Origin: Haliscomenobacter sp. | Lineage (GTDB): Bacteria > Bacteroidota > Bacteroidia > Chitinophagales > Saprospiraceae | Reading direction: 5' to 3' | NCBI RefSeq assembly: GCF_965225875.1 | Contig: NZ_CBDDBS010000003.1 | Span: forward strand, 2,320,701 to 2,384,700 | Length of the DNA: 64,000 nt | Shown: positions 1 to 64,000 of the stretch, piece after piece | Layout: every line of letters starts with the position of its first letter | Numbering within the stretch: the first letter of the stretch is position 1 | Program-made: the position numbers and the translations under genes | The notes under the pieces: generated by a model | Told to the model about the DNA's origin: nothing | Databases searched by the model: none | Seen by the model: the letters and a program-made list of their open reading frames with translations, nothing else

Positions 1-225
1 GGCCCGTTTGGTCCCTTCAACCACCTGGGCTTCGAAGTCGAGGATGACGATGTCTTCGGCGCGGAGGCTCGCGTAGGGCACTCCACTGGGTTTAATGGCA
101 AAAACCCCAGCAGAGCGATCCGCCACACTGGCATTGCCAAAGGTGAAGAGCACCAATCCCAGTTGGGGCAGTTGCATATTGGCTTCGTAACAAGCTTCTT
201 TAAGGCTTTGGTAAGCGCTTTTCAT
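1..225 (-). CDS. araD: L-ribulose-5-phosphate 4-epimerase, 5' part only (runs off the left edge)
   Basis: Not in the ORF track; my translation from ATG at 225 is MKSAYQSLKEACYEANMQLPQLGLVLFTFGNASVADRSAGVFAIKPSGVPY..., a class II aldolase/AraD N-terminus (TFGN, IKPSG). It lies directly downstream of araB. Confidence 0.9.
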   Translation of the reverse strand, partial: MKSAYQSLKEACYEANMQLPQLGLVLFTFGNASVADRSAGVFAIKPSGVPYASLRAEDIVILDFEAQVVEGTKRA

Positions 226-258
226 TGTTGGTTATTTTCAGGCAGCTTCGCTGCTGGG

Positions 259-372
259 TTTTTCACCACCTTAGAAACTTTAGGCACTTAAGACACACCT
301 TAGTTACTAAGTACATTGTTTCATATGCTTAGGTGTAACTTAAGTGCCTCAGGTTTCTGAGGTGGTGAAAAA
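259..372. repeat. Palindromic element H: 45-bp inverted arms containing ~9-nt CAC(C/T)T(T/A)AG units
   Basis: Arms 259-303 and 328-372 match at 39/45. Termini are TTTTTCACCAC...GTGGTGAAAAA. It fills the araB-araD gap. Confidence 0.85.
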
Positions 373-374
373 AA

Positions 375-2039
375 TTACTTCTTTTCCACAAAATCCCCGA
401 ATCGGCCATACTCAGCGTACAGTTTTTCATACAGTGCTGCATTGGCCGGAATGGGATGGTAAATTTTATCAAAACCATTGCCCATTACCTGCATGGCACT
501 CGCCACATCGGGGTATACCCCTGCGGCTACGGCGGCATACATGGCTGCGCCCAAAGCGGGAGCTTGTTCCGAGCGGGCGATTTTAATGGGGCGGTTCAGT
601 ACATCGGCCAGGGTTTGCATGACCAGGTCCGATTTTTTGGCTACACCACCCATGCCTACCACGGCTTTGATGGGAATGCCTTCAGCTTCAAAGCGGTCGA
701 CAATTTTTTTGGAGCCAAAACAAATCGCTTCGACCAGGGCCTTGAAGATCGCGGGGGCATCCGAGCCCATGTTCAAACCCATGATGGCGCCCTTCAGGCT
801 TTGATCTGCATCCGGGGTACGGCGACCATTGACCCAGTCCAGGGCGACGATCCCGGTTTGGGCGACGGGGATTTGGGCGGCAGCTGCGCTAAGTTGGGCG
901 ATGATTTTGTCTTCCATTTCGTCCAGAAGCGCCGTTTTGGTGGCTTCATCCAGCAACTGGCTTTGTGGCAGCAGTTGTTGCAATGGCCAGGTAATGACTT
1001 GTTTGAACCAGGCCAGTAAGTCGCCAAAAGCAGACTGACCAGCTTCCAGTCCCATCATACCGGGTACGATGGAACCATCCACCTGACCACAGATGCCGTG
1101 GACGAGTTTGTCTTGTACTTCATCTAGTGGCGCTACCAACATGTCACAAGTGGAAGTGCCCATTACTTTGATGAGGGTATAGGCTTCGGCTTCGCCGCCT
1201 ACTGCTCCAGCGTGGGCATCAAAGGTACCTACGCTCACTACCACGCCTTCGTGTAAGCCCAGGCGTTGCGCCCATTCGGCGGAGAGATTACCCGCAGCTT
1301 CATCAGCGGTATAGGTATCCTGGTAGAGGCGATCGCGCAGACCCGCGAGTTTGGGTTCGAGGTGGGTTAAAAAGTCCTCGGATGGCAAACCATCCCAGGA
1401 TTCGTGCCACATGGCTTTGTGCCCGGCAGCACAGCGGCTGCGTTTGGTGCTCAGGGCATCATCGCCTCCGATGAGCAGGTGGGTGATCCAGTCGCAGTGC
1501 TCCATCCAGGAATAGGCGGCTTGTTGTACGGCTTCGTCCTGGCGGATGGTATGGGTGATTTTGGCCCAAAACCATTCGGAAGAATAAATACCCCCTTCGT
1601 ACATGGTGTAGTCGATGCCACCCCAAGCACGAGCTTTGTGGTTGATTTCTTCGGCTTCGGCCAGAGCGGTATGGTCTTTCCAAAGGATGAACATGCCGTT
1701 GGGATTTTCGGCAAATTCGGGCAGGAGGGCCAAAGGTGTGCCCGTTTTATCTACCGCAACTGGTGTTGAGCCAGTGGTGTCAACGGTGATGCCAACAACG
1801 AACTTGGGATCCAAACCCGGCAATTGCTTCAAGGTGCGGACGATGGCGTCTTCCAGACTTTCTACATAATCGAGGGGATGCTGGCGAAACTGGTTTTGGG
1901 CAGGCTTACAGTACAAACCTTTTTTCCAGCGTGGGTAGTAGGTGACGGCACTGGCCAATTCGGCACCGTTAGCGGTATCAACCAGCACTGCGCGGACCGA
2001 ATCGGTGCCAAAATCAGCGCCGAGGACGTATCGATTCAT
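375..2039 (-). CDS. araB: Ribulokinase (FGGY carbohydrate kinase)
   Basis: 554 aa. N-terminal GADFGTDSVR phosphate loop, DTTGSTP, WKDHTA, DWVNGRRTP; adjacent to araD. Confidence 0.93.
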   Translation of the reverse strand: MNRYVLGADFGTDSVRAVLVDTANGAELASAVTYYPRWKKGLYCKPAQNQFRQHPLDYVESLEDAIVRTLKQLPGLDPKFVVGITVDTTGSTPVAVDKTGTPLALLPEFAENPNGMFILWKDHTALAEAEEINHKARAWGGIDYTMYEGGIYSSEWFWAKITHTIRQDEAVQQAAYSWMEHCDWITHLLIGGDDALSTKRSRCAAGHKAMWHESWDGLPSEDFLTHLEPKLAGLRDRLYQDTYTADEAAGNLSAEWAQRLGLHEGVVVSVGTFDAHAGAVGGEAEAYTLIKVMGTSTCDMLVAPLDEVQDKLVHGICGQVDGSIVPGMMGLEAGQSAFGDLLAWFKQVITWPLQQLLPQSQLLDEATKTALLDEMEDKIIAQLSAAAAQIPVAQTGIVALDWVNGRRTPDADQSLKGAIMGLNMGSDAPAIFKALVEAICFGSKKIVDRFEAEGIPIKAVVGMGGVAKKSDLVMQTLADVLNRPIKIARSEQAPALGAAMYAAVAAGVYPDVASAMQVMGNGFDKIYHPIPANAALYEKLYAEYGRFGDFVEKK

Positions 2040-2062
2040 GTCAACAGTTTTGTTCTTGCGAT

Positions 2063-2087
2063 AATAAATGTAAAAGTAACAATTATT
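2063..2087. promoter_or_regulatory. Putative NrtR/AraR-type operator upstream of araB
   Basis: Imperfect palindrome AATAAATGTAAAAGTAACAATTATT with a GT-N7-AC core, 24 bp upstream of the araB start codon. Confidence 0.45.
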
Positions 2088-2214
2088 GTTGCTTGTGCAA
2101 ATTTGGCGGCTATTTTTTATCTGGTTCGGGTCTGCAAGGTAAAAAGCCGCTCGGACATCGTGACTTTTTTATGGCCTTAAGCGAGAATTTGAAGCTATTC
2201 AAATGGAATCCCGC

Positions 2215-2222
2215 TAACTTTG
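2215..2222 (+). promoter_or_regulatory. Bacteroidota sigma70 -7 element for queE
   Basis: TAACTTTG matches TAnnTTTG, 23 bp before the ATG at 2246. Confidence 0.6.
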
Positions 2223-2245
2223 CGCCTTGTAATTGGAGCCGAACC

Positions 2246-2941
2246 ATGAAAAAGAAGCAGACTTACAAAGTCAAAGAAATATTTTACACCCTGCAAGGGG
2301 AAGGTGCCCAGGCGGGTCGCCCGGCGGTATTTTGCCGTTTTTCGGGCTGCAACCTCTGGTCGGGCCGTGAAGAAGACCGCGCCAAGGCGATTTGCCAGTT
2401 TTGTGATACCGATTTTTGGGGTATGGACGGCGAGAATGGAGGGAAGTACAACGCGGAGGAGTTGGCGGATATGGTGATTGGGTTGTGGCCGGGGGGGAGT
2501 GAAAAGCGAAAAGTGAAAAGTGAAAAGCAAGCGGGGCATATCTCGGATTTGGAGGGTAAACCTTATGTGGTGTGTACAGGGGGTGAGCCGCTGCTGCAAT
2601 TGGATGAGGAGCTGATTGCAGCTTTTCATGCACGCGGGCTGGAGGTGGCGGTGGAAACAAATGGCACCGTGGCTGCTCCGGCGGGGTTGGATTGGATTTG
2701 TATGAGCCCCAAAGCAAATACCGAGTTGCTCATTCAAAAGGGGCATGAATTGAAACTGGTGTACCCGCAGCCTGGGGCTGAACCTGAGCGGTATGAGCAC
2801 CTGGATTTTGACAATTTTTACTTACAGCCGATGGATGGGCCGTTGGGGCAACAAAATACCAAGCTGACCTTGGAGTATTGTATGAAGCATCCGAAGTGGA
2901 AGTTGAGTTTGCAGACGCATAAGATTTTGGGGATTGCGTGA
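2246..2941 (+). CDS. queE: 7-carboxy-7-deazaguanine synthase (radical SAM, CX14CX2C type)
   Basis: KEIFYTLQGEG, CNLWSGREEDRAKAICQFC (CX14CX2C), TGGEP, ETNG, C-terminal QTHK. Start moved to ATG 2246 because the promoter box lies inside the longer track ORF. Confidence 0.93.
   Translation: MKKKQTYKVKEIFYTLQGEGAQAGRPAVFCRFSGCNLWSGREEDRAKAICQFCDTDFWGMDGENGGKYNAEELADMVIGLWPGGSEKRKVKSEKQAGHISDLEGKPYVVCTGGEPLLQLDEELIAAFHARGLEVAVETNGTVAAPAGLDWICMSPKANTELLIQKGHELKLVYPQPGAEPERYEHLDFDNFYLQPMDGPLGQQNTKLTLEYCMKHPKWKLSLQTHKILGIA
2499..2526 (+). repeat. Four tandem G(T/C)GAAAA heptamers inside queE, in frame
   Basis: GTGAAAA GCGAAAA GTGAAAA GTGAAAA, encoding part of SEKRKVKSEK. Confidence 0.8.
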
Positions 2942-3129
2942 GGTAAGTAAAAGGTTATTTTGTAATCAATCATCCAATTATAACAATAAACATCAATTCA
3001 AGTCATTGGGCTTGACATAGACTGTGTAATGTTGTAACATTGCAGCTAAGAACTACATGCATCATCTTATCCGGAGTCAATTATTTTGCTTTTTATATAT
3101 TTTCAATACGCTACAACTATAAAAAATCC

Positions 3130-5322
3130 ATGAATTACTGCCGATTCATTGTAAGCCTCTGTTTGAGCGTGTCCATGCTGGGAGTGCTCCAGGGACAAAC
3201 CATCCGCAAGATTTCAACAGGAGAATTGAATATCGAACAGGCCGTATATCTGCCATCCCAAGGTAAATTGTACAATGCTGTACCCGATGATAATTTTTCC
3301 CAATACGCCAATCGACTGATCAAAGTTGATCCAGCCTGGGGCAAGGTAGAAAAGGTATTCAAAATTGGTTTTAACCCAACGCTGGTGACCGCCACTAATG
3401 ATGAGCAGTATTTGTACATCACTACTTCCGGGCCTTCGAGGTTGAAACTATTCAAGGTGGCTGAGGAAAAAATAGAGTGGGAATTGCCTTTGGGCGCCCT
3501 GCAGCCGACTTTCATTTTGCCCGCGCCACAACAAAATAAGGCCTTGTTGTTAATCTCCAGTTCTATCACCGAATCCTGGATCCAATTTTTAAAGGATGAC
3601 TCCATTCAACCCGAAAAAATAGTCATCCCCTCCCCTGGCTATTACACCAAAGCAGCCTTTGTCAACGACAGCAGCATCATTGCCTGGAATGGTTTTGGGC
3701 AAATTTTCCGCATTAAATTGCGCAGCAATGGTTTGTTCCTCGAAAATACTTTTGAAAACCTACCCTTGTACCTTAGGGAGGAAAACATTTACCTAGACGG
3801 AAAACTGATTTCTGCCAAAGGTAGAATCATTGATGTATCAAGGGCCGAGCCACTGGTTTTGGAGCAAAAGCTACCCGTTTCGGAATATGCGCCCCTAATC
3901 CACGACGATCCTTTTTCTCCATTTTTCTACATCCTTGAATCTTTTGCGGGGCCAAATCAACATGCTTATTTAAAGTTTAAAAAATCCACCCTGGAGTTGG
4001 AAAAGAGGTTGACGGTACCCGTTCCGCTAGAAAGTCCCGATACTTATGTTTCTGAATTTTATGCTACTGGGCCGGATCGTTTTATGGTAAAAAACCACTT
4101 ATTTACCCATATCTATTGGGCTTGTACTTCTGAGTTGTCCCGCCCCAGCATCAGTGCAAGTGGAGCGCTGGCCCGCTGCCCGGATAGTGACACCTTATTT
4201 TTGCAAACGGCCTTGGGCAATGCTTCTGAAGTGGTGTGGACAACAGCCGAAAAAACATCACGGATTGCGGCTACCCAGGCTGGTGCTTATGGTGTAAAAC
4301 TGTCGGACACCCGAGGTTGTCAAACTGCGCTTTCGGAGCCGGTCGAAGTAACTTTTCATCCAAAGCCCTACGTGCTGTCAATCAACAGTGAACTGGGGCG
4401 TCAGTCGCCTCAAACCATTTGTAAAGGGAAAAGTATTAGACTGTCGGGAGATGGATTTGGCGGAAATCAATGGCGCTGGTCCAGTGGGGAGCGTACTTTG
4501 GAAATCGTGGCCAAAACAGGTGATTATCAAGTCAAACTCATCTCCGAACAAGGCTGTGAAAGTGATTGGTCACCCGTTTTTAGCATTTTACCCGGGCCAG
4601 ACTCCCTACCTGTGAAACCTGTAGTCACCTTACTCAACAGAAAAGAGGTGTATTGCGTTGGAGATACCGCAATCGTCCAAGGCCCTACAGGTTATCAATA
4701 CTACTATTGGAACATATCCAGTGAAAACAAAGCGGTAGTCAGCACCCAGTCTTCGAGCATGGCCGCCTTGATCGTAGGCAATGATCTGCGCTGTTTGAGT
4801 GAACGCTCGGAGCCCCTTGAAATCCGATTTAACCCACAACCTTTTCCACCAGTAATTCGCCAGGAAGGAAACCTGATTGTCAGTAGTGTTGGAACAGCAA
4901 CCCACGAATGGTTTGTCAATGGAAATAAACTCAATGGGGAAACTGGTTCGACCCTGAACCTGAAAGGAGGTGGCTTTTATTCCGCCAAGGTTTTTAATAA
5001 TGGTTGCTCCTCTCGCATTTCCAATCTGATTTCCATTAGTGGTAAAACCGTTTCAATTGATGAGCCAATTGCGACTCAAACGCTCAAAATCTACCCTAAT
5101 CCTGCTCATGACTACATCCGGCTTGATTTCGCAGCAGAGCCAGTTTATGCCTTAACGGTGCAACTTTTCAGTGGAGATGGCCGAAAAATCCTGGAATTAT
5201 CTGGCTTAAGAAGTGACCCACAGCTCAATAGACTCGCCGTCGCTACGCTTCCTCCTGGGCTCTATGTCGTGGAAGCATTGGCGGAAGACCGACGTTTTGT
5301 AGGCCGTTTCATCAAATGGTAA
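3130..5322 (+). CDS. T9SS type A sorting domain protein (N-terminal propeller-like region, Cys-containing Ig-like repeats), paralogue 1
   Basis: Signal peptide from MNYCRFIVSL (ATG 3130). C-terminal KIYPNPAHDYI...LPPGLYVV...RFIKW is a type A CTD. Confidence 0.85.
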   Translation: MNYCRFIVSLCLSVSMLGVLQGQTIRKISTGELNIEQAVYLPSQGKLYNAVPDDNFSQYANRLIKVDPAWGKVEKVFKIGFNPTLVTATNDEQYLYITTSGPSRLKLFKVAEEKIEWELPLGALQPTFILPAPQQNKALLLISSSITESWIQFLKDDSIQPEKIVIPSPGYYTKAAFVNDSSIIAWNGFGQIFRIKLRSNGLFLENTFENLPLYLREENIYLDGKLISAKGRIIDVSRAEPLVLEQKLPVSEYAPLIHDDPFSPFFYILESFAGPNQHAYLKFKKSTLELEKRLTVPVPLESPDTYVSEFYATGPDRFMVKNHLFTHIYWACTSELSRPSISASGALARCPDSDTLFLQTALGNASEVVWTTAEKTSRIAATQAGAYGVKLSDTRGCQTALSEPVEVTFHPKPYVLSINSELGRQSPQTICKGKSIRLSGDGFGGNQWRWSSGERTLEIVAKTGDYQVKLISEQGCESDWSPVFSILPGPDSLPVKPVVTLLNRKEVYCVGDTAIVQGPTGYQYYYWNISSENKAVVSTQSSSMAALIVGNDLRCLSERSEPLEIRFNPQPFPPVIRQEGNLIVSSVGTATHEWFVNGNKLNGETGSTLNLKGGGFYSAKVFNNGCSSRISNLISISGKTVSIDEPIATQTLKIYPNPAHDYIRLDFAAEPVYALTVQLFSGDGRKILELSGLRSDPQLNRLAVATLPPGLYVVEALAEDRRFVGRFIKW

Positions 5323-5340
5323 AACTAAAACCTGCTTGGC

Positions 5341-7485
5341 ATGAAGGCATATCAAATCCTGCTGCTTTTTTGTTGTTGGCTGAATTACGGGCATAGTCAA
5401 AGCATCCGTGAACTGGGTGAAATACGCACTCCCTGGGTATGTTACTCGAGCAAACGTGAATTAATGTATGCTTTTTTAGGGCAGGAGGAAGGGGGCCCTG
5501 GGCGGATTCAGATCCGAGACCCTAAATTTGGTAAGGTATTAGAGACGATCCCCACAGATGCCCTACCTCGGCAGACGGTGCTCAGCAAAAATGAACGGTA
5601 TATTTATTTCTACACCAGTTTTCCACTCAAAATCCAACGTTTAAACCTGGACGATCACCAGATTAGCACCTTGGTCACTTTGCCTGATAGCGTCCACAAT
5701 CTTGGGCAACTTAGTTTGCTGCCTTTTGATGATGAAAAGTTCTTTTTCTCCTGGTCCAACAACAATGGCAGTGGCTTGCACTATTTCAATGGCAAAACGC
5801 TTGAATTCAATGTTTCGCGGGATTTTACAAACTTGATGTTTCAAAATGACAGCACATTTTTTGCACCCACCCAGGAAGGTTTTTTGCAAGAGTATCTCTT
5901 CAGTAATGAAAAAATCACCCCAGGAAAACGTTTGATTCAGTCCAGAATCATCGATCGGCAGCCTACGCTGTGGCAAAATGACACCTTATACTCCGCTATG
6001 GGCGATGTATGGAAATTGGTTGAGGACTCCTTGATTGTGTTGAAGCAGGGGCGGCCTTATTTCGCCAATCGCTACAGCCTCAATGCCCATCCTGCCTCGG
6101 CCTACTATTACATTTATGTGGATGGTTTTGATCGGGATACTGTTTACAAATACCCCAAAGGCAGCTGGCAAAGTCTGGATTCCTGGATCATTGGAGCCGA
6201 CCTGATGCAAGGCACCTATCTTTTCACCGTTCGATTGTTGGCCGAAGACGATTTTTATGTAAGTAGGACTCCAGGCTTGTTGGTGCGTCGCTGTAGCGGG
6301 AAAAACCAACCCGCTCGCATTAAGGAGGGCACGCAGGCCTTTGCCTGCTTAAGCCTTTCCCCTATCCTCAGCCTCCACGCAGCAGCACCGGCCTATGAAT
6401 ACCTTTGGTCAAATGGTGCCACTACGTCGGGCGTGGACCTGACCACGGTGCAATCCATCCAGCTTAAAACCGGCGACAGCACGGGTTGCCTCAGCAATTG
6501 GTCCGAAGTGTGCAATGTTGGTTTTCCAGAGCCACATGCTGGACCACAAATTGATTACTTTAACGGAGAAATCAGTTTGCAGTTTTGTAAAAAACAAACC
6601 CTAATTTTTATCGCCAGGCAAAGCAGCGTAGAAGGTTTTGAGTGGTCGAATGGTGTAAAAAAAGACACCCTGCGCACCTCTGAGCCTGGACAGTATCGGG
6701 TACGTAGTTTTATCCGCAACGGCTGCCCGGGGCTATGGTCACCTTATGTCAAACTCGAACAATTGCCCGACACCATTCCGCAGACTCCGGTAATCCGTAC
6801 AGAGAAAGGAAATTTTGACTTTTGTATGGGCGAAAAAGCCAATTTACTAGCCCCAAGTGGATACACCTATTACGTTTGGTCGAGACAAGAAACCCGAACA
6901 CCGGTATTTTCCACCAATACCCCACTTGGTATGTACCTCCAGGTTGGCAATGATTTGCGGTGTTTGAGCAACACTTCGGCCACCGTCAATGTCCGGTTCA
7001 ATCCGGTTCCCAGCAAGCCCAAAATTCAACGACTCGGCAATTTACTGGCGACCAACAATTTTGGAGAAAATCACGCCTGGTCGAAAAATGGCAGATTGAT
7101 ACCAGGAAATGAAGGACAGTTTTTGGAAATTGAAACAAACGGAAAATACACCGTCATCACCAATGCCCGGGGTTGTTTTTCTCCAGTTTCGGACACCCTT
7201 GAAGTAATCGACCTGCTTTTTCAGGGTAACCCCAACAAACGCAATACACTGCGATTGCGTTTAAGCCCCAATCCAGTGGGGGTGGAAATGTACATTACTT
7301 TGGATGGTCAAAACTCAAGCGGCAGATTGTACCGCATCAGCGACTTGGAAGGAAAAATTCATCAGCTTGGATATGTGGACAACAATGGAAAAATTCAGGT
7401 CAGCACGCTGCCCCGAGGCATGTATATCCTGAGTTTGTTGTCGAGTAACTTCGATCCTCTTGCCAGCAAATTTTTTAAAGAATAA
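5341..7485 (+). CDS. T9SS type A sorting domain protein, paralogue 2
   Basis: Signal peptide ending GHSQ. Repeats such as VGNDLRCLS are shared with paralogue 1. CTD LSPNPVG...LPRGMYIL...KFFKE. Confidence 0.85.
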   Translation: MKAYQILLLFCCWLNYGHSQSIRELGEIRTPWVCYSSKRELMYAFLGQEEGGPGRIQIRDPKFGKVLETIPTDALPRQTVLSKNERYIYFYTSFPLKIQRLNLDDHQISTLVTLPDSVHNLGQLSLLPFDDEKFFFSWSNNNGSGLHYFNGKTLEFNVSRDFTNLMFQNDSTFFAPTQEGFLQEYLFSNEKITPGKRLIQSRIIDRQPTLWQNDTLYSAMGDVWKLVEDSLIVLKQGRPYFANRYSLNAHPASAYYYIYVDGFDRDTVYKYPKGSWQSLDSWIIGADLMQGTYLFTVRLLAEDDFYVSRTPGLLVRRCSGKNQPARIKEGTQAFACLSLSPILSLHAAAPAYEYLWSNGATTSGVDLTTVQSIQLKTGDSTGCLSNWSEVCNVGFPEPHAGPQIDYFNGEISLQFCKKQTLIFIARQSSVEGFEWSNGVKKDTLRTSEPGQYRVRSFIRNGCPGLWSPYVKLEQLPDTIPQTPVIRTEKGNFDFCMGEKANLLAPSGYTYYVWSRQETRTPVFSTNTPLGMYLQVGNDLRCLSNTSATVNVRFNPVPSKPKIQRLGNLLATNNFGENHAWSKNGRLIPGNEGQFLEIETNGKYTVITNARGCFSPVSDTLEVIDLLFQGNPNKRNTLRLRLSPNPVGVEMYITLDGQNSSGRLYRISDLEGKIHQLGYVDNNGKIQVSTLPRGMYILSLLSSNFDPLASKFFKE

Positions 7486-7501
7486 TCCCAAATAGTTTAA
7501 C

Positions 7502-9721
7502 ATGAAAAAAGCGAACAACACCTCATTGTGCATTGCCCTTTTGCTGAGTCTTGCCGGCATGTTACAAGGGCAAAGTATACGTAGCATTGAGTATTTTAAT
7601 TTTGAAAGTGGGGTTTATCTTCCCGCCGAGCAAATGGTTTACGCAACGGCGGTCGATGGTTCGCTCAATAAATATTCCAACAAGTTATTAAAAATTGACC
7701 CCGCCTGGGGTGCGGTTCGAGAAGAAATAAACGTGGGCTTTGATCCTCGTTTCTTGTGTGCTACGAGTGATCGTAAATACCTTTTTTTTGCAGCAGATCA
7801 GCCTCGCAGAATCAAAAGATTCAATCCGGCTATTCAAGCCATTGACCAGAATTTTGCCGCACCATTTGGGGAGGAAACCCAGTTAAAAGAGCTGTATGCC
7901 ATTCCGAAGCAACCGGAAGCGGTGATGTTACTTACCCAAAGCCCGGATAGTTATGAATTCTGTGTTTTTGAACGTGGCCAGAAAAAAGTACAATCGGCAA
8001 AATTATCCCCCAATGAGGGATCCGAATTGAGCCTGGGCTTTCAGAATGACAGCACTTTGTGGGTCATTTCTACCTTCGAAGGTCATATCATTCGTCTGAA
8101 AATACGAAACAATGGCATCGTTCGGGAGCAAACTTACTCCGGGTTTAAAGGGATACTAAGTGGTAGTTTTTATTTTTCTGGGCAGCATTTTATTTCTACC
8201 ACTGGTTTGTACATTTCACTTGGGATCAATGGTCCGCAGCTGGAAGATAGACTGGCCATTTCGCACAGTAGTGCCATCGCGGGGGATGCAGATTCATCGT
8301 TTTTTTATGTACTCGAACCCTTTGGCTTTAATGCTACACAAATCCGCAAGCTCAGCAAAAGCAGCTTTCAAGAGTTGGAGAAATGGCAGATTCCCGTTTA
8401 CCCCAACTATTTCAACTCAAAAAGGTTTTTAATCTGTGGCGATAAACGTTTTGTCTTTACCACTTTTAATGTAGAATTTTATTGGGACTGCGTACCTCAA
8501 ATCAGCAAACCTATTATTTCGGGAAAGACGGATGGGGTTTACTGCCTCCCTCAAGATTTGGGCTATGTGCTCAAAACCCAGGAGCCTGCAATTGAGCTGT
8601 TCTGGCAGCGTGAAAACCAGGGAGGCCAATACGCAAACGAATTGAGCATTACAGAATCGGGAGCGTATCGGGTAAAAGCAAGCGATAAACGAGGTTGCCA
8701 AACCGCATTTTCAGAGCCTGTTGGTATCTGGCTACAAAACCCCAGCCCAACAGCGACGATCCTTAACAATCTTAACGTCAGCTTTCCGGTCAACGCCTGC
8801 ACCGGGCAAGAGATTGAATTGCGAACCTCCACTTTTATACAAGTAAACCAATTCGAATGGTCGAATGGTGATACTTCTGCCCGCATTAAAATAAAAGATG
8901 TTGGAGCGTTTCGGGTAAGGGTACGGCCAATCGGTGGTTGTTGGAGTACCTGGTCGGATAGTGTTCGGATAAATCGGGTGAAAGCACTTTTTCCCGATCA
9001 ACCCATTGTTTCATTGGTAAATGCTCAATCCAACGTTTTTTGTTCAGGGGACACCATTGTATTGCAAGCCACACCTGGATACCTACAGTACTTCTGGAGT
9101 TTGCCCAATCAAGGTACCGGCAATCAGCTTAAATTCAGCTTAAATTCAATCATCGATTTCGGAGTCAGTGTCTATGTTGCCAATGCAGAGCATTGTGTGA
9201 GTGAATATTCAGAGCGGTTTCAACTTCGCTACATAGCCAAACCCACTAAACCACAAATTCAACGGGCCGGCAATGTGCTGGTCAGTAGCAATGCCGATCC
9301 TGCGGCCATCCACAGTTGGTACCGCAACGGGGTTTTACTCGACAATGCGTCTGGCCGATATCTGACCGTGCTACGCGAGGGTTTTTATAGTACACAGGTC
9401 ACTTATGGTGCGTGCTCTTCCCTCCCCTCTGATTTATTTTCTTTTACTGGAATTACAACAGCATTACGTGAACCAAATCCATCGGATGCATACCCCTTGT
9501 ATCCCAATCCAAGTACAGATAAAGTCTTCGTTCAACACCGGGGCACTGAATTCAAACAAAGCCAACTTTTTGACGCACAGGGCAAAGCGCTGCCACTATC
9601 CCATTTCCACAAAGGGCAGGATCAGTATGAAATGAGTCTGAGCCATTTAGCCGCTGGGGTATATGTACTGAGGAGTTTTGTGGAGGGAAAATGGTGTAGT
9701 TGGCGATTTGTGAAGTTGTAG
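7502..9721 (+). CDS. T9SS type A sorting domain protein, paralogue 3
   Basis: Signal peptide ending LQGQ. KIDPAWG and GCQTAFSEPV motifs are shared with paralogue 1. CTD LYPNPSTDKV...LAAGVYVL...RFVKL. Confidence 0.85.
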   Translation: MKKANNTSLCIALLLSLAGMLQGQSIRSIEYFNFESGVYLPAEQMVYATAVDGSLNKYSNKLLKIDPAWGAVREEINVGFDPRFLCATSDRKYLFFAADQPRRIKRFNPAIQAIDQNFAAPFGEETQLKELYAIPKQPEAVMLLTQSPDSYEFCVFERGQKKVQSAKLSPNEGSELSLGFQNDSTLWVISTFEGHIIRLKIRNNGIVREQTYSGFKGILSGSFYFSGQHFISTTGLYISLGINGPQLEDRLAISHSSAIAGDADSSFFYVLEPFGFNATQIRKLSKSSFQELEKWQIPVYPNYFNSKRFLICGDKRFVFTTFNVEFYWDCVPQISKPIISGKTDGVYCLPQDLGYVLKTQEPAIELFWQRENQGGQYANELSITESGAYRVKASDKRGCQTAFSEPVGIWLQNPSPTATILNNLNVSFPVNACTGQEIELRTSTFIQVNQFEWSNGDTSARIKIKDVGAFRVRVRPIGGCWSTWSDSVRINRVKALFPDQPIVSLVNAQSNVFCSGDTIVLQATPGYLQYFWSLPNQGTGNQLKFSLNSIIDFGVSVYVANAEHCVSEYSERFQLRYIAKPTKPQIQRAGNVLVSSNADPAAIHSWYRNGVLLDNASGRYLTVLREGFYSTQVTYGACSSLPSDLFSFTGITTALREPNPSDAYPLYPNPSTDKVFVQHRGTEFKQSQLFDAQGKALPLSHFHKGQDQYEMSLSHLAAGVYVLRSFVEGKWCSWRFVKL

Positions 9722-9917
9722 GTACTGAGTGGGAGATCAATGGATAATTTAAGAGGCTGGGACTGATGAACAATTGTACCAGCAGGCTACGCAGTAATGC
9801 GAATACCCTAAATTTTCATTCTACCCTTAAAAACATTAATTTTGGACAAATTCCTGGCACGGACCACGGTCGAAACACGTCCAAACATGAGGATTTATAC
9901 AAAAGAAGAAAGAACAG

Positions 9918-11021
9918 ATGATCTATAGCATTGGCATTTTCTTAGCGTTTTTTCTCGCCCTATTGTCATTGTTTAAAAGAGGCCGCTCCACAGCTGATCT
10001 GACACTGGGTATTTGGTTGATGATTATGGGATGCCATACCTCTTTTTTTTATTTCACTTTTACTCATGATTTGCTTGACTATCCTCACTTATTGGCTTTA
10101 GATGTTCCAATGCCCTTTCTGCACAATCCCCTGTTTTACTGCTACGTTTTGGCCCTGATCAAGCCTAAAAAATTGACTACCCAACTTTTGTTGATGCACT
10201 TTTTTTTGCCCATCCTGATCTATTTACTGTTGATGCCACTATTTTTGGCCAGTACAAGTTATAAAATGGATTTAATCAGACGTGGGGTTGTTTTTGTAAC
10301 CTTGTCCAGGCTACTGATCACTTTCATGGCACTGAGCACTGCTGCTTATGCCTATCTCATCCAAAAGGAGTTAAACACCTATAAGACAGGTTTGAAACAA
10401 GCACTATCTGCTCATGATCGGCAACAATTGGCTTGGATCAACATCATTTTTTACACATTGATTGGAGCATGGCTGATTGTCCTCTTGACAGAAGTGGAAA
10501 TTTACATCTTTGGTGCACTGAGTTGTCTGGTTATCCTGATCGGCTACTTTGGCATCAAAAAAGTCGGCGTATTCACCAATCGCGAGCATCCCGAGGAAGA
10601 TCAGGCCCCAGCTTTAGTGCCGCAAAAAGACAAAAAAAAGTACAGCAATTCCGGGCTTAATTCCCTTGGCATTCAAGCTTTACAGCAACAATTGTTGGAA
10701 CTCATGGCCCAAGAAAAACCGTTTTTAAACCCGGAATTAACCCTTAGCGAACTGGCCGCACAACTACACACCCATCCCAATTACCTCTCCCAAGTTCTCA
10801 ATGATGAACTTCGGGCCAACTTTTATGATTACATCAATGCGCTGAGGGTGGAGGAGTTCAAACGCCTAGTGGCCTTACCCGAAAATCAAAAATATACCCT
10901 TCTTGCTTTGGCCCATCAAAGCGGGTTCAATTCCAAAGCATCATTCAACCGAAATTTCAAAAAGGTTACCCAAGAGTCGCCTTCCCTATTTTTAAAAAAA
11001 CAAGCCATAGCAATGGTTTAG
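9918..11021 (+). CDS. Membrane-anchored AraC family transcriptional regulator
   Basis: Multiple N-terminal TM segments, C-terminal AraC HTH (LTLSELAAQL, SGFNSKASFNRNFKK). TAATTTTG box at 9837-9844. Confidence 0.9.
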   Translation: MIYSIGIFLAFFLALLSLFKRGRSTADLTLGIWLMIMGCHTSFFYFTFTHDLLDYPHLLALDVPMPFLHNPLFYCYVLALIKPKKLTTQLLLMHFFLPILIYLLLMPLFLASTSYKMDLIRRGVVFVTLSRLLITFMALSTAAYAYLIQKELNTYKTGLKQALSAHDRQQLAWINIIFYTLIGAWLIVLLTEVEIYIFGALSCLVILIGYFGIKKVGVFTNREHPEEDQAPALVPQKDKKKYSNSGLNSLGIQALQQQLLELMAQEKPFLNPELTLSELAAQLHTHPNYLSQVLNDELRANFYDYINALRVEEFKRLVALPENQKYTLLALAHQSGFNSKASFNRNFKKVTQESPSLFLKKQAIAMV

Positions 11022-11087
11022 TAGTTTCATCTGTCAAGATGGGTCGACTGATTGATTCCGGGTGTGCATTTTTGCGCAAAAAACGCA

Positions 11088-11972
11088 ATGAATAGCAAAT
11101 CCATTAATCGTTACGTACTTACACTTTATGCTGTAAGCTGGGCGATTCAGCTGTTGACCATTTATACCAGTAAAGTTTTGAAGCTTGAGGATACCAGAAT
11201 GTGGTTGCTAGCGGGAACCATGCTGACCCCCACCATAATTACCCTTCTGTTCTTGCGGCGCAACCCTGAATGGAGGTCCTACTTGTTGCTTAAACCCAAT
11301 CGCCATCTGCTGTCCATGTCTTTTTGGAGCATTGTTAGTCACAGCGTACTTGCCTTTGGAACAGTTTTTATGGTTTTACAATTGAATTGGGGAACACATC
11401 CCTGGTTTCATTTTTCTTGGCAGGGGGTAGAAATACTGGGCGGGCCCTGGGTATTGGGAAAAGGACCGCAAAGCTGGTTGTTTTTTTTAGGCAATGGACT
11501 GGCCACTGCATTGGTTTTTGCGCTTTTAAATGGCGTGGTTGCTGCTGGTGAAGAGTTCGCCTGGCGAGGCTTTTTGCAAAATGTCTTGATTGAAAAACTG
11601 GGCTTGAACAAAGCGCTCCTTCTGACTGGATTAATCTGGTCATTCTGGCATTTGCCGATTTTTTTAGCCGGACACAACGAGCCAGAATACCCGGTTTTGG
11701 GGGCGTTTATCCTGGCACCAATCCGTTTGGTGGCGCTGTCTTTTTTTTGGGGTTGGCTAACTTTACGCTGTCGAAGCTTTATTCCCGCAGCACTGGCTCA
11801 TGCTGCTTTGAATTCCATCCAGGAAGGGGTTGTGGGCAATCTGGAGCTGTCGGTTGGAACGATTAATCGAGATGTATTGGTGCTAATTTTGACCATAGGA
11901 CTAGGCGTATGGGGGGCATTGATGTTGCGGAAAGACAAACTCTATGGGGTGAACACATTAGGATACAAGTAG
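11088..11972 (+). CDS. CPBP family intramembrane glutamic endopeptidase (Abi/CAAX)
   Basis: GEEFAWRG, WSFWH and AHAALN motifs; hydrophobic. ATG 11088 preferred. Confidence 0.88.
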   Translation: MNSKSINRYVLTLYAVSWAIQLLTIYTSKVLKLEDTRMWLLAGTMLTPTIITLLFLRRNPEWRSYLLLKPNRHLLSMSFWSIVSHSVLAFGTVFMVLQLNWGTHPWFHFSWQGVEILGGPWVLGKGPQSWLFFLGNGLATALVFALLNGVVAAGEEFAWRGFLQNVLIEKLGLNKALLLTGLIWSFWHLPIFLAGHNEPEYPVLGAFILAPIRLVALSFFWGWLTLRCRSFIPAALAHAALNSIQEGVVGNLELSVGTINRDVLVLILTIGLGVWGALMLRKDKLYGVNTLGYK

Positions 11973-12023
11973 CCAAAACCCTATGATTCATACCCATTTC
12001 CCCCATTTTTTTTATTTTTAAGC

Positions 12024-13187
12024 ATGAAAAACAAGCGCCTACCCTCCATCGACATCTTGCGGGCAGTAACCATGCTACTGATGATTTTCGTCAACGACCT
12101 TTGGAGTTTGACCAATGTTCCCCGCTGGCTACTGCATACCGCCGCGGAGGAGGATGGAATGGGTTTGTCCGATGTGGTATTTCCTGCTTTTTTATTCATT
12201 GTAGGACTGTCTATTCCCCACGCGCTGAAGGCGAGGTTGGAAAAAGGAGCCTCCAAGGTTTCGGTGCTGCTGCACATCCTCAGCAGAAGCTTGGCTTTGT
12301 TGGTCATGGGTCTATTCATGGTCAATCTGGAAAACATCGATGCTACCCAATTGCTGATCCGCAAGGAGTATTGGCAAATTTTGATGGCCCTGGCTTTTAT
12401 GCTCATTTGGAACAATTACCGAAGCCCGATGGTCTTTGGCGTAGTGCCTGCTATTTTCCTCAAAATTTTGGGCTGGCTCATTTTGGCCTTTTTGGCGTCC
12501 ATTTACCAAGGTGCGTCGGGCCATTGGATGATGATCCATTGGTGGGGTATTTTGGGTTTGATCGGCTGGGCCTATTTGTTGGTGGCTTTGCTGTATTTGT
12601 GGATTGGGAATAAAGTATGGTGGTTGGCCGTAGCCTGCATTGGGTTGTTTCTGCTCAATGTCAACGAATTTATTCGGCTGCTGGGGTTTGATTTCCAATT
12701 GGTGATCAGCGCGTCCACCCATGCCAGTGTGATGCTGGGGGTTTTGACCACGGTGATTTATACTCAATTGGCAGCCAAAGACCAATTGAAGTGGCTGATT
12801 CCCAGCTTAATTGGAATTGCATTGCTTTTGATTGCTTTTGGTTTCGCCACCCGACCCGAATGGGGCATCTCCAAAATTCGCGCCACACCTTCCTGGACGG
12901 CCATCTGCGCCGGGATCAGTATTCTGGCCTTTGTGCTGCTGCATTTTATTGCGGATGTGAAGGGGTTTATCAAGTGGGCAGCTGTCATTGCTCCGGCGGG
13001 ATCGAGTACTTTGACCTGCTACCTGATGCCTTATTTTGCTTATGCTATTGTGGAGCTATTGGGCTGGAGTTTGCCGGAGGTATTGACCGATGGGGCAGTC
13101 GGGCTACTCAAATCCACACTCTTTGCCTTGCTGGTCATTCAATTTACGGGCTTGTTGAATCGGGTTCAAATAGGATTGAAGATCTGA
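12024..13187 (+). CDS. DUF5009 / heparan-alpha-glucosaminide N-acetyltransferase-like membrane protein
   Basis: RLPSIDILRAVTMLLMIFVN, DVVFPAFLFIVG, ISKIRATPSW; multi-TM. Confidence 0.8.
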   Translation: MKNKRLPSIDILRAVTMLLMIFVNDLWSLTNVPRWLLHTAAEEDGMGLSDVVFPAFLFIVGLSIPHALKARLEKGASKVSVLLHILSRSLALLVMGLFMVNLENIDATQLLIRKEYWQILMALAFMLIWNNYRSPMVFGVVPAIFLKILGWLILAFLASIYQGASGHWMMIHWWGILGLIGWAYLLVALLYLWIGNKVWWLAVACIGLFLLNVNEFIRLLGFDFQLVISASTHASVMLGVLTTVIYTQLAAKDQLKWLIPSLIGIALLLIAFGFATRPEWGISKIRATPSWTAICAGISILAFVLLHFIADVKGFIKWAAVIAPAGSSTLTCYLMPYFAYAIVELLGWSLPEVLTDGAVGLLKSTLFALLVIQFTGLLNRVQIGLKI

Positions 13188-13216
13188 GGGATTAGGATTT
13201 AACAAAACACTGTATC

Positions 13217-13843
13217 ATGTACAAAATCAACCTATTAACATTGATCTTAATCTCAACCTTAACCAGTTTTTGTAGTTCTAAAAAAGAAAAAAGTACTCCT
13301 CCCAGTCCTGTAAAGCAAACAACGTCCTCTACTGTTCCAACCTTTGAAAAGGAAGATACCCTAGGGCCAAAAGAACTTAAAATGGAGTACTTCGATTTGA
13401 GCACCTTACCTCCCTCTCAATCTGTTTCTTTTTATGAATTTCAAGAAAAGAACAATACTGGGCTTGGGGTATTGAAACAAGGCTACAGCTTTAATCTGGT
13501 TTCGTGGATGCGGACAGAAGATTTTGGGATTAGATGTGTATTAATGACCTCAAAAGCTCCCGAAAAATATCTAAATACGGTGAGTGAAGCTGACTATGTT
13601 AAGTTCATTAATGCGGAGATAAAAAAGATTGTTCCAGCCTTATTTAAGGATAAAAATGTAGTGAATGCCATTATGGATGCTTTAAAAAAGCCGGATCATT
13701 ACACTTATTACCCTAAGACAAAAAGTTATAGTGTTTACGCCGAGCATAGTGACTATGATGAAATTACGATAGCTGCGGAGTGGCTTTTTTTAAAGAACTT
13801 GCACATCGCTATTGTTGCTAGGGGGATTGACACTAGTTGGTAA
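13217..13843 (+). CDS. Hypothetical exported protein (possible non-canonical lipoprotein), low GC
   Basis: 208-aa ORF with a hydrophobic N-terminus then FCSSKKEK. Hand count is about 36% GC over 13201-13800. Confidence 0.65.
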
Positions 13844-14845
13844 TAATGATGATGATGTCATCACCTCACTGACAATCGAAAACGATTTAAGCTTTGCCGC
13901 TTTATCATAAATGTGGCTGGTAATCATCAATTCATCGATGCCTGTTTCCTCCACAAATGCCGATAATTTCCTTTGTAGGGTTTGTTTGCTCCCTGTAAAC
14001 GTGTAATACATCATACTTTGAATGGCCTGCTGTACATCTGGATTCCTAAAAACATCGGGCAAGGGTCCCGGGGCTTGCAATGGTCTTCGCTCATTGGTAA
14101 TGATGCCCAGGAACATTCGGTAAAGGCTGGTCGACAAAAACTCAGCTTCTTCATCCGTGTCAGCAGCCAGCACATTGACACAAGCCATTACATAAGGTTC
14201 TTCCAGTTGGGCAGAAGGGCGAAAATTCTTACGGTAAATCTCAATTGCCGTCCTGAATAGTCTTGGTGCAAAATGGGCCGCAAAGGCATACGGCAAGCCC
14301 ATACTAGCCGCAAGGTAGGCACTATCGGTGCTGGAACCCAAAATCCAGATCGGCACCTCCACCCCTTCCCCGGGGAAAGCCCTTACTTTGGATAATTTGT
14401 TGTCGGGGCTGAAATATTTTTGCAGTTGCAGGATCTCGGCCTGGAAATCATACTCAACATAGGCATTGTTTCTGCGCAAGGCCAGGGCGGTTTGCTGATC
14501 GGTTCCCGGGGCTCTTCCCAGTCCCAAATCAATTTTGCCCGGATAAATACTTGCCAGGGTTCCAAATTGTTCAGCTACCGTCAAAGGGCTGTGATTGGGC
14601 AGCATGATGCCACCAGAACCTACTCGAATTTTCCCGGCGGTGGCGCCGGCAATATGCCCAATCAACACCGCTGTAGCCGAGCTGGCCACGTGTTCCATAT
14701 TGTGATGCTCGGCCAGCCAGATTCTTTTGTACCCGAGCGATTCCGCATGTTGAGCCACTTCAACCGTTTTCCTGATGGCTTTAGCTGCATTGTCCCCTTC
14801 TGAAACCACAGCTAATTCTAAGACAGATACTGGAATATGCTTCAT
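13790..14845 (-). CDS. LLM class flavin-dependent oxidoreductase (luciferase-like monooxygenase)
   Basis: [39 protein letters not shown] motifs. Confidence 0.9.
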
Positions 14846-14959
14846 CGTTCATTATTTGGTAAACCCCATCCAACATGGCTCATGTTTGGATAGAACCTAA
14901 CGTAGTCCGGAATAGTTTAACTCCCCGAAAAATCAATTTCCCTACTCCACGCATTTTTT

Positions 14960-14967
14960 TATCTTTG
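14960..14967 (+). promoter_or_regulatory. -7 promoter element for pyrR-pyrB
   Basis: TATCTTTG, 8 bp before the ATG at 14976. Confidence 0.6.
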
Positions 14968-14975
14968 CCCCATCT

Positions 14976-15533
14976 ATGGAAAAGCAACGCATCATCATCG
15001 GGCCCGAACGGTTTTCGCTGACCATTGAGCGGCTCTGCCACCAATTGGTTGAAGAATTTGATGATTTTAGCAACACCTGTATCATTGGCATTCAGCCACG
15101 CGGGGTTGCCTTATCGGAGCGAATTTACCGCCACCTCATCGACCAGCTCAATATTCCACACATCGATTACGGGGTACTGGACATCACCTTCTACCGCGAC
15201 GATTTTCGCCGCCCCGGAGCATCCATGCATGCCAGTGTGACTTCCATTGATTTTTTGGTGGAGAAAAAAAACGTGATCCTGGTAGACGACGTCTTGTACA
15301 CCGGACGCACGGTGCAAGCGGCCCTGACCGCCCTAAACCATTACGGCCGCCCTGATAAGGTGGAATTGCTGACCCTGGTGGATCGGCGTTTCAACCGCGA
15401 ATTGCCCATTCGTTCTACTTTCACTGGCATCAAGGTCGACGCCGTGGATCAGGCTTATGTCAAAGTGGAATGGGCCAATACCCACGGAGAAGACCGGGTT
15501 CTTTTATTTTCTGACAAAAAAGCGGCACAATAA
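14976..15533 (+). CDS. pyrR: Bifunctional pyrimidine regulator / uracil phosphoribosyltransferase
   Basis: IGIQPRG, LDITFYRDD, PRPP motif VILVDDVLYTGRT, RELPI. Confidence 0.92.
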   Translation: MEKQRIIIGPERFSLTIERLCHQLVEEFDDFSNTCIIGIQPRGVALSERIYRHLIDQLNIPHIDYGVLDITFYRDDFRRPGASMHASVTSIDFLVEKKNVILVDDVLYTGRTVQAALTALNHYGRPDKVELLTLVDRRFNRELPIRSTFTGIKVDAVDQAYVKVEWANTHGEDRVLLFSDKKAAQ

Positions 15534-15542
15534 CACGGGAAG

Positions 15543-16472
15543 ATGGCTAATCAACAACTAAGCAGCAAACACCTCCTGGGCATCAAAGACCTCAGCACCG
15601 AGGACATTCGGTTGATTTTTCACACCGCCACCAATTTTAAGGAAGTCATCAATCGCCCCATCAAAAAAGTGCCTTCGCTGCGCGACATCACCATCGCCAA
15701 CCTCTTTTTTGAAGATTCGACCCGTACCAGGGTTTCCTTTGAGTTGGCAGAAAAACGCCTCTCGGCCGATACCATCAACTTCTCCGCTTCTTCTTCTTCG
15801 GTCAAAAAAGGGGAAACCCTGCTCGATACGGTGAACAACATCCTGTCCATGAAAGTGGACATGGTGGTGATGCGCCACCCCGCTCCCGGCGCCTGCCAGT
15901 TTTTGGCCCAACACATCGATGCCAACATCATCAACGCTGGCGACGGCACCCACGAGCACCCCACCCAGGCGCTGCTCGACGCCTTCTCCATGCAGGAGCA
16001 ATTGGGTGACCTGGAAGGCAAAAACGTGGCCATTTTCGGCGACATCCTGCACTCAAGGGTAGCCTTGAGCAATATCTTTTGCCTGCAAAAATTGGGGGCT
16101 AAAGTCCGGGTTTGTGGCCCCCCTACCCTCATGCCCAAGTTCATCCACAAACTGGGCGTAGGCGTAAGCTACAACGTGCGCGAAACCCTGCAATGGTGCG
16201 ATGTGGCCAACGTGCTGCGCATCCAACTGGAGCGCCAAAACATCAAATATTTCCCTACCCTGCGCGAGTATTCGCAGTACTTCGGTATCAATCGACAGTT
16301 GCTGGATTCCCTGGATAAAAAAATTGTGATCATGCACCCTGGGCCGATCAATCGTGGGGTGGAGATCACGAGTGATGTGGCGGATTCTGAGCATTCGATC
16401 ATTTTGCAACAGGTGGAGAATGGGGTCGCGGTAAGGATGGCGGTGTTGTTTTTGTTGGCGGCGAAGGGGTGA
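15543..16472 (+). CDS. pyrB: Aspartate carbamoyltransferase catalytic subunit
   Basis: FFEDSTRT, NAGDG, HPTQ, GDILHSRVA, MHPGP. Confidence 0.96.
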   Translation: MANQQLSSKHLLGIKDLSTEDIRLIFHTATNFKEVINRPIKKVPSLRDITIANLFFEDSTRTRVSFELAEKRLSADTINFSASSSSVKKGETLLDTVNNILSMKVDMVVMRHPAPGACQFLAQHIDANIINAGDGTHEHPTQALLDAFSMQEQLGDLEGKNVAIFGDILHSRVALSNIFCLQKLGAKVRVCGPPTLMPKFIHKLGVGVSYNVRETLQWCDVANVLRIQLERQNIKYFPTLREYSQYFGINRQLLDSLDKKIVIMHPGPINRGVEITSDVADSEHSIILQQVENGVAVRMAVLFLLAAKG

Positions 16473-16513
16473 GGGAGAACACGGAGAATTTTATCCAAAG
16501 CGACATTTCATTG

Positions 16514-16642
16514 GCACAAAGGACACAATGGAAAGCACAGAGGACACAAAGTTAGACGTAGACAAGGATTATTCTTTAGAAATATGACCTCTGTCAACAT
16601 CTAACTTTGTGTCCTTTGTGCATTCCATTGTGTCCTTTGTGC
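16514..16642. repeat. Palindromic element F: 43-bp inverted arms, each a duplicated ~21-nt GCACAAAGGACACAA unit
   Basis: Arms 16514-16556 and 16600-16642 match at 41/43 around a 43-bp spacer, between convergent pyrB and the GxxExxY gene. Confidence 0.9.
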
Positions 16643-16688
16643 TAAAAAATGCTGCTTTTGCTACTACCAAACACATTGTGTTCCTCTT

Positions 16689-17060
16689 TCACAAAATCAC
16701 GCGTCGCACCCCATCCCGAAACAGCAAGGTGTTGAAATTCATCAAAAGCCCCAAATTACAATCTGCCAACCGCAAATAAGTCAACAGTTGCGCCAAATGC
16801 ACATCGGTCAGGGATTCAACGGCCTTCAATTCTATGATCAACTTTTCCTCGACCACTAAATCAGCCCGATAGCCTACCTCAAGTTTCACCTCGTTGTAAA
16901 TCAAGGGAATCGCCTTTTGCTTCTCCACCTTGAGCCCCAATTGCTTCACCTCATAAGCTAAGCACTCCAGATACGCATTTTCCAACAATCCTGGCCCCAG
17001 GGCCTTGTGTACCTTCAAACCACACCCAATGGCCAATCTGGCCAGTTCATTCTCTGACAT
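16689..17060 (-). CDS. GxxExxY protein (PD-(D/E)XK nuclease superfamily)
   Basis: 123 aa with GPGLLENAY (GxxExxY), YRADLVV...IIELK (D...ExK) and GLLMNF. Confidence 0.92.
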   Translation of the reverse strand: MSENELARLAIGCGLKVHKALGPGLLENAYLECLAYEVKQLGLKVEKQKAIPLIYNEVKLEVGYRADLVVEEKLIIELKAVESLTDVHLAQLLTYLRLADCNLGLLMNFNTLLFRDGVRRVIL

Positions 17061-17159
17061 AAAACAACTTTAAAAAGTGAATAAAGAGAAAGGATGTGTA
17101 AACAATTAAGGCACTCCAAAAATAAGTATCTTTACGCTAATACCAAAACATCAGCTCGC

Positions 17160-18623
17160 ATGTTAGCCATCCAAAAAAGATTAGCACCTTCCTTTTACGC
17201 CCTGCTCAGTTTGCCCTCTACGGCCATGGGTTTTGCCTTGTCGGTTCAAATTTCCGCCTTAAGCTGGATCTTGAGTACCAAGTACGGCCTGGCCATTCAC
17301 GACATTGGCCTGGTTTGGGCAGCCGGGCCTATTGCCGGTATTTTTGGACAGGTTATTGTAGGCCTGATCAGCGACAATGTCTGGTTTTGGGGTGGCCGTC
17401 GCAGGCCCTTTATCCTGGTGGGGGGGGCATTGGCCGCCTTGATGCTGCTGGCATTGCCCAATATCGGCGTCATTTCAAAAGCCATGGGCACCGATGCCTT
17501 GTTGGGCGTAGCCATCACCGTGGCGCTCACGCTCGATTTGGCGATCAACATCAGCTTCAACCCGACCCGCTCGATCATTGCCGATGTTACGCCTGCGGGC
17601 GATGCTCGTACCAAGGGCTATACCTGGATGCAAACCATTTCAGGTACCTTTGGGGTAGCTGCTTATGCAATCGGCGCCATTTGGGGCAATTATACCCTGA
17701 TTTATTTTGGTGCCATCCTGGTTTTGCTCATTTCAGTGATCCCTCCTTTTTTTATCGAAGAACCTCGGACCTTACAAGCTGAAGCCGATACTGCCGATGT
17801 TCCTCAACAAAAAGCCTCTTTTTCACAAATCGTCGTTGCCATCAGTCCTTTATGGGGTTATCTGCTGTATGCATTGATTGGCATCATTGCCCGGCTTCTG
17901 GATCAACCGGTTAGTTCCCTGTTGCAAGGCATTTGTGTCGGACTGACTATTGGCAGCATTTTGTTGATCTTTTTGTTGAAAAAATCTGCCTTTGGCCCCA
18001 AATACGCCCATTTGATCGACTTTCAAAAAATCCTCGCTGCACATTCCTTTACTTGGCTGGGCATTCAAACCATGTTCGTGTACATGTTCGCCTACGTGCA
18101 ACAAAAAATAGTGGGGCTGAGCGATGACCAAATGGGGCAAGTGGTCTCCATCTCTTTTTTGATTTTTAATGCCATCGCGGCAGTGTTACCCGCCATTTTG
18201 TTGCAGCCACTGACCAGCAAAATTGGGCGGGTAAAAACCCACCTGATTTGTATTGCCATCATGGCCTTGGGCTACGCGAGTATATTTTTGTTTGGACATT
18301 CGGTGTTCAGTATTTATGTATTGATGGGTGTAGTGGGGATTGGTTGGGCAGCCACGGTAAGCTTACCTTTTGCCATCATGTCTCAAACCATTGATCAAAC
18401 ACGGATGGGGATGTTTATGGGTTTGTTCAATTTATCGGTAGTTTTACCGCAGTTGGTCGCCAGCCTGGGGGTGGGTGAAGCCATCAGTGCAGCCGAGGAC
18501 AAGGGTCTCATTTTTATCATTTGTGCCCTAAGTCTGGCAATATCTGCCGTTCTATGGTTGTTCATTAAAGACAGTCAAAGCAAAATTGAAACAGAAACGC
18601 TTGTATCTGGCGGAGGCCATTGA
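17160..18623 (+). CDS. MFS sugar transporter (sucrose/maltose-H+ symporter-like)
   Basis: About 12 TM segments, GLISDNVWFWGGRRRPFI, SFNPTRSIIADV. ATG 17160 preferred. Confidence 0.85.
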   Translation: MLAIQKRLAPSFYALLSLPSTAMGFALSVQISALSWILSTKYGLAIHDIGLVWAAGPIAGIFGQVIVGLISDNVWFWGGRRRPFILVGGALAALMLLALPNIGVISKAMGTDALLGVAITVALTLDLAINISFNPTRSIIADVTPAGDARTKGYTWMQTISGTFGVAAYAIGAIWGNYTLIYFGAILVLLISVIPPFFIEEPRTLQAEADTADVPQQKASFSQIVVAISPLWGYLLYALIGIIARLLDQPVSSLLQGICVGLTIGSILLIFLLKKSAFGPKYAHLIDFQKILAAHSFTWLGIQTMFVYMFAYVQQKIVGLSDDQMGQVVSISFLIFNAIAAVLPAILLQPLTSKIGRVKTHLICIAIMALGYASIFLFGHSVFSIYVLMGVVGIGWAATVSLPFAIMSQTIDQTRMGMFMGLFNLSVVLPQLVASLGVGEAISAAEDKGLIFIICALSLAISAVLWLFIKDSQSKIETETLVSGGGH

Positions 18624-18653
18624 TATATTTACTTTTTTCAACAAACACATTCA

Positions 18654-20537
18654 ATGAAGTCTGTTAAAACACTACTACTTGCTATTTCCATGCTGAGTGT
18701 TGTGACGGGTTGGGCACAAAAATTCCCACTCAAAACCCTCCCACTCGAAGACATGAGCAATTTCAAAACCACGGGCAGCAATTGGCAAATTGTGGGCGAT
18801 GTGGTGATGGATCGCAATGGCGGCATGAAAGTTACACCTGGCAAAGGGATCCTGCTCAACAATGTATCCGACAAGGACCACGACATTCTGGACCAGGCCA
18901 ACAAAAAACAGGATTGGGCTACCGTCGAAGGTTACAAAGTGCTTACCGCCTGGGAACACGGCGACCTGGAATTGGAACTTGACTTTATGATGCCCAAAGG
19001 TTCCAACTCGGGCATCTACCTGCAAGGCCGTTATGAGGTGCAACTGTTCGACAGCTGGGGCGTAAAATCGCCCAAGTATGGCGACCTCGGCGGCATCTAC
19101 CGCAACTGGGAAAGCGCCCCTGGCAAAATCTATATGGGCAAAGCACCCCTGGCCAATGCAGCGAAAGCGCCTGGCTTGTGGCAAAACATGAAAATTTCCT
19201 TTCAGGCACCCCGATTTGATGCCCAGGGCAATAAAATCGAAAATGCCCGTTTGAACTCCGTAATCATCAATGGGGTTTTGGTGCACCAGAATTTGGAAAT
19301 TCCATTGCCAACCGGTGGCCCACTCGATCAAAAAGAAGTGCCCCTTGGCCCCATTTTCATCCAGGGCGACCACGGTGCGGTTGCTTTCCGCAACATCAAG
19401 TACCGCTCCCTGGGCTCCAAAGTGGCCAGTACCAGCGACATCAGCTACAAGTACTTCGAAGGCAAATTCAAAAATGCGGAAGAGCTGAACGCTCAAACCC
19501 CCAAAGCCAGCGGGAAACTTCCCGCAGTGACGATTGAAGTGCTGGATCTGGAAGATGTTTCCGGGGTTCGTTTTGATGGTGTATTGAATGTTCCTGAAGA
19601 TGGCTATTACCTGATGTCGCTCAATACGACTGGGGGGTACAAACTGCAAATCGACAACCAGAATGTAGCCTTCAACGAGCGTCCGGATAGTTGGTGGGAC
19701 TCCAAGCAGAGTAGTGTGCAACTCAAGGCTGGTGCGCATCCTTTTACCCTTTATTACTACAAAGACGCGGGTTATATGCCTCCCCGCCTCGGTTGGGTCA
19801 TTGAAGGTTCGGCCATTCAACGTTCCACTTTGACCACTTTTGGCTCTTATCCACCAGACCCCAATCCTACTTCACCCATCCAGGTGGCTGTGGGCAGCAA
19901 AACCAGGTTACTTCGGGCTTTCCTCGATTTTGAGCGCGACCGGGCCCGCCGCCTCACCCATACCATTGGAGTAGGTGACCCTGGTGGCCTGCATTACATT
20001 TACGACCTGAAAGCTGGCAATGTCGCCTGTGTTTGGCGGGGTGATTTTATCGATGCCACCCCGATGTGGAATGACCGTGGTGACGGCAGTTTCCGGCCGC
20101 TGGGGGTTACTCAGTTCACTTTTATTGGCCAGAGCCTGGGCATCATCCAGGGTAGAAGCGATGCATTCCCCACTACTTATCAGGAAGCAGACTTCAAAAC
20201 CAAGGGTTACGCCATCGAAGAAGCAACCGGTCGGCCAATTTTCCGCTACAGCTATAAAGGGATCGACGTAGAGGAGCGTTGTTACCCCAGTGTAGATCAA
20301 AACAGCCTGGTGCGGGAGATCGCGCTTAACGGGGCTATTCCTGATGGTGCACACCTCAAAATTGCCGAAGGCAAAGACATCACAGCCATGCCCGACGGCT
20401 CTTTTGCCATTGACGACCGCAAGTACTACATCGTCCTTGGTGGTGACCTGAAAGCGTCGATTCGCGATTTTAATGGCAAAAAAGAATTGGTTGTGCCCGT
20501 AAAAGCTGGCATTGCGAAGTTTTCGATTATTTGGTAA
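18654..20537 (+). CDS. Exported DUF1080 (3-keto-disaccharide hydrolase-like) + PA14 domain protein
   Basis: Signal peptide. DUF1080 motifs NSGIYLQGRYEVQ and QGDHGAVAFRNI. PA14-like RFDGVLNVPEDGYY...GAHPFTLYY. C-terminal domain uncharacterised. Confidence 0.8.
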   Translation: MKSVKTLLLAISMLSVVTGWAQKFPLKTLPLEDMSNFKTTGSNWQIVGDVVMDRNGGMKVTPGKGILLNNVSDKDHDILDQANKKQDWATVEGYKVLTAWEHGDLELELDFMMPKGSNSGIYLQGRYEVQLFDSWGVKSPKYGDLGGIYRNWESAPGKIYMGKAPLANAAKAPGLWQNMKISFQAPRFDAQGNKIENARLNSVIINGVLVHQNLEIPLPTGGPLDQKEVPLGPIFIQGDHGAVAFRNIKYRSLGSKVASTSDISYKYFEGKFKNAEELNAQTPKASGKLPAVTIEVLDLEDVSGVRFDGVLNVPEDGYYLMSLNTTGGYKLQIDNQNVAFNERPDSWWDSKQSSVQLKAGAHPFTLYYYKDAGYMPPRLGWVIEGSAIQRSTLTTFGSYPPDPNPTSPIQVAVGSKTRLLRAFLDFERDRARRLTHTIGVGDPGGLHYIYDLKAGNVACVWRGDFIDATPMWNDRGDGSFRPLGVTQFTFIGQSLGIIQGRSDAFPTTYQEADFKTKGYAIEEATGRPIFRYSYKGIDVEERCYPSVDQNSLVREIALNGAIPDGAHLKIAEGKDITAMPDGSFAIDDRKYYIVLGGDLKASIRDFNGKKELVVPVKAGIAKFSIIW

Positions 20538-20540
20538 TCT

Positions 20541-20631
20541 AGTTGAGGAGTTGAGAAGTTGAGGAGTTGAGGCTGCCGCGTGCGACCCACTCCTCAACTT
20601 CTCAACTCCTCAACTCCTCAACTTTCTCAAC
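20541..20631. repeat. Palindromic element A: AGTTGAG(G/A) octamer arms, truncated GCTGCCGC core
   Basis: Four octamers (20541-20572) face four inverted octamers (20592-20623), 30/32 match. It fills the whole intergenic gap up to the next ATG. Confidence 0.9.
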
Positions 20632-22611
20632 ATGAAATATTTTATCCAAACCGGCTTACTTTTAGCTGGTCTGCTTATCATACAGCTGTTTACCAGTTTT
20701 AGCTGGAGCGTAATTCCGCCGGCCAAAACACCTACGGAAGACGATTATTACAAAATCATCACCCTCCCCACTACCGAAGGAATGCTCCTGGAGGTGGGTG
20801 GGATAACCACTTTGCAAGACGGTCGCCTGGCCCTTTGTACCCGCCGTGGAGATGTATACTTGGTAGAAAACCCGGAAATGACCAACGGGACTTTGCCTCG
20901 TTATAAACTTTTCGCCTCCGGATTGCACGAACCATTGGGACTTGCTTCCAAAGACAATGCCCTCTACGCCGCCCAACGGGGTGAACTCACCAAGTTGATG
21001 GATACCAATGGCGACGACGTAGCCGATGTGTACGAAACCGTATACGCCTGGCCTGTTTCCGGCCACTATCACGAGTATTCTTACGGACCAAAATTTGCGC
21101 CCGATGGCAGCATGTTTGTCACTGGCAACGTAGCATTTGGTGACCAGGAATGGTGGCGGGGTGAAAGTCGGGTCTTTGGCCGCGGCTGGACCATGCGCAT
21201 TACCCCCGATGGCAAAATGGAGCCCTGGGCAACCGGGATGCGTTCCCCTTGCGGTTTGGGCATGATCGATGGTGAGTTGTTTTACGACGACAACCAGGGC
21301 GATTACATGGGCTCCGGGGGTATCTGGCACGTTAAAAAAGGCGCCTTCACCGGTCACCCCGCTGGTTTGGTATGGACCGATAAAATTGCCAACTCTCCGG
21401 TAAAAATGACCGCTGATCAGTTCAATGCGGTGGTCGATCCCCGAAAAGTTAAAAACTCAACTGGCGGGTACGAAAAACCCGAAAACATCGCCACCGAAAC
21501 CAACCCAAACACCCTTTTTGCCGTAAAAAGTAAATTGCCGGAAGTAACCTTACCTGCGGTTTGGTTGCCGCACGGGATTTTGGGCATTTCCAATTCTGAA
21601 ATTTTGCCCGATCAAACCAAAGGTGGATTTGGACCTTTTGCCGGTCAGGTTTTTGTAGGGGACCAGGGCCAAAGTCGCGTGATGCGCGTGGTGCTGGAAA
21701 AAGTGAAGGGTGAATACCAAGGGGTGGCCTTTGATTTCCGCAGCGGCTTCCAATCGGGAATCCTGCGCATGACCTGGGGTCACGATGGTTCATTGTACGT
21801 AGGTGAAACCAATCGCGGTTGGGGTTCAGCTGGAACGGCCACTTCTGGCTTGCAACGCCTGGCCTGGACAGGTAAAGTGCCGATGGAAATGAAAACGGTT
21901 CGTGCGATGCCTGATGGATTTGAGATTGAGTTCACCTTGCCCGTTGACAAAGCCAGCGCCGAAAATCTCGCTTCCTATTCCGGCAAAAACTTCATCTACA
22001 AATACCACCCAGTATACGGCAGCCCGCCCATCAGCGATACGCCGCTCGGCATCAAAGGGGTGAAAGTATCCGAAGATGGTCTGAAAGTGCGTTTGGTGAT
22101 CGACAACATCAAACAATACTACTTGCACGAAATCAAGGTGGATGGGATTCGTTCGCGTGATGGTTTACCCGTTTTGCACCCAACTGCCTACTACACCCTC
22201 AACAACATTCCAGACGGAGCTAAATTGAGCATGGCAGAAGTAAGTACCAAAAGAATGGAAGCCACGCCAGAAAAGGTGCTTGAAGAGGTGAAAGTTAAAG
22301 TACCCAAGGCCAAAAAGGGCAAAGAAACGGTAGAAGCCAAGGCACCTACTTACGATAAGGTACAACCCTTGTTGGCCAAGTGGACTTGTTTGGGTTGCCA
22401 CAACACCAACACCCGGCAGGTTGGCCCTTCTTTTATCGATATCGCCAAGCGCAAGTACAGCAACGAGCGCATCGTAGAATTGATTCACAAACCTGAGCCT
22501 AAAAACTGGCCCGAATACGCTACCGAAATGGCACCGATGTCTCAGGTACCGAAGGCGGATGCTTTGAAAATGGCGGCATGGATTAATTCTTTGCGGCAGG
22601 AAACACCTTAA
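20632..22611 (+). CDS. Glucose/sorbosone dehydrogenase-like beta-propeller with C-terminal class I cytochrome c
   Basis: Propeller motifs GLHEPLGL, GMRSPCG, YVGETNRGWG. Heme motif CLGCH, VGPSF and a distal Met region EMAPM. Confidence 0.72.
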   Translation: MKYFIQTGLLLAGLLIIQLFTSFSWSVIPPAKTPTEDDYYKIITLPTTEGMLLEVGGITTLQDGRLALCTRRGDVYLVENPEMTNGTLPRYKLFASGLHEPLGLASKDNALYAAQRGELTKLMDTNGDDVADVYETVYAWPVSGHYHEYSYGPKFAPDGSMFVTGNVAFGDQEWWRGESRVFGRGWTMRITPDGKMEPWATGMRSPCGLGMIDGELFYDDNQGDYMGSGGIWHVKKGAFTGHPAGLVWTDKIANSPVKMTADQFNAVVDPRKVKNSTGGYEKPENIATETNPNTLFAVKSKLPEVTLPAVWLPHGILGISNSEILPDQTKGGFGPFAGQVFVGDQGQSRVMRVVLEKVKGEYQGVAFDFRSGFQSGILRMTWGHDGSLYVGETNRGWGSAGTATSGLQRLAWTGKVPMEMKTVRAMPDGFEIEFTLPVDKASAENLASYSGKNFIYKYHPVYGSPPISDTPLGIKGVKVSEDGLKVRLVIDNIKQYYLHEIKVDGIRSRDGLPVLHPTAYYTLNNIPDGAKLSMAEVSTKRMEATPEKVLEEVKVKVPKAKKGKETVEAKAPTYDKVQPLLAKWTCLGCHNTNTRQVGPSFIDIAKRKYSNERIVELIHKPEPKNWPEYATEMAPMSQVPKADALKMAAWINSLRQETP

Positions 22612-22613
22612 AT

Positions 22614-22707
22614 AAAGATGAAAGATGAGAGATGCTACCGCAGAGACTTTGACAAGGTCATTGTCAAAAACGCTGCGGTAGCATCTCTCATCTTTCATCT
22701 CTCATCT
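22614..22707. repeat. Palindromic element D: A(A/G)AGATG heptamer arms, GCTACCGC...GCGGTAGC core, inner TTTGACAA hairpin
   Basis: Arms 22614-22643 and 22673-22702 match at 29/30. Inner hairpin TTTGACAA-GGTCA-TTGTCAAA at 22648-22668. Confidence 0.9.
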
Positions 22708-23745
22708 CTACTTCCCGCCCGTATACATCTTACAATCCACTCTGAATTCAATAAAGCGCTGATTGTTGGTTTCCAGAATTTCAGTGATTTTCAAACCTGG
22801 ATCTACAATTCCTCCCAGGTAAAAGTTTCTTCCACAGTAGTTGTGCAAATCCACCATCGGTAGCTTCATGTCATTCACATAGTAGATTTGTGAAGCGCCT
22901 GGCGCCAGGGTTTTAGTGTTGGAAATTCGTCCACCTATCACCAGTTTGTCTTCGGGGAACTGCCCAGCAACAGCTAACGGCGCATAGGCCATTGGTGCAG
23001 CGGTATTGGACGAGGTGATGATGTCCACCATATAGCCATTCGCAGGATCAGTATCCGTACCAACAGCAGGGCCAGTACCAATGTTTTTTACCTCAATTTT
23101 GAAGTCAGAAAAAGGCAAACCAGGGCCACCTACGGGATTGGCCAGGGCCATGTAGGTAATCACGAGATCAGGGCGAGGTGCGGTAGTTGAACCACTGCAA
23201 TCCAGTTTCACCCGAACAAAGCGGGTATTGTCATTTTCATTGGTTTCAGCTACTTTTTTACCGGGGTCGGCAATAGCACCGATGGCCACGTAGCCCAATT
23301 GGCAAGGTTTAGCAATTACTTTGGGCATTGGGAAACTTTCCAGGTAGGTGTCTTCCTGACCAGGAGCCAAAGTTTTGGTGTTGCTGTAGCGACCGCCGAT
23401 CACCAGCATGTCTTCCTGGTATTCGTAGGGGTTAGGTACTACTGCAAAGGCGATTGGTGCACTGGCATCGGTTGACAAAACCAGGTCAACCATATAGCCT
23501 TTGGCGGGGTCATCCAGGGTGCCGATGGCTTTGGCAGAGCCGATGTTTTTTACGGTTACTTTGCAATTGACCGTTTCACCTGGCACGTACACCGGTTTTT
23601 CTGGAACAATATTGGTAATGACCAGATTGGGGGCCGCAGCGGTTAACGCAGAAGGATTGACCACTAATGGGTTTTGAGCGGATGCCAAAATTGTGACCAA
23701 AGAGGCTACAAAAGTGAAAAGTGCGTTGAAGCTTAACTTTTTCAT
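22708..23745 (-). CDS. Exported protein with two tandem CARDB-like domains
   Basis: Signal peptide MKKLSFNALFTFVASLVTILASAQ (ATG 23745). Two repeats of P(N/D)LVIT...VKNIG...DPG.K..E..E.(D/N)N. No T9SS CTD. Confidence 0.78.
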   Translation of the reverse strand: MKKLSFNALFTFVASLVTILASAQNPLVVNPSALTAAAPNLVITNIVPEKPVYVPGETVNCKVTVKNIGSAKAIGTLDDPAKGYMVDLVLSTDASAPIAFAVVPNPYEYQEDMLVIGGRYSNTKTLAPGQEDTYLESFPMPKVIAKPCQLGYVAIGAIADPGKKVAETNENDNTRFVRVKLDCSGSTTAPRPDLVITYMALANPVGGPGLPFSDFKIEVKNIGTGPAVGTDTDPANGYMVDIITSSNTAAPMAYAPLAVAGQFPEDKLVIGGRISNTKTLAPGASQIYYVNDMKLPMVDLHNYCGRNFYLGGIVDPGLKITEILETNNQRFIEFRVDCKMYTGGK

Positions 23746-23874
23746 TGGGATGTTTTTATCAAGGTTAAAGATGTTTTGATTAAAGACCTTACATCCCAAT
23801 GTGTCAAACGCAGTTTGTTCCGTTCCACTTTTTTTTATTTTTTTGTAACCATTTAGCAGCCGCCTGCGGCGGAA

Positions 23875-23960
23875 TTTTTCACCACAAAGGCACAAAGACA
23901 CAAAGACATTAAGCTCTAAAATGTTGTGTCTTTGTGCCTTTGTGCCTTTGTGGTGAAAAA
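23875..23960. repeat. Palindromic element E: CACAAAG(G/A) octamer arms with TTTTTCACCAC termini
   Basis: Arms 23875-23908 and 23927-23960 match at 33/34. Termini identical to element H. Confidence 0.9.
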
Positions 23961-24021
23961 AATTGAATGTGAAATCCACCGCAGGTGGATGGGCGCTAAA
24001 TAGTTATATTTTTTTAACTGC

Positions 24022-25104
24022 TCATACTCCCACTTTGTACAAATCAATCGGTTTTTCTTTGCCCTTCAGACTAATGTTGCTTACTTTTTCCAGTGAATAT
24101 GGTGGGTTCGACAGGATATCAACCAGCTTATCTGTGATGACCATTTTAGCGCCAAGCGCGCCACATTCCTTCTCGACCCGCGAGGTGGTATTGAGCACAT
24201 CGCCCGAGAATTTGATAGACTTTTTGATTTGTCCCATCTCCCCGATGATCACTTTCCCACAGTGGACGGCTGCTTTAAATTGCGGGATAACGCCATAACG
24301 GCTGAGGTAGGTGGTCTTTTTTGTTTCGATCACTTTTTCAAAATCCTGGTAACAGGTCAGACAGCGCGTTTCAAACGAACCACTGGGAAAGGTCCAACTG
24401 ATGATCACCTGGTCGCCCACATACTCTACCACTTCACCTTTGTGTTGGGTAATGACTGCAGCGATATCGTGGAAAAAATCATTTAAAAACCGGTAGAATT
24501 TTTCGTTGCCCAGCTTTTCGGCAATCGTCGTGGAATGATTGAGGTCCAGAAACATAAAAATCCGTTGTTCTTCCTTGGGGTTAAAATACCGCCCACTGAA
24601 CATCATCCACAGTTCATTGCTCCCGAAGCGTTCGGACAATTGCAGCCAAAAAGAGGAAAGCAGCACCAGCAGCAGAATCGGAGAAACTGGATGCCAAAAT
24701 GCAATCGAGCCGATAAAGTTTCTAGTCTCCTGCCAAGCCAGCGGATCGCCGATGCTTCGGCCTGAAAGGATACTATTGAAGGCATAGGAAATGCTCAAAA
24801 GCAGCATAAACAATAGTACCGAATAAATGGCAATCTTTTTAAGAATGGCTACCCAAAATCTTTCTCGCGTGATCTTTTTTTGAAAATAAAACAGTTCCAG
24901 CAATCCAAAAAGCAGGCTTCCTACAAACAAACCGCCCATGGCCGCAATGGCATTTTTTCCCAAATTGAATTCCTCCATGGGGGCAGTTTCTAAAACTCCG
25001 GGATAATTGGCCAGAAAAAAATATTCGTACAAGGCGGTCAACAAACCCGCTGTCACCCATATTACGCTAATAACCGTCAATTGAACGAGTTGATTTCGTG
25101 TCAT
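24022..25104 (-). CDS. Membrane-bound class III adenylate/guanylate cyclase domain protein
   Basis: N-terminal TM segments; FMFLDLNHST, YVGDQV, GDVLNTTSRVE (metal Asp residues and N-x3-R). Confidence 0.88.
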   Translation of the reverse strand: MTRNQLVQLTVISVIWVTAGLLTALYEYFFLANYPGVLETAPMEEFNLGKNAIAAMGGLFVGSLLFGLLELFYFQKKITRERFWVAILKKIAIYSVLLFMLLLSISYAFNSILSGRSIGDPLAWQETRNFIGSIAFWHPVSPILLLVLLSSFWLQLSERFGSNELWMMFSGRYFNPKEEQRIFMFLDLNHSTTIAEKLGNEKFYRFLNDFFHDIAAVITQHKGEVVEYVGDQVIISWTFPSGSFETRCLTCYQDFEKVIETKKTTYLSRYGVIPQFKAAVHCGKVIIGEMGQIKKSIKFSGDVLNTTSRVEKECGALGAKMVITDKLVDILSNPPYSLEKVSNISLKGKEKPIDLYKVGV

Positions 25105-25228
25105 CGTTTAGTGTTGTTGTTGAAGTAAGGATACACAATGCCTGCAATAGTTGCAAGAAGGGTTTAGGCAAGCAGGGTGACAAATGCGAAGAAACTTTTT
25201 AAATACTCCATTGCAGTTGGCTAAAAGT

Positions 25229-25262
25229 AAAAAAGGGCAGAAGCACATTCAAGCTTCTGCCC
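25229..25262 (-). terminator. Intrinsic terminator after the PAP2/haloperoxidase gene
   Basis: GGGCAGAAGC / GCTTCTGCCC 10-bp stem followed by a U-tract on the minus strand. Confidence 0.75.
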
Positions 25263-25293
25263 TACCATTTCAAGTATTTTAGACAGGGGGCCC

Positions 25294-26832
25294 TTATTCA
25301 GCTCCGTCTAGTTTTGCTCTATTGAGGCTGTATTGTGCAACGTTTTTACCTTGGGTGATCCCCACCTCCGCATCAAAGCGGTAGTGAATACCTCCCAAAA
25401 TCCGGGACTCAGCAGCTTCATTTGCCCAATCTCTCGCTTTTTGGGCTTCGTTGGGGAAAACGTACGCTACAACTTCCGCGGCAGCAGCCGAAAACGTGCT
25501 GTGCCCGGAAGTGTAGGCAGGAAAGTTTGGAGTACCCAGTATTGTCTTGAACCCTGGAATTGCCTGGATTGGCCGGGGATAATGGTAGTAATATTTCGCA
25601 TCCCAACAGCTGATACCTGCGTCCATAACCGCCATGTTCAGGTAGGCAAAAGTGCGGGCCGAGCGTAGTGGGTTAAATTTGTATTCGATCAATAAATCTT
25701 TGACATAGCGATTCCAGTGCCCTGGAGGGGTATAAGTGCCCAAACCATCTGACCACCAGTTGGCTATTTTGCGCTGTTCCGGGGTGATTTTTTTGGCAAT
25801 ATCCTGTAATTCCTTGGCTGCGGTATTAAACTCCGCAGAACCTGGCGCTGGTGGCGGTCCTGGGCGAACCAATTCCACATTCGGTACATTCCACATTTTC
25901 ACCTTACCAAAAAGTGGTGCCAAACCAACCGGGCGTACCGGGGTTTCCTGATTGTCCCATTGCCAGCCAAAACGTTTTAAAGCAGCGGTTTTAATCGAAT
26001 CCGAAATGGGTCTGGGCGCTTGGGCCTTGCTCATGCCATCCGTCCGCGCTCTCGCCATAGCTACTTTGGCTACTTCCACCCCAATGGTGGCACCTGCGTC
26101 GATGTCGCTTTTTACGTTCACACCTGCCCAGGTTAGGCTGGACATGTGTTCCGTAGCTTTAGCAGCCAGGTAATCCTTTTCCAGCGGGAACATTGCCGTC
26201 AGGATATCCCGTGAGGCCGTTGCAACCACCGCTGCGTCGGCTGGATAAGCAGGCAGCGATGTTTTTGCGTAGGCGGGTACAATGCTGTTGTCAACGTCTG
26301 ATGGCGCTTTGCGATTGAAGGTATACTTGTAGTACCAGGCGCTGATCAAACCATCAAATTGTGCCACACTCAAATAGGCCAAGGCCCGTGAGGTGTACGG
26401 TGGATGGGCAAAAGGAAACTGCGGGTATTTGCTTGGATTGGCAGGATCCGGCAAAGTATAGGTCCCATCTGCATTGGGTTGGGGAATGATGTTGTACTTG
26501 GCGGCCAATTCGAGTGCAATCTCGTTCCAGCGCAAGACCGGATTATTGGTCCAATATTCGATCGCTTTCTTTTGGTCGCTGGTTAAATTGGCCATTGCCG
26601 TTTTTAGGGCAGCCAATTCATTTTTATAGTCGTCGGAAGTGACGTCCTTAGGAGTGGGAATGGAAATTTGGTTGCCCCCGCTTAGAAGGATTGGTTTCCA
26701 GGAACCTCCTTTTTCATCCAGGCTGGCAAAAGTGTAATCAGCATAATCGGCGTGGGTCAGCAAATCTTTTTCACAAGAAAAGGCGTAAACCAGACCGAAG
26801 GTCAAAATGATACGTATCCATTTATTTTTCAT
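25294..26832 (-). CDS. Lipoprotein, PAP2 / vanadium-dependent haloperoxidase superfamily, internally duplicated
   Basis: Lipobox-like AFSC followed by EKD. C-terminal motifs KYYYHYPRP (KX6RP), YTSGH and SRILGGIHYRFD (SRX5HX3D). Confidence 0.85.
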   Translation of the reverse strand: MKNKWIRIILTFGLVYAFSCEKDLLTHADYADYTFASLDEKGGSWKPILLSGGNQISIPTPKDVTSDDYKNELAALKTAMANLTSDQKKAIEYWTNNPVLRWNEIALELAAKYNIIPQPNADGTYTLPDPANPSKYPQFPFAHPPYTSRALAYLSVAQFDGLISAWYYKYTFNRKAPSDVDNSIVPAYAKTSLPAYPADAAVVATASRDILTAMFPLEKDYLAAKATEHMSSLTWAGVNVKSDIDAGATIGVEVAKVAMARARTDGMSKAQAPRPISDSIKTAALKRFGWQWDNQETPVRPVGLAPLFGKVKMWNVPNVELVRPGPPPAPGSAEFNTAAKELQDIAKKITPEQRKIANWWSDGLGTYTPPGHWNRYVKDLLIEYKFNPLRSARTFAYLNMAVMDAGISCWDAKYYYHYPRPIQAIPGFKTILGTPNFPAYTSGHSTFSAAAAEVVAYVFPNEAQKARDWANEAAESRILGGIHYRFDAEVGITQGKNVAQYSLNRAKLDGAE

Positions 26833-26847
26833 GGCGAATTGGCAATT

Positions 26848-27774
26848 TTAGAGTTTAAACTGATAGGTTACTCCGGCACCCATGTTTTGGAATTTACCCA
26901 TGTTGCGGCCATCGATGATTTGGGAATAATAAGCCAGGATACCCAAACCCTGGATGGCCTTGATGCCTTGGAAATAGTACTGGCCAAAGAAACCCACCTG
27001 GTCAAACGACATTTTGTTGGTCGGCTGTGGCGCATTGTAAATCCGAATGTCATCGCCCGTAAGGCAATGAACCGCCATGTAATTGGCCTCCAGTTTCAAG
27101 GAGTTGTTGAATAGCCAGACTCCCACAGCACCATGGTAATTCAGGGCATTGGGCACATCCATCCACTCGGAATAGTAGCTACCATTGTTGTAGTAATAAT
27201 CCCGCTCGACCTTGCTTTGTCCCCGCCAAAGGTGGGCAAAGGCGCCACGAGCATAAATGCCATTATCAAAGCGATACTGCAGGATACCACGCAAGGTGAC
27301 CTCTCTGGTTTTGAGGCCAATGCTAAAGGGCATGTAATCCGACAAATAATTGGATACCGGAAAAGAAAAACCAGCAGTAGTCAAGAAGGAAATCTTGCCC
27401 GGGCCCACCTGGCGGTTGAACAATTCTGCCTTGACGGCAATGCCCAGGTCTTGCAAACCTTTGGCACCTACCAACTGGCCACCCGTTGCATCCGTAGAGA
27501 TGTAGGGTACCCCGGCAAGTAGATTGATTTTGTCGGTAATGCCGTAAGCAAACATCGGCATGATGATCTCCCTGGAAAAAGTGCCAATGTTGCCATTTTC
27601 GCGCAGGCGGGTACCTTCCCAGTATTGATCCCAGGAGCCAGTTTCATAAGAGGCTGCCAAACAGATTTCCCGCTTTTTCATCATCAGGTCATCAGCAGGC
27701 GTTTGGGCAAATGCCGCGCCCAATTGGCTGAGTAGTACAGCCAACACGAGTATGTATTGGAAGTGATTTTTCAT
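26848..27774 (-). CDS. Outer-membrane beta-barrel protein (putative transporter)
   Basis: Signal peptide, amphipathic beta strands and C-terminal GVTYQFKL. 15 bp upstream of the PAP2 gene. Confidence 0.7.
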   Translation of the reverse strand: MKNHFQYILVLAVLLSQLGAAFAQTPADDLMMKKREICLAASYETGSWDQYWEGTRLRENGNIGTFSREIIMPMFAYGITDKINLLAGVPYISTDATGGQLVGAKGLQDLGIAVKAELFNRQVGPGKISFLTTAGFSFPVSNYLSDYMPFSIGLKTREVTLRGILQYRFDNGIYARGAFAHLWRGQSKVERDYYYNNGSYYSEWMDVPNALNYHGAVGVWLFNNSLKLEANYMAVHCLTGDDIRIYNAPQPTNKMSFDQVGFFGQYYFQGIKAIQGLGILAYYSQIIDGRNMGKFQNMGAGVTYQFKL

Positions 27775-27855
27775 CGAAAAAAGTTAAACCAATGAGTATT
27801 AGCCATGGCACTTCAAGAGCGCATGGTCATTAAAAACAAAGAAAAGCATGAAAAA

Positions 27856-28401
27856 TCAGGCCAACTGCGGCGGTGGAGTAAGAATGGAAAGGTCAGACAA
27901 ATCAACTAAGTCTTTGAAAATAAGCGGTTGAGCAGTTTTTGTGCAATGATCAAAAAGTGGGTTAATGTCCAGGATAAGGTGTTCTTCAAAGCAAAAGTCG
28001 GAGAAAAAACGCTCCGTCAAAGTTTTAGGTGCTGAACGATCTTCCTGGTTTTGTGGCTGGTCAACCTTGTATTCGTGGCGAAGGCCATGTGGAGATTTGG
28101 CGTCAACGGTGTAGTATTGGGTTTCCCCGTCGGTTTCTTCCGAGAAGAGGAAGGGAGCACCATAACCCATCCCCTGAACGACCTTGAGGTCTTTTTTGTC
28201 TTGGATTTTAACATTGGCGGTTACCCCAATTTCGGCTTTAAGCTTCTGGGCAATCGCGGTTTCTTTGGCGTTCATCAGGTGTTCAATCCGGGCAGTGTAG
28301 ACCACATTGATAAACACCCGCCCCCCTATCCACTGCACCACGATGAGCAGGATAAGCAGCCAAGCGCCAATTGATCTTAGGGATTGCCTGAACTTGTTCA
28401 A
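27856..28401 (-). CDS. Hypothetical protein with an N-terminal TM segment and a C-terminal PPP motif
   Basis: 181-aa ORF co-oriented with the barrel/PAP2 operon, ending LSILTPPPQLA. Confidence 0.65.
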   Translation of the reverse strand: MNKFRQSLRSIGAWLLILLIVVQWIGGRVFINVVYTARIEHLMNAKETAIAQKLKAEIGVTANVKIQDKKDLKVVQGMGYGAPFLFSEETDGETQYYTVDAKSPHGLRHEYKVDQPQNQEDRSAPKTLTERFFSDFCFEEHLILDINPLFDHCTKTAQPLIFKDLVDLSDLSILTPPPQLA

Positions 28402-28548
28402 TGCACCTTGTTTTGATGATTACAAGTAAGAACAGCATTTGCCATTCTGGTGCAAGAACGGAATTATCTAAAAAAAAGCAAAACAATGGCCATATTTATT
28501 TTGGTAGCACTAAAAAAGGCGGGTAGATTTTAGAGAATTAACAATGCG

Positions 28549-28833
28549 TCAAAAGCCAAACGCATCGATTAAACCTTTCATGACACAAAGAGCGCCAAGG
28601 GTAGTTAACACATACATCGGTACAATAAATGAACGGTCATCAGATTGAAAAAGCAAAAATTGAATCATAAAACTCAGGCCCATAATCCCTACGCCGACGG
28701 CCATCCAAGTCAGGCCCCGTTGGAAGAGGCGGAGGTTTTTTTCTTTGCTTAGTGCATCCAATTCTGGTGGACTCGAATCCATGGAGCCATCATTGGGCCC
28801 GTAGTTTTGATCTTGAGGTGTCATTGGTTCCAT
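28549..28833 (-). CDS. Small hypothetical membrane protein (2 TM)
   Basis: 94 aa with two hydrophobic segments; occupies an otherwise empty gap. Confidence 0.6.
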   Translation of the reverse strand: MEPMTPQDQNYGPNDGSMDSSPPELDALSKEKNLRLFQRGLTWMAVGVGIMGLSFMIQFLLFQSDDRSFIVPMYVLTTLGALCVMKGLIDAFGF

Positions 28834-28939
28834 TTTCTACCTATTTAGATTGTTTTAATAAAAGCAAGATAATCAAAATTTAAATTGGAAATTGAAATAA
28901 ATGCAATAAACTAAATGGCTATTGTGCCTAATTCTACTT

Positions 28940-30049
28940 TCATCGTTCAATACCTTCCACCTTCCCACCTTCTACAAAAAACCGCCGATAATCTACCCCA
29001 AACTGCTCCACAATCTCCGCAATCCTCGTCTCATGCGTATCCGTGATAAAAATCTGCCCAAACTGCCCTTCGGTGAGCAGGCGGATCAGGTGGGTGACCC
29101 GCTGGGCATCCAGTTTGTCAAACAAGTCATCAAGGAGTAAAATTGGCGATACGCCCTTGTTTTGGCGCAACATCTCGTATTGCGCCAACTTAAGCGCCAG
29201 CAAAAAGGATTTTAACTGCCCTTGCGAGCCGTATTTTTTCAGTGGATGCTCACCCAGGCTAAAAACCAGGTCATCGCGGTGTACCCCCTTGGTGGTGCGT
29301 TGCAGGGCCAGGTCCTTTTGCCGACTTTGTTTCAAGAGGTCTTCCAGGTCGTTTTCCAGGAGTTGTGACTCGTAAGTCAATTGCACAGCCTCCTTCCGGC
29401 CGGTGATGTATTGGTGGGTCGATTGAAAAATGGCGGTAAATTTTTGCGTAAACACTGCCCTTTGTTCCAAAACGTACAAAGCCGGGTCAATCAACTGCTC
29501 ATCGTACACATCCAACAAGCTCATGCTCCCGCCGCTGCGTTCGGCCAGGCTTTTCAGCAGGGCGTTGCGTTGCTGCAACACCTTATTATAAGTAATCAGT
29601 TCGTACAAATAACGCTGATCAAGTTGGGAGAGGGTATTGTCCAAAAAACGCCGCCGCTCTTCACTGCCTTCGCGGATGAGTTGAATATCGTCAGGGCCGA
29701 TAAAAACCACGGGCAGGAGGCCGATGTGTTCAGCCAGTTTGGAATAAGCCACATCATTGCGTTCGAGTTCCTTGAGTTTGCGTGGCATCACCTTGGCCAC
29801 GATTTTTTCTTTTTTTTCCTGCAAAATAAAATGGCCTTCCAGGCGGAAGAAATTTTCATCGTGCCGGGCGATGGCATTGTCGGCCAGGTTGAAGTGGCTT
29901 TTGGCCATACACAAATAATAAATGGCGTCGAGCAAGTTGGTTTTGCCCATACCATTGTTGCCCACCAGGCAATTCAAGCGGGTGGAAAAGTCAAGCTTTT
30001 GATTTTCGTAATTTTTAAAATTCGCTAAAGCAATGCGTTCGAGGTACAT
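28940..30049 (-). CDS. recF: DNA replication and repair protein RecF
   Basis: Walker A GNNGMGKTN, EERRRFLD, GSQGQ, LLLDD. Confidence 0.95.
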   Translation of the reverse strand: MYLERIALANFKNYENQKLDFSTRLNCLVGNNGMGKTNLLDAIYYLCMAKSHFNLADNAIARHDENFFRLEGHFILQEKKEKIVAKVMPRKLKELERNDVAYSKLAEHIGLLPVVFIGPDDIQLIREGSEERRRFLDNTLSQLDQRYLYELITYNKVLQQRNALLKSLAERSGGSMSLLDVYDEQLIDPALYVLEQRAVFTQKFTAIFQSTHQYITGRKEAVQLTYESQLLENDLEDLLKQSRQKDLALQRTTKGVHRDDLVFSLGEHPLKKYGSQGQLKSFLLALKLAQYEMLRQNKGVSPILLLDDLFDKLDAQRVTHLIRLLTEGQFGQIFITDTHETRIAEIVEQFGVDYRRFFVEGGKVEGIER

Positions 30050-30062
30050 GAAGCGTCAATTG

Positions 30063-30139
30063 AGCAATCAGCTATGAGCTATCAGCAATCAGCATTCAGA
30101 GATCGCCTGGAAGCTGATTGCTGAATGCTGATTGCTGAT
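30063..30139. repeat. Palindromic element G: AGC(A/T)AT(C/G) heptamer arms
   Basis: Five heptamers face four inverted ones, with a perfect 19-bp inverted repeat (30081-30099 / 30121-30139). It starts 14 bp upstream of the recF start codon. Confidence 0.88.
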
Positions 30140-30207
30140 CAACAAAATAGCTTTTCGGGCGTTGAAGGTAAAAATAAAAATCTGCCAGACACTTTTGTCG
30201 GAAGATA

Positions 30208-30215
30208 TATATTTG
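30208..30215 (+). promoter_or_regulatory. -7 promoter element, probably for pdhA
   Basis: TATATTTG in the recF/pdhA divergent region. Confidence 0.5.
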
Positions 30216-30329
30216 CCTTATCTTTAGCTCGACTATTCAACAAACATAGCGAAATTTCGCTAAGAGTAAGTTTAAAAGGCAGGTTTTGAGCATGTCTAAT
30301 TTTAAACCACTCCTAAACATACAGTGCAC

Positions 30330-31367
30330 ATGGGTTCGGTTGTAGAAAAGAAAGCATCAGCCAAAAAAAGCAGCAACAAGATCACTTACAGCAAAGAGCA
30401 GTACCTCTATTGGTATGAATTGATGCTGCGCATCCGCCGTTTTGAAGAACGTGCGCTGATGATGTATGGACAGCAAAAGATTCGCGGTTTCTGTCACGTT
30501 TACATTGGTCAGGAGGCCGTAGCTGCGGGTATTGAGTCGGCGATCACCAAACAGGATGGCATCGTAACAGCCTATCGCCAGCACGGGATTGCGTTGGCCA
30601 GAGGGGTAAGCTCTCGGCAGGCTATGGCCGAGTTGTACGGCAAAGCAACGGGTATCGTGAAAGGTAAAGGTGGTTCTATGCACTTTTTCGATGCTGGCAA
30701 TAAGTATTTTGGTGGAAATGGTATCGTTGGTGCTCAAATTCCAATCGGAACGGGCATCGGTTTTGCTGAAAAATACAAAGGCACCAAAAATTTCTGCGTG
30801 ACCATGTTCGGCGACGGAGCTTCCCGCCAGGGAGCCCTGTACGAGTCTTTCAACATGGCCATGACCTGGAAGTTGCCCGTTTTGTACATCGTGGAAAACA
30901 ACGGTTACGCCATGGGTACATCCGTTGAGCGTACTTCCAATGTAGAAGAACTGTGGAAGATTGGTTTGAGCTTTGAAATGCCCAGCGAATCGGTGGATGG
31001 CATGAGCCCAGAATCGGTACACGAAGCCATCTCACGCGCGGCTGAGCACATACGTGCAGGAAATGGTCCCTACTTCCTGGAAATCCGTACTTACCGCTAC
31101 AAAGGTCACTCGGTATCCGACCCTGCCAAGTACCGCACCAAAGAAGAGGTACAAGCTTACCAGGATCGTGACCCCATCAAGGTGACTGAAGAAAAAATCC
31201 TGAGCGAAAAAATTGCTACGGAAGCAGAGATTCAAGCCATTAAGGACAAAATCAAGGCAGAGATCGAGGATTGTGTACAATTCGCTGAAAACTCACCTTA
31301 TCCAGACGCTTCGGAGCTTTATACCGACAACTACACAGAATCTGACTACCCTTACATCAATTATTAA
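30330..31367 (+). CDS. pdhA: Pyruvate dehydrogenase E1 alpha subunit
   Basis: GFCHVYIGQEA, GKGGSMH, TPP motif GDGA...ENN, TYRYKGHS. Confidence 0.95.
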   Translation: MGSVVEKKASAKKSSNKITYSKEQYLYWYELMLRIRRFEERALMMYGQQKIRGFCHVYIGQEAVAAGIESAITKQDGIVTAYRQHGIALARGVSSRQAMAELYGKATGIVKGKGGSMHFFDAGNKYFGGNGIVGAQIPIGTGIGFAEKYKGTKNFCVTMFGDGASRQGALYESFNMAMTWKLPVLYIVENNGYAMGTSVERTSNVEELWKIGLSFEMPSESVDGMSPESVHEAISRAAEHIRAGNGPYFLEIRTYRYKGHSVSDPAKYRTKEEVQAYQDRDPIKVTEEKILSEKIATEAEIQAIKDKIKAEIEDCVQFAENSPYPDASELYTDNYTESDYPYINY

Positions 31368-31402
31368 ACCAGCGCTAAGGGCTCAAATTCAAAATAATAG
31401 AC

Positions 31403-31442
31403 AAATACGGCGACAGCTAAAAAGCTACCGCCGTATTTTTTT
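31403..31442 (+). terminator. Intrinsic terminator after pdhA
   Basis: AAATACGGCG / CGCCGTATTT stem followed by a T-run. Confidence 0.75.
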
Positions 31443-31554
31443 GTCTTAAATAGGGGGGGAAACAAAACTTTATTTATTTTTGCGTTCCTAATTGGCAAAT
31501 CACACATCAGTTGTGACCTGCCAATTAAATATAACTAGCTAACAAAGACAGAAA

Positions 31555-32274
31555 ATGGCAAAAGGAAGACAGGTGCGCAGGGGTGCTGCTCCTAAGGCTG
31601 CGAATCGGCCAGAAGATGAAGTTTTGGTGGATATTGTAGAGGTTCGCGATCGCGCACAGGACACGTTGAATCGTTTTCGTAAACCTTTGATGATTGCAGG
31701 TGCTGCTGTAGCAGTGCTCATAATAGGTTTGATCGCTTGGAAATTGTATGTAGGCTCTCAGCAAAAAGAAGCTGTTGAGCAAATGCGCCAGGCCGAACGT
31801 TTGTTCGAACGCGATTCGTTCGCTACTGCAATGTTGAAAACCCTGCCTGGTGGCTTCAAAGGGTTCCCTCAAATCATTGAAGATTATCCAGGTACACCCG
31901 CAGCAAATCTGGCCAACTATTACGCCGGCGTTTGTTTGTTGAACCTGGGCAAATACGACGCTGCCATCAGCTACCTCAAGGACTTTAGCCCTAAAGGCAG
32001 TGTAATGCCCATCATGAAAAATGGTGCCTTGGGCGATGCTTATTCTGAAATCAAGGATTTCGCCAGTGCCAAAAGCTACTACAAAAAAGCAGTAAGTGGT
32101 AAGGCCAACGAACTCCTGACTCCATTTTACCTCAAGCGTTTGGCCATGCTGGCGCAAAAAGAAAATGACATCGCAGCTGCCCGCGAATACTACCAAGAGT
32201 TGAAAGATGAATATCCAAGTGCCCCTGAAGGCCAGGATGCTGAAAAATATTTGATCTTCTTGGAAGGAAAATAA
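31555..32274 (+). CDS. Membrane-anchored tetratricopeptide repeat protein (YfgM-like)
   Basis: Single TM followed by TPR helices (ANLANYYAGVCLLNLG, GALGDAYSE). TATTTTTG box at 31475-31482. Confidence 0.82.
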   Translation: MAKGRQVRRGAAPKAANRPEDEVLVDIVEVRDRAQDTLNRFRKPLMIAGAAVAVLIIGLIAWKLYVGSQQKEAVEQMRQAERLFERDSFATAMLKTLPGGFKGFPQIIEDYPGTPAANLANYYAGVCLLNLGKYDAAISYLKDFSPKGSVMPIMKNGALGDAYSEIKDFASAKSYYKKAVSGKANELLTPFYLKRLAMLAQKENDIAAAREYYQELKDEYPSAPEGQDAEKYLIFLEGK

Positions 32275-32300
32275 TCTTTTCCAAGGGTCACTTTGTTTGG

Positions 32301-32341
32301 AAAAAGGTAAGAAGGCATTGGTGGCTTTCTTACCTTTTTTT
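32301..32341 (+). terminator. Intrinsic terminator after the TPR gene
   Basis: AAAAAGGTAAGAAGG / CTTTCTTACCTTTTT stem plus T-run. Confidence 0.7.
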
Positions 32342-32349
32342 GTTAAGAT

Positions 32350-32459
32350 GTTGAGGAGGTTGAGAAGTTGAGAAGTTGAGGCTACCGCAAACGGTCGCTG
32401 AGCGAAGTCGAAGTGTCGCTCGCGGCAGCCTCAACTTCTCAACTTCTCAACTTTTCAAC
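32350..32459. repeat. Palindromic element B: AGTTGAG(A/G) octamer arms, GCTACCGC...GCGGCAGC core, nested GTCGCTGAGCGAAGTCGAAG motif
   Basis: Octamer runs flank the 8-bp core halves at 32381-32388 and 32422-32429, with a 33-nt spacer. Confidence 0.9.
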
Positions 32460-32474
32460 CCAAAACCACAATAC

Positions 32475-32993
32475 ATGGCTAGCGCCCTCAAAAATCTTTC
32501 CCACTACGACGAAGATTCCCTGCCATCTGCTGCTGACTTGCGCTTTGGTATCGCAGTAGCCGATTGGAATGCCAAAATTACCCATGCTTTGTACCAGGGC
32601 TGCCTCGATACTTTGCTCAAACATGGAGCCAAGGAAGAAAACATCCATATGGTACAAGTGCCCGGTTCCTTTGAATTGCCTTCCGCGGCCCGTTTGTTGG
32701 CTGGTGCCCACAAACTGGATGCCATTGTGGCCATTGGTTGTGTCATCAAAGGAGAAACCAACCACAACGAGTACATCAACAACAGTGTGGCAATGGGCTT
32801 GACCAACTTGAGCATTGCCACCAATATTCCCTGTATTTTCGGTGTACTTACCCCCAACGACGAGCAACAGGCCCTTGACCGGGCTGGTGGCATACATGGC
32901 AATAAAGGTGTGGAAGCGGGTGCCACCGCCATCCGCATGGCCGCCCTTAAAAAGCAACTGCAACAAGGAGAAAAAAGTAAAATTGGGTTTTAA
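32475..32993 (+). CDS. ribH: 6,7-dimethyl-8-ribityllumazine synthase
   Basis: VPGSFELP, GCVIKGETNH, CIFGVLT, GNKGVEAG. ATG 32475; the track start lies inside repeat B. Confidence 0.95.
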   Translation: MASALKNLSHYDEDSLPSAADLRFGIAVADWNAKITHALYQGCLDTLLKHGAKEENIHMVQVPGSFELPSAARLLAGAHKLDAIVAIGCVIKGETNHNEYINNSVAMGLTNLSIATNIPCIFGVLTPNDEQQALDRAGGIHGNKGVEAGATAIRMAALKKQLQQGEKSKIGF

Positions 32994-32999
32994 ATTACA

Positions 33000-33027
33000 G
33001 TAGAGACGGGATGCGTCGCGTCTCTAC
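33000..33027. repeat. GTAG-type REP-like palindrome
   Basis: GTAGAGACG-GGATGCGTCG-CGTCTCTAC between ribH and ribB. Confidence 0.75.
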
Positions 33028-33044
33028 CGACCATTATATACAAC

Positions 33045-34190
33045 ATGGAAGCTCAGACCATTGAAACCAACATTCAACTCCATACCGTAGAAGAAGCCAT
33101 CGAAGCCATTCGCAAAGGTGAAGTCATCATCGTAGTAGATGATGAAGACCGCGAAAACGAAGGCGATTTCATCTGCGCTGCAGAGACTGTAACCCCCGAA
33201 ATCATCAACTTCATGGCCACTCACGGCCGGGGCTTGATTTGTACCCCGCTGGACGAGCGCCGTGCAGATGAGCTTGACCTCCCAATGATGGTCTCCTCCA
33301 ATACTGCGCTGCACGAAACGGCCTTTACGGTGTCCATCGACCTGATTGGCCACGGCTGCACCACCGGGATTTCTGCCTACGACCGGGCTACGGGTATTCG
33401 TGCTCTGGTGGACCCGAATACCAAAGCTAAGGATTACGCCCGTCCAGGACACATTTTCCCGCTTAGAGCCAAACAAGGCGGGGTGTTGCGCCGTACCGGG
33501 CATACCGAAGCAGCGATCGATCTGGCTCGCATGGCCGGCCTGTACCCGGCAGGCGTATTGGTAGAAGTGTTAAACGAAGATGGGACGATGGCTCGTTTGC
33601 CTGATTTGTATAAAATTGCCCAGCGCTTTGGCCTCAAAATCATTTCCATCGATGATTTGGTTGCTTACCGCATGCAAACCGAACGTTTGGTCAAACGGGT
33701 CACCTCGGTACAATTGCCAACCCGATTCGGAGAATTTGAAGTGATTGCTTATGAACAAATCCCTGGCGGGGACGTCCATTTGGCCTTCAAATATGGTGAA
33801 TGGAATGAAGATGAATCTATCCTAGTACGCGTCCATTCCTCTTCTGAAGCTGGCGACATCATTGGTAACTTGTTTGAAGAACAGGGGCTTCATCACCACC
33901 AGGCCATTCAAGCTATTCAAAAGGAAGGTAAAGGAGTGGTACTGTTTATGCGGCAATCAGAAAAGGGAGATGCAGCTTTGTTGGCTGCTTTGCAACAGTT
34001 ACAACAACAACGCGAGCAAGGTAAGGAAATGAAAATCCGCAACGAAATGACCCAACGCGATTTTGGCGTCGGCGCCCAAATCCTGCGCGACCTTGGCATT
34101 TGTAAATTGCGTTTGTTGACCAATCATCCCCGCCGCAGGGTAGGTCTGATTGGATATGGGTTGGAAATTGTGGAGAATGTGCCGTTTTGA
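33045..34190 (+). CDS. ribB: 3,4-dihydroxy-2-butanone-4-phosphate synthase fused to a degenerate GTP cyclohydrolase II domain (RibBX-type)
   Basis: [18 protein letters not shown] and GHTEAA are intact. The GCH II region reads [11 protein letters not shown] and lacks the Zn-binding cysteines. Confidence 0.92.
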
Positions 34191-34223
34191 GCTTAGGGAA
34201 AGTTGGAGGAGGAGATGAATAAT

Positions 34224-34258
34224 ACAACTTTGTGTCCACAAAAACGGCACAAAGTTGT
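34224..34258. terminator. Hairpin between convergent ribB and hlyD (possible bidirectional terminator / REP-like)
   Basis: Perfect 11-bp stem ACAACTTTGTG / CACAAAGTTGT. Confidence 0.55.
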
Positions 34259-34286
34259 GTCTCTTTTATTAGAGAATCACTGGGAA

Positions 34287-35588
34287 TCAATAGCTCCGAT
34301 AGCCCCGGATGCCCGAAAAAATTCGTTCAATAAACCGGCGCTCCTCGGTAATGATGCGACCTTTCCCATACAATTCCTCATCACTGGGCACCAGCTTCCC
34401 GGCCGTAGTTACCATTTTATTGGGGAAAATTACCTCAACGGCCACTTCCGATTTTTCGCCATCGTCACGGGGGGATAAGGCTTTCCAGGCTACTATCCCC
34501 TCCAGGACACCAAACTCCTGAAAGTCCAGGCTTTCCAAACGGACCACTACTTTTTGATTGAGTTTAACCCGGCCTGAGCGATTGAAAGGAATGAACATTT
34601 TGCCGATTATCTCTTTATTTTTGTTGGGAATGACCACCATCAATTGTTCATCTTTGTACACAAAGCTGTTCTCCGCTACATTTCTACCCACAATTTGAAC
34701 CATGCCGCTGCGTGGAGATTCAATGAGGTGGCGCTGCTTCCAGGTGTTCACACCTTCCCGCAAGTGGTTGAACGACTCTCTTAGCACATCTGAAGCAAAA
34801 TTGGTTTCATTGTCGGCACCACTTTCCAGGCTGCGCACCTTGATTCGTAATGCAGAAAGCTCTGATTCCCGATCGCGGATTTCGGTTTCGGTACGAATCA
34901 ATTCCTTGTTGAATTCCATAATCCGGCTCTGTACCCGATTGACATCATCCTGGGAAGCTTGATTCACCGAGACGAGGTGTTCCTTGTTTTTTCGTTCTTG
35001 TTCGGCTACGGCTATCTGCTCCTGAATCTGCCTGCGCATTTCTTTTTGGTAGTCGAGACTCCGATCCAGGCGACTAATTCTGCTCTGGGAAGAGCGCAAG
35101 TCAGAACTGGAAAGGTCTTTGTACAGCTCAGAGTTGTACTTGAGTTGTACGTCCTGGAAGTCAAATAAATCCGCTTGCAATTCCCCCAGTACCAGATTAC
35201 TGGGGACCTTGAACTTCAACAAGTCTTCATCCCGCAAACTGTGTAGTGCAGTGATGTAGTCATCAAGCGTCAATACATGGCGGAAATTAGCGGTGCTGCG
35301 AAAGGCAATCAGGGCTTGTCCCGAATCCACCTGGCTATTGTTTTTCACCACCACTTCTTCAATTCGATTGGCGTTGGGGGCAGTGATGCGCACGGGTGGA
35401 TCTTTGGAAACCAAACGTATATCCGCCTCTACTATATCAGGGTATTTTACCAAAAAAGACAGCCACATCAAAACGACAAACAGGGCCAAGGCGGTCAAGC
35501 TACCCCAACGCACCATCCAGGAGGGCGGTGTCCCCAGAATTTCCTGTACTTCCTCGCTGCGGATTTCAATGTCTTCTAATTCTTTCAT
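34287..35588 (-). CDS. HlyD family secretion adaptor
   Basis: RSEEVQEILGTPPSW N-terminus, one TM, long coiled coil, IESPRSG, GRIITEERRFIERIF. Confidence 0.9.
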   Translation of the reverse strand: MKELEDIEIRSEEVQEILGTPPSWMVRWGSLTALALFVVLMWLSFLVKYPDIVEADIRLVSKDPPVRITAPNANRIEEVVVKNNSQVDSGQALIAFRSTANFRHVLTLDDYITALHSLRDEDLLKFKVPSNLVLGELQADLFDFQDVQLKYNSELYKDLSSSDLRSSQSRISRLDRSLDYQKEMRRQIQEQIAVAEQERKNKEHLVSVNQASQDDVNRVQSRIMEFNKELIRTETEIRDRESELSALRIKVRSLESGADNETNFASDVLRESFNHLREGVNTWKQRHLIESPRSGMVQIVGRNVAENSFVYKDEQLMVVIPNKNKEIIGKMFIPFNRSGRVKLNQKVVVRLESLDFQEFGVLEGIVAWKALSPRDDGEKSEVAVEVIFPNKMVTTAGKLVPSDEELYGKGRIITEERRFIERIFSGIRGYRSY

Positions 35589-35594
35589 TTTATT

Positions 35595-35715
35595 GGTTTA
35601 GGAGGTTGAGGAAGGTTGAGGAAGGTTGAGGCTGCCGCGAGCTATTTTGAAAATGTCTTTGTCAAAATCGCTGGCGGCAGCCTCAACCTCCCTAAACCAT
35701 CTCAACCTTCTCAAC
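35595..35715. repeat. Palindromic element C: GGTTGAGGAA 9-10-mer arms, GCTGCCGC...GCGGCAGC core, inner TTTGAAAA/TTGTCAAA hairpin
   Basis: Core halves at 35631-35638 and 35674-35681 with a 35-nt spacer. Fills the gap between the ABC transporter and hlyD. Confidence 0.88.
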
Positions 35716-35718
35716 TAA

Positions 35719-37911
35719 TCAAGAACCAAGTTCCAACTGATTTTTCACCAACTGATAATACGCTCCCCGCAAGTAAGTCAACTCGGAGTGAGTGCCTTGC
35801 TCCACAATTTCTCCATCTTCGATTACGATGATGTTGTCAGCATTCATGACGGTGCTCAGGCGATGCGCCACGATGATCAGGGTTTTGCGGCGGAAATATT
35901 CATCCAGGTTTTCCATGATCACCATTTCGTTGAATACATCAAGGGCAGTAGTGGCTTCATCGAAGAACAGGTATTCCGGGTTTTTGTACACGGCGCGGGC
36001 AATGTACAAACGTTGTTTTTGGCCCTGGCTCAAGCCGAGTCCTTCTGAGCCAATTTTGGTATTGTAGCCCATCGGCAATGCTTCGATAAAGCTTTGAATA
36101 TTGGCTACTTTTACTGCACGAAGCAGTTTTTCCTTATCGATGATTTCGTCGCCCAATGCTACGTTGCGCGCAATGGTGTCGTTAAAAATGTAACCTTCCT
36201 GCATGACCACCCCGCATTTTTCGCGCCAGATGCGGTTGCTGAGGTTGCGCATCAACACATCCCCTACCCGAATGGTACCTTCGCTGGGTTCGTAAAAATT
36301 GAGGAGCAGTTTGAGCAAGGTTGTTTTGCCACTGCCACTCCGTCCAACGATTGCAGTGGTTTTACCTTTGGGAATGCGCAAATCCAGCCCTTTGAGCACC
36401 ATTGGTGAACTGGGGCCTTCGTAATGAAAACTCAGGTTGTCGATCACGATGTCGCCCGTTTCGGGCAAAATGGTCATTTTCTCCTGAGGGTTTTCTTCGT
36501 CTTCCTTCAGGTGGATTTCGTTGATGCGCTCCATGCTGATGGAGGCTTCTTGCCAGGCTTGTAAAAAGTCGACCAAACGGTTGATCTGGTTATTGAGTTG
36601 TCCAATGATGTATTGCGCGGCAACGAGCATGCCCAGGCTCATTTGTGCATTGACTACAGCTTGTGCGATCAGGTAGATGATCAGGAGGTTTTTACCTTCA
36701 TTGATGGCCACTGCTCCGGCGCGTTGCAGTTGTTCAACCCGCAGTTCGCTCATGTTCGTGCGAAACAAACGGGCTTGTCCACGCTCCCAGGCCCAACGTT
36801 TTTGTTTTTCAGCATTGTACAACTTGATTTCCTGCATGCCGTTGACCATCTCCATGAGGTTGACCTGATTTTCGGAGGATTGGGCAAAATGGCGGTAATC
36901 CAGATCACGCCGCTTTTGCATAAACCAGTTTACCCACAAAAAATTCACAGCAGTACCAATCAGAAAGACCAAAAACACCTGGAGATTCCAGGAGGCCAGG
37001 ATGATGCCGAAAGCCAAGAGATTGAAAAAGGAAAAAGCTGAAAGTAAGGTGGTAGAACTCAAAAAACGTTGTACCCGCTCGTGGTCGGAGATGCGTTGCA
37101 ACAAGTCACCCATAACCCGGCTATCAAAAAAACGGATCGGCAGCCGCGTCAACTTGATCAGGTAATCGGAAATTAAACTGATGTTGACCCGTACCCCGAC
37201 GTGTAAAAGGATAAAAGTACGGATGTATTCAATCAAGATCTGGGTCAAAAACAAGACGCCTTGCGCAACCAATACGAGGGTGATGAAATTGAGGTTGCGA
37301 TTGCCAATGCCCACATCCACTACCCCACGAATGAGGAAAGGGAAAATGAGTTGCAACAACATGCCCAAAAACAAACCTACACACAGCTGGATGACCAGAT
37401 TCGAATAATTGCGGAAATATTTGGCAATGTAGCCAATGCCACCCTTGTTTTGTTTTTCGCCATCGCGGGAATAAAACTCCGGGGTGGTTTGCAACAATAA
37501 GACTACTCCATGCGGTTCTTCTTCTTCGGATTCGACAATCCAATGGCGCATGAACTCGTCTTTGTCCAATTGATACCGCCCTTTGGCCGGGTCGGCAATC
37601 CAAACGCGGTTTTTGTAAATGCGGTAAACAACAACAAAATGCTCATTTTCCCAGTGCACTACACAGGGCATGGGGATCACTGAGGCCAACTGCTCGAAGG
37701 TTGTTTCTACAGCCAGGGTTTGCATGCCGATGGCTTCTGCCGCATCGCTGATGCCCAGCAGGGTTACGCCCTGGCGGCCTACATGACTGAGTTCACGCAG
37801 GTATTCCAGTGAGTAAAATCGACCATAATGACGGGCAATCATCCTTAGACAAGTTGCGCCACAGTCCATTTTGTCGAGCTGTTGATAAATAGGGAAGCCG
37901 TCGTAAATCAT
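35719..37911 (-). CDS. Peptidase-domain-containing ABC transporter (C39 + TMD + NBD)
   Basis: QQLDKMDCGATC (Cys), HFVVV (His), IADP (Asp); Walker A GRSGSGKTT, LSQGQKQR, FFDEAT. Confidence 0.93.
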   Translation of the reverse strand: MIYDGFPIYQQLDKMDCGATCLRMIARHYGRFYSLEYLRELSHVGRQGVTLLGISDAAEAIGMQTLAVETTFEQLASVIPMPCVVHWENEHFVVVYRIYKNRVWIADPAKGRYQLDKDEFMRHWIVESEEEEPHGVVLLLQTTPEFYSRDGEKQNKGGIGYIAKYFRNYSNLVIQLCVGLFLGMLLQLIFPFLIRGVVDVGIGNRNLNFITLVLVAQGVLFLTQILIEYIRTFILLHVGVRVNISLISDYLIKLTRLPIRFFDSRVMGDLLQRISDHERVQRFLSSTTLLSAFSFFNLLAFGIILASWNLQVFLVFLIGTAVNFLWVNWFMQKRRDLDYRHFAQSSENQVNLMEMVNGMQEIKLYNAEKQKRWAWERGQARLFRTNMSELRVEQLQRAGAVAINEGKNLLIIYLIAQAVVNAQMSLGMLVAAQYIIGQLNNQINRLVDFLQAWQEASISMERINEIHLKEDEENPQEKMTILPETGDIVIDNLSFHYEGPSSPMVLKGLDLRIPKGKTTAIVGRSGSGKTTLLKLLLNFYEPSEGTIRVGDVLMRNLSNRIWREKCGVVMQEGYIFNDTIARNVALGDEIIDKEKLLRAVKVANIQSFIEALPMGYNTKIGSEGLGLSQGQKQRLYIARAVYKNPEYLFFDEATTALDVFNEMVIMENLDEYFRRKTLIIVAHRLSTVMNADNIIVIEDGEIVEQGTHSELTYLRGAYYQLVKNQLELGS

Positions 37912-38051
37912 GGTTCTCTCTCTGCTTCAGGGGGTAGTTTTATTGTTGGTGTATTCTCAGTGATTATAAGTTAGACGTAAGCTCTTTTACGGTGTTACAA
38001 ATTTTAATGGGCAATATAAGTTTTTTGTGCAAAAAAGTGTAACTATTTTAT

Positions 38052-41000
38052 TTAGTTGTTCAGTTTTGCAACAAATTCCTGATACAAAAATCGTTTTTCG
38101 CTGTTCAATCGCAACAAATAGGTGCCCGATGGAAGCTCCTGTATACCAATCCGCTCATTCACCCGCAACTGTTGCCCCAATTTCCGCCGCCAGACTACCC
38201 TACCCGTCAAATCCAGCAATTCCAGTTCCAGTGGCAGTGATTCTTTGAGTTGTAACTCTACTTGCAGCACATCCTGAGTGGGATTGGGGAATACCCGGGC
38301 TGCTTCGACCAGCGTAAAATCCAGCGTGGCGGTAGAAGTAAGTAATACCGACTCCCCGCTCTGGCAGTTTTTGCTATCGGTAATCGTCAGGAAATAAGTG
38401 CCTTTGGGGATATTGCTCAGGTTGTCAGTAGTTGCGCTGTTGCCCCATTGGTAGCGGTAGGGCGGCGTGCCGCCGCTGGGTTTGGCCTGGATGGAACCAT
38501 TCGCCAAATCCCCTTTGGGCTGAACCACAGCAAAGTTGGCGCGAATGGGGTCCGGTTGAGGCACTGAATAGGTAAAAAACAGGGAGCAATTGTCCGCATC
38601 ACTTACCAAAAGGGAGTATTGCCCGGCGCGCAGGTTGCTGATTTTGCGTACATCCAGGCCCAAAACCTGCCCCTGGGCATTTTGCCAGGTCCAGCGGTAA
38701 GGGGCCAGACCGCCGCTAAGGCCAATGGTCAACGCGCCCGAAGCACCGCCATTGCACTGCACCGGGGTGATGGTGTCGGCTACTGCAATTCCTTTGCTCG
38801 GTTCGGAGACGATAAAAGGTCCAAAGCTGGCTTTACAGCTATCTGAATCACTCACCAGCAAGGTATAGGTGCCCGCTTTGAGATTACTGATGCTGCTATT
38901 CCCAAGTCGGTTGTTCCAGGTATACTTGTAGGGAGCGCGGCCGCCTTGGATGTCTACGGTGATGACTCCGCTGGCTTCACCCCGGCATTTGGGGCTGGTA
39001 ATGTCTACTTTGGCAACCTTCATGGGAGCTTTGCCCTGAATGCTGGCTGGCGGCAGGGAGTCCCGACACATCCGCGCATCCTGTACAATGGCGTAATAGG
39101 AGCCCCCACCTACCTGAGTCAAATCTTCGGTATTGGCAATCGGGAGCTTGGTATTAAAGTCGTACCAGGTATAAGTGTAGGGTGCATTTCCGCCCGAGCT
39201 GGAAACGTACACGCCTCCCCCAATCAGGTTGTCGCACAGGCTATTGCGAATGCTATCGCGGCGAATCCGCAAACGGGTAGGCTCGTTGATGGATTTTATC
39301 GTAGAGGTGACCTGACAACCTTTGGCGTCAACCACCAAGACCTGATAATCATTGTCTGCTGGCAGATTGCCCACTTTGACCGTCGTTTGGGAAGTGCTGA
39401 TGGAATTCACCACGTTGTTGAACACGAACAAATATGGGGCAGTCCCACCGGTGATGCTGGCACTCACCTCCCCATCTTTTTTCCCAAAACAACTGATATC
39501 GGTGGCCACAAATGCAGTGAGTTGGATGGGGTCGCCTGCGTTGCGCAATTTGATGGTGGCGGGTTCCACGGTACAACCATTGCCATCTGTTACGGTTACG
39601 CTGTAATCGTCGGCGGGTTGATTGACAATGGCACTGGTCCGCGCTCCGGTGCTCCACAAGTAGCTGTAGGGCAAGGCCCCGCCACTCGCCGAAACACTCA
39701 ATACATTGGAGCGGTCGCCCTGGCATACACTGCCTACCTGTACTTTGGTTTCCGCGTTCAGTTTATTGGGTTGGGTGAGGTTAAAATCGAGGTTGAGCGG
39801 ACAGCCATTGTTGTCCAGCACAAAAAGTCGGTAATTACCCGCGGCGAGGCGGTATGCGCTAGACCCAGTAGAAGTGCTGCCAATCCAGGAATATTTGTAG
39901 GGCTGGTTGCCTCCACTGATGGCCAATTCGATAAAACCCGTAGAGTCACCATTGCAATTGATTTGCCCCAGGGCCAACACCTCGTGGGTCAGCTTGGGTG
40001 GGGTGCTGAGCAGGATGGAATCTTTTTTCAAAATACAGCCCAGGCGGTCGGTGATGGTTACAGAAAACAAACCTGGTGGTAAATTTCGGCGTTCCTCCAG
40101 GGTAGAACCATCATTCCAGCGGAAGCTGATGCCTGGATTTTCAACCCGCAACATTTGTACATTGATGAAACCGTCCCGGGAACCAAAACACAGGGGTGGC
40201 ACCGCGGTGATGTTGGCCACCAGGGGCTGTTTTTCGGGCTGCAACACAAAGCTGGTGTCAATAATACAACCTTCTGCGTCGCGGATGCGCACTTTGTGTG
40301 AACCTACCCCAAGGTTGAGCACGGCATTGGTAGTGTCTCCTTTTTCCCAAGTGTAACGAAATGGCGCTGCGCCTTGGGGAACGACGGTAACAGCCCCATT
40401 GGTCAAACCCAAACAGGTGGGTGCATTGATCGTAGCGGTCAAGGCAATTTTTGAACTGGCATTTAAGGCAATTTTGAGGGTATCGGCAGTACAGCCTTTG
40501 ACATCGCGCACCAGCACTTTGTATTGGCCAACCCCCAGGCTAAGCAAGTTCGCCGTGCTTTGACCCGTGCTCCAGGTGTAGCGGTAGGGAGCGGTTCCCC
40601 CGGTAACCAGGGTACTAATTCGTCCGGTGGTATCGCCAAAACATTTCGGTGCGGTGAGGCTACTCGTACTTACCAGCAGTGCCGCTGGGCTGGCTACGGT
40701 TATGGTAAGCGTGCTGGTACAATTGTTGGCATCGGTGATGGTCACGGTATAATTGCCAGCCGCCAGATTGCGGATGACGGGCAAAGTAGCGCCATTTCCC
40801 CAATTGTAGCGATAGGGTGGGCTGCCGCCACGGCCACTTACCCGAATCATGCCGTTGCGGAAGCCCGCGCAGGTGACCGCCAAATTGGAGTCGACGCCTA
40901 CCGTCAATAAAGCGGGCGAACTCAGGCTGAAGATTCGGGTATACAAACAACCGGCTCCATCCGTAATGCTTACTGTTTGGGTGCCCCTGCCTATTCGTTC

Positions 41001-44000
41001 CAGGTCCTCTTTGATCGAGTTGTTGCTCCAGCGGTATTGAAAATTGCCTGCACCACCAAATACACTCAAATCGATGCGGCCATCCAAACTACCGAAACAA
41101 ATAGGTTGGGTAAAACTGGCCAAAACACGCACCGAATCCGGCTCGGGCAGCAGCAGGTTGTCTACCACTGTGCTACAAGTTCCACTGGTGATGGTAACGG
41201 CGTAGATTCCGCCCGGCACTTTGCTCAATATGGCCGTGGTGTCGCCATTGCTCCATTTGAAACGGGGGTTGCCGCGCACGTCCAGGTTGATTTGGCCGTC
41301 TTTGGCCCCGTGGCAGGTCACTGGCTGGATATCGATGTTGCGGACTTCGATTCCAGGTCCATTGATGAGGGCATTGCGCAGAATGAAGCGGCAGCCCCGG
41401 CTCGAATTGTCGGTGATGGTCACCCGGTAAGAGCCTTGCTGAAGCCCAGTGATTTTAAAAGCACCCGCCGCCACATTGCTGGAATCACCCTGAATGCCCG
41501 CACCACTCCAGGTGTAGCTGAATGGGGCCAGGCCATTGAGTGGCGTGATCGTAATGCTGCCATTGTTGCCATTGCACACACTCACGTCGGTAGTGCTGCG
41601 GCGGATCGAGTCAATGCTATTGGTGGTGGTCACCACTACGTTTCCGGTATTGCTACAGGATTTGGCGTCGGTGATGGTCAGTTGGTAGCGGGATTTTTGC
41701 CCTTTTTCGATGCCAGCGCTGATGCGAATGGCGGCGGTTTCTTCACCCGTGCTCCACAAATAGCGGATGGCCCCCGTTCCCCCGCTGATGCTGGCGCCCA
41801 GTAGCTGGGTTGATTCCACACACAAGTTGAAGGAGTCGGAGGGGCTAAAGGCGATGTTGGGGATAGGATTGATTTTCAAGGTAAAATCACCCGTTTTTTT
41901 ACAACCCAACGGACTGGTCATTTCAAAAAAATACTTGGTGCTCAGCCCCGGGCTGACCAGCGGATTGTCAATAAGCGTGCTGGCACTGGCGGGTAGAGCG
42001 CGGTAAAAAGCCAGGCTGGCCTGGGTGAAATGGTCGTCCTGGAGTTTTACTTTATTGAGGTCAAAAATTTGCTTGGCACAAATCTCGGGTTGTTCGGTCA
42101 CTACCGGATTGGGCAGTGGATTCACCACTAAGAGTACTTCTGCCCGGGTATTGGAAAAACAACGCAGCCGATTGTCAACGGCCTCGGCATAATAGCGGTA
42201 AGTGATGGGTGTAAGGCCATTATTGGCGGGAATTTGGGGCAAAAACACCTGTCCTGAGCTTACAGCAGTGCCGCCCGTGGCCTGGGTGTACCAAAAAATG
42301 AGCTCGCCCTGTACGGGAGTGGCGTTCAAAGTGGGCACTTCACCTGAACAGATGGTGTCACCCTTTACATTGGGCGGCAACAGGATGGTATCGTCACCTG
42401 CGCCGTTGCAGTTGTTGTCGATGTTGTCGCAGGGGACTTCGGGGCGCCCGGGGTTGATGTTGACATTTGCGTCATTGCAGTCCGTTTTATTGCTCACGTA
42501 ACCCGTAGGCGGCGTGGCGGCGCAACTGTAAATGAACACCGCCGCATTGCCATAACCATCCCGGTCAGCATCCGCGTAATAGGGTTGCTCGGGCCAGCCC
42601 TGATAGGTAGAACCATGCAAGGCAATGTGGTCCAAACCGATGTCGCCCAAAGAGCCATTGCCCTTGATGCCCACAAAGCGGAATTGCATCAAGGTTCCAT
42701 TGGCATATTTGCGCAAACTTAAGGATTCCTTAATCCATTGGTTGCCCTGGCTGCCCTGGCGGGTCCATAAGCTTTGCCAGCTCAAGCCACCATCCACCGA
42801 TACTTCCAAGCGCAACGTTCCGGTTGAACTGCCGAACATGTGGTAATAAAAGGACAGGTGGCAGGTGTCGGAATTTTTTTTGTCCAATAAAAAACAGCCC
42901 GATTGCAACACGGCCCGACTGCCATTGGCACACTGAAAACCGGTGGTTTCGATATAGGCATAGTTGCCGTTTCCACTCACATCCGCGTCGGGGCCAGTAT
43001 CCGGGGTAGGCGTTGGGTCTTTGTAAATGAGCCAGTTGAAGCTGCTGCCGGGAAGGTTGCGCCATACCCCGGTTTGCACACAAACCGCATTACAAATGGG
43101 GTCACAAATGGGCTGGTTGTTGAAGGTTTCCAGCGTAGTGGGTTTGGGTGGCAAACAGCCCGTTCGGACCCTGATGGGACAGGAATTTTCGGAATAAGCG
43201 CCTCCATTACAGGTTCGGCGCACGTAAATATCGTAAGGGGTATCGGGTAGAAGGCCTTGCAAGGCGTAGGGTGGGCAGGCGGTGAAAGAAACTATTCGAC
43301 CTTGCGCGCCCGCCTGAGCACCCGTGCCCGGAACAAACCCTGGAGGGCCATATTCGATGACCGAAGCGCCTGCACCACAGCCATCGGTGGGCGACCAATT
43401 GAGCACAACGGTGGTGGTATCCTGCGAAACGATGTGGACGGATTGGGCGGGCAAACAGCTCAAGGGCGCAAAAATGAGTTCTACAAACTCCAAACGCCCG
43501 GTATCTTGTTCGGAATCATCACAGATCAACAATTGCCAATTGCCGTTGGCACTGGTTTTGTTGTCGTTAAAATTGAGGAAGGATTCTTGTGGCAAATAAG
43601 GCCGGTCAATGAAGGGGGCTGTGCCCTGGTCAATCGGAGTACAAGCGCTGGTAGTAAATCGGACATAACCCTGGCAATTGGCACTATCGGGCACGCCATA
43701 ATTGTCGTCCCCGCCCCCATTGTTCATGGTCAAAATGACCCTGGTTCCACTGGGCGAAATCAGGCGAACGGTCACATCGGCTGCCCATTGGTGCTGGATG
43801 CGCAAACGTACTTCCTTGAGGTAAACGTCCTTTCCCAAAATGGTTCCCGGTGCATTATTGACCCGGATGTTGAACAGGTTCGCCAGGAAGAATCCCTGGT
43901 TGTCAGGGCAGGTAAAATCCCGGATCGCCCAGGCGGTATCGCAGCGGGAGGGGTTCGTTAAAGTAGGTGTGGCGGTTTGGCTGTAACCCCAGGTGATGCT

Positions 44001-44072
44001 GCATAAAAACAGGGCTGCTACCTGCAGCAAAGTATACATTGGTGTAGCCTGGTTTGGGTTTGTGTTGCGCAT
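38052..44072 (-). CDS. Giant T9SS-secreted protein (~2000 aa): proprotein convertase P domain, FN3-like, MAM, MopE-like Cys/Asp motif, ~15 SprB-like repeats, type A CTD
   Basis: Start at ATG 44072 or 44039 (signal peptide MYTLLQVAALFLCSITWGYSQ). Motifs HQWAADVTVRLISPSG, TGPDADVSGNGNYAYIE, SFYYHMFG, DCNDANVNINPG...DNNCNG, repeated GG..PY.Y.W, and VFPNPT...LPSGTYLL. Confidence 0.88.
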   Translation of the reverse strand: MRNTNPNQATPMYTLLQVAALFLCSITWGYSQTATPTLTNPSRCDTAWAIRDFTCPDNQGFFLANLFNIRVNNAPGTILGKDVYLKEVRLRIQHQWAADVTVRLISPSGTRVILTMNNGGGDDNYGVPDSANCQGYVRFTTSACTPIDQGTAPFIDRPYLPQESFLNFNDNKTSANGNWQLLICDDSEQDTGRLEFVELIFAPLSCLPAQSVHIVSQDTTTVVLNWSPTDGCGAGASVIEYGPPGFVPGTGAQAGAQGRIVSFTACPPYALQGLLPDTPYDIYVRRTCNGGAYSENSCPIRVRTGCLPPKPTTLETFNNQPICDPICNAVCVQTGVWRNLPGSSFNWLIYKDPTPTPDTGPDADVSGNGNYAYIETTGFQCANGSRAVLQSGCFLLDKKNSDTCHLSFYYHMFGSSTGTLRLEVSVDGGLSWQSLWTRQGSQGNQWIKESLSLRKYANGTLMQFRFVGIKGNGSLGDIGLDHIALHGSTYQGWPEQPYYADADRDGYGNAAVFIYSCAATPPTGYVSNKTDCNDANVNINPGRPEVPCDNIDNNCNGAGDDTILLPPNVKGDTICSGEVPTLNATPVQGELIFWYTQATGGTAVSSGQVFLPQIPANNGLTPITYRYYAEAVDNRLRCFSNTRAEVLLVVNPLPNPVVTEQPEICAKQIFDLNKVKLQDDHFTQASLAFYRALPASASTLIDNPLVSPGLSTKYFFEMTSPLGCKKTGDFTLKINPIPNIAFSPSDSFNLCVESTQLLGASISGGTGAIRYLWSTGEETAAIRISAGIEKGQKSRYQLTITDAKSCSNTGNVVVTTTNSIDSIRRSTTDVSVCNGNNGSITITPLNGLAPFSYTWSGAGIQGDSSNVAAGAFKITGLQQGSYRVTITDNSSRGCRFILRNALINGPGIEVRNIDIQPVTCHGAKDGQINLDVRGNPRFKWSNGDTTAILSKVPGGIYAVTITSGTCSTVVDNLLLPEPDSVRVLASFTQPICFGSLDGRIDLSVFGGAGNFQYRWSNNSIKEDLERIGRGTQTVSITDGAGCLYTRIFSLSSPALLTVGVDSNLAVTCAGFRNGMIRVSGRGGSPPYRYNWGNGATLPVIRNLAAGNYTVTITDANNCTSTLTITVASPAALLVSTSSLTAPKCFGDTTGRISTLVTGGTAPYRYTWSTGQSTANLLSLGVGQYKVLVRDVKGCTADTLKIALNASSKIALTATINAPTCLGLTNGAVTVVPQGAAPFRYTWEKGDTTNAVLNLGVGSHKVRIRDAEGCIIDTSFVLQPEKQPLVANITAVPPLCFGSRDGFINVQMLRVENPGISFRWNDGSTLEERRNLPPGLFSVTITDRLGCILKKDSILLSTPPKLTHEVLALGQINCNGDSTGFIELAISGGNQPYKYSWIGSTSTGSSAYRLAAGNYRLFVLDNNGCPLNLDFNLTQPNKLNAETKVQVGSVCQGDRSNVLSVSASGGALPYSYLWSTGARTSAIVNQPADDYSVTVTDGNGCTVEPATIKLRNAGDPIQLTAFVATDISCFGKKDGEVSASITGGTAPYLFVFNNVVNSISTSQTTVKVGNLPADNDYQVLVVDAKGCQVTSTIKSINEPTRLRIRRDSIRNSLCDNLIGGGVYVSSSGGNAPYTYTWYDFNTKLPIANTEDLTQVGGGSYYAIVQDARMCRDSLPPASIQGKAPMKVAKVDITSPKCRGEASGVITVDIQGGRAPYKYTWNNRLGNSSISNLKAGTYTLLVSDSDSCKASFGPFIVSEPSKGIAVADTITPVQCNGGASGALTIGLSGGLAPYRWTWQNAQGQVLGLDVRKISNLRAGQYSLLVSDADNCSLFFTYSVPQPDPIRANFAVVQPKGDLANGSIQAKPSGGTPPYRYQWGNSATTDNLSNIPKGTYFLTITDSKNCQSGESVLLTSTATLDFTLVEAARVFPNPTQDVLQVELQLKESLPLELELLDLTGRVVWRRKLGQQLRVNERIGIQELPSGTYLLRLNSEKRFLYQEFVAKLNN

Positions 44073-44349
44073 AATCGTGTTTTGGGAAAAATCTGGGGCT
44101 AAAAGTACGGATTTTGGAGGAAGGGGCAAGGGAAAATATTGTCGCGGGGGTGGCGGAATGGGGGGGGTAGAAGCTAATTGTATTCTGTCGGGTATAATCA
44201 AAACCCTAAAAAAACGCAAAACCTTAAAGTAAATCTAGTGTTGTCTTATAGAATTTTTTTCTGGCAAGATAGAATTTCCTTTGCATCACTGCCATCCAAT
44301 AACTGTACAGCCAAAGCCATTGGATTCAACTTTTAAAATTCATCGTGAA

Positions 44350-44895
44350 ATGATAAAATTGAGTATCCTATTTTGGGCGGTACTATTCATAGCTAGCCCT
44401 ACTACTTTTGTGTCTGCCCAAAAAAATCTGATCTTGCAGAGTGCCAACGTAGTGTACAAAATCAAGAATGCCGGGGTCAATACCAATGGAAGTTTCAAAA
44501 AAGTAGCTGCGGAGGTACTCTTTGATGCCAATAACCTCGAAAAAAGTAAAATTTCTGCCACGGTACAAGTCAACTCTCTGGATTCCGGTATTGGCCTCCG
44601 CGATAAGCATCTAAAAGGTGAAAATTATTTTGATGCCGAAAAATACCCGGTGATTTCCTTAGTCGCCACCAAAATCACCAAAACGGATAGTGGCTATTTG
44701 GGGACTTTCAACCTCAGCATCAAAGCCATTACTCAATCCATACAGTTGCCTTTCACAGTGACAACCAATGGTAATACACTAGATTTTCAAACCACAGAAT
44801 TCGGTATTAATCGCCTGACCTATGGTGTTGGTAAATCTAGCATCACGCTCAGCAATACGGTAAACATCTCCATTAAAGCCACTTTTTCAATGTAA
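44350..44895 (+). CDS. YceI family protein
   Basis: Signal peptide; SLDSGIGLRDKHLK, YFDAEKYP, INRLTYGVG. ATG 44350. Confidence 0.9.
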   Translation: MIKLSILFWAVLFIASPTTFVSAQKNLILQSANVVYKIKNAGVNTNGSFKKVAAEVLFDANNLEKSKISATVQVNSLDSGIGLRDKHLKGENYFDAEKYPVISLVATKITKTDSGYLGTFNLSIKAITQSIQLPFTVTTNGNTLDFQTTEFGINRLTYGVGKSSITLSNTVNISIKATFSM

Positions 44896-45101
44896 TTCAA
44901 GGCTTGACCTAAATACCCTTAAACTGCTTGGAATCTCCGCTGGAGACACTACACCAGCGTTGTTTTGGGGTGGCGGGATAAGGGGGCAAGTTCCTCTTAC
45001 CGCTTAGAAGGTTATTTTTCTGATTTATTCAATGTCTTTAAAAGGATTGTTAGAAAAGAACAGAGAGTGGCAAGCAAGAAGATTGAAGGAAGTCAGAAAA
45101 T

Positions 45102-45144
45102 CACAAAGGCCCCAAGAGCAATCCCCTCTGAGCCTTTGTACCTT
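45102..45144 (+). repeat. 43-bp dispersed repeat, copy 1
   Basis: CACAAAGGCCCCAAGAGCAATCCCCTCTGAGCCTTTGTACCTT, 41/43 identical to 58170-58212, with an internal ACAAAGGC/GCCTTTGT stem. Confidence 0.88.
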
Positions 45145-45337
45145 TATAGTGCAGCAGTCCACCCCCTAGCCCAAATCTTCCCTATTACCAACAAACAAAA
45201 CTGGTGCAAGCTCCACGCTAGTCCAAGCCTCAGCAACAACAACTTTATACAATTCAACTGACAAATGCTGGGAAATTGCTGTTTCGTGTCTATTTTAGCA
45301 CTCAAGCATTCACACCCTTTTTCACCCATCCATACCT

Positions 45338-46783
45338 ATGAAATCAGCATTGCTTTTTTGTCTCGCCTTGTGCACCTGGATCACTTTGTGGGCTCAAGCG
45401 GGGCCATTGTCTTCAACGAGTGGCTTCACCAACGCCGCCAGTTTTGGTTTTTCCCCCAGCGCCACGGGTCTCGTAAACATGCAGGCTCTGCAAAAGGCGG
45501 TGGATCAGGGCGGAACCATCCAGGTGAGCACTCCGGGAACCTACAAGTTGGCCGGCACGGTGTACCTTGGCAGCCATACCACCTTACAATTCGGCAATGG
45601 GGTTTTTATTCAAAAAGTGAACGAACAGGGTGACTTCTCCCACGTCCTCATCAACAAAGGGGCAAAGACCAAAACTTTTGATCAGAACATTACCGTAGAA
45701 GGCCTGCACATCATCGTGAACGGGATGGATGTCCGCAAGTTTGTGGAAGCTTACGGGCTACACGGCCAACTGGCTTTTTTCTATGTGAAAGACCTAAAAA
45801 TTGAACGCTTCCGCTGTCTTGATCTGGGTAAAGCCCAATACGGTATCCACGTTTGTACCTTTGAAGACTTGATCATCGACGATGTCATCATCAAGGGGCA
45901 AAAGGACGGTGTGCACCTGGGGCGGGGCAAACGCTTTACCATCCGCAATGGGGTTTTTCAAACCTTTGACGACGCCATCGCCCTAAATGCGCACGATTAT
46001 GCCACGGGTAACCCCGAATTGGGTTGGATCGAAAATGGGGTCATCGAAAATTGCCACGACCTGAATGCCGAAAACACCACTGGTTATTTTTGCCGCATCC
46101 TGGCTGGTGCCTGGATCGATTGGGACCCTGGCATAGAGGTACAGCAATCGGATGCCGTAGTGTCCAATGGCCGTTTGTACCGGGTACAGGCCAAACCCGA
46201 TGGAACCCTCTACAAGTCGCTCACTCAGCCTAGCCACGAAAAAGGCAGTATGGTGCTGGATGGCATCAATTGGGGCGTGGTGCAAGATGAGGTCACTTAC
46301 ACTGCGGGGGTGCGCAATGTGGTTTTTCGCAACATCTTCCTGGAAAAACCCCGCATCGGGCTCTCCATCCACTTTGACAACGACAAATACAGCCGCTCTT
46401 ATTACCCTGGGGCGGCCATCCCCCTGCAGGAGCAATTGGTGTTCGACAATGTGCGGGTGTTGCACGATCAGGACATCCCCCTGCTCTCGATCGCTACTCC
46501 GGTGAACATGGTTACACTCAGCAATTGCCACATCCGCAACAACCGCATTCACTTCCTCAGCAACAAGGCCATGTGGGATTACCTCAAAACCAATATCCTC
46601 ATCTATGGCTGCAACTTTGAGCACAAAGGCCCCATGGATTTACTGGTCAATGCAGTAGAGAATAAAGAGGTGTTGCTCAAAACCTTTGGGAATGTGGCTT
46701 TGTACGATGATTTTTTGGCGCGGATTGTTGGTGGTAAAGGTAAAATTGTAGTGGAATCGGATTTGAAGGGATTGGAAAGATAA
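45338..46783 (+). CDS. Exported right-handed beta-helix protein (pectin lyase-like fold, GH28-like acids)
   Basis: Signal peptide; ALQKAVDQGGTIQVSTPGTY entry motif; KDGVH and FDDAIAL. Confidence 0.65.
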   Translation: MKSALLFCLALCTWITLWAQAGPLSSTSGFTNAASFGFSPSATGLVNMQALQKAVDQGGTIQVSTPGTYKLAGTVYLGSHTTLQFGNGVFIQKVNEQGDFSHVLINKGAKTKTFDQNITVEGLHIIVNGMDVRKFVEAYGLHGQLAFFYVKDLKIERFRCLDLGKAQYGIHVCTFEDLIIDDVIIKGQKDGVHLGRGKRFTIRNGVFQTFDDAIALNAHDYATGNPELGWIENGVIENCHDLNAENTTGYFCRILAGAWIDWDPGIEVQQSDAVVSNGRLYRVQAKPDGTLYKSLTQPSHEKGSMVLDGINWGVVQDEVTYTAGVRNVVFRNIFLEKPRIGLSIHFDNDKYSRSYYPGAAIPLQEQLVFDNVRVLHDQDIPLLSIATPVNMVTLSNCHIRNNRIHFLSNKAMWDYLKTNILIYGCNFEHKGPMDLLVNAVENKEVLLKTFGNVALYDDFLARIVGGKGKIVVESDLKGLER

Positions 46784-46857
46784 TGATGAACAATGCCATG
46801 TGAATTAGTGCTGCCATCATCTTTTTCACTGCGGCTATTTTTCATCATTACCAACCC

Positions 46858-48708
46858 TCATTTTTCCCCCATCCAGATAGAACGGATGAACAACTGTTGG
46901 GCGCTGGCCTTGGGATCTGGATTGATGAGAATCGCGGGCACAATCTCCTCGCGGATATCGGCCTGCAAGGTTAGTTCTTTCTCTTCCGTATCCGAAATCT
47001 TGCGTTTGACCACAAATGTAACCGTATCCCCAAGTTGAGAATGGGTCGAATAATGCTCAAAACAGCTTTGGTAGCTTGTCAGGTCAAAAGCTTGACCATT
47101 CATCGAAACGAATTTATCGCCCACTTGGAACCCTAAACGTTTCCCTAAATCGGTGGCTTCATCAAGTGACTGCACCAACAATGTTTTCCGATCGGGTCCA
47201 AGCGCCATGCCAAAAAGAATTTGCCGTTGGATCATCTTGGTTTCACCTTTGGGGTTGTATGCTACTCCAAGTGTGGCAAAGGTTTCGGCCAAGGGCAGTG
47301 GCTCCGCATTTTCGACATGTTTTTTAAAAAATGTACGTACTTCTGGATACGTTAATTCGGTAATCTTATCAAATAATTCATGGTCTTTGAATGATTTGTG
47401 TGGGCCATATTGCTTGGCCAAATCGCTCATCAATGCCCGGGTGTTATACTTTCCATTGGATTTTTGTAACAATAGGGCATCCAGGCAAAGGCCAATCAGC
47501 GCACCTTTCTCGTACACATTCTGGTACTGAGATTTGTATTTGTCCAAAGCGCCCAAAGAGAGTTCCGTAAAGGCCAGAGAGTCATTGAACATACTGGTAG
47601 CGTTATTGATTTTACTGGCTTGTCGATCCAGATAAGTCTGCAAGTCAATCAGCCCTGCCCGCAATTGGGAATGGTGCGCGGCATATTCGGTTAGTCCCTC
47701 GTACAGCCAAAGATGCTTGGACATTTTGGTGTCGATGTAATCAAAATGGCCAATTTCCTCGCTGTGAATGTTCAGAGGGGTAAGAATGTGTAAAAACTCA
47801 TGGGCTGCAATGTCTCTGAAAATACTGGACTCCTCCGAGGCTGGAAGGTTGGATGGTAAAAAGGTAAAGCATGACTGTGAATGTTCCAAGGCTCCGAAGC
47901 GGGTCAGGTTTTTTCGATTCGAAAAATGCACCAGGAAAGCGTATTTATCCACGGGTAGTTTGCCCCCAAAATAGCTGCGGTGAGCTTCCAGTATTGGCTT
48001 GATGTCTTTCAATAAGGTTTTGGCTATGTTTTTTTGACCTTGCTTGTACACCGCAATCAAAACGGAGGTTTTGCCTACTTTAAGCCAGGCCGTATCTGGT
48101 TCACAGTAAAGAATTGGCGCATCAACCAAAGTATGGTAATTGCGGGTTTGGATCACGTCCATCTCCGGATTGCTTTGTTTGGATGGCTGAAGGGACGTAG
48201 CCCCATAAAAACCTTTGGGTTTGGAGATGCGCACTTGATAAGGCCGCTCTTCCAGGTTTTTTAAGTACCCAATGAAGCCGAAAGAATTGAGAACGAAAAA
48301 GGAATCTTGTTGGATATTGGTTCCCGCAGGTTCAAAGATGTCGCCCTTAATTTCGGGGGAGTCCCAGCTGTCGTCCACTTCGTAACTAAGGTGGTGTAGG
48401 TTTTGGGCACCTTTGATGATCCATGTGTTGGAGTCAGGATGTTCGACCTGGAGTTGGATTCCCGCGCGGTCAAATGCCTTGAAATTGCTCACGTATGCGC
48501 CATAATTGTGAATGGCATAGGTGCCGGGTACGATTTTGGGGAGATGGAACGCAATTGCTTCGGCCATCACCTTGGGCGTTTGAATGTTGACCGCTAAACG
48601 ATCTTTTTGCACTTTGCGGAGGTCAATTGCAACTTGATACCCTTTTTGGGCTACGGCATGATTAAATACCATGAATAAAACGAAGGTAGCCAGCAAGAAC
48701 TGTTTCAT
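46858..48708 (-). CDS. M61 family metallopeptidase (glycyl aminopeptidase-like) with PDZ domain
   Basis: Signal peptide MKQFLLATF (ATG 48708); PKIVPGTY, GALEH, AAHEFLH (HExxH), WLYEGLTEY, YEKGAL; PDZ-like GFQVGDKFVSMNG. Confidence 0.88.
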   Translation of the reverse strand: MKQFLLATFVLFMVFNHAVAQKGYQVAIDLRKVQKDRLAVNIQTPKVMAEAIAFHLPKIVPGTYAIHNYGAYVSNFKAFDRAGIQLQVEHPDSNTWIIKGAQNLHHLSYEVDDSWDSPEIKGDIFEPAGTNIQQDSFFVLNSFGFIGYLKNLEERPYQVRISKPKGFYGATSLQPSKQSNPEMDVIQTRNYHTLVDAPILYCEPDTAWLKVGKTSVLIAVYKQGQKNIAKTLLKDIKPILEAHRSYFGGKLPVDKYAFLVHFSNRKNLTRFGALEHSQSCFTFLPSNLPASEESSIFRDIAAHEFLHILTPLNIHSEEIGHFDYIDTKMSKHLWLYEGLTEYAAHHSQLRAGLIDLQTYLDRQASKINNATSMFNDSLAFTELSLGALDKYKSQYQNVYEKGALIGLCLDALLLQKSNGKYNTRALMSDLAKQYGPHKSFKDHELFDKITELTYPEVRTFFKKHVENAEPLPLAETFATLGVAYNPKGETKMIQRQILFGMALGPDRKTLLVQSLDEATDLGKRLGFQVGDKFVSMNGQAFDLTSYQSCFEHYSTHSQLGDTVTFVVKRKISDTEEKELTLQADIREEIVPAILINPDPKASAQQLFIRSIWMGEK

Positions 48709-48991
48709 GAATTGATCTTTGGTTTTGCAGCAAATGAGTTCATCCCAATTGATACAACAAAGATGAAGGGGGCGCGACGAGTGTAAAACAAAATTTACAG
48801 GAATGCAGAAAAAGAGTGATGAGTGCAGGCCATCCGGTCTTTCCAAATGAAAATAATCCTAAGCAATAAAGGCAGGACTGATTCAAAACACAAAAAAATG
48901 AGTTACTGATCGCCCATTTGATGGGATCAGCCAATGAAATTGTAAACGTGTCGTGGGTCAATGGCGATGGGAATAGGAATGTAGGGAAGGA

Positions 48992-49333
48992 TCAAATGAA
49001 GAGTTCTCGCTTTTTTAAATACATACCGATCCAAAACAGGGCCAGGATCAAACCGGGCATTACCGGACTATGCAATTGTCCTACCAAATTCACCGCAATA
49101 GCGCCCCCCAGATAACTGCAAATGAGCAAAAATCCTAGTTTCATGCTACGTGGGTAAACAAACAGCAGGATGCAGACTAGCTCTAGTATACCTAAAGGCG
49201 CCATCAATTCTGCCATTCCCGGCAGTGGTAAGTCCACTTTTGTGGGGTCAAAAAGGAAGAGTTTGGCAATGGCTGAAAACAGCAGCATTGTTGTCGGCAA
49301 AAAATAGAAATACTGTTTGATAAATGATGGCAT
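48992..49333 (-). CDS. DoxX family membrane protein
   Basis: About 4 TM, SAIAKL, GILELVC, YLGGAIA. Start 49333 is supported by the promoter position. Confidence 0.8.
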   Translation of the reverse strand: MPSFIKQYFYFLPTTMLLFSAIAKLFLFDPTKVDLPLPGMAELMAPLGILELVCILLFVYPRSMKLGFLLICSYLGGAIAVNLVGQLHSPVMPGLILALFWIGMYLKKRELFI

Positions 49334-49348
49334 GGCAATGGTTTGGGA

Positions 49349-49425
49349 CAAAAATTCTAAGCTGTTCATGCTAAGGCAAGCCCCATTGTGCTGAAGTGGA
49401 CAAAATCACCGCTGAAATGGACAAA
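49349..49425 (-). promoter_or_regulatory. LytTR-type direct repeats plus -7 element of the doxX promoter
   Basis: GCTGAA(G/A)TGGACAAA at 49390-49404 and 49411-49425 (21-bp period). AATTTTTG on the minus strand at 49356-49349, 33 nt from the proximal box. Confidence 0.78.
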
Positions 49426-49548
49426 TCTGATGTTGATATTTTTTTTAAAAAATTGATTCATAAATACTTGTGATTTTTCTTGGCCAAATGATTGCTGAGT
49501 TATTAACTTGCCCGACATCAACGCTTTTCTCATATTAAGCAGCTACTT

Positions 49549-50523
49549 GTGAAACAAAAGTTATTGCGTTTAGCCCTTGTGCTATCTCCTCCAATGGCCA
49601 TTTATGGGGTAATGCCTATTTATATTTTTGCCAAGCTTGGTTGGTGGCCAATGTTGCAAGCGACCTTTTTTTTAGCCATCATGATTTATGTGTTTTGGCT
49701 AATCAATATCTTTTTGTTGGATTATGTCTCAAAAGTATGGTACCGCTTTGCACTGAGCTACCTACTGATGGCGTCCATTCATTGGTTGATATCTACACTC
49801 CTGATTTCATCGTTTGGCCCCAATGGTTACAAGATCAGTCTGGGCATCTATCCGCTACTGGCTATTTTAGCCCTGGACGCTTTTATCTTTATTCTCATCC
49901 AATCCAATCTGCTACAATTCCAAAAGGAACAGGCCGAACTGGAGGTACAAAATTTGAGATTAAGTAATCTAGAGGGGCAAAAACAAGCCCTGATGCAACA
50001 ACTGCAACCCCATTTTTTGTTCAATGCCTTGAGTACACTCAAATCGCTGATCAAGGAAAATGCCGCTGGTGCGGAGGATTATGTGCTCAAGCTTTCGGAG
50101 TTCCTGCGTTATTCTGTACACAATCAGGAGACTGATTGTGTGAGTTTGCGCGAAGAGCTACAGTTTACCCAGGATTACCTAGATCTTCAAAAGGTTCGTT
50201 TCGGACAGGCCCTTCAATGCCAAATTACCATACCGGATGCTGTGCTCAACCGTTTGCTTCCGATGTATGCCTTACAATCTTTGGTGGAAAATGCCATCAA
50301 ACACAATGCCTTCACCGAAAACAAACCGCTGCATTTAAAAATTGAGTGCCTGGAAAACCGCCTGAAAGTGAGCAACAATAAATCGCCCAAGGCGATCCAG
50401 TCAGCGTCGGGAACGGGGTTGAAAAACTTGCAAAAACGGTACGAGCTTTACCTCAGTAAAGGCATCGAGATAGAAGACGGCGACCAAGAATTTGTGGTTT
50501 TCCTGGAATTAATCAATCCTTAA
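49549..50523 (+). CDS. LytS/YehU-type sensor histidine kinase
   Basis: TM segments; QLQPHFLFNAL, LREEL, QSLVENAIKH, GTGLKNLQKR. Confidence 0.9.
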   Translation: MKQKLLRLALVLSPPMAIYGVMPIYIFAKLGWWPMLQATFFLAIMIYVFWLINIFLLDYVSKVWYRFALSYLLMASIHWLISTLLISSFGPNGYKISLGIYPLLAILALDAFIFILIQSNLLQFQKEQAELEVQNLRLSNLEGQKQALMQQLQPHFLFNALSTLKSLIKENAAGAEDYVLKLSEFLRYSVHNQETDCVSLREELQFTQDYLDLQKVRFGQALQCQITIPDAVLNRLLPMYALQSLVENAIKHNAFTENKPLHLKIECLENRLKVSNNKSPKAIQSASGTGLKNLQKRYELYLSKGIEIEDGDQEFVVFLELINP

Positions 50524-50530
50524 AGCATCA

Positions 50531-51295
50531 ATGATGAAAGTGGTCATTCTCGAAGATGAAAAACTAACCGCCACGGACTTAGCCAAAACCCTCCAAAGTC
50601 TGGACAACGACATCGAAATCATCGCTATGTTGGGTTCACTGGAAGATGCCAGGGCTTATTTTAAGACCGATCCAGTACATGACTTGATTTTTTCCGATAT
50701 CGAATTGGGTGATGGCTTGAGTTTTGAATTGTTTGAACAACTAAAACTAAACACCCCGATTGTTTTTTGTACCGCTTACAGTAAATATGCACTGGAGGCT
50801 TTTAACACGTTAGGGATTGATTACATTCTCAAACCATTCAGTAAAGTTTCCATTGAAAAAACCTTGAGCAAATACCAACAGCTCCAGCAAAAACTGGCAC
50901 CACCCAGTGATCAGTATGCGGTATTGCTCCAAACTTTACAACAACAACTTCAGCCCCGTAGCCCTTCAGTGATTGTGCAACAGGGGGATCGGGTCATCCC
51001 CATTCGGGGCGAGGAGATCGCAGTTTTTTGGATCGAAGATGATTATACTTTTGCGCTTACCTTCGAGCAAAAAAAGTACATCGTGCCCCAACGCCTCGAA
51101 GCTTTGGAAAAATTATTTTCGCCGAGCTTTTTCCGCGCCAACCGCCAATTTCTCGTCAATCGGCAGGCGATTAAAGATGCTACGCAGCACTTCAACCGCA
51201 AACTGCAGGTTAACTTGAAGGTCGCTTTTTCTCATACGATCCTGATTGGAAAACTCAAACTCAACGCCTTTATGGACTGGCTGGCTGAATATTAA
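50531..51295 (+). CDS. LytTR family response regulator
   Basis: Receiver ILEDE...FSDIEL...FCTAY...YILKP; LytTR FFRANRQFLVN. Confidence 0.93.
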   Translation: MMKVVILEDEKLTATDLAKTLQSLDNDIEIIAMLGSLEDARAYFKTDPVHDLIFSDIELGDGLSFELFEQLKLNTPIVFCTAYSKYALEAFNTLGIDYILKPFSKVSIEKTLSKYQQLQQKLAPPSDQYAVLLQTLQQQLQPRSPSVIVQQGDRVIPIRGEEIAVFWIEDDYTFALTFEQKKYIVPQRLEALEKLFSPSFFRANRQFLVNRQAIKDATQHFNRKLQVNLKVAFSHTILIGKLKLNAFMDWLAEY

Positions 51296-51318
51296 TACAC
51301 GCTCTAAGTCGTCTATAG

Positions 51319-51407
51319 TTCAGCCATCTTTACAATAGGTTCGATGCTTACTTTGTCCACTTCAGCTAGCTACTTCTTTCCTCCTTGGGCCTTAACCTGA
51401 ATTTTTG
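51319..51407 (+). promoter_or_regulatory. LytTR-type boxes plus -7 element of the DUF2147-TolC-ABC operon promoter
   Basis: TTTGTCCACTTCAGC at 51352-51366 is the exact reverse complement of the 49390 box. Weaker TTCAGC/TTCGAT copies at 21-bp steps; AATTTTTG at 51400-51407, 33 nt downstream. Confidence 0.78.
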
Positions 51408-51421
51408 CATGGTCTAAACAA

Positions 51422-51811
51422 ATGATCACCATGCAAAACATCATCTTGCGTATTCTTTTTCAGTGCTTGCTTTTGGGGAGCACCCACGCTCAAATCTTCG
51501 CTCAGGAGGCTAAGGCGATTCTTGGTTTTTGGAAGGATGGCGCCAATCCCGACAAACAGATCGAAATGTACGAGCAGGGCGGCCGCTATTTTGGCCGATC
51601 TACACCTAGTGCTCCAAAACCTGGTTTTTTGGTCTTTCAAGACCTGGCCTGGAATGCTTCCAGCAAATCTTATCAGGGTTACATCCAAGACCCTGAAGGG
51701 AGCGGCCGTTATCCCATTGCCATTACCTGGAATGGCCCCAATGCTTTCCAGTTTAAGATCAAAAGACTGGTTTTTACCAAATCCTTCCGCTTTGTTCGCA
51801 TCACTCAATAG
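51422..51811 (+). CDS. DUF2147 family exported protein
   Basis: Signal peptide; ILGFWK...IEMYEQGGRYFG, GYIQDPEG. Confidence 0.75.
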   Translation: MITMQNIILRILFQCLLLGSTHAQIFAQEAKAILGFWKDGANPDKQIEMYEQGGRYFGRSTPSAPKPGFLVFQDLAWNASSKSYQGYIQDPEGSGRYPIAITWNGPNAFQFKIKRLVFTKSFRFVRITQ

Positions 51812-51817
51812 CAGACC

Positions 51818-53134
51818 ATGATCAAAAGAATATTATTGCTTGGGCTGCTGTTGATGACCGGACATTACTGGTGTTGGGGGCAGCAGATTTTTACCGATCT
51901 CCCAGGTTTACTCCATTACGCCCAACAGAAGAGCAGCAAGGTCCGTTCTGGCCAAATTCGCCTCGATCAAGCCAAATTGACCAAAGTTGCGGCAATCCTG
52001 GGCGTGCCCGATCCCTCGGGTAGCCTCTCTTTCAGCTATACCAACAATACCCGTTTGCCAGTAAACCTCTTTCCCGCTGAGATTTTTGGTGGTCCAAAGG
52101 GTACTTTTCAAGAAATCCAAACCGGCGTTCAGTACTTGAGCAATCAGAATTTTTACGCCGAGATCAAACTCTTCAACCTGGAGGGCTGGGAAAAGCTCAA
52201 ACAGTCTAAGTTGAGTATGCAGAGTACTTTAGCCGATAATCAGTTGCAGCTCAAAAATTTGTTCGACAATATTGCTGCGCTTTACAGCAATATTGCCAAC
52301 CTGAGCGCGCAATACCAGGCTACCCAACAGCATCTTGCAATTGCGGACACTTTGCGGCAGCTTACACACCAGAAATGGGAACAAGGACTGGCCAAACCGC
52401 AAGACCTGAATGAGACTGAAGTCAATTACCTCAATACCCAGGCTTCTTTGCAGCAACTGCAATTTTTGCTGCAACAGCAACACCTGGCCCTCAAAGTGCT
52501 GTGTGACATTCCCCTGCAGGATTCACTGTTGGTTCAGCCGGTGGTACCCCTGGAAAATCTGGCACCCAATCCCGAGGTGAACCTCAATCTGTTGGCCTCA
52601 CAGCGGGTTGAATGGCAGGAAAAACAGGCATGGTCAAGCTTCCGGAGCACGTTGTTTGCTCAGTTGCCCACCGTTTCTTTGTTCTTTTCCAGCACCCGCC
52701 AACAGTTCAACACCCGCGCCCGCTTGTTCGACCAGGATCAGCGCTGGATTCCGAGTAGCTACCTAGGCGTGCGCCTGGCGGTACCGATTCCCTCTGCCCA
52801 ATCGGTGGCTCAGGTGGGGAAGGCGCGTTACGATTATGCCCTCGCACAGGAACAGGCCAATCAGACGCGCATCCAAGCCCGACTTCAACAACAACAGCTG
52901 GTCACCGAGTATCAACAGGCATTGGTTCAATTAAAATCCAATGAAGCGATTTTGCGCTTGCATCAAGATACCTACGTCAAAAATCGCCTCAATTACAATG
53001 CCGGGATTACCAGCCTGGAACCAACCCTGCGCAGCTATCAGGCCATGGTCAATAGTGCAAGCAATCGCATCAACGCTGCGGTGAGTGTGCTACAGGCCCA
53101 ATCTAAAATTTACATCAACAATACCCTCAAATGA
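51818..53134 (+). CDS. TolC family outer-membrane efflux protein
   Basis: Signal peptide and two helical OEP-like repeats; operonic with the MFP and ABC genes. Confidence 0.85.
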   Translation: MIKRILLLGLLLMTGHYWCWGQQIFTDLPGLLHYAQQKSSKVRSGQIRLDQAKLTKVAAILGVPDPSGSLSFSYTNNTRLPVNLFPAEIFGGPKGTFQEIQTGVQYLSNQNFYAEIKLFNLEGWEKLKQSKLSMQSTLADNQLQLKNLFDNIAALYSNIANLSAQYQATQQHLAIADTLRQLTHQKWEQGLAKPQDLNETEVNYLNTQASLQQLQFLLQQQHLALKVLCDIPLQDSLLVQPVVPLENLAPNPEVNLNLLASQRVEWQEKQAWSSFRSTLFAQLPTVSLFFSSTRQQFNTRARLFDQDQRWIPSSYLGVRLAVPIPSAQSVAQVGKARYDYALAQEQANQTRIQARLQQQQLVTEYQQALVQLKSNEAILRLHQDTYVKNRLNYNAGITSLEPTLRSYQAMVNSASNRINAAVSVLQAQSKIYINNTLK

Positions 53135-54240
53135 AAACTTTAGCTTCTGCTCCTTATTGGATGATGGTACTGCTGGGAATCAGTTCTTTGGCATGTACCC
53201 AACAAATGGATGAAACCAGACCCATTCGCAAAAATGTTACAGAAACGGTTTTTGCATCGGGTGCCCTGGAGGCGGATGGGACTTACAATCTTACCGCTCA
53301 AACGGATGGTACACTGCTTCAGGTGTACTTCGAAGAAAATCAACAGGTGGGTTTATACGCTGTTTTTGCTACGGTAGACAACCCCCAAAACCAACTCAAT
53401 ACCGCGAGTGCCCAGGCTTTGTACGAAATCGCCCAAAAGAATACGCAAGCTGCTGCACCCAGCTTGTTGCAGGCTCAAAATTCAGTGCTGCTGGCACGCC
53501 GCCGAGTAGTTCAGGATTCCATCCAGTGGCAACGTTATCAGCGTTTGCTGGATGGCAAAAGTATTGCGCAGGTAGAATACGACAATGCTGAATTACAATA
53601 CCAAAGTGCACGTACCAACTACCAGAATGCGCAGGCCAATTACCAGCAACTCCAGGAGCAAGCGCGCCAAAACCTGGTTGTCAACGCTGCTCAACTTGAC
53701 GTGAATCGGGTGCTTTCAGCCAACAATCAATTGCGCACTCCTGTAGCGGGTAAGGTATATCACTTGTACAAACACCGGGGCGATTTTGTACACCGTGGTG
53801 ATGTGATTGCCACTATTGGTCATCCTGACCTGATTTATGCGAAGGTGAGTGTGGATGAGGGCAGCATCAGTAAGCTAAAAGTAGGGCAAAAGGCCGTCAT
53901 TCAGCTCAATACCCGTAAGGATAAAACGTATCAGGGTGAACTGGCCGAGATTTTACCTGCATTCAACGAAGCGACGCAGTCTTTTACGTGTAAGGTGCTA
54001 TTTGTCGATCCCCTGGATTTTCGCCTGCTGAATACCCAACTTCAGACCAACATCATTGTCGGAATCAATAAAAACGCCTTGCTGATTCCTCGCCGTTACC
54101 TCGACTATGGCAACCTGGTGAAGGTGAAAGGCCAGGAAAAACCACGCAAGGTCCAAACGAAGTTCATCAGCAGCGAATGGATCCAGGTGACCTCTGGCCT
54201 GGATGAAAGCACCACCATCATTACCCCTAAAATCAAGTAG
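53131..54240 (+). CDS. Efflux periplasmic adaptor (MacA-like lipoprotein)
   Basis: Lipobox SLAC; VFASG, lipoyl-like TPVAGKV, VSVDEG, KVGQKA. Confidence 0.88.
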   Translation: MKTLASAPYWMMVLLGISSLACTQQMDETRPIRKNVTETVFASGALEADGTYNLTAQTDGTLLQVYFEENQQVGLYAVFATVDNPQNQLNTASAQALYEIAQKNTQAAAPSLLQAQNSVLLARRRVVQDSIQWQRYQRLLDGKSIAQVEYDNAELQYQSARTNYQNAQANYQQLQEQARQNLVVNAAQLDVNRVLSANNQLRTPVAGKVYHLYKHRGDFVHRGDVIATIGHPDLIYAKVSVDEGSISKLKVGQKAVIQLNTRKDKTYQGELAEILPAFNEATQSFTCKVLFVDPLDFRLLNTQLQTNIIVGINKNALLIPRRYLDYGNLVKVKGQEKPRKVQTKFISSEWIQVTSGLDESTTIITPKIK

Positions 54241-54242
54241 CC

Positions 54243-55478
54243 ATGAACTTAGGTGTCAATACAGAAATTGCGCTTACGCATATTTTTACCCGCAAAAAAC
54301 AAACCCTGGTGGCGGCGATGGGGGTCACGATTGGGATCTCACTGTATATTTTTTCTGACTCCCTGATCAAGGGCTTTACGCAGTACTCCCGGGTGGAAAT
54401 GTTCAAAACCATTCCCCATGTTCGGGTTTTTAAGGAGGATGAGCTCAGTCAACCCTTGTTTGCTGCAACCGATACGCACTCAGTCGTTTTAATCAGCAAT
54501 CCCAAGATTACAACCTTGACCAAAAGTATCGTCAATCCTTATTTGTTGCTGGATCAGCTGAAGCAACATGATTATGTAAGTAGCGCAGCGCCCCAGGTCA
54601 ACGTCGATTTGTTCTACAACAACGGGCGTTCTCAAGTCAAAGGATTAGGAGCGGGAGTTAATATTCTGGAGGCTGATGCCATGTTTAACATCCAAAGTAC
54701 CATGCTGGCGGGTAGTTTGCAGGCATTGGCTTCCAATTTGAACGCCATCATTATTGGCAAAGGGGTTGCGGAAAAACTCAATCTCGATCTGGCCGACAAC
54801 CTAAGCATCACCTCGGCTTTGGGGGTGCGTAAAGTGATGAAAGTGGTAGGGATTTTTAGTACGGGCAACAAGGCTACGGATGAGTCCAAATCCTACCTCA
54901 ATATTGCTACCGCACAACAATTGCTCCAGGTAGGGCCAGATTACATCACGGAGTTGTACCTGAGCGTGGATGACCCCGACCGCTCTTTGGAATACGCCCA
55001 ACAACTCCAGGCCATTACCAATTACAAGGTGGAGGACTGGCAAACCAGCAATGCCGATACCCTGGCCAGTGACCGCATCCGTTCGGTGATGAATACCTCG
55101 GTGGCTTTTGCCATCATGATGGTGGCAGCTTTTGGCATCTACAATATCCTCAACATGACCATTACCCAAAAGCTGAATGATATTGCCATCCTGAAAGCCA
55201 CCGGATTTAGTGGCAAGGACATCGTCCGCATCTTTGTGCTGGAAGCATTCATCATGGGCGTTCTGGGCACTGCAATGGGACTGAGTGCCGGGGCTCTTTT
55301 GGTCAATATCCTGAGCAAGGTTTATGTAGGGCCACCGATTGGGTATTTTCCGATTTATTACCGATTGGATGTATTTGCTGTTGGAGCCATTTTTGGCATG
55401 TTCACTTCCCTTGGTGCTGGCTATTTGCCTGCCCGCAAAGCGGCCAGAGTGGATCCAGTGGAAATTTTTAGAAAATAA
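54243..55478 (+). CDS. ABC transporter permease (MacB/LolE/FtsX family)
   Basis: TM-periplasmic-TM layout; DIAILKATGF, YLPARKAARVDPVE. Confidence 0.9.
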   Translation: MNLGVNTEIALTHIFTRKKQTLVAAMGVTIGISLYIFSDSLIKGFTQYSRVEMFKTIPHVRVFKEDELSQPLFAATDTHSVVLISNPKITTLTKSIVNPYLLLDQLKQHDYVSSAAPQVNVDLFYNNGRSQVKGLGAGVNILEADAMFNIQSTMLAGSLQALASNLNAIIIGKGVAEKLNLDLADNLSITSALGVRKVMKVVGIFSTGNKATDESKSYLNIATAQQLLQVGPDYITELYLSVDDPDRSLEYAQQLQAITNYKVEDWQTSNADTLASDRIRSVMNTSVAFAIMMVAAFGIYNILNMTITQKLNDIAILKATGFSGKDIVRIFVLEAFIMGVLGTAMGLSAGALLVNILSKVYVGPPIGYFPIYYRLDVFAVGAIFGMFTSLGAGYLPARKAARVDPVEIFRK

Positions 55479-55484
55479 ATCATC

Positions 55485-56183
55485 ATGGAGCGAAAAGAAG
55501 TAATCCTGAGTACCCAGTCGCTGGGGAAATACTTTTATGAACCCGTCCAGTTCAAAGTGCTGGACGACATCAGCTTTGAGGCGTACCGAGGGGAATTCCT
55601 GACCCTGGTGGGCAAAAGTGGCTCGGGTAAATCAACCCTTTTGTACTGCCTCAGCACCATGGATACGGCCTACGAGGGCAATTTGTACTTCAAAGGAGAA
55701 AAAGTGACTGGAAAAAAAACGGATGACTTGGCCGCTTTGCGTGGCCACAACATTGGGTTTGTTTTCCAATTTCATTACTTGCTCCCGGAGTTTTCTTGTC
55801 TGAAAAATGTGATGATTCCTGCCCTGAAATTGGGCAAATACAGCCCTGCCGAGATTGAACACCGCGCTTATGAAAAGCTCGAAATGCTGGGACTGCGCGA
55901 TCAAGCCCTTAAAGAAGCGGCTAAATTGAGTGGGGGCCAACAGCAAAGGGTCTCGATCGCCCGGGCCTTGATCAACGATCCTTTGATCATTATGGGCGAT
56001 GAGCCTACGGGCAACCTGGACAGCAAAAATGCCCAGATTGTGTTCAACATTTTTCAACAATTGGCGCAGGAATTCAACCAAACCATCATTGCAGTTACCC
56101 ACGACAATGATTTTGCCAAAGCCAGCGACCGAACGATCGAACTGGCCGACGGCAAAATTATAGACCACAATAAACGGTTCTGA
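55485..56183 (+). CDS. ABC transporter ATP-binding protein (LolD/MacB-like)
   Basis: [38 protein letters not shown]. Confidence 0.93.
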
Positions 56184-56278
56184 GGGCAGAGGATTTAATC
56201 CATATCAACCAGCAGGAAGGGTGTAGATGCGGCTATTTTCAGGAGTTAGGGAGCTAGTCATTGATGGTAATTTGTTCC

Positions 56279-56308
56279 TTGTGGACACATTGGTCAATGT
56301 GTCCACAA
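56279..56308. terminator. Hairpin between the convergent ABC ATPase and SDR genes
   Basis: Perfect 14-bp stem TTGTGGACACATTG / CAATGTGTCCACAA. Confidence 0.6.
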
Positions 56309-56315
56309 AAATTGG

Positions 56316-57323
56316 TTAAACCTGATTGCGGGTGTACAGATGTTGCATGGCTTCCTCAAGGGCAAGTTGCGGCTTTTTGGGGTTGAATCCCAGTTCTGTC
56401 CTGGCTTTACTAATGTCAAAATCCTGTTTGAGCCCCGAAAACATGGCTATGTCTTTTACGCTCAACAAAGGGGCTTTTCCACTGATTTTACTACCCATTT
56501 CCAGTAAGTAGGCAAACAATAAAAGCAGTGACTTGGGTACAGCGATGGGGAGTTTGATGTTCAATGCAGGAAATAGCCGCTGCGCAATTTGGGTGCTTTC
56601 GCGCAGAGAGATACTTTTTTCATTTGCAATGATGTAGCGCTCGCCACTTTTGCCTTTGGTCGCTGCCAAAATGCAGGCTTCCGCCACGTCTTTTACATCT
56701 ATCCAGTTCAGCGTGATCTTGGTTTCGATAGGAATCTGCTTTTTTAGGATCAAGTCCACTATGTTGTAGGATACGCTCAGAGGCCCCGGAATTTCACTGC
56801 CGATCATGGCCGAAGGTAGTACAGCGACCAACTCAATGTTGTAGTGCTTGGCCAACTCAAAGGCTAGTTTTTCACCATCATTTTTGGAATTGTAGTACAT
56901 GTCCCGGCGGTCGGGGTTGTATCCGTAGCTCTCCTTGGTAGGGATTTGGTTGTAGTTCAGCGCTGCAACCGAACTGACGTAAACAATTCTTTTCACCTTG
57001 GCAATTGCCGCCGCCTCCAGCATATTTTGGGTGCCCTTTAGGTTGACTTCGTAAATTTCCTTTTGGGGATTTTTGGCCCAGAGTTTAAAGGCGGCGCCTA
57101 CGGCGTAGAAAGTATCCACACCCTCCAGTGCCTTGATTAAAGAGGCTTTATCTGTAATGTCGGCCTGCACTATTTCGCAGTTGAGATTGTTCAAGGCACT
57201 TTTGTGTCGCAAGTTGCGCACGGATGCCCGAACTGGAATGCCTTTTTGCAGGAGTAGTTGTACCAAATTGTACCCAAGGTGGCCGTTGGCCCCGGTAACT
57301 AGTACTAAATGTTGAGTTGCCAT
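56316..57323 (-). CDS. NAD-dependent epimerase/dehydratase (dihydroflavonol-4-reductase-like extended SDR)
   Basis: VTGANGHLG, YVSSVAA, YYNSK (YxxxK). ATG 57323. Confidence 0.88.
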   Translation of the reverse strand: MATQHLVLVTGANGHLGYNLVQLLLQKGIPVRASVRNLRHKSALNNLNCEIVQADITDKASLIKALEGVDTFYAVGAAFKLWAKNPQKEIYEVNLKGTQNMLEAAAIAKVKRIVYVSSVAALNYNQIPTKESYGYNPDRRDMYYNSKNDGEKLAFELAKHYNIELVAVLPSAMIGSEIPGPLSVSYNIVDLILKKQIPIETKITLNWIDVKDVAEACILAATKGKSGERYIIANEKSISLRESTQIAQRLFPALNIKLPIAVPKSLLLLFAYLLEMGSKISGKAPLLSVKDIAMFSGLKQDFDISKARTELGFNPKKPQLALEEAMQHLYTRNQV

Positions 57324-57377
57324 TGCATTATTGATTAAATGATGGCACAAAATTCAGCACTGCTTTCCTCAAAAGAG

Positions 57378-57391
57378 TTCACAAATGTTAC
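57378..57391 (-). promoter_or_regulatory. Possible Crp-family operator for the SDR gene
   Basis: Minus strand GTAACATTTGTGAA contains a TGTGA half-site overlapping the crp stop codon; a weak GAATTTTG -7 box lies at 57355-57348. Confidence 0.35.
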
Positions 57392-57963
57392 CGAATCATT
57401 TGTTTACGGATTCTACTCAAACTTTTTGGGTTCATGCCCAAAAAAGAAGCGATGTGTTTGATGGGAACATTCAATAACACATCGGGGTTTTGCTCGATCA
57501 GCTTGCGATAGCGCTGCTCGGCAGATAGGGTGGCCAGCTCCTTGGCCCGATTTTCATTGTAGGCAATGGATTGCTGAAAAACAGCAATGCTGAATTTTTT
57601 TAGGTTGTCACTTTGCAGGATGAGTTGATCCAGCTTTGCTTTACTTATGCGTAGGAGTTGGCAATCGGTAATGCATTCTAAATTGTCATCGGAGCGACTC
57701 TGTTGGTTAAAATGCTGGTAAGCCGTGATGAATCCCGGTGGGCAATTGAGGTGGGAGGTGACCTCGTCTCCTTGTTCGGTGTATGTAAACAATCTCACAT
57801 ACCCGGAAACGACAAAATACAGGTATTTTGGAACATGACCTTCGGCTTCCAAAAGGGTGTTTTTGGAAATGGTAATAGGCTCAAAACTGCTGCGGCACAA
57901 CTCAATTTCGGCAGGACTGAGCTTTACATGGGTATCAATGGTGCGAATAAGGTGATCTAGCAT
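57388..57963 (-). CDS. Crp/Fnr family transcriptional regulator
   Basis: cNMP-binding domain YLYFVVSGYVRLF; C-terminal HTH IASFLGMNPKSLSRIRK. Confidence 0.9.
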   Translation of the reverse strand: MLDHLIRTIDTHVKLSPAEIELCRSSFEPITISKNTLLEAEGHVPKYLYFVVSGYVRLFTYTEQGDEVTSHLNCPPGFITAYQHFNQQSRSDDNLECITDCQLLRISKAKLDQLILQSDNLKKFSIAVFQQSIAYNENRAKELATLSAEQRYRKLIEQNPDVLLNVPIKHIASFLGMNPKSLSRIRKQMIR

Positions 57964-58169
57964 AAATTAAACAATCATACCGGGTAAAAATAAGCATTTA
58001 GTAAGTTCAATGGCACACCATTATTGAATAAATCCTGTTCATCTGATTTGAAGATGCTATAAAAATGAACCCCAGACAACACCCACTAACCCCAAGTCTT
58101 ACCGCCCTAAATGCCACTAGCCAAGACTTTCATTAATCGGTGGCGTGCCAATTGTATTGGCCATAAACA

Positions 58170-58212
58170 CACAAAGGCCCCAAGAGAAATCCCCTCAGAG
58201 CCTTTGTACCTT
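58170..58212 (+). repeat. 43-bp dispersed repeat, copy 2
   Basis: CACAAAGGCCCCAAGAGAAATCCCCTCAGAGCCTTTGTACCTT, ending 19 bp from the leuS stop codon. Confidence 0.88.
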
Positions 58213-58231
58213 AGTGGCAAAGTTTTCCAAC

Positions 58232-61108
58232 CTACCCCGCCACCACAATATTGATCATCCTTTTCGGAACAACGATCACTTTTTTCACTTCTTTACCTTC
58301 GGTCCATTTTTGCACCGCTTCCAGCTCCAGAATGGCTTTTTCCAAAACCTGTGGAGGTGTATCCGCAGCGAAAGCAGCGGTAGTACGCAATTTGCCGTTG
58401 ATTTGTACGGGGTATTCGATGGTATCTTCCACCAAATAAGCCTCGTTCAAAATAGGGAAATTGGCGTGGTGCACCGAGCCGGATTTGCCCAGGCCCTGCC
58501 ACAATTCCTCCGCCAAGTGAGGCGCAAAGGGCGCAATCAACTGCACCATTTCTTCCAAAATCGCCACCTTGTTGCAGCCTGCTTTTTGCAAGTCGTTGGT
58601 CGCAATCATGAAGGTACTCACACAGGTGTTGAAGGAGTAGCGCTCCACATCGTCGGTGATGCGTTTGATGGCGGAGTGCAGGATTTTCCATTCTTCACGG
58701 GTGGGTTCGGCATCCGAAACCGCCCAGTTGCCCAGTTTGTCAAAAAACAAACCCCAGAATTTGCGCAAGAAGTTGTATACCCCACTGATGCCTTTGGTAT
58801 CCCAGGGTTTGGCCTGTTCGATTGGCCCCAGGAACATTTCGTACATGCGGAAACAGTCGGCACCATATTGCTCAACGACGTCGTCGGGATTGATCACGTT
58901 GTACAATGACTTCGACATTTTGCCGACCTCCGATTGGGTGATCAACTGGAAAGCACCCGTTTTGCCCGCTTTCGGAGTTACCACTCCATTTTGGAAAATG
59001 GCATCGGTCCCTTCAAAGATAGCAGCAGCATAATCGGGGCGCCAGGCGATGAACTGTTTCACTCCCGCCTCATTCAAGTGGGAGGAAGGCAAGCCGTAAT
59101 CCGTCACGTAATCCACCAATACGGGCAATTTGGTGAACTTATGCCCCTTGGCCTCTTCTTCAGCCAGCAAGGAGGCACAAATGAAGCGGTTCACTCCATT
59201 CACCTTATCCTTTTGCATGTACAGGTTTTCTACCACGCCCTGGATCATGCCCTGGTTGATCAACTTTTTGAAGGGCTCAACGGTGGGCACCAATCCTTTG
59301 TCGTACAAAAACTTGTGCCACATCCGGGAATACATCAAGTGGCCTACCGCGTGTTCGGTACCCCCAATGTACAAGTCTACATCTCGCCAATAGTTCACCG
59401 CGTCCTGGCTGGCGAATTCCTGGTCATTCTGCGGGTCCATGTAGCGCAAGAAATACCAAGAGGAACCCGCAGAACCGGGCATGGTGTCGGTTTCCCGCGT
59501 CATGCCATTGGGCAAATTCACCCAATCCGTCGCCCGCGCCAAAGGTGCCTGGCCGCCGGAACTGGGTTTAAAATCGTCCATATCGGGCAATTCCAAAGGC
59601 AAATCTGCAGGAGCCATCGCCTCAGCAATGCCATCGGCATCGTAAGTCACGGGGAAAGGTTCGCCCCAGTAGCGTTGGCGGCTGAACAAGGCATCGCGCA
59701 ATTTGTAGTTGACCTGGCGTTTGCCCAGGCCCATACTTTCGATGCGGTTCAACATCTCATCAATGGCGGCAGGCACTTCCATGCCGTTCAAAAAGCCGGA
59801 ATTGATGATGATGCCCTCTTTATCGTGGCGGGTGGAGCCGGGATAATTGGACTTGTCGACTACATCGATGATTTTTAAGCCAAACTTGCGGGCAAAAGCA
59901 TCGTCCCGGTCGTCGTCGCTGGGTACAGCCATGATGGCTCCGGTTCCGTAATCCTTCAACACGTATTCGCCAATCCAGATCGGAATTTGTTCTTCGGTAA
60001 ATGGATTGATGGCGTAGGAGCCCAAGAAGGCCCCGGTTACTTCCTTCACATCGGCCATGCGCTCACGTTCGGAGCGGGCTTTGACGTAGCTTAGGTAAGC
60101 GTCTACTTTTTCTTTTTGATCAGGGGTGGTCAACTCGGGCACCAAATCGTGCTCAGGGGCCAACACCATATATGTCGCGCCAAAAATGGTATCCGGGCGC
60201 GTAGTGAAAATTTCAATTTTTTGCTCCGAACCCGCAATGGGGAAGAACATTTGAGCGCCCACCGAACGGCCAATCCAGTTGCCCTGCATGCGCTTCATGG
60301 CATCCGACCAATCGATGTTGTCCAAATCGTACAACAAACGGTCGGCATAGGCAGTAATGCGCAATGACCATTGCATCATGGCCCGGCGTTCTACGGGGTG
60401 GCCGCCGCGTTCGGATACACCGTCCTTTACCTCGTCGTTGGCCAATACGGTACCCAAGGCTTCGCACCAGTTGACGTAGGAAGCTTTTTTATAGGCCAGG
60501 CGGTAATTCATCAATACATCCGCCTGCTCCTTTTTGCTCATGCCCTGCCAATCGGCAGCGCTGAAGCTTTTGTCTTGAGAGTTGGCAGCGTTGACCAGGG
60601 TATTGCCTTCTTTTTCAAAACGCGCCACCAGGGTTTCGATGGGCATCGCCTTGTTTTGGTCTTTATCGTAGTAGTGTTTGAACAACTCCGCAAAAATCCA
60701 CTGGGTCCACTTGTAGTAGGAAGGCTCGCAGGTGCGCACTTCGCGATCCCAATCGAAGCTAAAACCCAAATTGTCCAACTGCTCGCGGTAACGGGCGATG
60801 TTGGCAGCGGTGGATTTGGCCGGGTGTACTCCAGTGGTGATGGCGTACTGCTCCGCTGGCAAACCAAAGGCGTCGTATCCCATGGGGTGCAACACGTTGA
60901 AGCCTTTCAAACGCTTGTACCGCGCATAGATGTCTGAAGCGATGTAGCCGAGGGGGTGCCCCACGTGCAGTCCTGCTCCCGATGGGTAAGGGAACATGTC
61001 CAAGACGTAAAACTTCGGGCGATCGCTCTGGTGGCTTACTTTGTAGACCTTGTGCTCATCCCAGTAGGCTTTCCACTTTTTTTCGATTTCGCGTGGTTTG
61101 TATTCCAT
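58232..61108 (-). CDS. leuS: Leucine--tRNA ligase
   Basis: MFPYPSGAGLHVGH (HIGH), FTTRPDT editing domain, KMSKS. TACCTTTG -7 box at 61194-61187. Confidence 0.97.
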   Translation of the reverse strand: MEYKPREIEKKWKAYWDEHKVYKVSHQSDRPKFYVLDMFPYPSGAGLHVGHPLGYIASDIYARYKRLKGFNVLHPMGYDAFGLPAEQYAITTGVHPAKSTAANIARYREQLDNLGFSFDWDREVRTCEPSYYKWTQWIFAELFKHYYDKDQNKAMPIETLVARFEKEGNTLVNAANSQDKSFSAADWQGMSKKEQADVLMNYRLAYKKASYVNWCEALGTVLANDEVKDGVSERGGHPVERRAMMQWSLRITAYADRLLYDLDNIDWSDAMKRMQGNWIGRSVGAQMFFPIAGSEQKIEIFTTRPDTIFGATYMVLAPEHDLVPELTTPDQKEKVDAYLSYVKARSERERMADVKEVTGAFLGSYAINPFTEEQIPIWIGEYVLKDYGTGAIMAVPSDDDRDDAFARKFGLKIIDVVDKSNYPGSTRHDKEGIIINSGFLNGMEVPAAIDEMLNRIESMGLGKRQVNYKLRDALFSRQRYWGEPFPVTYDADGIAEAMAPADLPLELPDMDDFKPSSGGQAPLARATDWVNLPNGMTRETDTMPGSAGSSWYFLRYMDPQNDQEFASQDAVNYWRDVDLYIGGTEHAVGHLMYSRMWHKFLYDKGLVPTVEPFKKLINQGMIQGVVENLYMQKDKVNGVNRFICASLLAEEEAKGHKFTKLPVLVDYVTDYGLPSSHLNEAGVKQFIAWRPDYAAAIFEGTDAIFQNGVVTPKAGKTGAFQLITQSEVGKMSKSLYNVINPDDVVEQYGADCFRMYEMFLGPIEQAKPWDTKGISGVYNFLRKFWGLFFDKLGNWAVSDAEPTREEWKILHSAIKRITDDVERYSFNTCVSTFMIATNDLQKAGCNKVAILEEMVQLIAPFAPHLAEELWQGLGKSGSVHHANFPILNEAYLVEDTIEYPVQINGKLRTTAAFAADTPPQVLEKAILELEAVQKWTEGKEVKKVIVVPKRMINIVVAG

Positions 61109-61248
61109 ATGCGTAGCGTTGTTCGGGTATTAACGTTAGTTGGGGTGATTTTGTCCCCACATGAGGGGATTTTTGGGAATTGGGGGCAAAGGTAAGAAAA
61201 AAAGATAGAGGATGGATTCTATATTTGTAATTGGGCTATACCATTTTG

Positions 61249-61380
61249 ATTCAATAGGGCATAGCCCTATCCCTATCCAATTCAATAGGGCTATGCCCTA
61301 TCCAAAGAGATGTCGCCCTTTCAGGGCTAATATGTAGCCCTGAAAGGGCGGTATCTCCTAACGATGGGTGTAGCCCGTCG
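61249..61380. repeat. Cluster of REP-like hairpins upstream of the Y1 transposase
   Basis: Two ATTCAATAGGGC-nnn-GCCCTATCC copies (31-bp period), a perfect 16-bp inverted repeat CGCCCTTTCAGGGCTA / TAGCCCTGAAAGGGCG (61314-61350), and CGATGGG/CCCGTCG (61362-61380). Confidence 0.85.
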
Positions 61381-61433
61381 GTAGCGGCATGTAATCTCAT
61401 AACCACGGGTACTCCTCATCAGACTCAGAAGCC

Positions 61434-61886
61434 ATGGGACAATCTCTAGTAAAGAACTACATCCACATCGTATTCAGCACCAAATACCGCCAGCAGCTGA
61501 TCTACCCGCCTTATGAGCAGGAGCTGCACAGTTACCTGGGGGGGATATGCAATGAGCTGGGCTGTCAATCCATCATCGTGGGAGGGTATACTGATCATGT
61601 GCATATTCTGTGCCTCTTATCCAAAAAGATAGCGCTGATGGACTTGGTGGAAAAGGTGAAAGCCAATTCTTCGAAATGGTTCAAGACGAGGCATGAATCG
61701 CTTAAGAATTTTTACTGGCAGGACGGGTATGGGGCCTTTTCGGTAAATCCAAAACAAGTAGACATTGTGATTAGGTACATTGCCAACCAACATGAACACC
61801 ACCGAAAAAAGGACTTCCAAGCGGAATACAGGGCTTTTTTGAAAAAGTACAAAGTAGAATATGATGAGCGCTACGTTTGGGAGTAA
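61434..61886 (+). mobile_element. tnpA: IS200/IS605-family Y1 HUH transposase (TnpA / RAYT-like)
   Basis: 150 aa; YIHIVFSTKYR, HUH motif DHVHIL, WQDGYGAFSV, catalytic Tyr in YIANQHEHH. Confidence 0.9.
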
Positions 61887-63173
61887 TCAAGTTTTCCTTT
61901 CTTTTTTCTTCGCAGCCGGGAAAAGGATGTTGTTCAAAATCAGGCGGTAGCCGGGAGAATCGGGGTGTAGACTGAGATCGGTATCCGGGTCTTCGACCCT
62001 GTGCAGGTAATCTTCGGGATCATGCCCCCCGTAAAAAGTCCAGAATCCTTTACCAAAAATACCGTGGATGTAGCGGGCCTCCTTTTGTGCTTTGTTTTCC
62101 CCTAAAATCAAGACATTGGTTTTGAGGTATTCCTTTCTAAAAGCGGTAGTTTGTCCGATGAAGCCCTTGATTGTCCGGGTATGGCATTGGGTAAGGATGG
62201 AAGGAACAGGGTCCCATTTGGCTGAAAAATCAAACAGCGTGAAATAATCCTGTTGGGGCATTACATTTCGCGACCAGCCGCGGCCCACATCAATGGTAGA
62301 AAAGTTGTGCCCGTATGGGCCATCGGCCAATATAAAATTTTTAAAGGCAAAGGTTTTGCTAAAATCGAGTTTTGACTGAGCATTGGGATCTGCAGGGTCT
62401 CCATCAAAAATTGCGTCACAAATATCCACCCCATCTGCGGACAGTGCTATGTCGAAAGTTTCGGTGGCCGAACACATCGCAAACATAAAACCGCCACCCG
62501 CTACCCATTCCCGGATCTTTTTGACGACTGCCAATTTGGAATGGGAAATTTTTTTGTAACCCAGGCTATAGGCCAAATCTTCCGATCTGGTTTTGTATTC
62601 CTCATACCAGGAAGCGTTTCTGTAGCCACGATTGCGGCCGAGCTGCCCGGTAAAATCTTCATGGTGCAGGTGCAGCCAGTCGTATTGAGGCAGTTTATCC
62701 TGCAACACTTCCCGATCGTACAACATATCAAAGGGGATTTCAGCATAGGTGAGTACCAGCGTCACCGCATCTTCCCAGGGCTGTATGGCTTTGCCCTTGC
62801 CATCGATCTCGGGGGTGTAAACCGCAATTCTGGGTGCTTTTTCCAGCTTCATCGCCTCCATATTCGCCTCTGGACTGGCGATTTGATCGAGTATATTTTT
62901 GAATTGAGCATCGGGGATGATTTCGTAAGACACCCCTCTGGTCATACATTCTTTTTCAAAAGGTTTGTTGTATTCAAAAGCAAAACTTCCCCCCCGGTAA
63001 TTGAGTAACCACCAGGCTTCAACTCCGTTTTTCAACACCCAATAGGTAATCCCGTAGGCCTTCAGGTGGTCCTTCTGTTTTTCCGGGTCCATTGGCAGCA
63101 GGATATAAGCGGCTTTTAGCTGCCCAACAACCGCAGCGATCAGCACCATCATCAATAAACCTTTCTTAATCAT
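61887..63173 (-). CDS. Exported class I glutamine amidotransferase-like protein (Bacteroidota family often labelled 'asparagine synthetase B')
   Basis: Signal peptide; HLKAYG, LHLHHEDFTGQ, GGFMFAMCSATETFD (nucleophile-elbow-like Cys), YGGHDPED. Confidence 0.65.
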   Translation of the reverse strand: MIKKGLLMMVLIAAVVGQLKAAYILLPMDPEKQKDHLKAYGITYWVLKNGVEAWWLLNYRGGSFAFEYNKPFEKECMTRGVSYEIIPDAQFKNILDQIASPEANMEAMKLEKAPRIAVYTPEIDGKGKAIQPWEDAVTLVLTYAEIPFDMLYDREVLQDKLPQYDWLHLHHEDFTGQLGRNRGYRNASWYEEYKTRSEDLAYSLGYKKISHSKLAVVKKIREWVAGGGFMFAMCSATETFDIALSADGVDICDAIFDGDPADPNAQSKLDFSKTFAFKNFILADGPYGHNFSTIDVGRGWSRNVMPQQDYFTLFDFSAKWDPVPSILTQCHTRTIKGFIGQTTAFRKEYLKTNVLILGENKAQKEARYIHGIFGKGFWTFYGGHDPEDYLHRVEDPDTDLSLHPDSPGYRLILNNILFPAAKKKERKT

Positions 63174-63293
63174 CTCCAGTTTATTTAGATTTGTTGATTG
63201 GAAAAATAGGAAAAAGTCGGATCATTTCACAGGGTATACAACTGTTGAACTTCCACTCCTCCAAGTTAAACTTTTTTAAGCAAAAACAATACC

Positions 63294-63617
63294 ATGGCCT
63301 CCGATCAAACATTCGTTGACTTCATTGTAGACCAAATTGAAAATGCTGGGGAAATCAGCGCCAAAAAGATGTTCGGAGAATACGGGCTGTATTCCGGAGA
63401 GAAACTATTCGCTTTGATTTGTGATAATAAGTTGTTCATCAAGCCTACCCAGGCTGGGCGTACTTTTATAGGGGATGTGGTGGAAGCGCCTCCATATCCG
63501 GGGGCAAAGCCTAGTTTTTTGATTGAAGAAAAGGTTGAAGACAGAGGGTGGCTAAGTGAGTTGGTGAGGATTTCGGCGGCCGAATTGCCCATGCCAAAGC
63601 CAAAAAAGAAGAAATAG
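63294..63617 (+). CDS. TfoX/Sxy family protein (N-terminal domain only)
   Basis: KKMFGEYGLY...LFALICDNKLFIKPT, PPYPGAK. Confidence 0.85.
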   Translation: MASDQTFVDFIVDQIENAGEISAKKMFGEYGLYSGEKLFALICDNKLFIKPTQAGRTFIGDVVEAPPYPGAKPSFLIEEKVEDRGWLSELVRISAAELPMPKPKKKK

Positions 63618-63641
63618 AGTAAAAATTGGGGAGTACAACCT

Positions 63642-63686
63642 AAAAAAAGAGCGCTGAAAATCTTAAAAAATTTGATTTTCAGCGCT
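63642..63686 (-). terminator. Intrinsic terminator downstream of tmRNA
   Basis: Perfect 13-bp stem AGCGCTGAAAATC / GATTTTCAGCGCT followed by a U-tract on the minus strand. Confidence 0.75.
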
Positions 63687-63690
63687 TTAG

Positions 63691-64000
63691 TGGAGGCGGC
63701 GAGAGTCGAACTCGCGTCCAGAGAAAGCACTCATTAGCCTTCTACATGCTTAGTTGCTTATTTTGGTCTCAGCACAAGGGTAGGTCCAGCAACGCACCAG
63801 TCTTGTACCCAGCCCGTAATCTCAAACAATGACGCGGGCCGCATCATTGTTCCAGCCTAGCATTGGTGATGTACGGGTGCGGGCCGGTTAGGCATAGGCC
63901 GAGGCTCCGTGGAGCCGTGCACCGTCGTACAATGACTTTCTAATTCCTAGAATTAGGCAGCCATGGCGTAGTTAGATTCGCCATTTATGGTTCGATGATT
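63691..64000 (-). ncRNA. ssrA: tmRNA, 5' end beyond the window
   Basis: Minus strand 3' end GCGAG-TTCGACT-CTCGC (T-arm) plus CGCCTCC-A (acceptor strand with U70; CCA not encoded). Tag frame 63982-63953 reads GESNYAMAA*. Confidence 0.93.

Follow-up and report, generated by a model that had tools for sequence, protein, structure and literature searches.

The stretch of DNA analysed here (the window) comprises 64 kb of contig C3 of a Haliscomenobacter genome. Many of its genes are separated by long palindromes, the arms of which are runs of short tandem units. The original prediction had named eight such elements (259-35595), and all of them were found in their places. In an inverted-repeat scan (10-nt seed, arms of at least 22 nt, at least 80% complementary, span below 260 nt) their arms are 27-54 nt long and 82-100% complementary. 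TRF assigned tandem periods of 7 (22614 and 30063), 8 (20541, 23883 and 32342) and 9-10 (16605 and 35595). These agree with the predicted unit lengths, except that the 21-nt unit proposed at 16514 is a super-repeat of two CACAAAG-type units (GCACAAAGGACACAA..). Folded as single-stranded DNA, each of the eight elements forms a single long hairpin (-25.6 to -51.4 kcal/mol; z = -5.75 to -14.11), more stable than any of 200 dinucleotide shuffles. The shared termini and cores are also real: TTTTTCACCAC/GTGGTGAAAAA ends recur at 259 and 23875, and a CTRCCGC..GCGGYAG clamp at 20541, 22614, 32350 and 35595.

The first element (242..372; 45-nt arms, 87% complementary; z = -9.08) is an inside-out member of family B. 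A small GC hairpin (243-253, CAGC-TTC-GCTG) is followed by a palindrome (259-372) with TTTTTCACCACC as its outer ends and CTTAGGTG-type units of about 9 nt, whereas in family-B copies elsewhere in the genome GGTGGTGAAAA is usually at the inner end. Two minus-strand genes flank the element, which takes up all of the space between them; its end lies 2 nt from the stop codon of one of these, an FGGY kinase gene (375-2039). A family-C palindrome (16511..16645; 54-nt arms, 91% complementary; z = -14.11), with GCACAAAGGACACAA-type arm units around a TTAGACGTAGAC..GTCAACATCTAA centre, lies 44 nt past the 3' end of a PDDEXK_3 (GxxExxY) gene (16689-17060, minus strand). Relatives L003 and L004 have this element, and L005 keeps only the left arm and centre. 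The family-A palindrome detected by the inverted-repeat scan at 20541..20631 (z = -9.20) has (AGTTGAGR)4 arms flanking a short CTGCCGCGTGCGACC centre. It constitutes the whole gap between a DUF1080/PA14 gene, which stops 3 nt upstream, and the next gene, the ATG of which is at 20632. L001 and L002 have it with altered units, L003-L006 have a 15-20-nt spacer instead of an element, and L007 has a different element.

Between two convergent genes lies a heptamer-arm palindrome (22614..22709; 40-nt arms, 93% complementary; z = -14.09) with AAAGATG/AGAGATG arms, whose clamp and centre are those of family A (GCTACCGCAGAG-ACTTTGACAAGG..TTGTCAAAAAC-GCTGCGGTAGC); alignments with L001-L005 run through it. 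The element at 23847..24010 (34-nt arms, 97% complementary; z = -10.60) is a nested composite insertion. Its outermost layer is a short inverted repeat (CCATTTAGC../..GCTAAATAG), its middle layer two small GC hairpins (23860-23872 and 23976-23988), and its inner layer a TTTTTCACCAC..(CACAAAGR)n..GTGGTGAAAAA palindrome (23875-23960). In L001 and L002 the entire stretch of about 160 nt is missing, and the flanks overlap there by 10-12 T-rich nucleotides. Another palindrome, with AGCWATC/GCTGATT heptamer arms (30063..30139; inverted-repeat scan and TRF; z = -5.75), lies 14 nt from the start codon of a minus-strand recF-like (SMC_N/AAA) gene (28940-30049), in a gap shared with a divergent E1 dehydrogenase gene (30324-31367, plus strand); clustering revealed 14 related elements genome-wide. 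Just upstream of ribH, an element with family-A arms (32342..32460, C3 2353095; inverted-repeat scan; z = -10.90) has a CTACCGC..GCGGCAG clamp around a reverse-oriented apex module, CGCTGAGCGAAGTCGAAGT (32396-32414). Finally, a family-A element with 10-nt units (35592..35715; inverted-repeat scan and TRF; z = -11.63), composed of GGTTGAGGAA units, the clamp and a TTTTGAAAA..TTGTCAAAATC centre, fills the gap from a C39-ABC transporter gene to an HlyD gene. The inverted-repeat scan and repeat communities also revealed AGCCCTGAAAGGGCG hairpins (community 17) at 61288..61376. These were rejected as members of the class, being a REP-like doublet upstream of a Y1 transposase/RAYT-like gene (61434-61886).

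On contig C3 the scan found 488 inverted pairs, compared with 2 in each of two third-order Markov simulations, and a chance origin of the inverted repeats is excluded. The whole genome contains 989 merged long inverted repeats, or one per 8.5 kb, against a simulated or shuffled expectation of about 2 per 3 Mb; with 9 elements, the window has a density typical of the genome. Genome-wide, tandem arrays of period 6-12 have an inverted partner nearby in 1039 of 1348 cases (77%), and for the two commonest units the pairing is nearly complete (175 of 178 and 150 of 154 arrays). Arm polarity is strict: a CTCAAC array follows a GTTGAG array within 200 nt in 169 of 194 cases, and the reverse order adjoins none of the unpaired arrays. 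The original observation is thereby confirmed, and was understated. About 1000 long gene-end hairpins are present in this genome, and likewise in most of its nearest relatives, about half of them with arms of 7-10-base tandem units. We found no published description of such tandem-arm hairpin elements in the literature.

The arm unit consists of a conserved hexamer and a 1-4-nt spacer (GTTGAG+RR, TGATGA+R, GTGAAAA, CACAAAG+R, TTAGGTG+..). Inward of the arms there is often a GC clamp (GGCTRCCGC), and the middle of the element is occupied either by a centre that is asymmetric or by an apex hairpin of 20-26 nt in which a single base is bulged. A single combination of clamp and centre, GGCTRCCGC..TTAGACAAGG.., is common to at least four arm types; the clamp occurs with 165 of 200 GTTGAG arms, 21 of 79 GATGAR arms and once each with AATGACG and GTGAAAA arms. 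The 14-nt arm-clamp junction is present in about 200 copies (227 matches). The asymmetric 20-nt apex module ACTTCGRCTNCGCTCAGTG, found at 51-65 loci depending on pattern stringency, is enclosed by arms of at least eight types, among them non-repetitive ones. It is central in about 55 palindromes, the arms of which are GTTGAG, GTTGAAAA, AATGACG, GTTCCA or unique sequence. This reuse of clamp, centre and apex module with different arm units bears out the proposed genome-wide class built from interchangeable parts. It is plausible that clamp and apex module act as the 'conserved recognition core' that had been suggested.

Relative to a crude ORF set made for the present analysis, the elements are 97% intergenic, being enriched between convergent genes (31% versus a background of 16%) and rare between divergent ones (8% versus 17-26%). 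Convergent gaps hold 47-49% of families B, C and GATGAR, and 79% of family A lies in tandem gaps between closely spaced co-directional genes. Arms with TGA-containing units begin 0-4 nt past the stop codon. In the four communities holding TGA-unit families the median stop-to-arm distances are 4, 2, -2 and 3 nt, and all three stop codons are used beside these families, in background ratios. Outward-facing TGA units would offer stops in all three frames from either side, so that an element would be harmless against, or slightly inside, the 3' end of a gene. We infer that the locations reflect this harmless placement together with selection against promoter disruption. The same gene-end distribution would also be expected of functional RNA elements, namely bidirectional terminators, protectors of mRNA 3' ends, or intercistronic insulators and processing sites; in that case selection for RNA folding would keep the arms complementary, with mobility a secondary matter. 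The family-B centre, in which a small GC hairpin with a UUCG/GAAG-type loop lies between an A-run and a T-run, does have the layout of a bidirectional intrinsic terminator. Family A, on the other hand, has no T-run, and stems of 30-54 bp are far beyond what a terminator needs. The apex module in distant genomes takes the form of a GC hairpin bordered by A-rich and T-rich sequence, and given gaps seem always to hold some hairpin, whatever its sequence; yet the orientation of family-A and family-C centres shows no significant tie to the flanking genes, and that of the apex module only a weak bias (12 versus 26, p = 0.03). We consider such an RNA role possible but unlikely, also in view of the comparisons below.

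As the predicted mobility implies, the elements are not fixed: congeners show lineage-specific insertions and empty sites, including those at 20541 and 23875, and these empty orthologous gaps in close relatives speak against the RNA reading. Across 841 kb aligned to congener G004 (about 88% identity) there are 59 clean indels. Nine of these are family-A events (5 only in the genome analysed here, G000, and 4 only in G004), and 19 of 24 family-A, 10 of 18 family-B and 2 of 16 family-C elements are common to both genomes. The same gaps have been struck repeatedly. In one of them the congeners show six states, one of which has in addition received a separate MITE; another has five, and the same gap may hold different elements in different species. 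Clean insertions into 0-6-nt gaps carry arms without counterpart at the empty site. The comparison yielded empty sites and no consistent target duplication: flanking duplications measure 0, 4, 5 and 10 nt in family A, those of the composite type about 11 and 23 nt, and in several events the spacer was replaced, not simply interrupted. Consequently, classical transposition is not demonstrated. Some 'empty' sites hold one unit-like motif (TTGAGGGAGG, AAAGCGACA) and may thus have been left by deletion, in which case they are not virgin targets. Further afield, the apex module (21 nt) is present in 58, 90 and 12 copies in three genomes from another class of the phylum, where it adjoins ordinary genes, and in 0-5 copies in the other 147 sampled genomes (7 genomes, mostly 1-2). 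Its 58-90 copies in another class imply copying to new loci and horizontal transfer, beyond local errors.

Presence and absence between congeners could alternatively mean that the repeated hexamers are multiple binding sites for a transposase encoded elsewhere, rare or lost. The hexamer is indeed conserved across species while the spacer varies (8, 9 or 10 nt), arm polarity relative to the centre is strict, and Drosophila foldback-type elements provide a precedent (PMC4079207, PMC3573991, PMC3688188). However, a separate binding specificity would be required for each of at least seven different hexamers, the apex group keeps its loop while its arms are unconserved between copies (the opposite of an element defined by terminal inverted repeats), target-site duplications have no fixed length, and no copy with such arms flanks a gene. 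This makes a hexamer-binding transposase distinctly unlikely in our view.

The predicted remodelling of arms is evident in changes that preserve the hairpin: unit gains and losses, as well as a 4-nt deletion between G000 and G001, are mirrored in both arms. Complementary double changes number 52 versus about 5 expected (tenfold) and non-complementary ones 13 versus about 10; since the alignment register of tandem arms is ambiguous, mirrored counts for family A could be inflated, whereas family B, with 16 complementary double, 3 non-complementary and 28 single changes, is less affected. Family-B paralogues have 53 mirrored and 71 unmirrored rare variants, where a few per cent would be expected to be mirrored. 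Unit lengths other than 8 nt are mirrored layer by layer in 24 of 48 cases (background 19%), with only moderate mirroring beyond the innermost unit in family A. At orthologous family-A loci the unit spacing is 8 nt in 93 of 103 cases in G000 and 9-10 nt in 72 of 81 in G004, and the corresponding genome-wide shares are 79% 8-nt and 89% 9-10-nt; an RNA function leaves this species-specific unit length unexplained. Centres may differ between orthologues while clamp and arms persist (e.g. C1:186780, C1:106899 and C2:3125592). At C1:594625 G000 and G004 have the apex module in opposite orientations, and each of several further arm differences has its counterpart in the partner arm. Selection on folded RNA or single-stranded DNA would produce matched arm changes too. 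However, sense-strand arm mismatches are 422 of the G-T type versus 418 of the A-C type. The lack of a G-U-compatible excess argues against RNA and favours change at the DNA level; selection on both strands is possible.

Mirrored indels and flipped centres would likewise result if elements were (re)generated in place by template switching, fold-back priming and slippage, with no dedicated mobility and sharing through ectopic gene conversion only. Replacement of spacers rather than clean insertion, lack of target duplication, a gap with a direct GGTTCC array in two species and a GGTTCC-arm palindrome in a third, and arms built of inverted apex-module copies in G001 and G009 all fit such a process. 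It is nevertheless very unlikely to be the explanation, given the roughly 200 copies of one arm-clamp junction, the many loci sharing the asymmetric module, the abundance of that module in another class, and the clean insertions with arms new to the site.

The original prediction had pointed to the HUH transposase and the GxxExxY nuclease as candidate drivers. Eight Y1_Tnp matches and clear REPIN-like families are present in the genome, long inverted-repeat hairpins are a REPIN hallmark (PMC3116915), and an apex hairpin with a bulge is what a HUH enzyme acting on single strands could be expected to use. Yet five of the eight Y1 genes are flanked within 300 nt by non-tandem, ordinary REP/REPIN-like families only (communities 5, 8, 11 and 17), and two have no element nearby. 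The remaining one, C1:574333, is the only Y1 gene with tandem-arm elements in its vicinity (two AATGACG-arm palindromes, 616 and 1154 nt away), and even there REP/REPIN-like families are closest, with community 8 nearest. The GTAG and CGTC end tags (PMC3733652) are missing from the inspected tandem-arm sequences, whereas communities 9 and 15 carry GTAG..CTAC. In the distant genomes no Y1 gene has an apex module within 1.5 kb, and the two do not co-occur: G316 has the module and zero Y1 genes, G335 five Y1 genes and zero modules. Identity with REP/REPIN elements moved by RAYT genes is thus largely refuted, and we regard it as extremely improbable. PDDEXK_3/GxxExxY, with three copies, and the four-helix-bundle family, with two, likewise do not match about 500 elements. 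Genome searches linked no transposase, nuclease or autonomous copy to any tandem-arm family.

On balance, we favour, with moderate confidence, several related families of non-autonomous foldback-type hairpin elements, rebuilt continually at the DNA level in short gene-end gaps of one Haliscomenobacter lineage. Small hairpin modules would preferentially enter gene-end gaps and the tips of hairpins already in place, which would lead to the nested, mix-and-match architecture. Unit number would change through replication slippage. Arm-to-arm copying, by recombination or gene conversion between inverted arms or by repair synthesis templated on the folded hairpin, would keep arms complementary and flip centres, and exchange among about 200 family copies would homogenise units within each genome. 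The insertion step is the weakest link of this account.

Several known systems share features with these elements. Integron attC sites are imperfect palindromes of 60-140 nt right after ORF stops, in which bulged bases mark the folded strand. They are similar in size, post-stop position, bulged bases and conservation of structure more than sequence, but their polarity is opposite (GTT.. is beside the upstream ORF here, versus RYYYAAC in attC), and the hairpin elements are dispersed among housekeeping genes, not in cassette arrays. Quasipalindrome template-switch correction and inverted-repeat flip-flop or copy correction are mutational and recombinational processes at single loci, which yield matched arm changes, mirrored indels and centre inversion without selection; they are not known as a maintenance mode of a genome-wide repeat class. 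In enterobacteria, BIMEs alternate REP units with linker motifs. They too are mosaics of few reusable intergenic motifs in varied order and copy number, but not single long palindromes with mirrored tandem-array arms, and to our knowledge no nested clamp and apex architecture has been described for them. REP/REPIN elements with RAYT transposases (PMC3116915, PMC3733652) are also abundant, non-autonomous extragenic gene-end hairpins that evolve within the genome; the tandem-arm elements differ in having arrays of 7-10-nt units instead of one 20-25-nt REP, and exchangeable centres. True REPIN-like families coexist in the Haliscomenobacter genome, adjoining its Y1 genes.

Tandem heptamer repeats include the cyanobacterial STRR and the TAACTGA type. 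TAACTGA repeats of Beggiatoaceae, Cyanobacteria and Bacteroidetes form direct arrays, with one indirect repeat among 170 sets, mostly just upstream of start codons (PMC4679880). Tandem heptamer repeats resemble our elements in their intergenic units of the 7-nt class adjoining coding regions, patchy phylogenetic distribution and three-frame stops in one orientation, limiting ORF overlap; the Haliscomenobacter arrays differ in being mostly inverted pairs, just past stop codons. The closest architectural match is with eukaryotic Foldback-type transposons. These have fixed target duplications, are of kilobase scale and, in the case of Galileo, have a known P-superfamily transposase, whereas the Haliscomenobacter elements are bacterial, 70-200 nt long and show no fixed duplication or transposase, and the match does not imply homology. 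In Drosophila FB, Galileo and Tetris the inverted repeats contain tandem sub-repeats with multiple transposase-binding sites (PMC4079207, PMC3573991, PMC3688188). Both kinds of element have arms of tandem sub-repeats that vary in length between copies, hardly any or no sequence in the middle, and a highly dynamic structure.

All eight of the intergenic palindromes put forward in the original prediction were recovered by an inverted-repeat scan of the window (starts at 259, 16511, 20541, 22616, 23875, 30063, 32358 and 35592; four of these are referred to below as 16514, 22614, 32350 and 35595). Their inverted-repeat arms are 27–54 nt long with 82–100% complementarity, and TRF revealed tandem units within every arm. 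Folded as single-stranded DNA, each element forms one long hairpin (−25.6 to −51.4 kcal/mol, z-scores from −5.75 to −14.11), and none of 200 shuffled sequences folds as well. The suggestion that the elements share parts is borne out by the raw sequence. Elements 259 and 23875 have common termini (TTTTTCACCAC...GTGGTGAAAAA), while 20541, 22614, 32350 and 35595 carry within their arms a GC motif, CTRCCGC...GCGGYAG, which we call the clamp. The former two are inside-out copies of family B (see below), having their T-run/CACCAC ends turned outward and small GC hairpins alongside.

The host genome (G000; 8.37 Mb, 47% GC; C1, C2 and C3 denote contigs, the window being C3:2320701-2384700) contains a whole class of such elements. 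After merging, our own scan yielded 989 long inverted repeats, a density of one per 8.5 kb; for contig C3, 488 real pairs were found vs 2 and 2 in two third-order Markov simulations. With TRF (period 6–12, at least 2.8 copies) we detected 1348 arrays built of 391 distinct canonical tandem units, the commonest period being 8 nt. An inverted partner array lies within ~200 nt of 1039 of them (77%), and a short tandem array in this genome is therefore almost always half a palindrome. Inverted pairing reaches at least 90% for most major unit types and at least 79% for all; the two commonest units are paired in 175/178 and 150/154 arrays. Among the few unpaired arrays is a lone three-unit CTCAAC(TC) array at C3:1671691-1671713, apparently coding, as it lies inside a 362-aa ORF (C3:1671160-1672248). 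Genome-wide, arms span 22–54 nt and contain two to seven units (mode four), and the median loop is ~20–30 nt.

Single-linkage clustering was too coarse to define families (941 of the 989 elements fell into one cluster) and we used Louvain community detection on shared 9-mers instead. The largest communities are families A (comm 0; arms GTTGAGRA, 211 copies), B (comm 1; CTTAGGTG-type arms, 167 copies) and C (comm 2; CACAAAGR, 126 copies), followed by comm 3 with GATGAR/AGATGAR arms (60 copies). Smaller families have arms of AATGACG (~20 copies, part of the 54-member comm 4), GTGAAAA (~17–25 copies, most of the 29-member comm 10) and CAGCWAT (~14 copies, no community number). The same genome also harbors ordinary REP/REPIN-like families (comm 5, 6, 8, 9, 11, 13, 15 and 17) and one ordinary MITE family (comm 14).

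The build of the elements is hierarchical and modular. In agreement with the idea of interchangeable parts, both the clamp with its usual centre and a second module occur within several arm types. The clamp and usual centre (GGCTACCGCRGCGAYTTAGACAAGG..CCTTGTCAAAATCGCYGCGGTAGCC) are found in 165 of 200 GTTGAG-arm elements, and also in 21 of 79 GATGAR-arm elements, one AATGACG and one GTGAAAA element. The second part, the apex module, is an asymmetric hairpin motif of ~20 nt, ACTTCGRCTNCGCTCAGTG, whose stem extends as GGCACT/AGTGaCC, a single base being bulged. About 55 palindromes carry it at their tip, and their arms consist of GTTGAG units (clamp present or not), GTTGAAAA, AATGACG, GTTCCA or unique sequence free of repeats. 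Terminal inverted repeats (GTTGAG units plus clamp) are conserved among family-A copies; in the apex-module group the arms differ wholly from copy to copy. At the centre of family B, a small GC hairpin lies between an A-run and a T-run. Arm polarity is strict: a CTCAAC array follows within 200 nt after 169 of 194 GTTGAG arrays, and the reverse order (CTCAAC before GTTGAG) was not found beside any unpaired array. In two congeners the apex module lies inside arms that consist of its own inverted copies (G009, locus L175, 60-165, with three nested copies; G001, locus L180, 85-170), as if modules enter each other's tips or become palindromic in place.

Judged against a crude ORF-based gene set (coding density 88%), 97% of the elements fall in intergenic DNA, lying between cistrons and at the 3′ ends of ~10% of genes. 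They are a real and very abundant class of gene-end hairpins. Gaps between convergent genes hold 31% of elements vs 16% of all gaps, a share rising to 43–49% for families B, C and GATGAR, while gaps between divergent genes hold 8% of elements vs 17% of gaps and 26% of intergenic length. Family A resides mostly (79%) between co-directional genes, in gaps with a median of 137 nt that the element nearly fills. In the communities holding the TGA-containing units GTTGAG, GATGAR, GTGAAAA and AATGACG, the median distance from stop codon to array is 4, 2, −2 and 3 nt, respectively. Since TAA, TGA and TAG occur upstream at background ratios, the stop is usually the gene's own. Read from outside, TGA-containing units supply stops in all three frames from both sides. 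Family-C units have no stops, and the median distance of this family from the gene is 47 nt. We found no target motif at the insertion sites. A run of four GYGAAAA heptamers, the unit of the GTGAAAA arm family, lies at window 2498-2528 inside an ORF (2093-2941).

If selection on transcripts maintained the stems, transition mismatches on the sense strand would be expected to favor G-U pairs. Elements between co-directional genes have 422 mismatches of the G-T type vs 418 of the A-C type, and no tandem-arm family deviates from parity; the REP-like comm 8 is marginal (13 vs 4, p = 0.049). Nor do the asymmetric centres show a clear orientation bias relative to genes: the counts are 29 vs 20 for family A and 15 vs 11 for family C, with the apex module at 12 vs 26 (p = 0.03, uncorrected). 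Orientation with respect to GC skew is flat or marginal, although the genes themselves have no skew bias, so the replichore part of this comparison is weak. With the mismatch test flat and the orientation tests flat or marginal, we rejected selection at the RNA level. A known structured RNA family was likewise discarded as an explanation, the sole Rfam match in the window being tmRNA (63688-64000). A short GC hairpin with a T-run occurs in the centre of many family-B copies and next to elements 259 and 23875; judged by sequence, both the family-B centre and the small hairpins at the flanks resemble bidirectional intrinsic terminators. This layout is absent from family A. A secondary role of the elements in termination is quite possible.

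Elements turn over between species. Alignment of orthologous gaps in congeners revealed both empty sites and lineage-specific elements, in line with the predicted mobility. Element 20541 is present with altered units in two loci (L001 and L002), absent from four (L003–L006, where a 15–20-nt spacer remains) and replaced by a different element in L007. The 160-nt composite around 23875 is wholly absent from L001 and L002, where its flanks overlap by 10–12 nt. L003 and L004 have element 16514 complete and L005 has half of it; 22614 is shared with congeners. Over 841 kb aligned between G000 and congener G004 (~88% identity) we found 59 clean indels, nine of them involving family A (five G000-only, four G004-only). 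In aligned neighbourhoods, the same site is occupied in G004 for 19/24 family-A, 10/18 family-B and 2/16 family-C elements.

The flanks of these events are irregular. Family-A indels show overlaps of 0, 4, 5 or 10 nt, or replacement of a 4–18-nt spacer. Composite elements of C/B type have flank duplications of ~11 and ~23 nt; one insertion carries a 23-nt imperfect flanking direct repeat and two others none. Neither the congener loci nor the G004 indels yielded a target-site duplication of fixed length for the tandem-arm families. The comm-14 MITE, in many indel events between the same two genomes, displays a regular CTAG/CTAA/TTAG duplication, so the method is able to see duplications where they are present. 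This ~120-nt MITE (GGGGCGATAAAAAAATAAGTG..GGATTAGATAAG..CACTTATTTTTGCCCC) is very active between G000 and G004 (e.g. L088 12988-13104, L091 2751-2870 and L097 3255-3373), and one copy is inserted in the centre of a family-C palindrome.

Some gaps have been used repeatedly. At C2:2225781, G000 has an apex-module palindrome, G011 a palindrome with GGTTCC arms, and G002 and G006 palindromes with GGTTCG arms. At the same gap G008 carries a direct GGTTCC array, as does G004, where it is interrupted by the comm-14 MITE; G001 (short gap) and G009 (longer, different spacer) have no tandem-arm element. The gap at C2:2920889 is empty in G009 and holds an apex-module palindrome in G000 and G001, a REPIN-like element in G004, a GGTTCC-arm palindrome in G011 and a GGTTCG-arm palindrome in G002. 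Among the gaps examined, GGTTCG arms occur at three in G002 and GGTTCC arms at two in G011.

The arms themselves are rewritten, as the proposal of self-remodelling anticipated. They change in matched fashion, centres are swapped, and unit length is a property of the genome and not of the locus. In family A, 79% of unit spacings are 8 nt in G000 vs 89% of 9–10 nt in G004, and at orthologous loci the corresponding fractions are 93/103 and 72/81. Spacing is mostly 9 in G002 (ten loci) and mixed in G001. The flank boundaries of family-A elements coincide in aligned orthologous pairs; these look like inherited sites with rewritten arms. At C1:186780 the centre is of the TTGAC type in G000 and an apex module in G004; centres have likewise changed under constant arms at C1:106899 and C2:3125592, and C1:73436 has a REPIN-like insert in G004. 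At C1:176426 one 8-nt unit is missing from both arms in G004, the element at C2:2920889 has in G001 a 4-nt deletion mirrored in the other arm, and at C1:594625 G000 and G004 carry the apex module in opposite orientations, with several further arm differences each matched in the partner arm.

Overall, the orthologous pairs contain 52 complementary double, 13 non-complementary double and 170 single changes, vs ~5 complementary and ~10 non-complementary doubles expected from the per-site rate of 0.098; in tandem arms the alignment register is ambiguous, a caveat for the family-A mirrored counts and a much smaller one for family B. Family-B paralogues have a within-element arm match of 86% vs 72% between elements, with 53 rare variants mirrored and 71 not. 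Arm changes keep both arms matched, and units are homogenized within genomes. A nested self-insertion model, with family-A units mirrored strictly layer by layer, received partial support only; mirroring is strongest beside the clamp and weaker outward.

The family-A form is limited to a part of the genus, while similar architecture exists elsewhere in the phylum at about one-tenth of the density: paired arrays number 124/Mb in G000, 137/Mb in G004 (1.13 Mb) and 11/Mb in outgroup loci (1.23 Mb of syntenic loci of other Bacteroidota). The arm–clamp junction of family A, GTTGAGGCTRCCGC, has 227 matches in G000, 107–223 in seven other congeners (including G002) and 0–1 in four further congeners as well as in each of 300 genomes of other genera of the order. 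Isolated tandem-arm palindromes were found in MAGs of an unclassified Bacteroidia (L020 9520-9592; ACGCAAAG arms), Roseivirgaceae (L013 15690-15820) and Ohtaekwangia (L054 6275-6475; ATTGAAAG arms), so the architecture is not confined to Haliscomenobacter, only far denser there. Outgroup palindromes include CGCAAAG units, near the CACAAAG family of G000.

The apex module has a different distribution. Another class of the phylum contains it almost unchanged: three genomes, from two genera of a single family, carry 58, 90 and 12 copies. In the other 147 sampled genomes it has 1–5 copies in seven and none in the rest. In the high-copy genomes G325 and G330 the unit is a 26-nt hairpin, GGGCACTTCGACTCCGCTCAGTGACC, identical to the apex module of G000, flanked by copy-specific A-rich/T-rich inverted stretches of 3–11 nt and located beside ordinary genes (loci L181–L192, e.g. 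L184 101-126; copies lie on either side of an MFS transporter gene). The best explanation for such patchy spread of an identical 21–26-mer is the horizontal transfer of a self-copying entity.

Neither of the two enzymes suggested as drivers fits. The tandem-arm families are not close flankers of the eight Y1_Tnp (HUH transposase) matches in G000: for five of these, the only flanking elements within 300 nt belong to comm 5, 8, 11 or 17, and two others lack any nearby element. At C1:574333 the nearest elements are comm 8 copies (66 and 112 nt), and two AATGACG-arm palindromes lie farther off, at 616 and 1154 nt. In the distant module-bearing genomes, Y1 genes neither adjoin the apex module nor co-occur with it. 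A RAYT/HUH driver was rejected on both grounds. The Y1/IS200-like gene of the window (61434-61886, 150 aa, Pfam Y1_Tnp 1.8e-26), together with a REP-like comm-17 doublet (AGCCCTGAAAGGGCG hairpins, 61288-61376) 58 nt upstream, looks like a conventional RAYT–REPIN pair; larger comm-17 copies exist elsewhere in the genome.

The GxxExxY (PDDEXK_3) nuclease and the four-helix-bundle gene, the latter proposed for a co-occurrence test, were discarded because the genome has only three and two copies, respectively. Downstream of two of the three PDDEXK_3 genes a palindrome lies at 56–69 nt, a situation shared by many genes. Such a gene lies between two complete family-C palindromes in L003 (5650-6470); in L005 (1590-1690) only the left arm and centre remain, both gene and right arm being absent, and in the window (16511-17060) the gene has a palindrome on its 3′ side alone. 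The arrangement resembles a cassette bounded by two direct palindrome copies and removable by recombination. A genome search for autonomous copies found no arm pair of the tandem-arm families enclosing a gene; the long-range pairs surviving filtering, one GTTGAG and one CACAAAG, are both unrelated neighbours. The conserved hexamer with variable spacer is compatible with multiple transposase-binding sites in the arms but does not in itself point to them, and neither an alternative enzyme nor a cognate transposase candidate emerged.

Thus the earlier interpretation stands as far as a mobile, self-remodelling system is concerned and falls for both named drivers. We infer that the elements are selfish, non-autonomous foldback-type DNA. 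New modules would enter mainly at hairpin tips and gene-end gaps, slippage would alter unit number, and arm-to-arm copying, by recombination between inverted arms or by hairpin-templated repair synthesis, would preserve stems and flip centres; exchange among copies would homogenize the units. The inconsistent flank duplications leave room for a replication/repair route without a transposase.

A bolder reading, which we consider possible but rather doubtful, is that this is previously undescribed bacterial selfish DNA defined by structure, with a conserved apex hairpin, a rebuilt stem and a mechanism new in kind. The small apex hairpin would be the sole conserved, recognized part, entering the tips of existing hairpins or gene-end gaps. 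The stem would then be rebuilt and lengthened by hairpin-templated synthesis and slippage, the agent being either a hairpin-specific enzyme or host replication and repair alone. Because the stem is rebuilt, arms would be free to drift into new tandem-unit 'species', always complementary. This would yield palindromes layered like an onion, unit lengths specific to each genome and recurrent turnover at the same gaps.

The way in which REP-like hairpins multiply has yet to be settled. This genus offers a dense natural experiment: each genome holds ~1000 elements, the unit types number at least 40, and one member (H. hydrossis DSM 1100) is in culture. Structure-preserving change, module swapping, homogenization across copies and site reuse can all be read from species comparison. 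If arms are regenerated from a folded template, compensatory change arising at the DNA level would mimic selection on RNA structure, a caution for covariation-based RNA discovery. In this group the elements probably also have an effect on termination and mRNA stability, as well as on the assembly and annotation of genomes.

Descriptions of bacterial short repeats (REP, BIME, MITE, STRR) usually give each family one consensus, and our full-text literature search found no description of bacterial tandem-arm palindromes or of Haliscomenobacter repeats. In lifestyle, the nearest bacterial relatives are REPINs and BIMEs (PMC3116915, PMC3733652). Like REPINs, the elements are abundant, extragenic, and form one long hairpin from inverted copies; however, in REPIN systems a RAYT gene is flanked by its own repeat, a pairing that the tandem-arm families lack. 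By inspection of sampled sequences, of the REP/REPIN end tags (GTAG or CGTC) the GTAG..CTAC form is present in comm 9 and comm 15 and absent from the GTTGAG, GATGAR, GTGAAAA, CACAAAG and TTAGGTG families. Classical MITEs have a fixed duplication and an autonomous relative with the same ends, neither of which was found for the tandem-arm families. The nearest tandem repeats are TAACTGA arrays (PMC4679880), but those, like STRRs, are head-to-tail arrays standing alone, whereas most arrays here are in inverted pairs. None of the compared systems unites arms of tandem units with exchangeable clamps and centres and a unit length specific to the genome. Long inverted repeats of short tandem sub-repeats with variable arm length, the Foldback-type feature, are present here, and the eukaryotic Foldback, Galileo and Tetris elements, whose inverted repeats are built of tandem sub-repeats (PMC4079207, PMC3573991, PMC3688188), appear to be the nearest architectural parallel, the closest one known to us.

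Follow-up and report, generated by a model that had tools for sequence, protein, structure and literature searches.

Analysis of two repeats that share their first and last words in Haliscomenobacter DNA revealed two different families with different modes of spread. Element E is a MITE of about 163 bp that was spread by IS66-type transposition. Element H, located between araB and araD, is an old palindromic element that lacks a target duplication and is kept directly after stop codons. The motif TTTTTCACCAC…GTGGTGAAAAA common to both is an inner module and not a transposon terminus. We infer in addition a link of this module to GxxExxY genes, and with this link included the account as a whole appears reasonably probable. 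The window, i.e., the whole stretch of DNA that was analyzed, comprises 64,000 nucleotides (C3:2320701-2384700) of a genome of 8.37 Mb with 47% G+C.

A preliminary description of the window had placed a common 11-mer at the start and a common 15-mer at the end of the two elements. Both words lie exactly there:

259-269 (H) and 23875-23885 (E): TTTTTCACCAC
362-376 (end of H) and 23950-23964 (end of E): the 15-mer GTGGTGAAAAAAATT

The 15-mer occurs five times in the genome, compared to 0.016 expected occurrences, and ten genomic elements have outer ends of exactly the TTTTTCACCAC/GTGGTGAAAAA type. A third copy of TTTTTCACCAC in the window (35341-35351) is positioned inside a coding sequence without a partner arm and is a chance match. 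The araB-araD region is organized as follows:

1-225, minus strand: 5' part of araD, downstream of H, with the start codon at 223-225
242-254, plus strand: small GC hairpin GCAGC-TTC-GCTGC, followed by a T-run
259-303, plus strand: left arm of H, with a T-run (259-263), CACCAC (264-269) and CTTAG, CTTTAGG, CTTAAG and CCTTAG words; full-length match to the H-arm profile
304-327: loop of H, 24 nt, not conserved
328-372, plus strand: right arm of H, an inverted copy of the left arm; the A-run at 368-374 abuts the araB stop codon (375-377)
375-2039, minus strand: araB (ribulokinase), upstream of H; the proteins of relatives are 86 to 99% identical

Comparison of the two elements revealed a module with the same order of parts: a T-run, CACCAC, short tandem words, the same stretch inverted, and, adjoining a T- or A-run, a small GC hairpin that resembles a terminator. 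Tandem-word arms, the T-/A-run junction and small outer GC hairpins are all three present in both H and the core of E. Neither contains a GxxExxY gene between its arms. The words of the module differ, and the unit types named in the preliminary description were both found. The arms of H (45 nt, 87% complementary, separated by the 24-nt loop) are made up of CACCTNAG-like units of about 9 to 10 nt. The arms of the E core (23875-23908 and 23927-23960; 34 nt, 97% complementary, loop of 18 nt) each contain three CACAAAGR octamers at a spacing of 8 nt. RNA folding of the H region including the small hairpin (238-380) gave -63 kcal/mol (z -9.9 versus shuffled controls), and folding of the full E unit gave -91 kcal/mol (z -14 versus shuffled controls). 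The GC hairpins reported to adjoin the elements are real as well and, like the shared motif, a systematic feature; the one at E, previously given as CCGC-CT-GCGG (23860-23869), was refined to CCGCC-TGC-GGCGG (23860-23872). This hairpin and the one at 242-254 obtained terminator-like scores on the plus strand, and the pattern of an intrinsic terminator (a GC stem-loop followed by a T-run) fits the small hairpins on the strand opposite the local genes. Read on the gene-sense minus strand, the 242-254 hairpin appears as an A-run and GCAGCGAAGCTGC, with a GAA loop. The long stems of H and E, with a T-run before and an A-run after them, do not fit an intrinsic terminator. Judged from sequence, the small hairpins with their T-run are probably intrinsic terminators that would stop transcription into the element, and the stems of 35 to 45 bp, once in mRNA, would probably serve as 3'-end barriers or RNase III sites. 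A search for RNA runs of this organism yielded none, and the metatranscriptome contigs that it returned contained 5 to 10% of the words.

Element E is positioned between two minus-strand genes. A search with the E locus returned a repeat unit of about 160 nt and not of 86 nt. The interval first assigned to E (23875-23960) is therefore its core hairpin, and the full repeated unit extends from 23845 to 24007:

23837-23844, plus strand: left 8-bp target-site duplication ATTTTTTT
23845-24007, plus strand: full element E, a MITE of about 163 bp; repeat unit 85 to 96% identical to the other copies
23845-23857, plus strand: left TIR GTAACCATTTAGC
23860-23872, plus strand: left small hairpin CCGCCTGCGGCGG, belonging to the IS66-type left end
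23875-23960, plus strand: core hairpin with CACAAAGR arms and a conserved loop, ATTAAGCTCTAAAATGTTG
23976-23988, plus strand: right small hairpin CCACCGCAGGTGG, paired with the left small hairpin when the entire unit is folded
23995-24007, plus strand: right TIR GCTAAATAGTTAT; the family consensus ends in C
24008-24015, plus strand: right 8-bp target-site duplication ATTTTTTT

The TIRs of the family are perfect over 13 bp (GTAACTATTTAGC/GCTAAATAGTTAC), and 25 genomic copies carry both. The flanking 8-bp repeats are perfect in 21 of the 25 copies and match at 7 of 8 positions in 2 more; in the control, the best shifted offset reached 6 of 8. Target sites consist of 76% A+T. In two sister species, G001 (C767) and G005 (C162), the E site is empty between flanks of about 90% identity and reads …TTTTTTTTATTTTTT-CACCAC….

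A scan of the genus for these TIRs revealed, in both G004 and G008, pairs at a distance of 1513 bp. The 1513-bp IS contains a single open reading frame of 475 aa that matches PF03050 (DDE_Tnp_IS66) at an E value of 3.8e-41. The IS and E can be aligned over about 30 nt at their left ends, a stretch that contains the small hairpin AGCCGCCTTCGGCGG, and over 19 nt at their right ends, so that the small GC hairpin before E is part of an IS66 end. A TIR starting with GTAA and an 8-bp target duplication are the hallmarks of the IS66 family in the ISfinder description. The TIRs of E lie 30 nt outside TTTTTCACCAC/GTGGTGAAAAA, and what had been taken for its termini is therefore internal cargo. Neither a PF03050 gene nor an IS with the TIRs of E was found in the genome studied here. 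These results indicate that E is a MITE spread by IS66-type transposition and that its IS66-family partner survives in sister species but has been lost from this genome. The partner is present in multiple copies in G004 (at least 19 TIR hits; one copy, L212, is G004:C45:1-1513). Many G004 contigs (C1, C6, C26, C30 and others) begin about 125 nt inside this element, which accordingly breaks the assembly of G004.

In E, IS66 ends (the TIR GTAACTATTTAGC and the small hairpin) enclose a gene-less tandem-word hairpin in place of the transposase gene. The IS66 transposase, acting in trans, moved E and produced the 8-bp duplications in A+T-rich targets. E resembles the IS and MITEs of the IS66 family in the GTAA start of its TIR, the 8-bp duplication and the PF03050 partner, which has about 30 nt of its left end and 19 nt of its right end in common with E. 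Unlike an IS66 MITE arisen by simple internal deletion, it has as its interior a tandem-octamer hairpin that belongs to the hairpin superfamily of this genome. Unlike IS66 systems with a resident transposase, it is found in a genome from which the transposase is absent. BrickBuilt is a MITE of Porphyromonas gingivalis in which small inverted-repeat ends surround an array of tandem short repeats and which is always intergenic (PMC4596501). E is like BrickBuilt in being a Bacteroidota MITE that encloses tandem short repeats; BrickBuilt differs from E in containing a head-to-tail 23-nt minisatellite without a palindrome of 8-nt words, and its published abstract mentions no IS66 ends (PMC4596501).

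The copies of H do not follow this pattern. The genomic search for further copies, as proposed in the preliminary description, showed that H and E both belong to multi-copy families. The H family comprises 348 arms in this genome, as detected with a 44-nt arm profile. The arm consensus of 44 nt is not self-complementary and has neither a GTAG nor a CGTC tag. Arms occur as 143 inward-facing pairs, in which the T-run/CACCAC ends meet, as 9 outward-facing pairs and as 44 single arms. The centers of the inward-facing pairs measure 2 to 51 nt, and the longer ones (27 to 29 nt) hold a small hairpin, e.g., CCTGC-TTC-GCAGG, and a T-run. The araB-araD copy represents the rare outward-facing form, followed by an A-run and GCAGCGAAGCTGC. 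The latter has 21 genomic copies, mostly after the A-run of outward-facing long hairpins of several arm families. The palindrome of H ends sharply at the last CTNAG. The two arms of one pair covary, with an identity of 0.67 at variable positions compared to 0.46 for random pairs; this covariation is strongest near the center and decays outward, and the word copy number differs between arms.

H elements are located 0 to 20 nt after stop codons. With gene calls from a crude ORF caller, 76 of 142 lie in convergent gaps and 4 of 142 in divergent gaps, compared to a background over all gaps of 19% and 23%, respectively. Flanking direct repeats had a mean length of 2.4 versus 2.6 in shuffled pairs, i.e., no target duplication was detected for H. 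Where the neighboring genes are co-directional, the terminator-like hairpin in the center of H is oriented against transcription at a ratio of 20:7; the GCAGCGAAGCTGC class gave 7:7, and a polarity rule was treated as unproven. With regard to a replication-strand bias of the small hairpins, the GC skew is weak. A stop triplet (TAA, TAG or TGA) is contained in the CTNAG words of H. At about 15 H elements (e.g., C2:2148594 and C2:162680), called genes end 2 to 9 nt inside the first word, and H thus seems to supply the stop codon.

Of 12 Haliscomenobacter genomes, 7 contain the H arm; of 29 genomes outside the genus, none does. Relatives of the AraB protein belong to Haliscomenobacter and Saprospiraceae, and five relatives retain H in the araB-araD spacer. 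In a relative with a 97% identical AraB, this spacer contains a hairpin with different ends (TTTTGAACCATC…), and in one with an 86% identical AraB, it consists of 15 nt with neither the hairpin nor a small hairpin. The spacer comparison suggested in the preliminary description did reveal an element-less spacer, the single empty case found for H: the site is empty in the more distant relative L010. In L060 the two genes run directly into each other. For 14 other H loci, the flanks were joined and searched in five sister species. The insert was present, usually at about the same length, in every scorable comparison at 13 of the 14 loci (about 40 of 40 comparisons, which are not phylogenetically independent). 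No empty site was detected at the 14 loci in the five species; at the remaining locus the gaps measure 0.8 to 2.4 kb. These results show that six species have inherited H at shared sites.

The elements change while their sites persist. The centers are inverted between species at loci 6, 11 and 13. At locus 1, the centers are shortened, or a small hairpin is present in some species only. At loci 2, 8, 9 and 10, H is replaced as a whole by another arm family in G005 or G008. Species that lack H carry in the H slots other tandem-word hairpins (CACAGATT, TTTTAAG or ACGCGGATG words) or plain small hairpins. The complete sister genome G002 has no exact H arm, CACAGATT-word hairpins in H slots and nine GxxExxY genes. 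Between H orthologues, 8.6% of the arm sites differ, and 29 double compensatory changes were counted versus about 4 to 16 expected. After rate heterogeneity is taken into account, this suggests an excess of about 2-fold, which is not strong.

H and E are part of a larger set. The genome contains about 1170 long intergenic hairpins of tandem-word design, of which about 177 are H and about 112 are E-like, and these hairpins are strongly biased to gene 3' ends. About 880 of them are neither H nor E-like. A very abundant further family has arms of AGTTGAGG octamers and a GGCTACCGCAGCG core (C1:9725, 73436, 176432 and many others), and still other families use TGACGAA or TGATGAA words. Two further repeats were observed in the genome. 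One of 1.33 kb has about 10 copies (C2:1641418-1642749, C3:2422902-2424233 and 8 more); its first ORF encodes 99 aa and is helix-turn-helix-like, and the repeat may be an IS with a frameshifted transposase. The other is an IS5/IS1182-like element of 1.53 kb with 3 copies.

All three PF13366 GxxExxY genes of this genome are located next to or inside tandem-word hairpins. The first, in an E-like unit at C2:1166930-1167520, lies between E-like arms (TTTTTACCACAAAGGCACGAAG…), beyond which small hairpins are located. Downstream of the second, the module present after araB recurs: an H-like hairpin, then an A-run and GCAGCGAAGCTGC. The third (TIGR04256/PF13366; 123 aa) lies in the window at 16689-17060 on the minus strand and is followed by a hairpin (16514-16640) with arms of approximately 21-nt words (CACAAAGGACACAATGGAAAG). 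The orthologous gene in G004, G005 and G011 has an H-type hairpin downstream. True H arms bracketing a GxxExxY gene were not found; H-type hairpins occur solely downstream of the gene.

Within the genus, a pair of tandem-word arms of 25 to 69 nt encloses most GxxExxY genes; the arms are about 490 to 600 nt apart, with small GC hairpins beyond the T- and A-runs. In a Bacteroidota sample, arms of at least 20 nt bracket 15 of 28 GxxExxY genes, compared to 1 of 28 displaced controls, and the arm words in this sample, too, are CAC-based. The strict bracket [AT]3-ACCAC…GTGGT-[AT]3 was found at 7 of 54 GxxExxY genes and the reversed arrangement at 0 of 54. Other genera have about two arms per GxxExxY gene and no gene-less spread, which makes the gene-less expansion a trait of Haliscomenobacter, where 3 genes stand beside about 1170 hairpins. 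G000 and G011 share one gene-bearing unit that four sister species lack; in these, an intact hairpin of another family (GTTGAG) fills the gap. The unit is thus located within an older, split hairpin. No clean target duplication was readable for the C2:1166930-1167520 unit, and compared to the sister species, the inserted stretch is larger and untidy.

In the GxxExxY (PDDEXK_3) proteins, the motif D67, E77-x-K79 is invariant. An AlphaFold2 model built with 34 homologues reached a pLDDT of 65, and Foldseek against the PDB returned nothing below E = 1; a sequence search of the PDB gave no match. A survey of PD-(D/E)XK proteins gives the function of the GxxExxY family as unknown (PMC3424549), as does Pfam, and a literature search returned no paper linking a GxxExxY protein to palindromes. 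GxxExxY proteins of Flavobacterium and Ignavibacterium (P0042, P0046, P0098 and P0115) are 65 to 70% identical to that of Haliscomenobacter over 123 aa; for organisms this distant, the identity is unusually high and hints at horizontal spread or strong constraint.

H and the E core are probably gene-less relatives of the GxxExxY-hairpin units. The putative link to the nuclease is drawn from the adjacency of genes and hairpins. The GxxExxY nuclease would act on the hairpin or a cruciform and would in this way lead to copying, flipping of centers and replacement among copies. Such a system would be comparable to a REPtron or TIRtron, except for its enzyme. A more far-reaching version, which we put forward tentatively as a possibility, regards GxxExxY as the enzyme of a third REPtron-like system. 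A small PD-(D/E)XK nuclease would recognize palindromes of tandem CAC-words and would copy, flip and replace them. The roughly one thousand gene-less hairpins of Haliscomenobacter, including H and the E core, would be the result. The capture of one of these hairpins by IS66 ends would have been followed by a second round of spread, as MITE E.

The main rival explanation, which we consider rather unlikely, is that the hairpins are selected by the host at 3' ends as terminators or mRNA stabilizers. They would arise in place by slippage within the short words, symmetrization of palindromes and gene conversion between copies, and GxxExxY genes would be passengers homing into the loops. The filling of the same slots in all species by different families or plain hairpins, the stability of H at orthologous sites and the strong bias to gene 3' ends are in line with this. 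The same holds for the word copy number that varies between arms, the covariation that decays away from the center and the GxxExxY unit inside the split GTTGAG-family hairpin. However, about 350 near-identical arms of 44 nt need a copying process and not independent origins, and long stems with a T-run before and an A-run after are the opposite of a two-way terminator. The araB-araD site, empty in L010 and closed gene to gene in L060, indicates that no hairpin is required there. The gene-plus-arm unit is, moreover, conserved across the phylum even without gene-less copies.

The reading that H and E form one MITE type, with fixed TIRs TTTTTCACCAC/GTGGTGAAAAA around a variable interior and a transposase that recognizes these termini, is largely refuted, and we regard it as very unlikely. 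This was the view of the preliminary description. It drew on the identical 11-mer and 15-mer, to which the ten elements with exactly these outer ends and the TTCACCAC…GTGGTGAA arms around some GxxExxY genes can be added. It holds for E insofar as E is a true MITE, but TTTTTCACCAC/GTGGTGAAAAA are not its ends: E terminates 30 nt further outward in GTAACTATTTAGC, where the 8-bp duplications also lie, and it has an IS66 element for a partner. For H, the motif is at the center of the element in 143 of 152 pairs, no flanking duplication is present and no empty site was detected in any scorable comparison at the 14 loci in five sister species. H and E are therefore not a single type of element with constant TIRs and variable cargo. 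As to an autonomous partner with the shared termini, no IS of this genome has the motif at its ends; an orthologous GxxExxY gene has an H-type hairpin downstream but is not bracketed by it, and some GxxExxY genes are bracketed by arms starting with TTCACCAC.

According to a further explanation, H elements would be doublets of the REPIN kind that are mobilized via single-stranded hairpin DNA by the genome's Y1 (RAYT-like) transposases. Of the 8 Y1_Tnp matches in the genome, 6 are strong and full length. The inverted-doublet architecture of H, the missing target duplication and the GNA triloops of the small hairpins, a highly stable structure in single-stranded DNA, would agree with it. Nevertheless, each examined Y1 gene is flanked by other GC-rich REP-type palindromes and none by H or E arms, and H arms carry no GTAG tag and are not themselves palindromes. 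A RAYT link of H and E was rejected on the grounds that the Y1 genes carry other repeats, and the explanation is highly improbable. The window itself contains a Y1_Tnp gene (IS200/IS605- or RAYT-like; 61434-61886, plus strand) with GC-rich REP-type palindromes upstream.

That H and E encode small structured RNAs or cis-regulatory RNAs from a known class is scarcely credible, as their folds are very stable but they are strand-symmetric palindromes in hundreds of copies, E has TIRs and target duplications, and a search of H and E against Rfam 15 gave no match at the gathering score and only sub-threshold noise from plant miRNA precursor hairpins. Integron attC sites, which have conserved stem bases and variable interiors and are located after genes, were set aside; the elements described here do not form arrays but are scattered, for the most part between convergent genes.

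Several known repeat systems resemble H and the putative GxxExxY system in part. REPINs and REPs are reportedly associated with RAYT genes (Bertels and Rainey 2011). BIMEs of Escherichia coli show alternating repeat orientation and a small set of linker motifs and are found at gene 3' ends and within operons. H is like BIMEs in being a mosaic of alternating repeat units and few linker motifs; it differs in its unrelated sequences, its much longer stems and the tandem-word substructure of its arms. Correia elements (NEMIS) of Neisseria are palindromes of 100 to 150 bp that are cotranscribed with neighboring genes, and their RNA stems are cut by RNase III. They have 26-bp TIRs and a TA duplication, and H has neither. 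The putative RNA effect of H in araB-araD is modeled on these elements. Among repeat-nuclease systems, REPtrons (REPIN/REP and RAYT) and TIRtrons were compared with H (PMC3733652). H resembles them as a family of hundreds of extragenic palindromic doublets after genes without target duplications. The GxxExxY system resembles them in its small single-copy nuclease-type gene flanked by members of a repeat family and in its lineage-specific families. Unlike REPs, H has 44-nt arms that are not palindromes themselves, contain tandem words and lack a GTAG or CGTC tag. The GxxExxY gene, unlike RAYT, encodes a PD-(D/E)XK protein and not an HUH/Y1 transposase, and in contrast to a REPtron, this genome's own Y1 genes carry other repeats.

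A motif that H and E have in common gave the impression of a single element, and separating the two revealed that one genome harbors two spreading modes. E exemplifies the orphan MITE in textbook fashion: its IS66 parent persists solely in sister species. About one fifth of the intergenic gaps of this 8-Mb genome hold a long tandem-word palindrome, in slots that are conserved while their occupants change. H and its relatives are therefore a tractable system for the maintenance and replacement of palindromic repeats. For annotation, these hairpins break assemblies and sometimes provide the stop codon of the upstream gene. The bracketing by arms across Bacteroidota suggests a candidate substrate for the uncharacterized and very large GxxExxY family, and if the proposed role of the enzyme is true, the GxxExxY system would be the third of its kind after the RAYT and TIRYT systems.

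Follow-up and report, generated by a model that had tools for sequence, protein, structure and literature searches.

The window, the whole 64,000-nt stretch of DNA that was analysed, is part of an 8.37-Mb Haliscomenobacter genome in three contigs. In this window pyrB (15543–16472, plus strand) is convergent with a GxxExxY gene (16689–17060, minus strand), a complete palindrome of 166 bp (16495–16660) is located between them, and on the other side of the GxxExxY gene lies an MFS gene divergent from it. The GxxExxY gene encodes a protein of 123 aa with a PD-(D/E)XK fold and intact E...D...ExK residues, which over its full length matches both PF13366 PDDEXK_3 (E 3.5e-39, 134 bits against a cut-off of 22) and TIGR04256 GxxExxY (E 7e-40, 136 bits against a cut-off of 35). 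The motif GLLENAY, which provides the E, together with D67 and E77-L-K79 (E77-x-K79), is present in the window protein and invariant across an alignment of 37 sequences. The protein is therefore a member of the GxxExxY family, since both curated cut-offs are exceeded and the motif and catalytic residues are present, and the stand-alone gene with intact catalytic residues described in the first-pass annotation is borne out by profiles and alignment. The gene is under purifying selection, with Ka/Ks values of 0.06–0.09 among four orthologous or allelic copies.

The AlphaFold2 model of the protein (pLDDT 84) has the alpha-alpha-beta-beta-beta-alpha-beta order of the PD-(D/E)XK core; in the PDB it finds Cas4 SSO0001 and lambda exonuclease as the best, though weak, fold matches (E about 2e-3, TM 0.47–0.58), and tRNA-splicing endonucleases are also among the weak matches. 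A sequence search of the PDB gave nothing at E <= 1, PHROGs gave no match, and PADLOC returned a faint Cas4 match only. The PF13366 family is very large, with at least 7981 homologues at E <= 1e-5, and is listed as 'unknown' in a large survey of PD-(D/E)XK proteins; in the literature searched, no account of a pairing of GxxExxY genes with palindromes was found, and the mentions of GxxExxY concern other topics and report no function.

Upstream of the gene, on the minus strand, the segment 17061–17112 is a 5' leader and probable promoter region which contains AAAGAGAAAGGATGTGTAAAC and is inherited with the gene. This leader is conserved in the genome G011, in G004, where the gene itself is deleted, and at an unlinked copy in H. 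hydrossis (GAAAGGATGTGG). Because of this conservation the ATG at 17094 listed as the start of the MFS gene is probably false, and the start is more likely at 17160.

The palindrome, separated by about 28 nt from the GxxExxY stop codon, consists of two arms of 54 nt each (16511–16564 and 16592–16645), 91% complementary, separated by a loop of 27 nt (16565–16591). The 43-nt arm core reported earlier, with 41 of 43 positions paired, is confirmed by direct reading at 16515–16557 and 16601–16643, and the element, whose ends were set by comparison with 39 full copies, reaches further out than first described, to the conserved termini CCAAAGCGACA and TGCTGCTTTTG. The left terminus (16495–16513), conserved in most of the 39 copies, is formed by CCAAAGCGACA (16495–16505) and a T-rich linker, TTTCATTG; CCAAAGCGACA occurs 68 times in the genome compared to 3.7 expected and also terminates a second family whose arms are made of GCGGAT words. 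In the left arm (16514–16564) two units of 20–21 nt, GCACAAAGGACACAA and GCACAGAGGACACAA, composed of CACAAAG-type heptamers, are followed by the core TTAGACGTAGAC, and the right arm (16592–16645) is its inverted complement. The loop and the inner arm ends contain the core pair TTAGACGT(A/T)GAC...GTCAACATCTAA, which is common to other hairpin families, and the GACGTTGAC/GTCAAC core is also found between arms and gene in gene-bearing cassettes of other clades. The right terminus (16646–16660) is an A-run followed by TGCTGCTTTTG (16650–16660), a degenerate form of TGTCGCTTTGG.

The arms are direct tandem units, themselves not palindromic; the arm unit occurs four times in this element, 0.19 occurrences being expected for the whole window. 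As single-stranded DNA the palindrome has a predicted folding energy of -58.3 kcal/mol, compared to -16.8 +/- 2.9 for shuffled sequences (z = -14). Against Rfam, only sub-threshold matches to plant and animal microRNA precursors were obtained, which are typical of any long hairpin. A simple scan also indicates a sigma-70-like TTGACA-18-AATAAT on the minus strand in the loop. The degenerate outer copies of the repeat proposed in the first-pass annotation do exist, as GAGAACAC (16475–16482, right after the pyrB stop codon) and GTGTTCCTC (16678–16686, 2 nt from the GxxExxY stop codon and conserved in G011), which pair imperfectly with each other; they measure merely 8–9 nt and are no general feature of the family. 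Relatives carry GAGGACACAG or GAGGATAC at the position after pyrB, which taken alone is weak evidence.

Association of GxxExxY genes with palindromes

Three GxxExxY genes are present in this genome and all of them touch a tandem-word palindrome, each of a different family. The window gene adjoins a complete palindrome rather than sitting inside it, the second gene (C2:1167051–1167442) is located between both arms of an E-type element (see below), and the third (C2:4004130–4004642) has a palindrome of CACCTTAG words about 15 nt past its stop. When all PF13366 genes from 12 Haliscomenobacter genomes were collected, each of the 34 bona fide genes proved to have either inverted arms on its flanks or a complete palindrome immediately after it, the arms reaching up to 91 nt (86 matches). 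As a control, the same detector was applied to 400 random genes of 110–170 aa from this genome: flanking inverted arms are present at 20/28 GxxExxY genes and at 5/400 controls (1.25%; Fisher p = 1.3e-23), and in a phylum sample with one gene per genome they are present at 14/29 (p = 1.1e-14). The enrichment of such repeats at GxxExxY flanks, proposed earlier as a check, is thus found both in the genus and in the phylum sample.

The protein clades coincide with the word types of the palindromes, namely CGGAT, CACCTAAG, CGACG, CGGAGT, CACAGATT, CACAAAT, and two CACAAAG families. This match owes much to orthologous loci, but not all of it, as the CGGAT clade occurs at several unrelated loci and the E clade at different loci in G000 and G002. 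In H. hydrossis a homologue of the window protein with 79% identity is encoded at C1:5.72 Mb, distant from both pyrB (1.23 Mb) and the MFS operon (near 7.95 Mb); its stop is followed after about 5 nt by a perfect palindrome of GCACAAGGGACACAAAG with 40-nt arms, and the GAAAGGATGTG leader again precedes it. The occurrence of palindrome, gene, and leader at this unlinked locus, together with the clade match at non-orthologous loci, indicates that the three parts travel together. Gene and palindrome are thus one inherited unit and their association is not due to chance. That the palindrome is just one of many 3'-end hairpins, fallen by accident between pyrB and an unrelated small gene, might be entertained because 15–17% of all genes here have a long inverted repeat within 60–100 nt of the stop and only three GxxExxY genes are present in the genome; however, chance adjacency is contradicted by the enrichment tests (34/34 in the genus, 20/28 against 5/400 for flanking arms) and by the H. 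hydrossis unit, so that coincidence is to be regarded as extremely improbable.

The site after pyrB has a different content in different species. In the sister species G001 and G008 the palindrome, the gene, about 110 nt, a second palindrome, and the MFS gene follow in this order, the gene being bracketed by palindromes; in G000 and G011 only the first palindrome and the gene precede the MFS gene. In G004 the left arm and half of the loop are joined straight to the 5' leader of the cassette, in G005 the left terminus is fused, with a GGCAC microhomology, to sequence upstream of the MFS gene, and in G002, G006, G009, and the more distant genomes other DNA is present. The unit is therefore kept in four species, two of which have the second palindrome 5' of the gene, and reduced by deletion in two more; stable synteny of the gene with pyrB, which would have spoken against a mobile unit, is not observed, since the gene is there in only 4 of the 12 genus genomes. 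The deletion in G004 took the right arm and the gene, with one endpoint in the hairpin tip; the AGACAT found there was considered as a remnant of the gene start and rejected, as it belongs to the hairpin loop. As G004 and G005 retain partial remnants of the palindrome, their gene-less pyrB-MFS junctions are products of internal deletion and not of clean excision.

Between the one- and two-palindrome alleles at the pyrB site Ks is 1.2–1.45, about fourfold that of the adjacent pyrB in the same pairs (0.27–0.40). The cassette has therefore a deeper or different history than its flank, which implies that it has been exchanged at the site. Moreover, a patch of about 800 bp that includes the cassette is 100% identical between two loci of G010, while their outer flanks are 80–97% identical, a pattern that, judged by sequence identity, is the signature of recent gene conversion. 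The parts of the cassette are thus inherited, exchanged, and relocated together.

Dispersed hairpin families and element E

The genome contains about 1000 inverted repeats whose arms measure 22 nt or more, and in many of them the arms are made of tandem words of 7–10 nt such as GTTGAGGA, GATGAGT, AAAGATG, CTAAGGTG, AATGACGAAT, and CGGAT. These hairpins are intergenic, are located nearly all at gene 3' ends, and occupy a large share of the inter-gene space of the 8.4-Mb genome. A genome-wide search with a 15-nt unit, allowing up to 2 mismatches, gave 302 matches of the arm unit in 127 clusters, 82 of which have at least 2 units and 39 the full ++-- (two-forward, two-reverse) architecture, and the family of the window palindrome counts about 80 gene-less loci. 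The same repeat is hence found as gene-less copies elsewhere and as a palindrome directly by the gene, the two features that define a cassette of this kind. Short-form copies have one TTAGACGTTGAC core as the loop, while in long-form copies two inverted cores surround 60–70 nt and a TCATCCCGAATTT motif is conserved at the ends.

The 82 multi-unit loci lie between convergent genes in 34 cases, between tandem genes in 41, and between divergent genes in 2, against a genome background of 17%, 65%, and 18%, respectively; this convergent excess and divergent scarcity show that the elements occupy the 3' ends of genes. Such positions would suit a housekeeping pair in which the hairpins are 3'-end structures of transcripts, acting in termination, mRNA stabilisation, or insulation of convergent genes, and the GxxExxY protein processes or resolves them, in analogy with RNase III excising 23S rRNA intervening sequences or with a cruciform resolvase protecting replication. 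The great stability of the hairpins, the purifying selection and partly vertical inheritance of the gene, and the tRNA-splicing endonucleases among the weak fold matches are in line with this explanation. However, no U-run follows the hairpin, as the T-run and the A-run pair together, and an intrinsic (Rho-independent) terminator was rejected on the basis of this pairing, of the 54-nt arms, and of a simple scan that finds none at the element. Furthermore, a housekeeping role leaves the layout with the gene inside the arms and the target duplications described below unexplained, the hairpins at the same site differ among close species, and the cognate gene has been lost from genomes that contain hundreds of hairpins, all of which make it improbable.

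The turnover of gene-less hairpins was followed by comparing the segment 20300–24300 of the window with the genus. Hairpin A (20541–20632) is present in three species and absent in three, element E (23845–24007) is absent in G001 and G005, and hairpin D (22614–22710) is found at the orthologous site in seven species. Hairpin D has a conserved core, GCTRCCGCAG...TTGTCAAAAACGCTGCGGYAGC, but its arm words vary among species, being GATGAAA/GATGAGA, GACGAAT, GATGAGT, or GATGAAT, and in H. hydrossis an array of 14-mers; homogenisation of the words within each element and on both arms indicates concerted evolution. At another site the same gap holds different hairpin families in different species. 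Gene-less hairpins are therefore gained, lost, and replaced between species.

Element E had been considered to share the unit of the window palindrome; it does contain related CACAAAG heptamers, but it is a member of another family, which has terminal inverted repeats of its own. It is present in 25 copies in the genome, with terminal inverted repeats of 14 bp (GTAACTATTTAGCA), and target duplications of 8 bp are perfect in 21 of the 25 copies and have one mismatch in 2 more, while in a shifted control none had fewer than 2 mismatches. Element E is thus a classical MITE, and real transposition is shown by a family related to that of the window. In H. hydrossis a gene-bearing E-type element of 608 bp shows homology to the MITE along its full length and has the duplication GAAAAAAG on both sides; this duplication counts because the ends of the element were fixed beforehand by homology. 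No empty pre-insertion site was found for the 608-bp element, G006 having a remnant of about 35 nt and the other genomes being rearranged there. A generic scan of 63 gene-bearing loci for 8-bp duplications with terminal repeats gave 12 matches compared to 6 in the shifted control and is too noisy to be relied on. For the CACAAAG-core palindrome family no target duplication was found, though its ends are conserved (CCAAAGCGACA, and the end motif of the long form).

Staggered target duplications of 8 bp are typical of DDE transposases and, to our knowledge, are unprecedented for a lone PD-(D/E)XK protein of 120–130 aa. The ends of IS66 elements start with GTAA and these elements make 8-bp duplications, for which reason an IS66-type origin of E was considered; it was rejected, as the genome lacks a PF03050 gene and a longer element carrying the E terminal repeats. 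No recognisable transposase ORF and no DDE, serine, or tyrosine recombinase is associated with the E family.

The nuclease and the spread of the hairpins

Based on these data, the feature between pyrB and the MFS gene is best explained as one partly decayed copy of a palindrome-associated GxxExxY cassette comprising the palindrome, the gene, and a leader that measures at least about 50 nt, counted from 17061. In the mechanism proposed for such cassettes, the GxxExxY nuclease would recognise, as a hairpin or cruciform, either the word array proper to it or the conserved GACGTTGAC core, and would cut there; the break would in turn set off duplication of the cassette or of hairpins lacking the gene, through repair and gene conversion where a site is already occupied or through insertion where it is new. 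Its activity would sustain the population of cognate hairpins in the manner of RAYT transposases acting on REPINs. That the nuclease mobilises the hairpins in this way is suggested by genome comparison with somewhat less than even odds.

The number of cognate-word copies is 106–193 in five genomes with the cognate gene and 149 and 92 in two genomes with a recent deletion, while in genomes without the gene it is 45 in G006 and 0–4 in the four most distant ones, a trend that fits a RAYT-like dependence and is confounded by phylogeny. The minimal mobile unit proposed in the first-pass annotation stands as regards the gene-palindrome unit, its relocation, the excess of gene-less copies, and the gene-bearing and gene-less E forms sharing ends and 8-bp duplication; against it are the position of the gene beside the palindrome, the lack of clean excision, and the lack of target duplication in the CACAAAG-core family. 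Similarly, the gene-less palindromes far outnumber the gene-bearing ones, as expected of its derivatives, but none of the 34 GxxExxY genes of the 12 genus genomes is partnered with the most abundant hairpin families, those of GTTGAGGA, GATGAGT/AAAGATG, and AATGACGAAT words.

This last observation is one of those in favour of the main rival explanation, in which the palindromes are a mobile or recombining vehicle, spread by a trans-acting transposase or by host replication and repair, and GxxExxY, a small gene of selfish or accessory nature, lodges in or beside them, for example by homing into loops, and rides without mobilising them. Inverted arms of this kind also enclose both four-helix-bundle (PF05635) genes found in the genome, so that the palindromic vehicle can carry a non-nuclease gene and the enclosed gene need not be the mobilising enzyme. 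In addition, G004, whose single GxxExxY gene is of the non-cognate CACCTAAG type, still has 149 CACAAAG-core words, as well as perfect E terminal repeats that number at least 12 and in several cases are at contig ends; the terminal repeats and 8-bp duplication of E resemble DDE-type transposition; and orthologous sites keep the hairpin core and rewrite the arm words (GATGAAA, GACGAAT, GATGAGT) with no gene near. On the other hand, no candidate mobiliser was found, as there is no longer element with E ends and no IS66 DDE transposase and the RAYT-like genes pair with other repeats, and the strict match of clades and words at non-orthologous loci would need sequence-specific lodging. The strong purifying selection and the intact catalytic residues also imply that the nuclease activity matters to something. 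A passenger role of GxxExxY is accordingly a serious possibility, although not a probable one.

A further candidate mobiliser is provided by the 6–8 PF01797 genes of the genome, one of which is located in the window at about 61452–61790: the hairpins could be ordinary REPINs mobilised by these Y1 tyrosine transposases. However, those Y1 genes that have adjacent repeats are all accompanied by short GC-rich REP hairpins, such as CCCACGGATAAATCCGTGGG and AACCCCGAAGGGGTG, and none by tandem-word palindromes; this explanation was rejected, as the Y1/RAYT-like genes are flanked by different repeats, and is very improbable.

A broader proposal is conceivable in which GxxExxY proteins would be the catalytic part of unrecognised minimal mobile elements of about 0.5–0.6 kb, consisting of a nuclease of 120–135 aa within arrays of its own recognition words; these elements would transpose with an 8-bp target duplication, as in the 608-bp E-type element of H. 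hydrossis, overwrite resident hairpins by break-induced gene conversion, and seed gene-less hairpins, which number hundreds to thousands between genes in Bacteroidota and other phyla. The proposal is conceivable but not probable.

Comparison with known systems and implications

Of the systems described so far, REPIN-RAYT systems, or REPtrons (PMC3116915, Bertels & Rainey 2011; PMC3333891, Ton-Hoang et al. 2012; PMC3733652), and 23S rRNA intervening sequences come closest. REPIN-RAYT systems share with the cassettes a low-copy, largely vertical gene flanked by a palindromic repeat that is also found in tens to hundreds of gene-less intergenic copies, a repeat variant proper to each gene lineage, and the location of the repeats in extragenic 3' regions. 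In contrast, the enzyme here is a PD-(D/E)XK nuclease of 120–135 aa instead of a Y1/HUH tyrosine transposase, words of 7–10 nt arrayed in tandem make up the arms where REPINs have doublets of GC-rich REP hairpins of 20–40 nt, and the true RAYT/REP pairs of this genome stand apart from the word-array palindromes. The cassettes are thus not members of the REPIN-RAYT class, as they have neither a Y1 gene nor a doublet of REP hairpins, and, unlike the E family, REPINs are not known to us to make 8-bp target duplications.

The IS200/IS605 elements and the PATEs are also similar, since subterminal hairpins are the recognised feature there and short hairpin-only derivatives exist; the units described here differ in being devoid of TnpA (Y1) and TnpB and in having far longer hairpins made of tandem words. 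As in MITEs and their autonomous parents, the E family combines 14-bp terminal inverted repeats, 8-bp duplications, and 25 short copies with a longer ORF-bearing form homologous throughout, but its ORF is not a recognisable transposase and the CACAAAG-core family is found without target duplication.

Intervening sequences of 23S rRNA that carry an S23p ORF are found in Leptospira. Like the cassettes, they are units of about 0.4–0.6 kb with a long stem of inverted ends enclosing one small ORF, and their ORF family, PF05635, is the one that sits in the tandem-word palindromes of this genome. In contrast to them, the unit in the window lies between the protein-coding genes pyrB and MFS and not in rRNA, its cargo has a nuclease fold, and the gene is beside the stem and not enclosed by it. 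In Coxiella burnetii the S23p ORF of these intervening sequences encodes a four-helix bundle (PMC4990558).

The consistent pairing with word-array palindromes gives the uncharacterised GxxExxY family a concrete and testable substrate and role, and it points to the origin of the approximately 1000 intergenic hairpins of this genome. In practical terms, hairpin elements of this kind break short-read assemblies and create false start codons in annotation, as is probably the case at 17094. If the nuclease does not drive the hairpins, an abundant vehicle with some other mobiliser is present in these bacteria. If it does, the hairpins would represent a novel kind of mobile DNA in bacteria, from which programmable nucleases with specificity for hairpins or for short DNA words might be obtained; were the reading as minimal elements true, the cassettes would constitute a second, RAYT-independent system of repeat plus enzyme and would be among the smallest autonomous DNA elements.

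Start codon, patches and ends of the cassette family

The GxxExxY cassette of the window carries, 5' of its nuclease gene, a conserved leader (GAAAGGATGTGT). The annotated start codon of the neighbouring MFS gene, an ATG at 17094, falls within this leader; the true MFS start is probably the ATG at 17160 (MLAIQKRL...). The copy of the cassette in H. hydrossis has the same leader, with no MFS gene after it. In another genome of the genus, G010, the loci L047 and L051 are 100% identical to each other over about 800 bp, a patch in which a GxxExxY cassette of the CGGAT type lies, and the paralogous flanks of this patch show 80–97% identity; this pattern suggests a recent gene conversion between paralogous sites.

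The long-form CACAAAG elements, members of the family of the window palindrome with two inverted cores, are present in several species as copies of about 228 bp that are 88–93% identical (for example, C2:3778472-3778699 in G000, the source genome of the window). Their terminal sequence is (A)ACATGA(A/G)TCATCCCGAATTT, corresponding to an outward reading AAATTCGGGATGA...CATGTT. The TCATCCCGAATTT motif is also seen beside other repeats and as small hairpins, and it may represent the end of the element, a repeat of its own, or the context of a start codon or leader.

Variation of hairpins and of element E among genomes

Hairpin D (window 22614-22710), a word-array palindrome, is orthologous in seven species, in which the core is kept and the words of the arms vary (GATGAAA, GACGAAT, GATGAGT, GATGAAT or a 14-mer array); the conserved core together with arm words that differ between species therefore indicates concerted evolution of the words, and of the two arms, while the hairpin stays at a single fixed site. 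The intergenic hairpin A (window 20541-20632), which is made of GTTGAGGA words, spans exactly the whole gap from the stop codon of the upstream gene to the ATG of the next one; the hairpin is missing in genomes G004, G008 and G011, where the gap is 14–15 nt.

Element E (window 23845-24007) is a MITE of 163 bp with the terminal inverted repeats GTAACCATTTAGCA and CGCTAAATAGTTAT, bracketed by an 8-bp target duplication, ATTTTTTT, at 23837-23844 and 24008-24015 (whole feature 23837-24015). Its family counts 25 copies in the genome, 21 of which have perfect duplications, and the orthologous site of the window copy is without the element in G001 and G005. In at least eight contigs of G004 an E-type terminal repeat lies about 118–141 nt from the contig end; the short-read assembly of this genome was probably broken by an E-type element, whose copies within G004 are probably highly alike. 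An E-clade GxxExxY gene was not found in the G004 assembly.

RAYT-like genes and a second cargo

The window also carries a RAYT-like Y1 transposase gene (PF01797) at 61452-61790 (C3:2382152-2382490 in G000), besides which five further full-length loci were detected in the genome. The repeats adjoining these genes, where present, are classical GC-rich REP hairpins, such as GCCCTTTCAGGGC near the window copy, and this REP repeat system is distinct from the word-array palindromes.

Two genes of the PF05635 four-helix-bundle family (23S rRNA IVS protein family) are encoded in the G000 genome, at C2:595841-596327 and C2:2399454-2400051, and both sit within inverted arms, of 37 nt in the first and of 51 nt in the second, the latter being built of AATGACGAAT words. 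The four-helix-bundle protein is a second type of cargo in the same kind of palindrome as GxxExxY.

Follow-up and report, generated by a model that had tools for sequence, protein, structure and literature searches.

A conserved DUF1080+PA14 and propeller-cytochrome gene pair in Haliscomenobacter: a candidate periplasmic module for oxidative glycoside cleavage

The locus and its intergenic elements

Positions 17160-22611 of the window, the 64,000-nucleotide stretch of Haliscomenobacter DNA under analysis, harbor three co-oriented open reading frames on the plus strand, separated by gaps of 30 bp and then 94 bp (Table 1). The preliminary description of this trio, as an MFS transporter, an exported DUF1080+PA14 protein, and a propeller bearing a CxxCH cytochrome, with the second gap filled by a repeat termed repeat A, is confirmed in gene order, position, and spacing. 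Its further remark that the locus encodes neither a Gfo/Idh/MocA nor a flavin dehydrogenase also stands: own-genome searches placed no Gfo/Idh/MocA, xylose-isomerase-like TIM, or GMC domain in the window's range of contig C3.

Table 1. Features of the locus, in window coordinates
Feature	Coordinates	Strand	Remarks
Gene 1, SLC45-type MFS sugar transporter	17160..18623	+	487 aa; MFS_1 and MFS_2 matches
30-bp gap between MFS and DUF1080 genes	18624..18653	+	carries TATATTTA box
Gene 2, exported DUF1080+PA14 three-domain protein	18654..20537	+	627 aa; Pfam and model
Repeat A hairpin, inverted array of GTTGAGRA octamers	20542..20622	.	between genes 2 and 3
Gene 3, membrane-anchored/exported sGDH-like six-blade propeller and cytochrome c	20632..22611	+	659 aa

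Gene 1 scores 96.5 bits against MFS_1 and falls well below the cut-off of the TIGR01301 GPH_sucrose model (58 versus 511 bits), while its homologues are named in the sources either SLC45 family MFS or maltose/maltooligosaccharide transporter. Since these homologues are 486-487 aa long, the start originally assigned is preferred over an ATG at 17094. The genome has no other close copy of the gene. The short gap that follows it is almost unchanged among three related loci (L007, L009, and L010), no terminator-like site was found within it, and its TATATTTA box can be read as a Bacteroidota-type -7 box. A sigma-70 promoter and terminator scan of the plus strand was uninformative; the consensus is unsuited to Bacteroidota.

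The wider gap between genes 2 and 3 is occupied by repeat A, a palindrome of GTTGAGRA octamers. Matches to the octamer array number 10 across the window, where 0.01 would be expected; a second copy lies at 32359-32451, and the repeat has a folding energy of -54.8 kcal/mol (z = -8.5). It is found in the equivalent gap of loci L006 and L007 and is missing from that of L008-L011, where the two genes lie 17-20 bp apart; on this sequence comparison, 17-20 bp is the native spacing. Because the same gap in close relatives is devoid of the repeat, repeat A is a recent insertion. The idea that it was built into the operon for regulation is rejected, both on this absence and on its membership in a genome-wide hairpin family.

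Domain architecture and active-site residues

The gene 2 protein begins with a hydrophobic, signal-like segment and comprises a DUF1080 jelly roll (residues ~30-255) and a PA14 domain (~260-390), followed at the C-terminus by a conserved beta domain (~400-627). Pfam assigns the first to PF06439 (3keto-disac_hyd/DUF1080; 81.8 bits, cut-off 26.8, profile positions 40-185 of 187) and the second to PF07691 (27.9 bits, cut-off 24), and for the C-terminal part the Atlas lead is DUF6797, with a score of 0.90. The AlphaFold2 model (mean pLDDT 85) retrieves with Foldseek the DUF1080 structures 4qhz, 8tda (BT2), 8v31 (AL2), and 8rr2; its PA14 part retrieves 6x8a and 6x8d (174 aligned columns, 3.1 Å rmsd), and a profile search of the PDB adds 6qdi and 6qe7 for the same domain. 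The DUF1080 domain aligns with canonical DUF1080s of the same genome at 99.3% in hhalign. It is a divergent member, with the second-lowest score among the clear DUF1080 matches in the genome. Its nearest solved structure, the uncharacterized 4qhz, was also its sole match in a sequence-profile search of the PDB, which did not match BT2157.

BT2157 residues were therefore placed on gene 2 by way of a canonical DUF1080 paralogue. Its active-site and metal-site residues are E103, N134, E164, Q166, Y190, K245, Q273, and H275 (bioRxiv 10.1101/2024.03.25.586180). Five of the eight are retained, as N118, E128, Q130, Y160, and Q237 (corresponding to N134, E164, Q166, Y190, and Q273), and all five are invariant in the gene 2 family alignment. 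As for the others, H275 aligns with D239, next to an invariant H240; K245 falls in a loop deleted from gene 2; and E103 lies beyond the aligned part. The activity first attached to the domain, hydrolysis of 3-keto-disaccharides, has to be revised, as DUF1080 proteins are now described as 3-keto-glycoside 1,2-lyases/hydratases (bioRxiv 10.1101/2024.03.25.586180).

The gene 3 protein has an N-terminal helix (residues 2-22), a six-blade propeller (35-415), and a beta-sandwich (420-525); a linker then leads to a C-terminal segment (574-655) that is a predicted class I cytochrome c domain. This segment is helical across residues 574-653 of the AlphaFold2 model (mean pLDDT 90.8), contains a CLGCH motif at residues 586-590, and scores 17.7 bits against PF00034 Cytochrom_C, under the 21.3 cut-off; most orthologues carry PF00034. 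The propeller had been likened to sorbosone/glucose dehydrogenases, and it is indeed a relative of sGDH and Asd: VIA-align gives Z scores of 27.9 for 2ism, 27.4 for 3a9g, and 25.7 for 2g8s, and hhalign against the YliI profile reaches a probability of 99.2% (E 3e-18). The gene 3 protein matches PF23500 DUF7133 with 36.1 bits (cut-off 27) over profile positions 70-209 of 385 only, lies below the TIGR02604 cut-off for PVC-type haem-binding CxxCH proteins (31.3 versus 122.2 bits), and has no Pfam GSDH (PF07995) match, a domain that is matched in 14 of 57 relatives.

A PQQ site in this propeller, as previously envisaged, is in part kept and in part not, as judged from an alignment with sGDH at 16% identity, in which one-residue shifts are possible. 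The kept part is R204, found in every one of the 120 sequences spanning its column. By contrast, the catalytic His aligns with E148 (adjacent to H147, so that H147-E148 occupies the position of the catalytic base), the sGDH Arg-Asn pair becomes Arg-Ser (R204 and S205), N221 stands in place of the EHG-motif His, and the C-terminal Arg pair aligns out of register with G376 and L378, R379 lying one residue on. The cofactor may be PQQ held in a divergent site. No pqqC match was found in the genome, which is weak evidence because the same search matched none of the control genomes either, and no pqqE match in the genome reached the cut-off. Enzymes of the sGDH/Asd type oxidize their substrates at the anomeric C1, not at C3, which speaks against C3 as the carbon that gene 3 would oxidize.

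Conservation of the pair, fusions, and a copper-type paralogue

The survey took in 80 loci, drawn from Haliscomenobacter, Saprospiraceae, and a wide range of Cytophagales genera. In 77 of them the propeller gene is immediately preceded by the DUF1080+PA14 gene, usually with a gap of 10-30 bp, and the two may be co-transcribed. No other neighbor is conserved among these loci. Co-conservation, named at the outset as a check on the three genes, holds for genes 2 and 3 and fails for the MFS gene, which neighbors them in Haliscomenobacter alone (loci L007-L012 and L098). Elsewhere in the family, in three further genera (L099-L101), MFS orthologues adjoin GH13 alpha-glucan enzyme genes instead. Given this limited linkage, the conserved unit is two genes, not three; the three-gene operon is rejected as a conserved unit, and the MFS gene is an accessory to the locus in its Haliscomenobacter form.

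In other bacteria, the association of the two proteins extends to single chains. Among 57 long representatives of the propeller family, fusions join the propeller to DUF1080 (16), cytochrome c (10), ThuA (6), PA14 (3), and cupredoxin (3); CBM6 and CBM35 fusions also occur among its relatives, and HMMs of each of the three gene 2 domains match propeller fusions. The same genome holds a paralogous pair (G000:C3 ~2820197-2824124), preceded by a CNT transporter gene and followed by SusC/SusD genes. Its DUF1080 protein is 37% identical to gene 2 over the full length. Its propeller, ~50% identical to gene 3, retains the conserved polar propeller residues and carries at its C-terminus an azurin-like domain (C-x4-H-x3-M motif) in place of the haem c domain. 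This replacement of a haem c by an azurin-like copper domain argues strongly for a redox enzyme, and thereby backs a redox role for the propeller of gene 3.

The wider families are large: this genome has 20 DUF1080 and 12 DUF7133 matches, and public data hold thousands of representatives of DUF1080 and of DUF7133/PVC-type propellers. Four of 10 canonical DUF7133 propellers in this genome lie within 8 kb of a gene for a xylose-isomerase-like TIM barrel, where ~0.5 would be expected by chance. This barrel is the fold of 3-keto-beta-glucoside lyases.

Proposed function, rival explanations, and known systems

Cleavage of glycosidic bonds via 3-keto intermediates, an oxidative route, has been elucidated recently. 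Genes 2 and 3 would constitute a two-protein periplasmic module for such oxidative glycoside cleavage, a proposal to which we give an even chance. The original idea, that the propeller-cytochrome protein acts as a periplasmic sugar oxidase feeding the DUF1080 enzyme, is the best-supported reading. In it, the propeller, a divergent relative of PQQ-dependent sGDH/aldose dehydrogenases, would oxidize a hydroxyl of the glycoside, conceivably that at C3, with its PA14+DUF1080 partner helping to bind the glycoside. Electrons would exit toward the respiratory chain via the fused cytochrome c, or, in the paralogue, via the azurin-like copper domain. The DUF1080 domain would then split the activated keto-glycoside by elimination and hydration. 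In Haliscomenobacter, an SLC45-type MFS of the maltose family would have been recruited upstream, probably to import product or substrate, and its presence hints at alpha-glucosides as the substrate.

The two reactions could also run in the opposite order, the DUF1080+PA14 protein freeing reducing sugars in an initial step, in the manner of a GH16-like glycanase or of a binding protein, and the propeller serving as an ordinary sGDH-type aldose 1-dehydrogenase that produces lactones and passes electrons on via cytochrome c. The fold and homology of the propeller do suggest an aldose/glucose dehydrogenase, and the co-conservation and fusions are equally compatible with a glycanase-first order. 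In addition, the DUF1080 orthologues of gene 2 bear the NCBI name "family 16 glycoside hydrolase", and one report cites the DUF1080 protein THTE_1561 as an endo-xanthanase/lichenase (PMC9007349). However, the catalytic motif of GH16 is missing from BT2 and AL2 (bioRxiv 10.1101/2024.03.25.586180), gene 2 retains residues of the BT2 lyase/hydratase type, and propeller relatives occur as ThuA fusions and in the vicinity of TIM-barrel genes, both components of the 3-keto pathway. We consider this reversed order credible but unlikely.

The remaining rivals dispense with either the redox chemistry or the glycoside. Lac161_ORF7, a TIGR02604 propeller with HEAT repeats and cytochrome c and the sole assayed relative in the wider propeller family, hydrolyzed lactose when purified (Km 1.8 mM) and was reported as a beta-galactosidase (PMC5342196). 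By analogy, the gene 3 propeller might be a new type of glycoside hydrolase whose cytochrome domain is for sensing or is structural; in structural comparison with gene 3, six-blade hydrolases such as lactonases trail the sGDH family by only 3-4 Z units. Yet gene 3 falls so far under the TIGR02604 cut-off that Lac161_ORF7 is a distant relative, and a haem c/azurin-like swap between paralogues is sensible only for electron transfer. Moreover, the Lac161 cosmid complemented S. meliloti for lactose use but failed to do so for E. coli (PMC5342196), which could reflect a requirement for a cofactor or for cytochrome maturation. Hydrolysis by the propeller is, in our estimate, very improbable. Somewhat less so, though still improbable, is that the module oxidizes some other periplasmic alcohol or aldehyde, or a component of the cell envelope, with the DUF1080+PA14 protein providing binding or a scaffold only. 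The Cytophagales neighbors of the pair, housekeeping genes (M20 peptidase, SecA, SPOR, DapF) and not polysaccharide-utilization loci, speak for such a role, as does the unusual conservation of the propeller, 65-73% identical across orders. Against it stand the carbohydrate association of PA14 and DUF1080, the invariance of the catalytic-type DUF1080 residues in the family, the CBM6/CBM35 fusions of relatives, and the sugar or nucleoside transporters and SusC/SusD that adjoin the two copies of the pair in this genome.

To our knowledge, the 3-keto route has so far been found with just two kinds of dehydrogenase, NAD-dependent (Gfo/Idh/MocA) and FAD-dependent (LacABC), and we know of no agreed function for the DUF7133/PVC-type propeller family; a literature search returned no paper on DUF7133 and none tying a beta-propeller to 3-ketoglycosides. 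The two-gene module bears on a possible third, propeller-based dehydrogenase feeding the 3-keto pathway, and on a possible direct periplasmic coupling of sugar cleavage to respiration. More tentatively, and with the odds somewhat against it, the sGDH-like DUF7133 propellers at large may form an unrecognized class of respiratory glycoside dehydrogenases, with interchangeable haem c and azurin-like exits and possibly a nonclassical cofactor site, that feed keto-glycosides to DUF1080 lyases. If true, this would bring a function to the "PVC-type haem-binding" and DUF1080 families, which are very largely expanded in Bacteroidota, Planctomycetota, and Verrucomicrobiota. Being compact and highly conserved, with single-chain fusions and a natural haem-to-copper swap, the pair makes a clean, testable system.

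In LacABC, a GMC-type FAD flavoprotein is the dehydrogenase, and cytochrome c forms a subunit of its own, next to a small subunit. In the Haliscomenobacter module, the haem domain is instead fused to a six-blade propeller of sGDH-like type, and the DUF1080 protein adds PA14 and a DUF6797-like domain. The likeness lies in the arrangement: LacABC is a periplasmic, cytochrome-c-linked dehydrogenase that acts with DUF1080 in lactose use (Caulobacter CCNA_01705, Pedobacter; Price et al. 2022, PMC9007349), and the module proposed here from sequence would likewise be periplasmic, with a c-type cytochrome as acceptor. In both, a neighboring gene encodes a DUF1080 protein with a signal peptide, which would act on the keto-glycoside, the LacABC system being used for disaccharides. 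With BT2156-2160/AL1-5 of Bacteroides and Alistipes (bioRxiv 10.1101/2024.03.25.586180; PDB 8tda, 8v31), the module has in common a periplasmic location, the fold of DUF1080, and five out of the eight residues of the active site, D239 beside H240 replacing H275 of BT2157. Those systems differ in having a Gfo/Idh/MocA oxidoreductase and a TIM-barrel lyase, absent from the Haliscomenobacter locus and window, and in recycling NAD in a redox-neutral manner, where the module would be respiratory, through cytochrome c.

The PF07995 enzymes (sGDH 1c9u, Asd/YliI 2g8s, 3a9g, 2ism) share with gene 3 the six-blade propeller and the PQQ O5-binding Arg, kept as R204, and the quinohaemoprotein CcPDH shares the cytochrome fusion (PMC6881789), as does L086, a cytochrome c-GSDH protein encoded elsewhere in the same genome. 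Gene 3 departs from the PF07995 enzymes in E148 for the catalytic His, Ser205 for Asn, the unregistered C-terminal Arg pair, and an extra beta-sandwich. PVC-type haem-binding proteins, a group with no settled function, are numerous in Planctomycetota, Verrucomicrobiota, and Bacteroidota. The TIGR02604/TIGR02603 members, including Lac161_ORF7 (PMC5342196), resemble gene 3 in layout, with the DUF7133-type propeller first and the CxxCH cytochrome at the C-terminus; gene 3 differs from them in being free of HEAT repeats, in its length (659 aa versus about 900-1300 aa), and in its strict pairing with a DUF1080+PA14 gene.

A conserved gene pair and its local neighbors

As the preliminary description had it, three co-oriented open reading frames occupy this site: an MFS transporter (gene 1), a DUF1080-PA14 protein (gene 2) and a propeller-cytochrome c protein (gene 3), with 30 bp between genes 1 and 2. 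NCBIfam gave sub-threshold matches only: gene 1 to GPH_sucrose, gene 3 to TIGR02604 (PVC-type haem-binding). That no Gfo/Idh/MocA or flavin (GMC) dehydrogenase is encoded at the site is likewise borne out, as searches of the own genome (8.37 Mb, three contigs) for these and for xylose-isomerase-like TIM proteins gave no match inside the window. The public loci nearest to the window carry the names Haliscomenobacter or Saprospiraceae.

Features of the window and of the genome holding it (G000, with contigs C2 and C3; L numbers are compared loci)
Feature	Position	Strand	Length	Assignment or context
Long palindromic repeats	about 16500-16660			next to nuclease-like gene
Nuclease-like gene	16689-17060 (site 16473-17060)	-		PD-(D/E)XK_3; immediately upstream of gene 1
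Gene 1, MFS	17160-18623	+	487 aa	Pfam MFS_1 and MFS_2
Gene 2	18654-20537	+	627 aa	Pfam DUF1080 (PF06439, now 3keto-disac_hyd) and PA14
Octamer-array palindrome	20542-20622			in the 94-bp gap between genes 2 and 3
Gene 3	20632-22611	+	659 aa	Pfam DUF7133; cytochrome c match weak
Convergent set 3′ of gene 3	22708-27774	-	423, 360, 512 and 308 aa	CARDB-domain protein; adenylate/guanylate cyclase; PAP2/vanadium-haloperoxidase-like; ORF
Octamer-array palindrome, second copy	32359-32451			
Canonical GSDH-family dehydrogenase	G000:C2:3383028-3384002 (L086)			429 bits; N-terminal CxxCH cytochrome c domain
Paralogous locus	G000:C3:2818866-2829333 (L097 6866-17333)			CNT-type nucleoside transporter, DUF1080 protein, propeller-cupredoxin, then SusC/SusD
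TIM-neighboring PVC-type DUF7133 propeller genes	G000:C3:2778026, C2:3808717, C3:650250, C2:2074676		861-1227 aa	two also near Gfo/Idh/MocA

A neighborhood scan, limited to one genome per species, covered 80 loci with a gene 3 orthologue (64-97% identity) from Haliscomenobacter, other Saprospiraceae and many Cytophagales (Ohtaekwangia, Chryseolinea, Dawidia, Parachryseolinea, Marinoscillum, Imperialibacter and Cyclobacteriaceae MAGs). A gene 2 homologue lies directly 5′ of gene 3 at 74 of them by tblastn, five of the six negatives having scant or zero DNA 5′ of the match, and at 77 by ORF clustering. No other neighbor is conserved across the set, the commonest being an M20 peptidase (39 loci), SPOR and SecA genes, and galK/galT (12 loci). 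That genes 2 and 3 form a functional unit is close to certain. Of the three-gene operon proposed earlier, this pair stands, whereas the MFS gene adjoins it in Haliscomenobacter only; judged by this distribution, conservation as a unit is confined to genes 2 and 3, and the transporter is a genus-specific recruit. A second Haliscomenobacter species keeps all three genes, their products being 64, 60 and 79% identical.

The transporter itself hints at alpha-glucosides. Its family is labeled SLC45 or maltose/maltooligosaccharide transporter in source annotations, and its orthologues in three further genera of the bacterium's family adjoin GH13 pullulanase or cyclomaltodextrinase genes. The only close copy in the own genome is gene 1 itself.

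Fused relatives point to the same pairing. Among 1.84 billion representatives, 3948 relatives of gene 3 were found, and its residues 30-530 (propeller plus beta-sandwich) recur as a module in many architectures. The 57 long representatives bear DUF1080 (16), cytochrome c (10), ThuA (6), PA14 (3) and plastocyanin/azurin-type copper domains (3), and CBM6 and CBM35 also occur. HMMs of each of gene 2's three domains match the fusion proteins; in one, P0175, the propeller is directly followed by a DUF1080 that shares the gene 2 subtype (E = 1e-53). Since the same domains are fused in these relatives, genes 2 and 3 are a split version of enzymes made as single chains in other bacteria.

The repeat reported between genes 2 and 3 is indeed there, as a palindromic array of GTTGAGRA octamers (10 matches across the window, where 0.01 would be expected) with a folding energy of -54.8 kcal/mol (z = -8.5). 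Because this repeat occupies the gap only in the window and two near-identical MAGs, and was not found in the 17-20 bp gaps of close relatives and other Haliscomenobacter genomes, it is datable as a recent insertion of a genome-wide hairpin repeat between two otherwise tightly linked genes.

Synteny of the convergent downstream genes is limited to Haliscomenobacter, and the cyclase is absent from some relatives (L009, L010). Gene 3 is 65-73% identical to Cytophagales orthologues (among loci L006-L085) versus only 56-62% to its matches in genomes G024 and G105, which belong to two further genera of its own family, and a strong match occurs in only 3 of 121 genomes sampled from its order, its own included. 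This patchy distribution may stem from transfer of the pair between orders.

A dehydrogenase-like propeller and a divergent DUF1080 protein

The AlphaFold2 model of gene 3 (mean pLDDT 90.8) comprises an N-terminal helix, a six-blade propeller (35-415), a beta-sandwich (420-525), a linker and a helical cytochrome domain, with a CLGCH motif at residues 586-590. In structural comparison it comes closest to PQQ-dependent soluble glucose/aldose dehydrogenases (2ism, Z 27.9; 3a9g, 27.4; 3das, 26.6; E. coli Asd 2g8s, 25.7), followed by six-blade lactonases (Z 23-24). Profile-profile comparison of its family with YliI and four own-genome GSDH proteins gave a probability of 99.2% (E = 3e-18).

Agreement with the PQQ site is only partial. 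When the residues described for sGDH and CcPDH (PMC6881789) were carried onto YliI motifs by inference, the O5-binding arginine proved to be retained as R204, in 120/120 family sequences covering that column. The catalytic histidine aligns with E148, beside a conserved H147; the site's asparagine is replaced by S205, the EHG-motif histidine aligns with N221, and the C-terminal arginine pair is out of register, R379 lying one residue further. Two invariant family residues, R352 and Q363, have no GSDH counterpart. In the own genome, pqqC was not found in a search run without a positive control, and pqqE had no match at cut-off. Given this partial site and these search results, the cofactor could be PQQ taken up from outside and held in a modified binding mode, or something else. 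The canonical GSDH-family protein in the table indicates that the bacterium also has a classical sGDH-type enzyme fused to cytochrome c.

The strongest sequence-level argument for redox function comes from the paralogous pair, ~480 kb away. Its 613-aa DUF1080 protein is 37% identical to gene 2 over the full length, and its propeller (685 aa) shares about 50% identity with gene 3, keeps the conserved polar propeller residues and ends in an azurin-like cupredoxin (ligand motif C-x4-H-x3-M), not a cytochrome. Because one periplasmic one-electron carrier domain has been replaced by another, the gene 3 propeller is likely a redox enzyme. The CNT-type neighbor raises the question of whether the paralogue acts on nucleosides or other N-glycosides.

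In the gene 2 model (mean pLDDT 85), the DUF1080 part forms a jelly roll, alongside PA14 and a C-terminal beta domain that is DUF6797-like, as an Atlas lead only (score 0.90). Its best DUF1080 match by Foldseek is the uncharacterised 4qhz; other matches include BT2 (8tda), AL2 (8v31), the 3-keto-glycoside eliminase/hydratase 8rr2 and sugar-binding PA14 domains. Conserved active-site residues of BT2157 (E103, N134, E164, Q166, Y190, K245, Q273 and H275; bioRxiv 10.1101/2024.03.25.586180) were mapped through a canonical DUF1080 paralogue. Five counterparts are kept and family-invariant (N118, E128, Q130, Y160 and Q237); H275 corresponds to D239, beside an invariant H240, K245 falls in a deleted loop, and E103 lies outside the aligned part.

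In the own genome, 18 DUF1080 matches reach or exceed the Pfam cut-off, and there are 9 GSDH and 12 DUF7133 matches. Of the 18, only the two divergent DUF1080 genes have a propeller neighbor; among the rest, several have Gfo/Idh/MocA genes close by. A xylose-isomerase-like TIM barrel gene lies within 8 kb of 4 of 10 canonical DUF7133 propellers (~0.5 expected by chance), and a Gfo/Idh/MocA gene near 2 of 10. The four TIM-neighboring loci are candidates for further oxidative glycoside loci.

Proposed oxidative glycoside cleavage, its rivals and its relatives

The most likely reading, which we hold with about even confidence, is a periplasmic module of two proteins. In it, the sGDH-like propeller would oxidize a glycoside, its haem (or copper) domain would relay the electrons to the respiratory chain, and the DUF1080 domain would then cleave the glycoside so activated; the maltose-family MFS of Haliscomenobacter would import product or substrate. 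The oxidized carbon, the cofactor and the substrate we infer. The earlier proposal of a sugar oxidase feeding the DUF1080 enzyme is partly supported and made more specific: the co-conserved pair, the sGDH-like fold and the haem/copper swap speak for it, and a PQQ site matched only in part speaks against it.

The main rival keeps the redox role with order and chemistry reversed: DUF1080 would free reducing sugars, and the propeller, whose closest structural matches are glucose/aldose dehydrogenases, would oxidize them at C1. We consider it rather unlikely. That the substrate is not a carbohydrate is more doubtful still, set beside the sugar-binding PA14 matches of gene 2 and the transporter's family. 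A non-redox glycosidase would suit Lac161_ORF7, which joins a TIGR02604 propeller to HEAT repeats and cytochrome c and was reported as a beta-galactosidase (PMC5342196); the carrier swap speaks for redox function, and we regard this reading as very improbable.

Within the wider propeller-cytochrome family, Lac161_ORF7 is the sole assayed relative found in our literature search, which returned no paper on DUF7133 and none tying a propeller to 3-keto-glycosides. With its cosmid, S. meliloti regained the use of lactose but E. coli did not (PMC5342196). For the preferred oxidation-first module, the closest working analogue is found in Caulobacter, where the periplasmic, membrane-bound dehydrogenase LacABC and a DUF1080 protein are needed for lactose use (Price et al. 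2022, PMC9007349). Periplasmic oxidative glycoside cleavage is itself known; the gene 2-gene 3 pair would be a new form of it, widespread, uncharacterised and directly testable.
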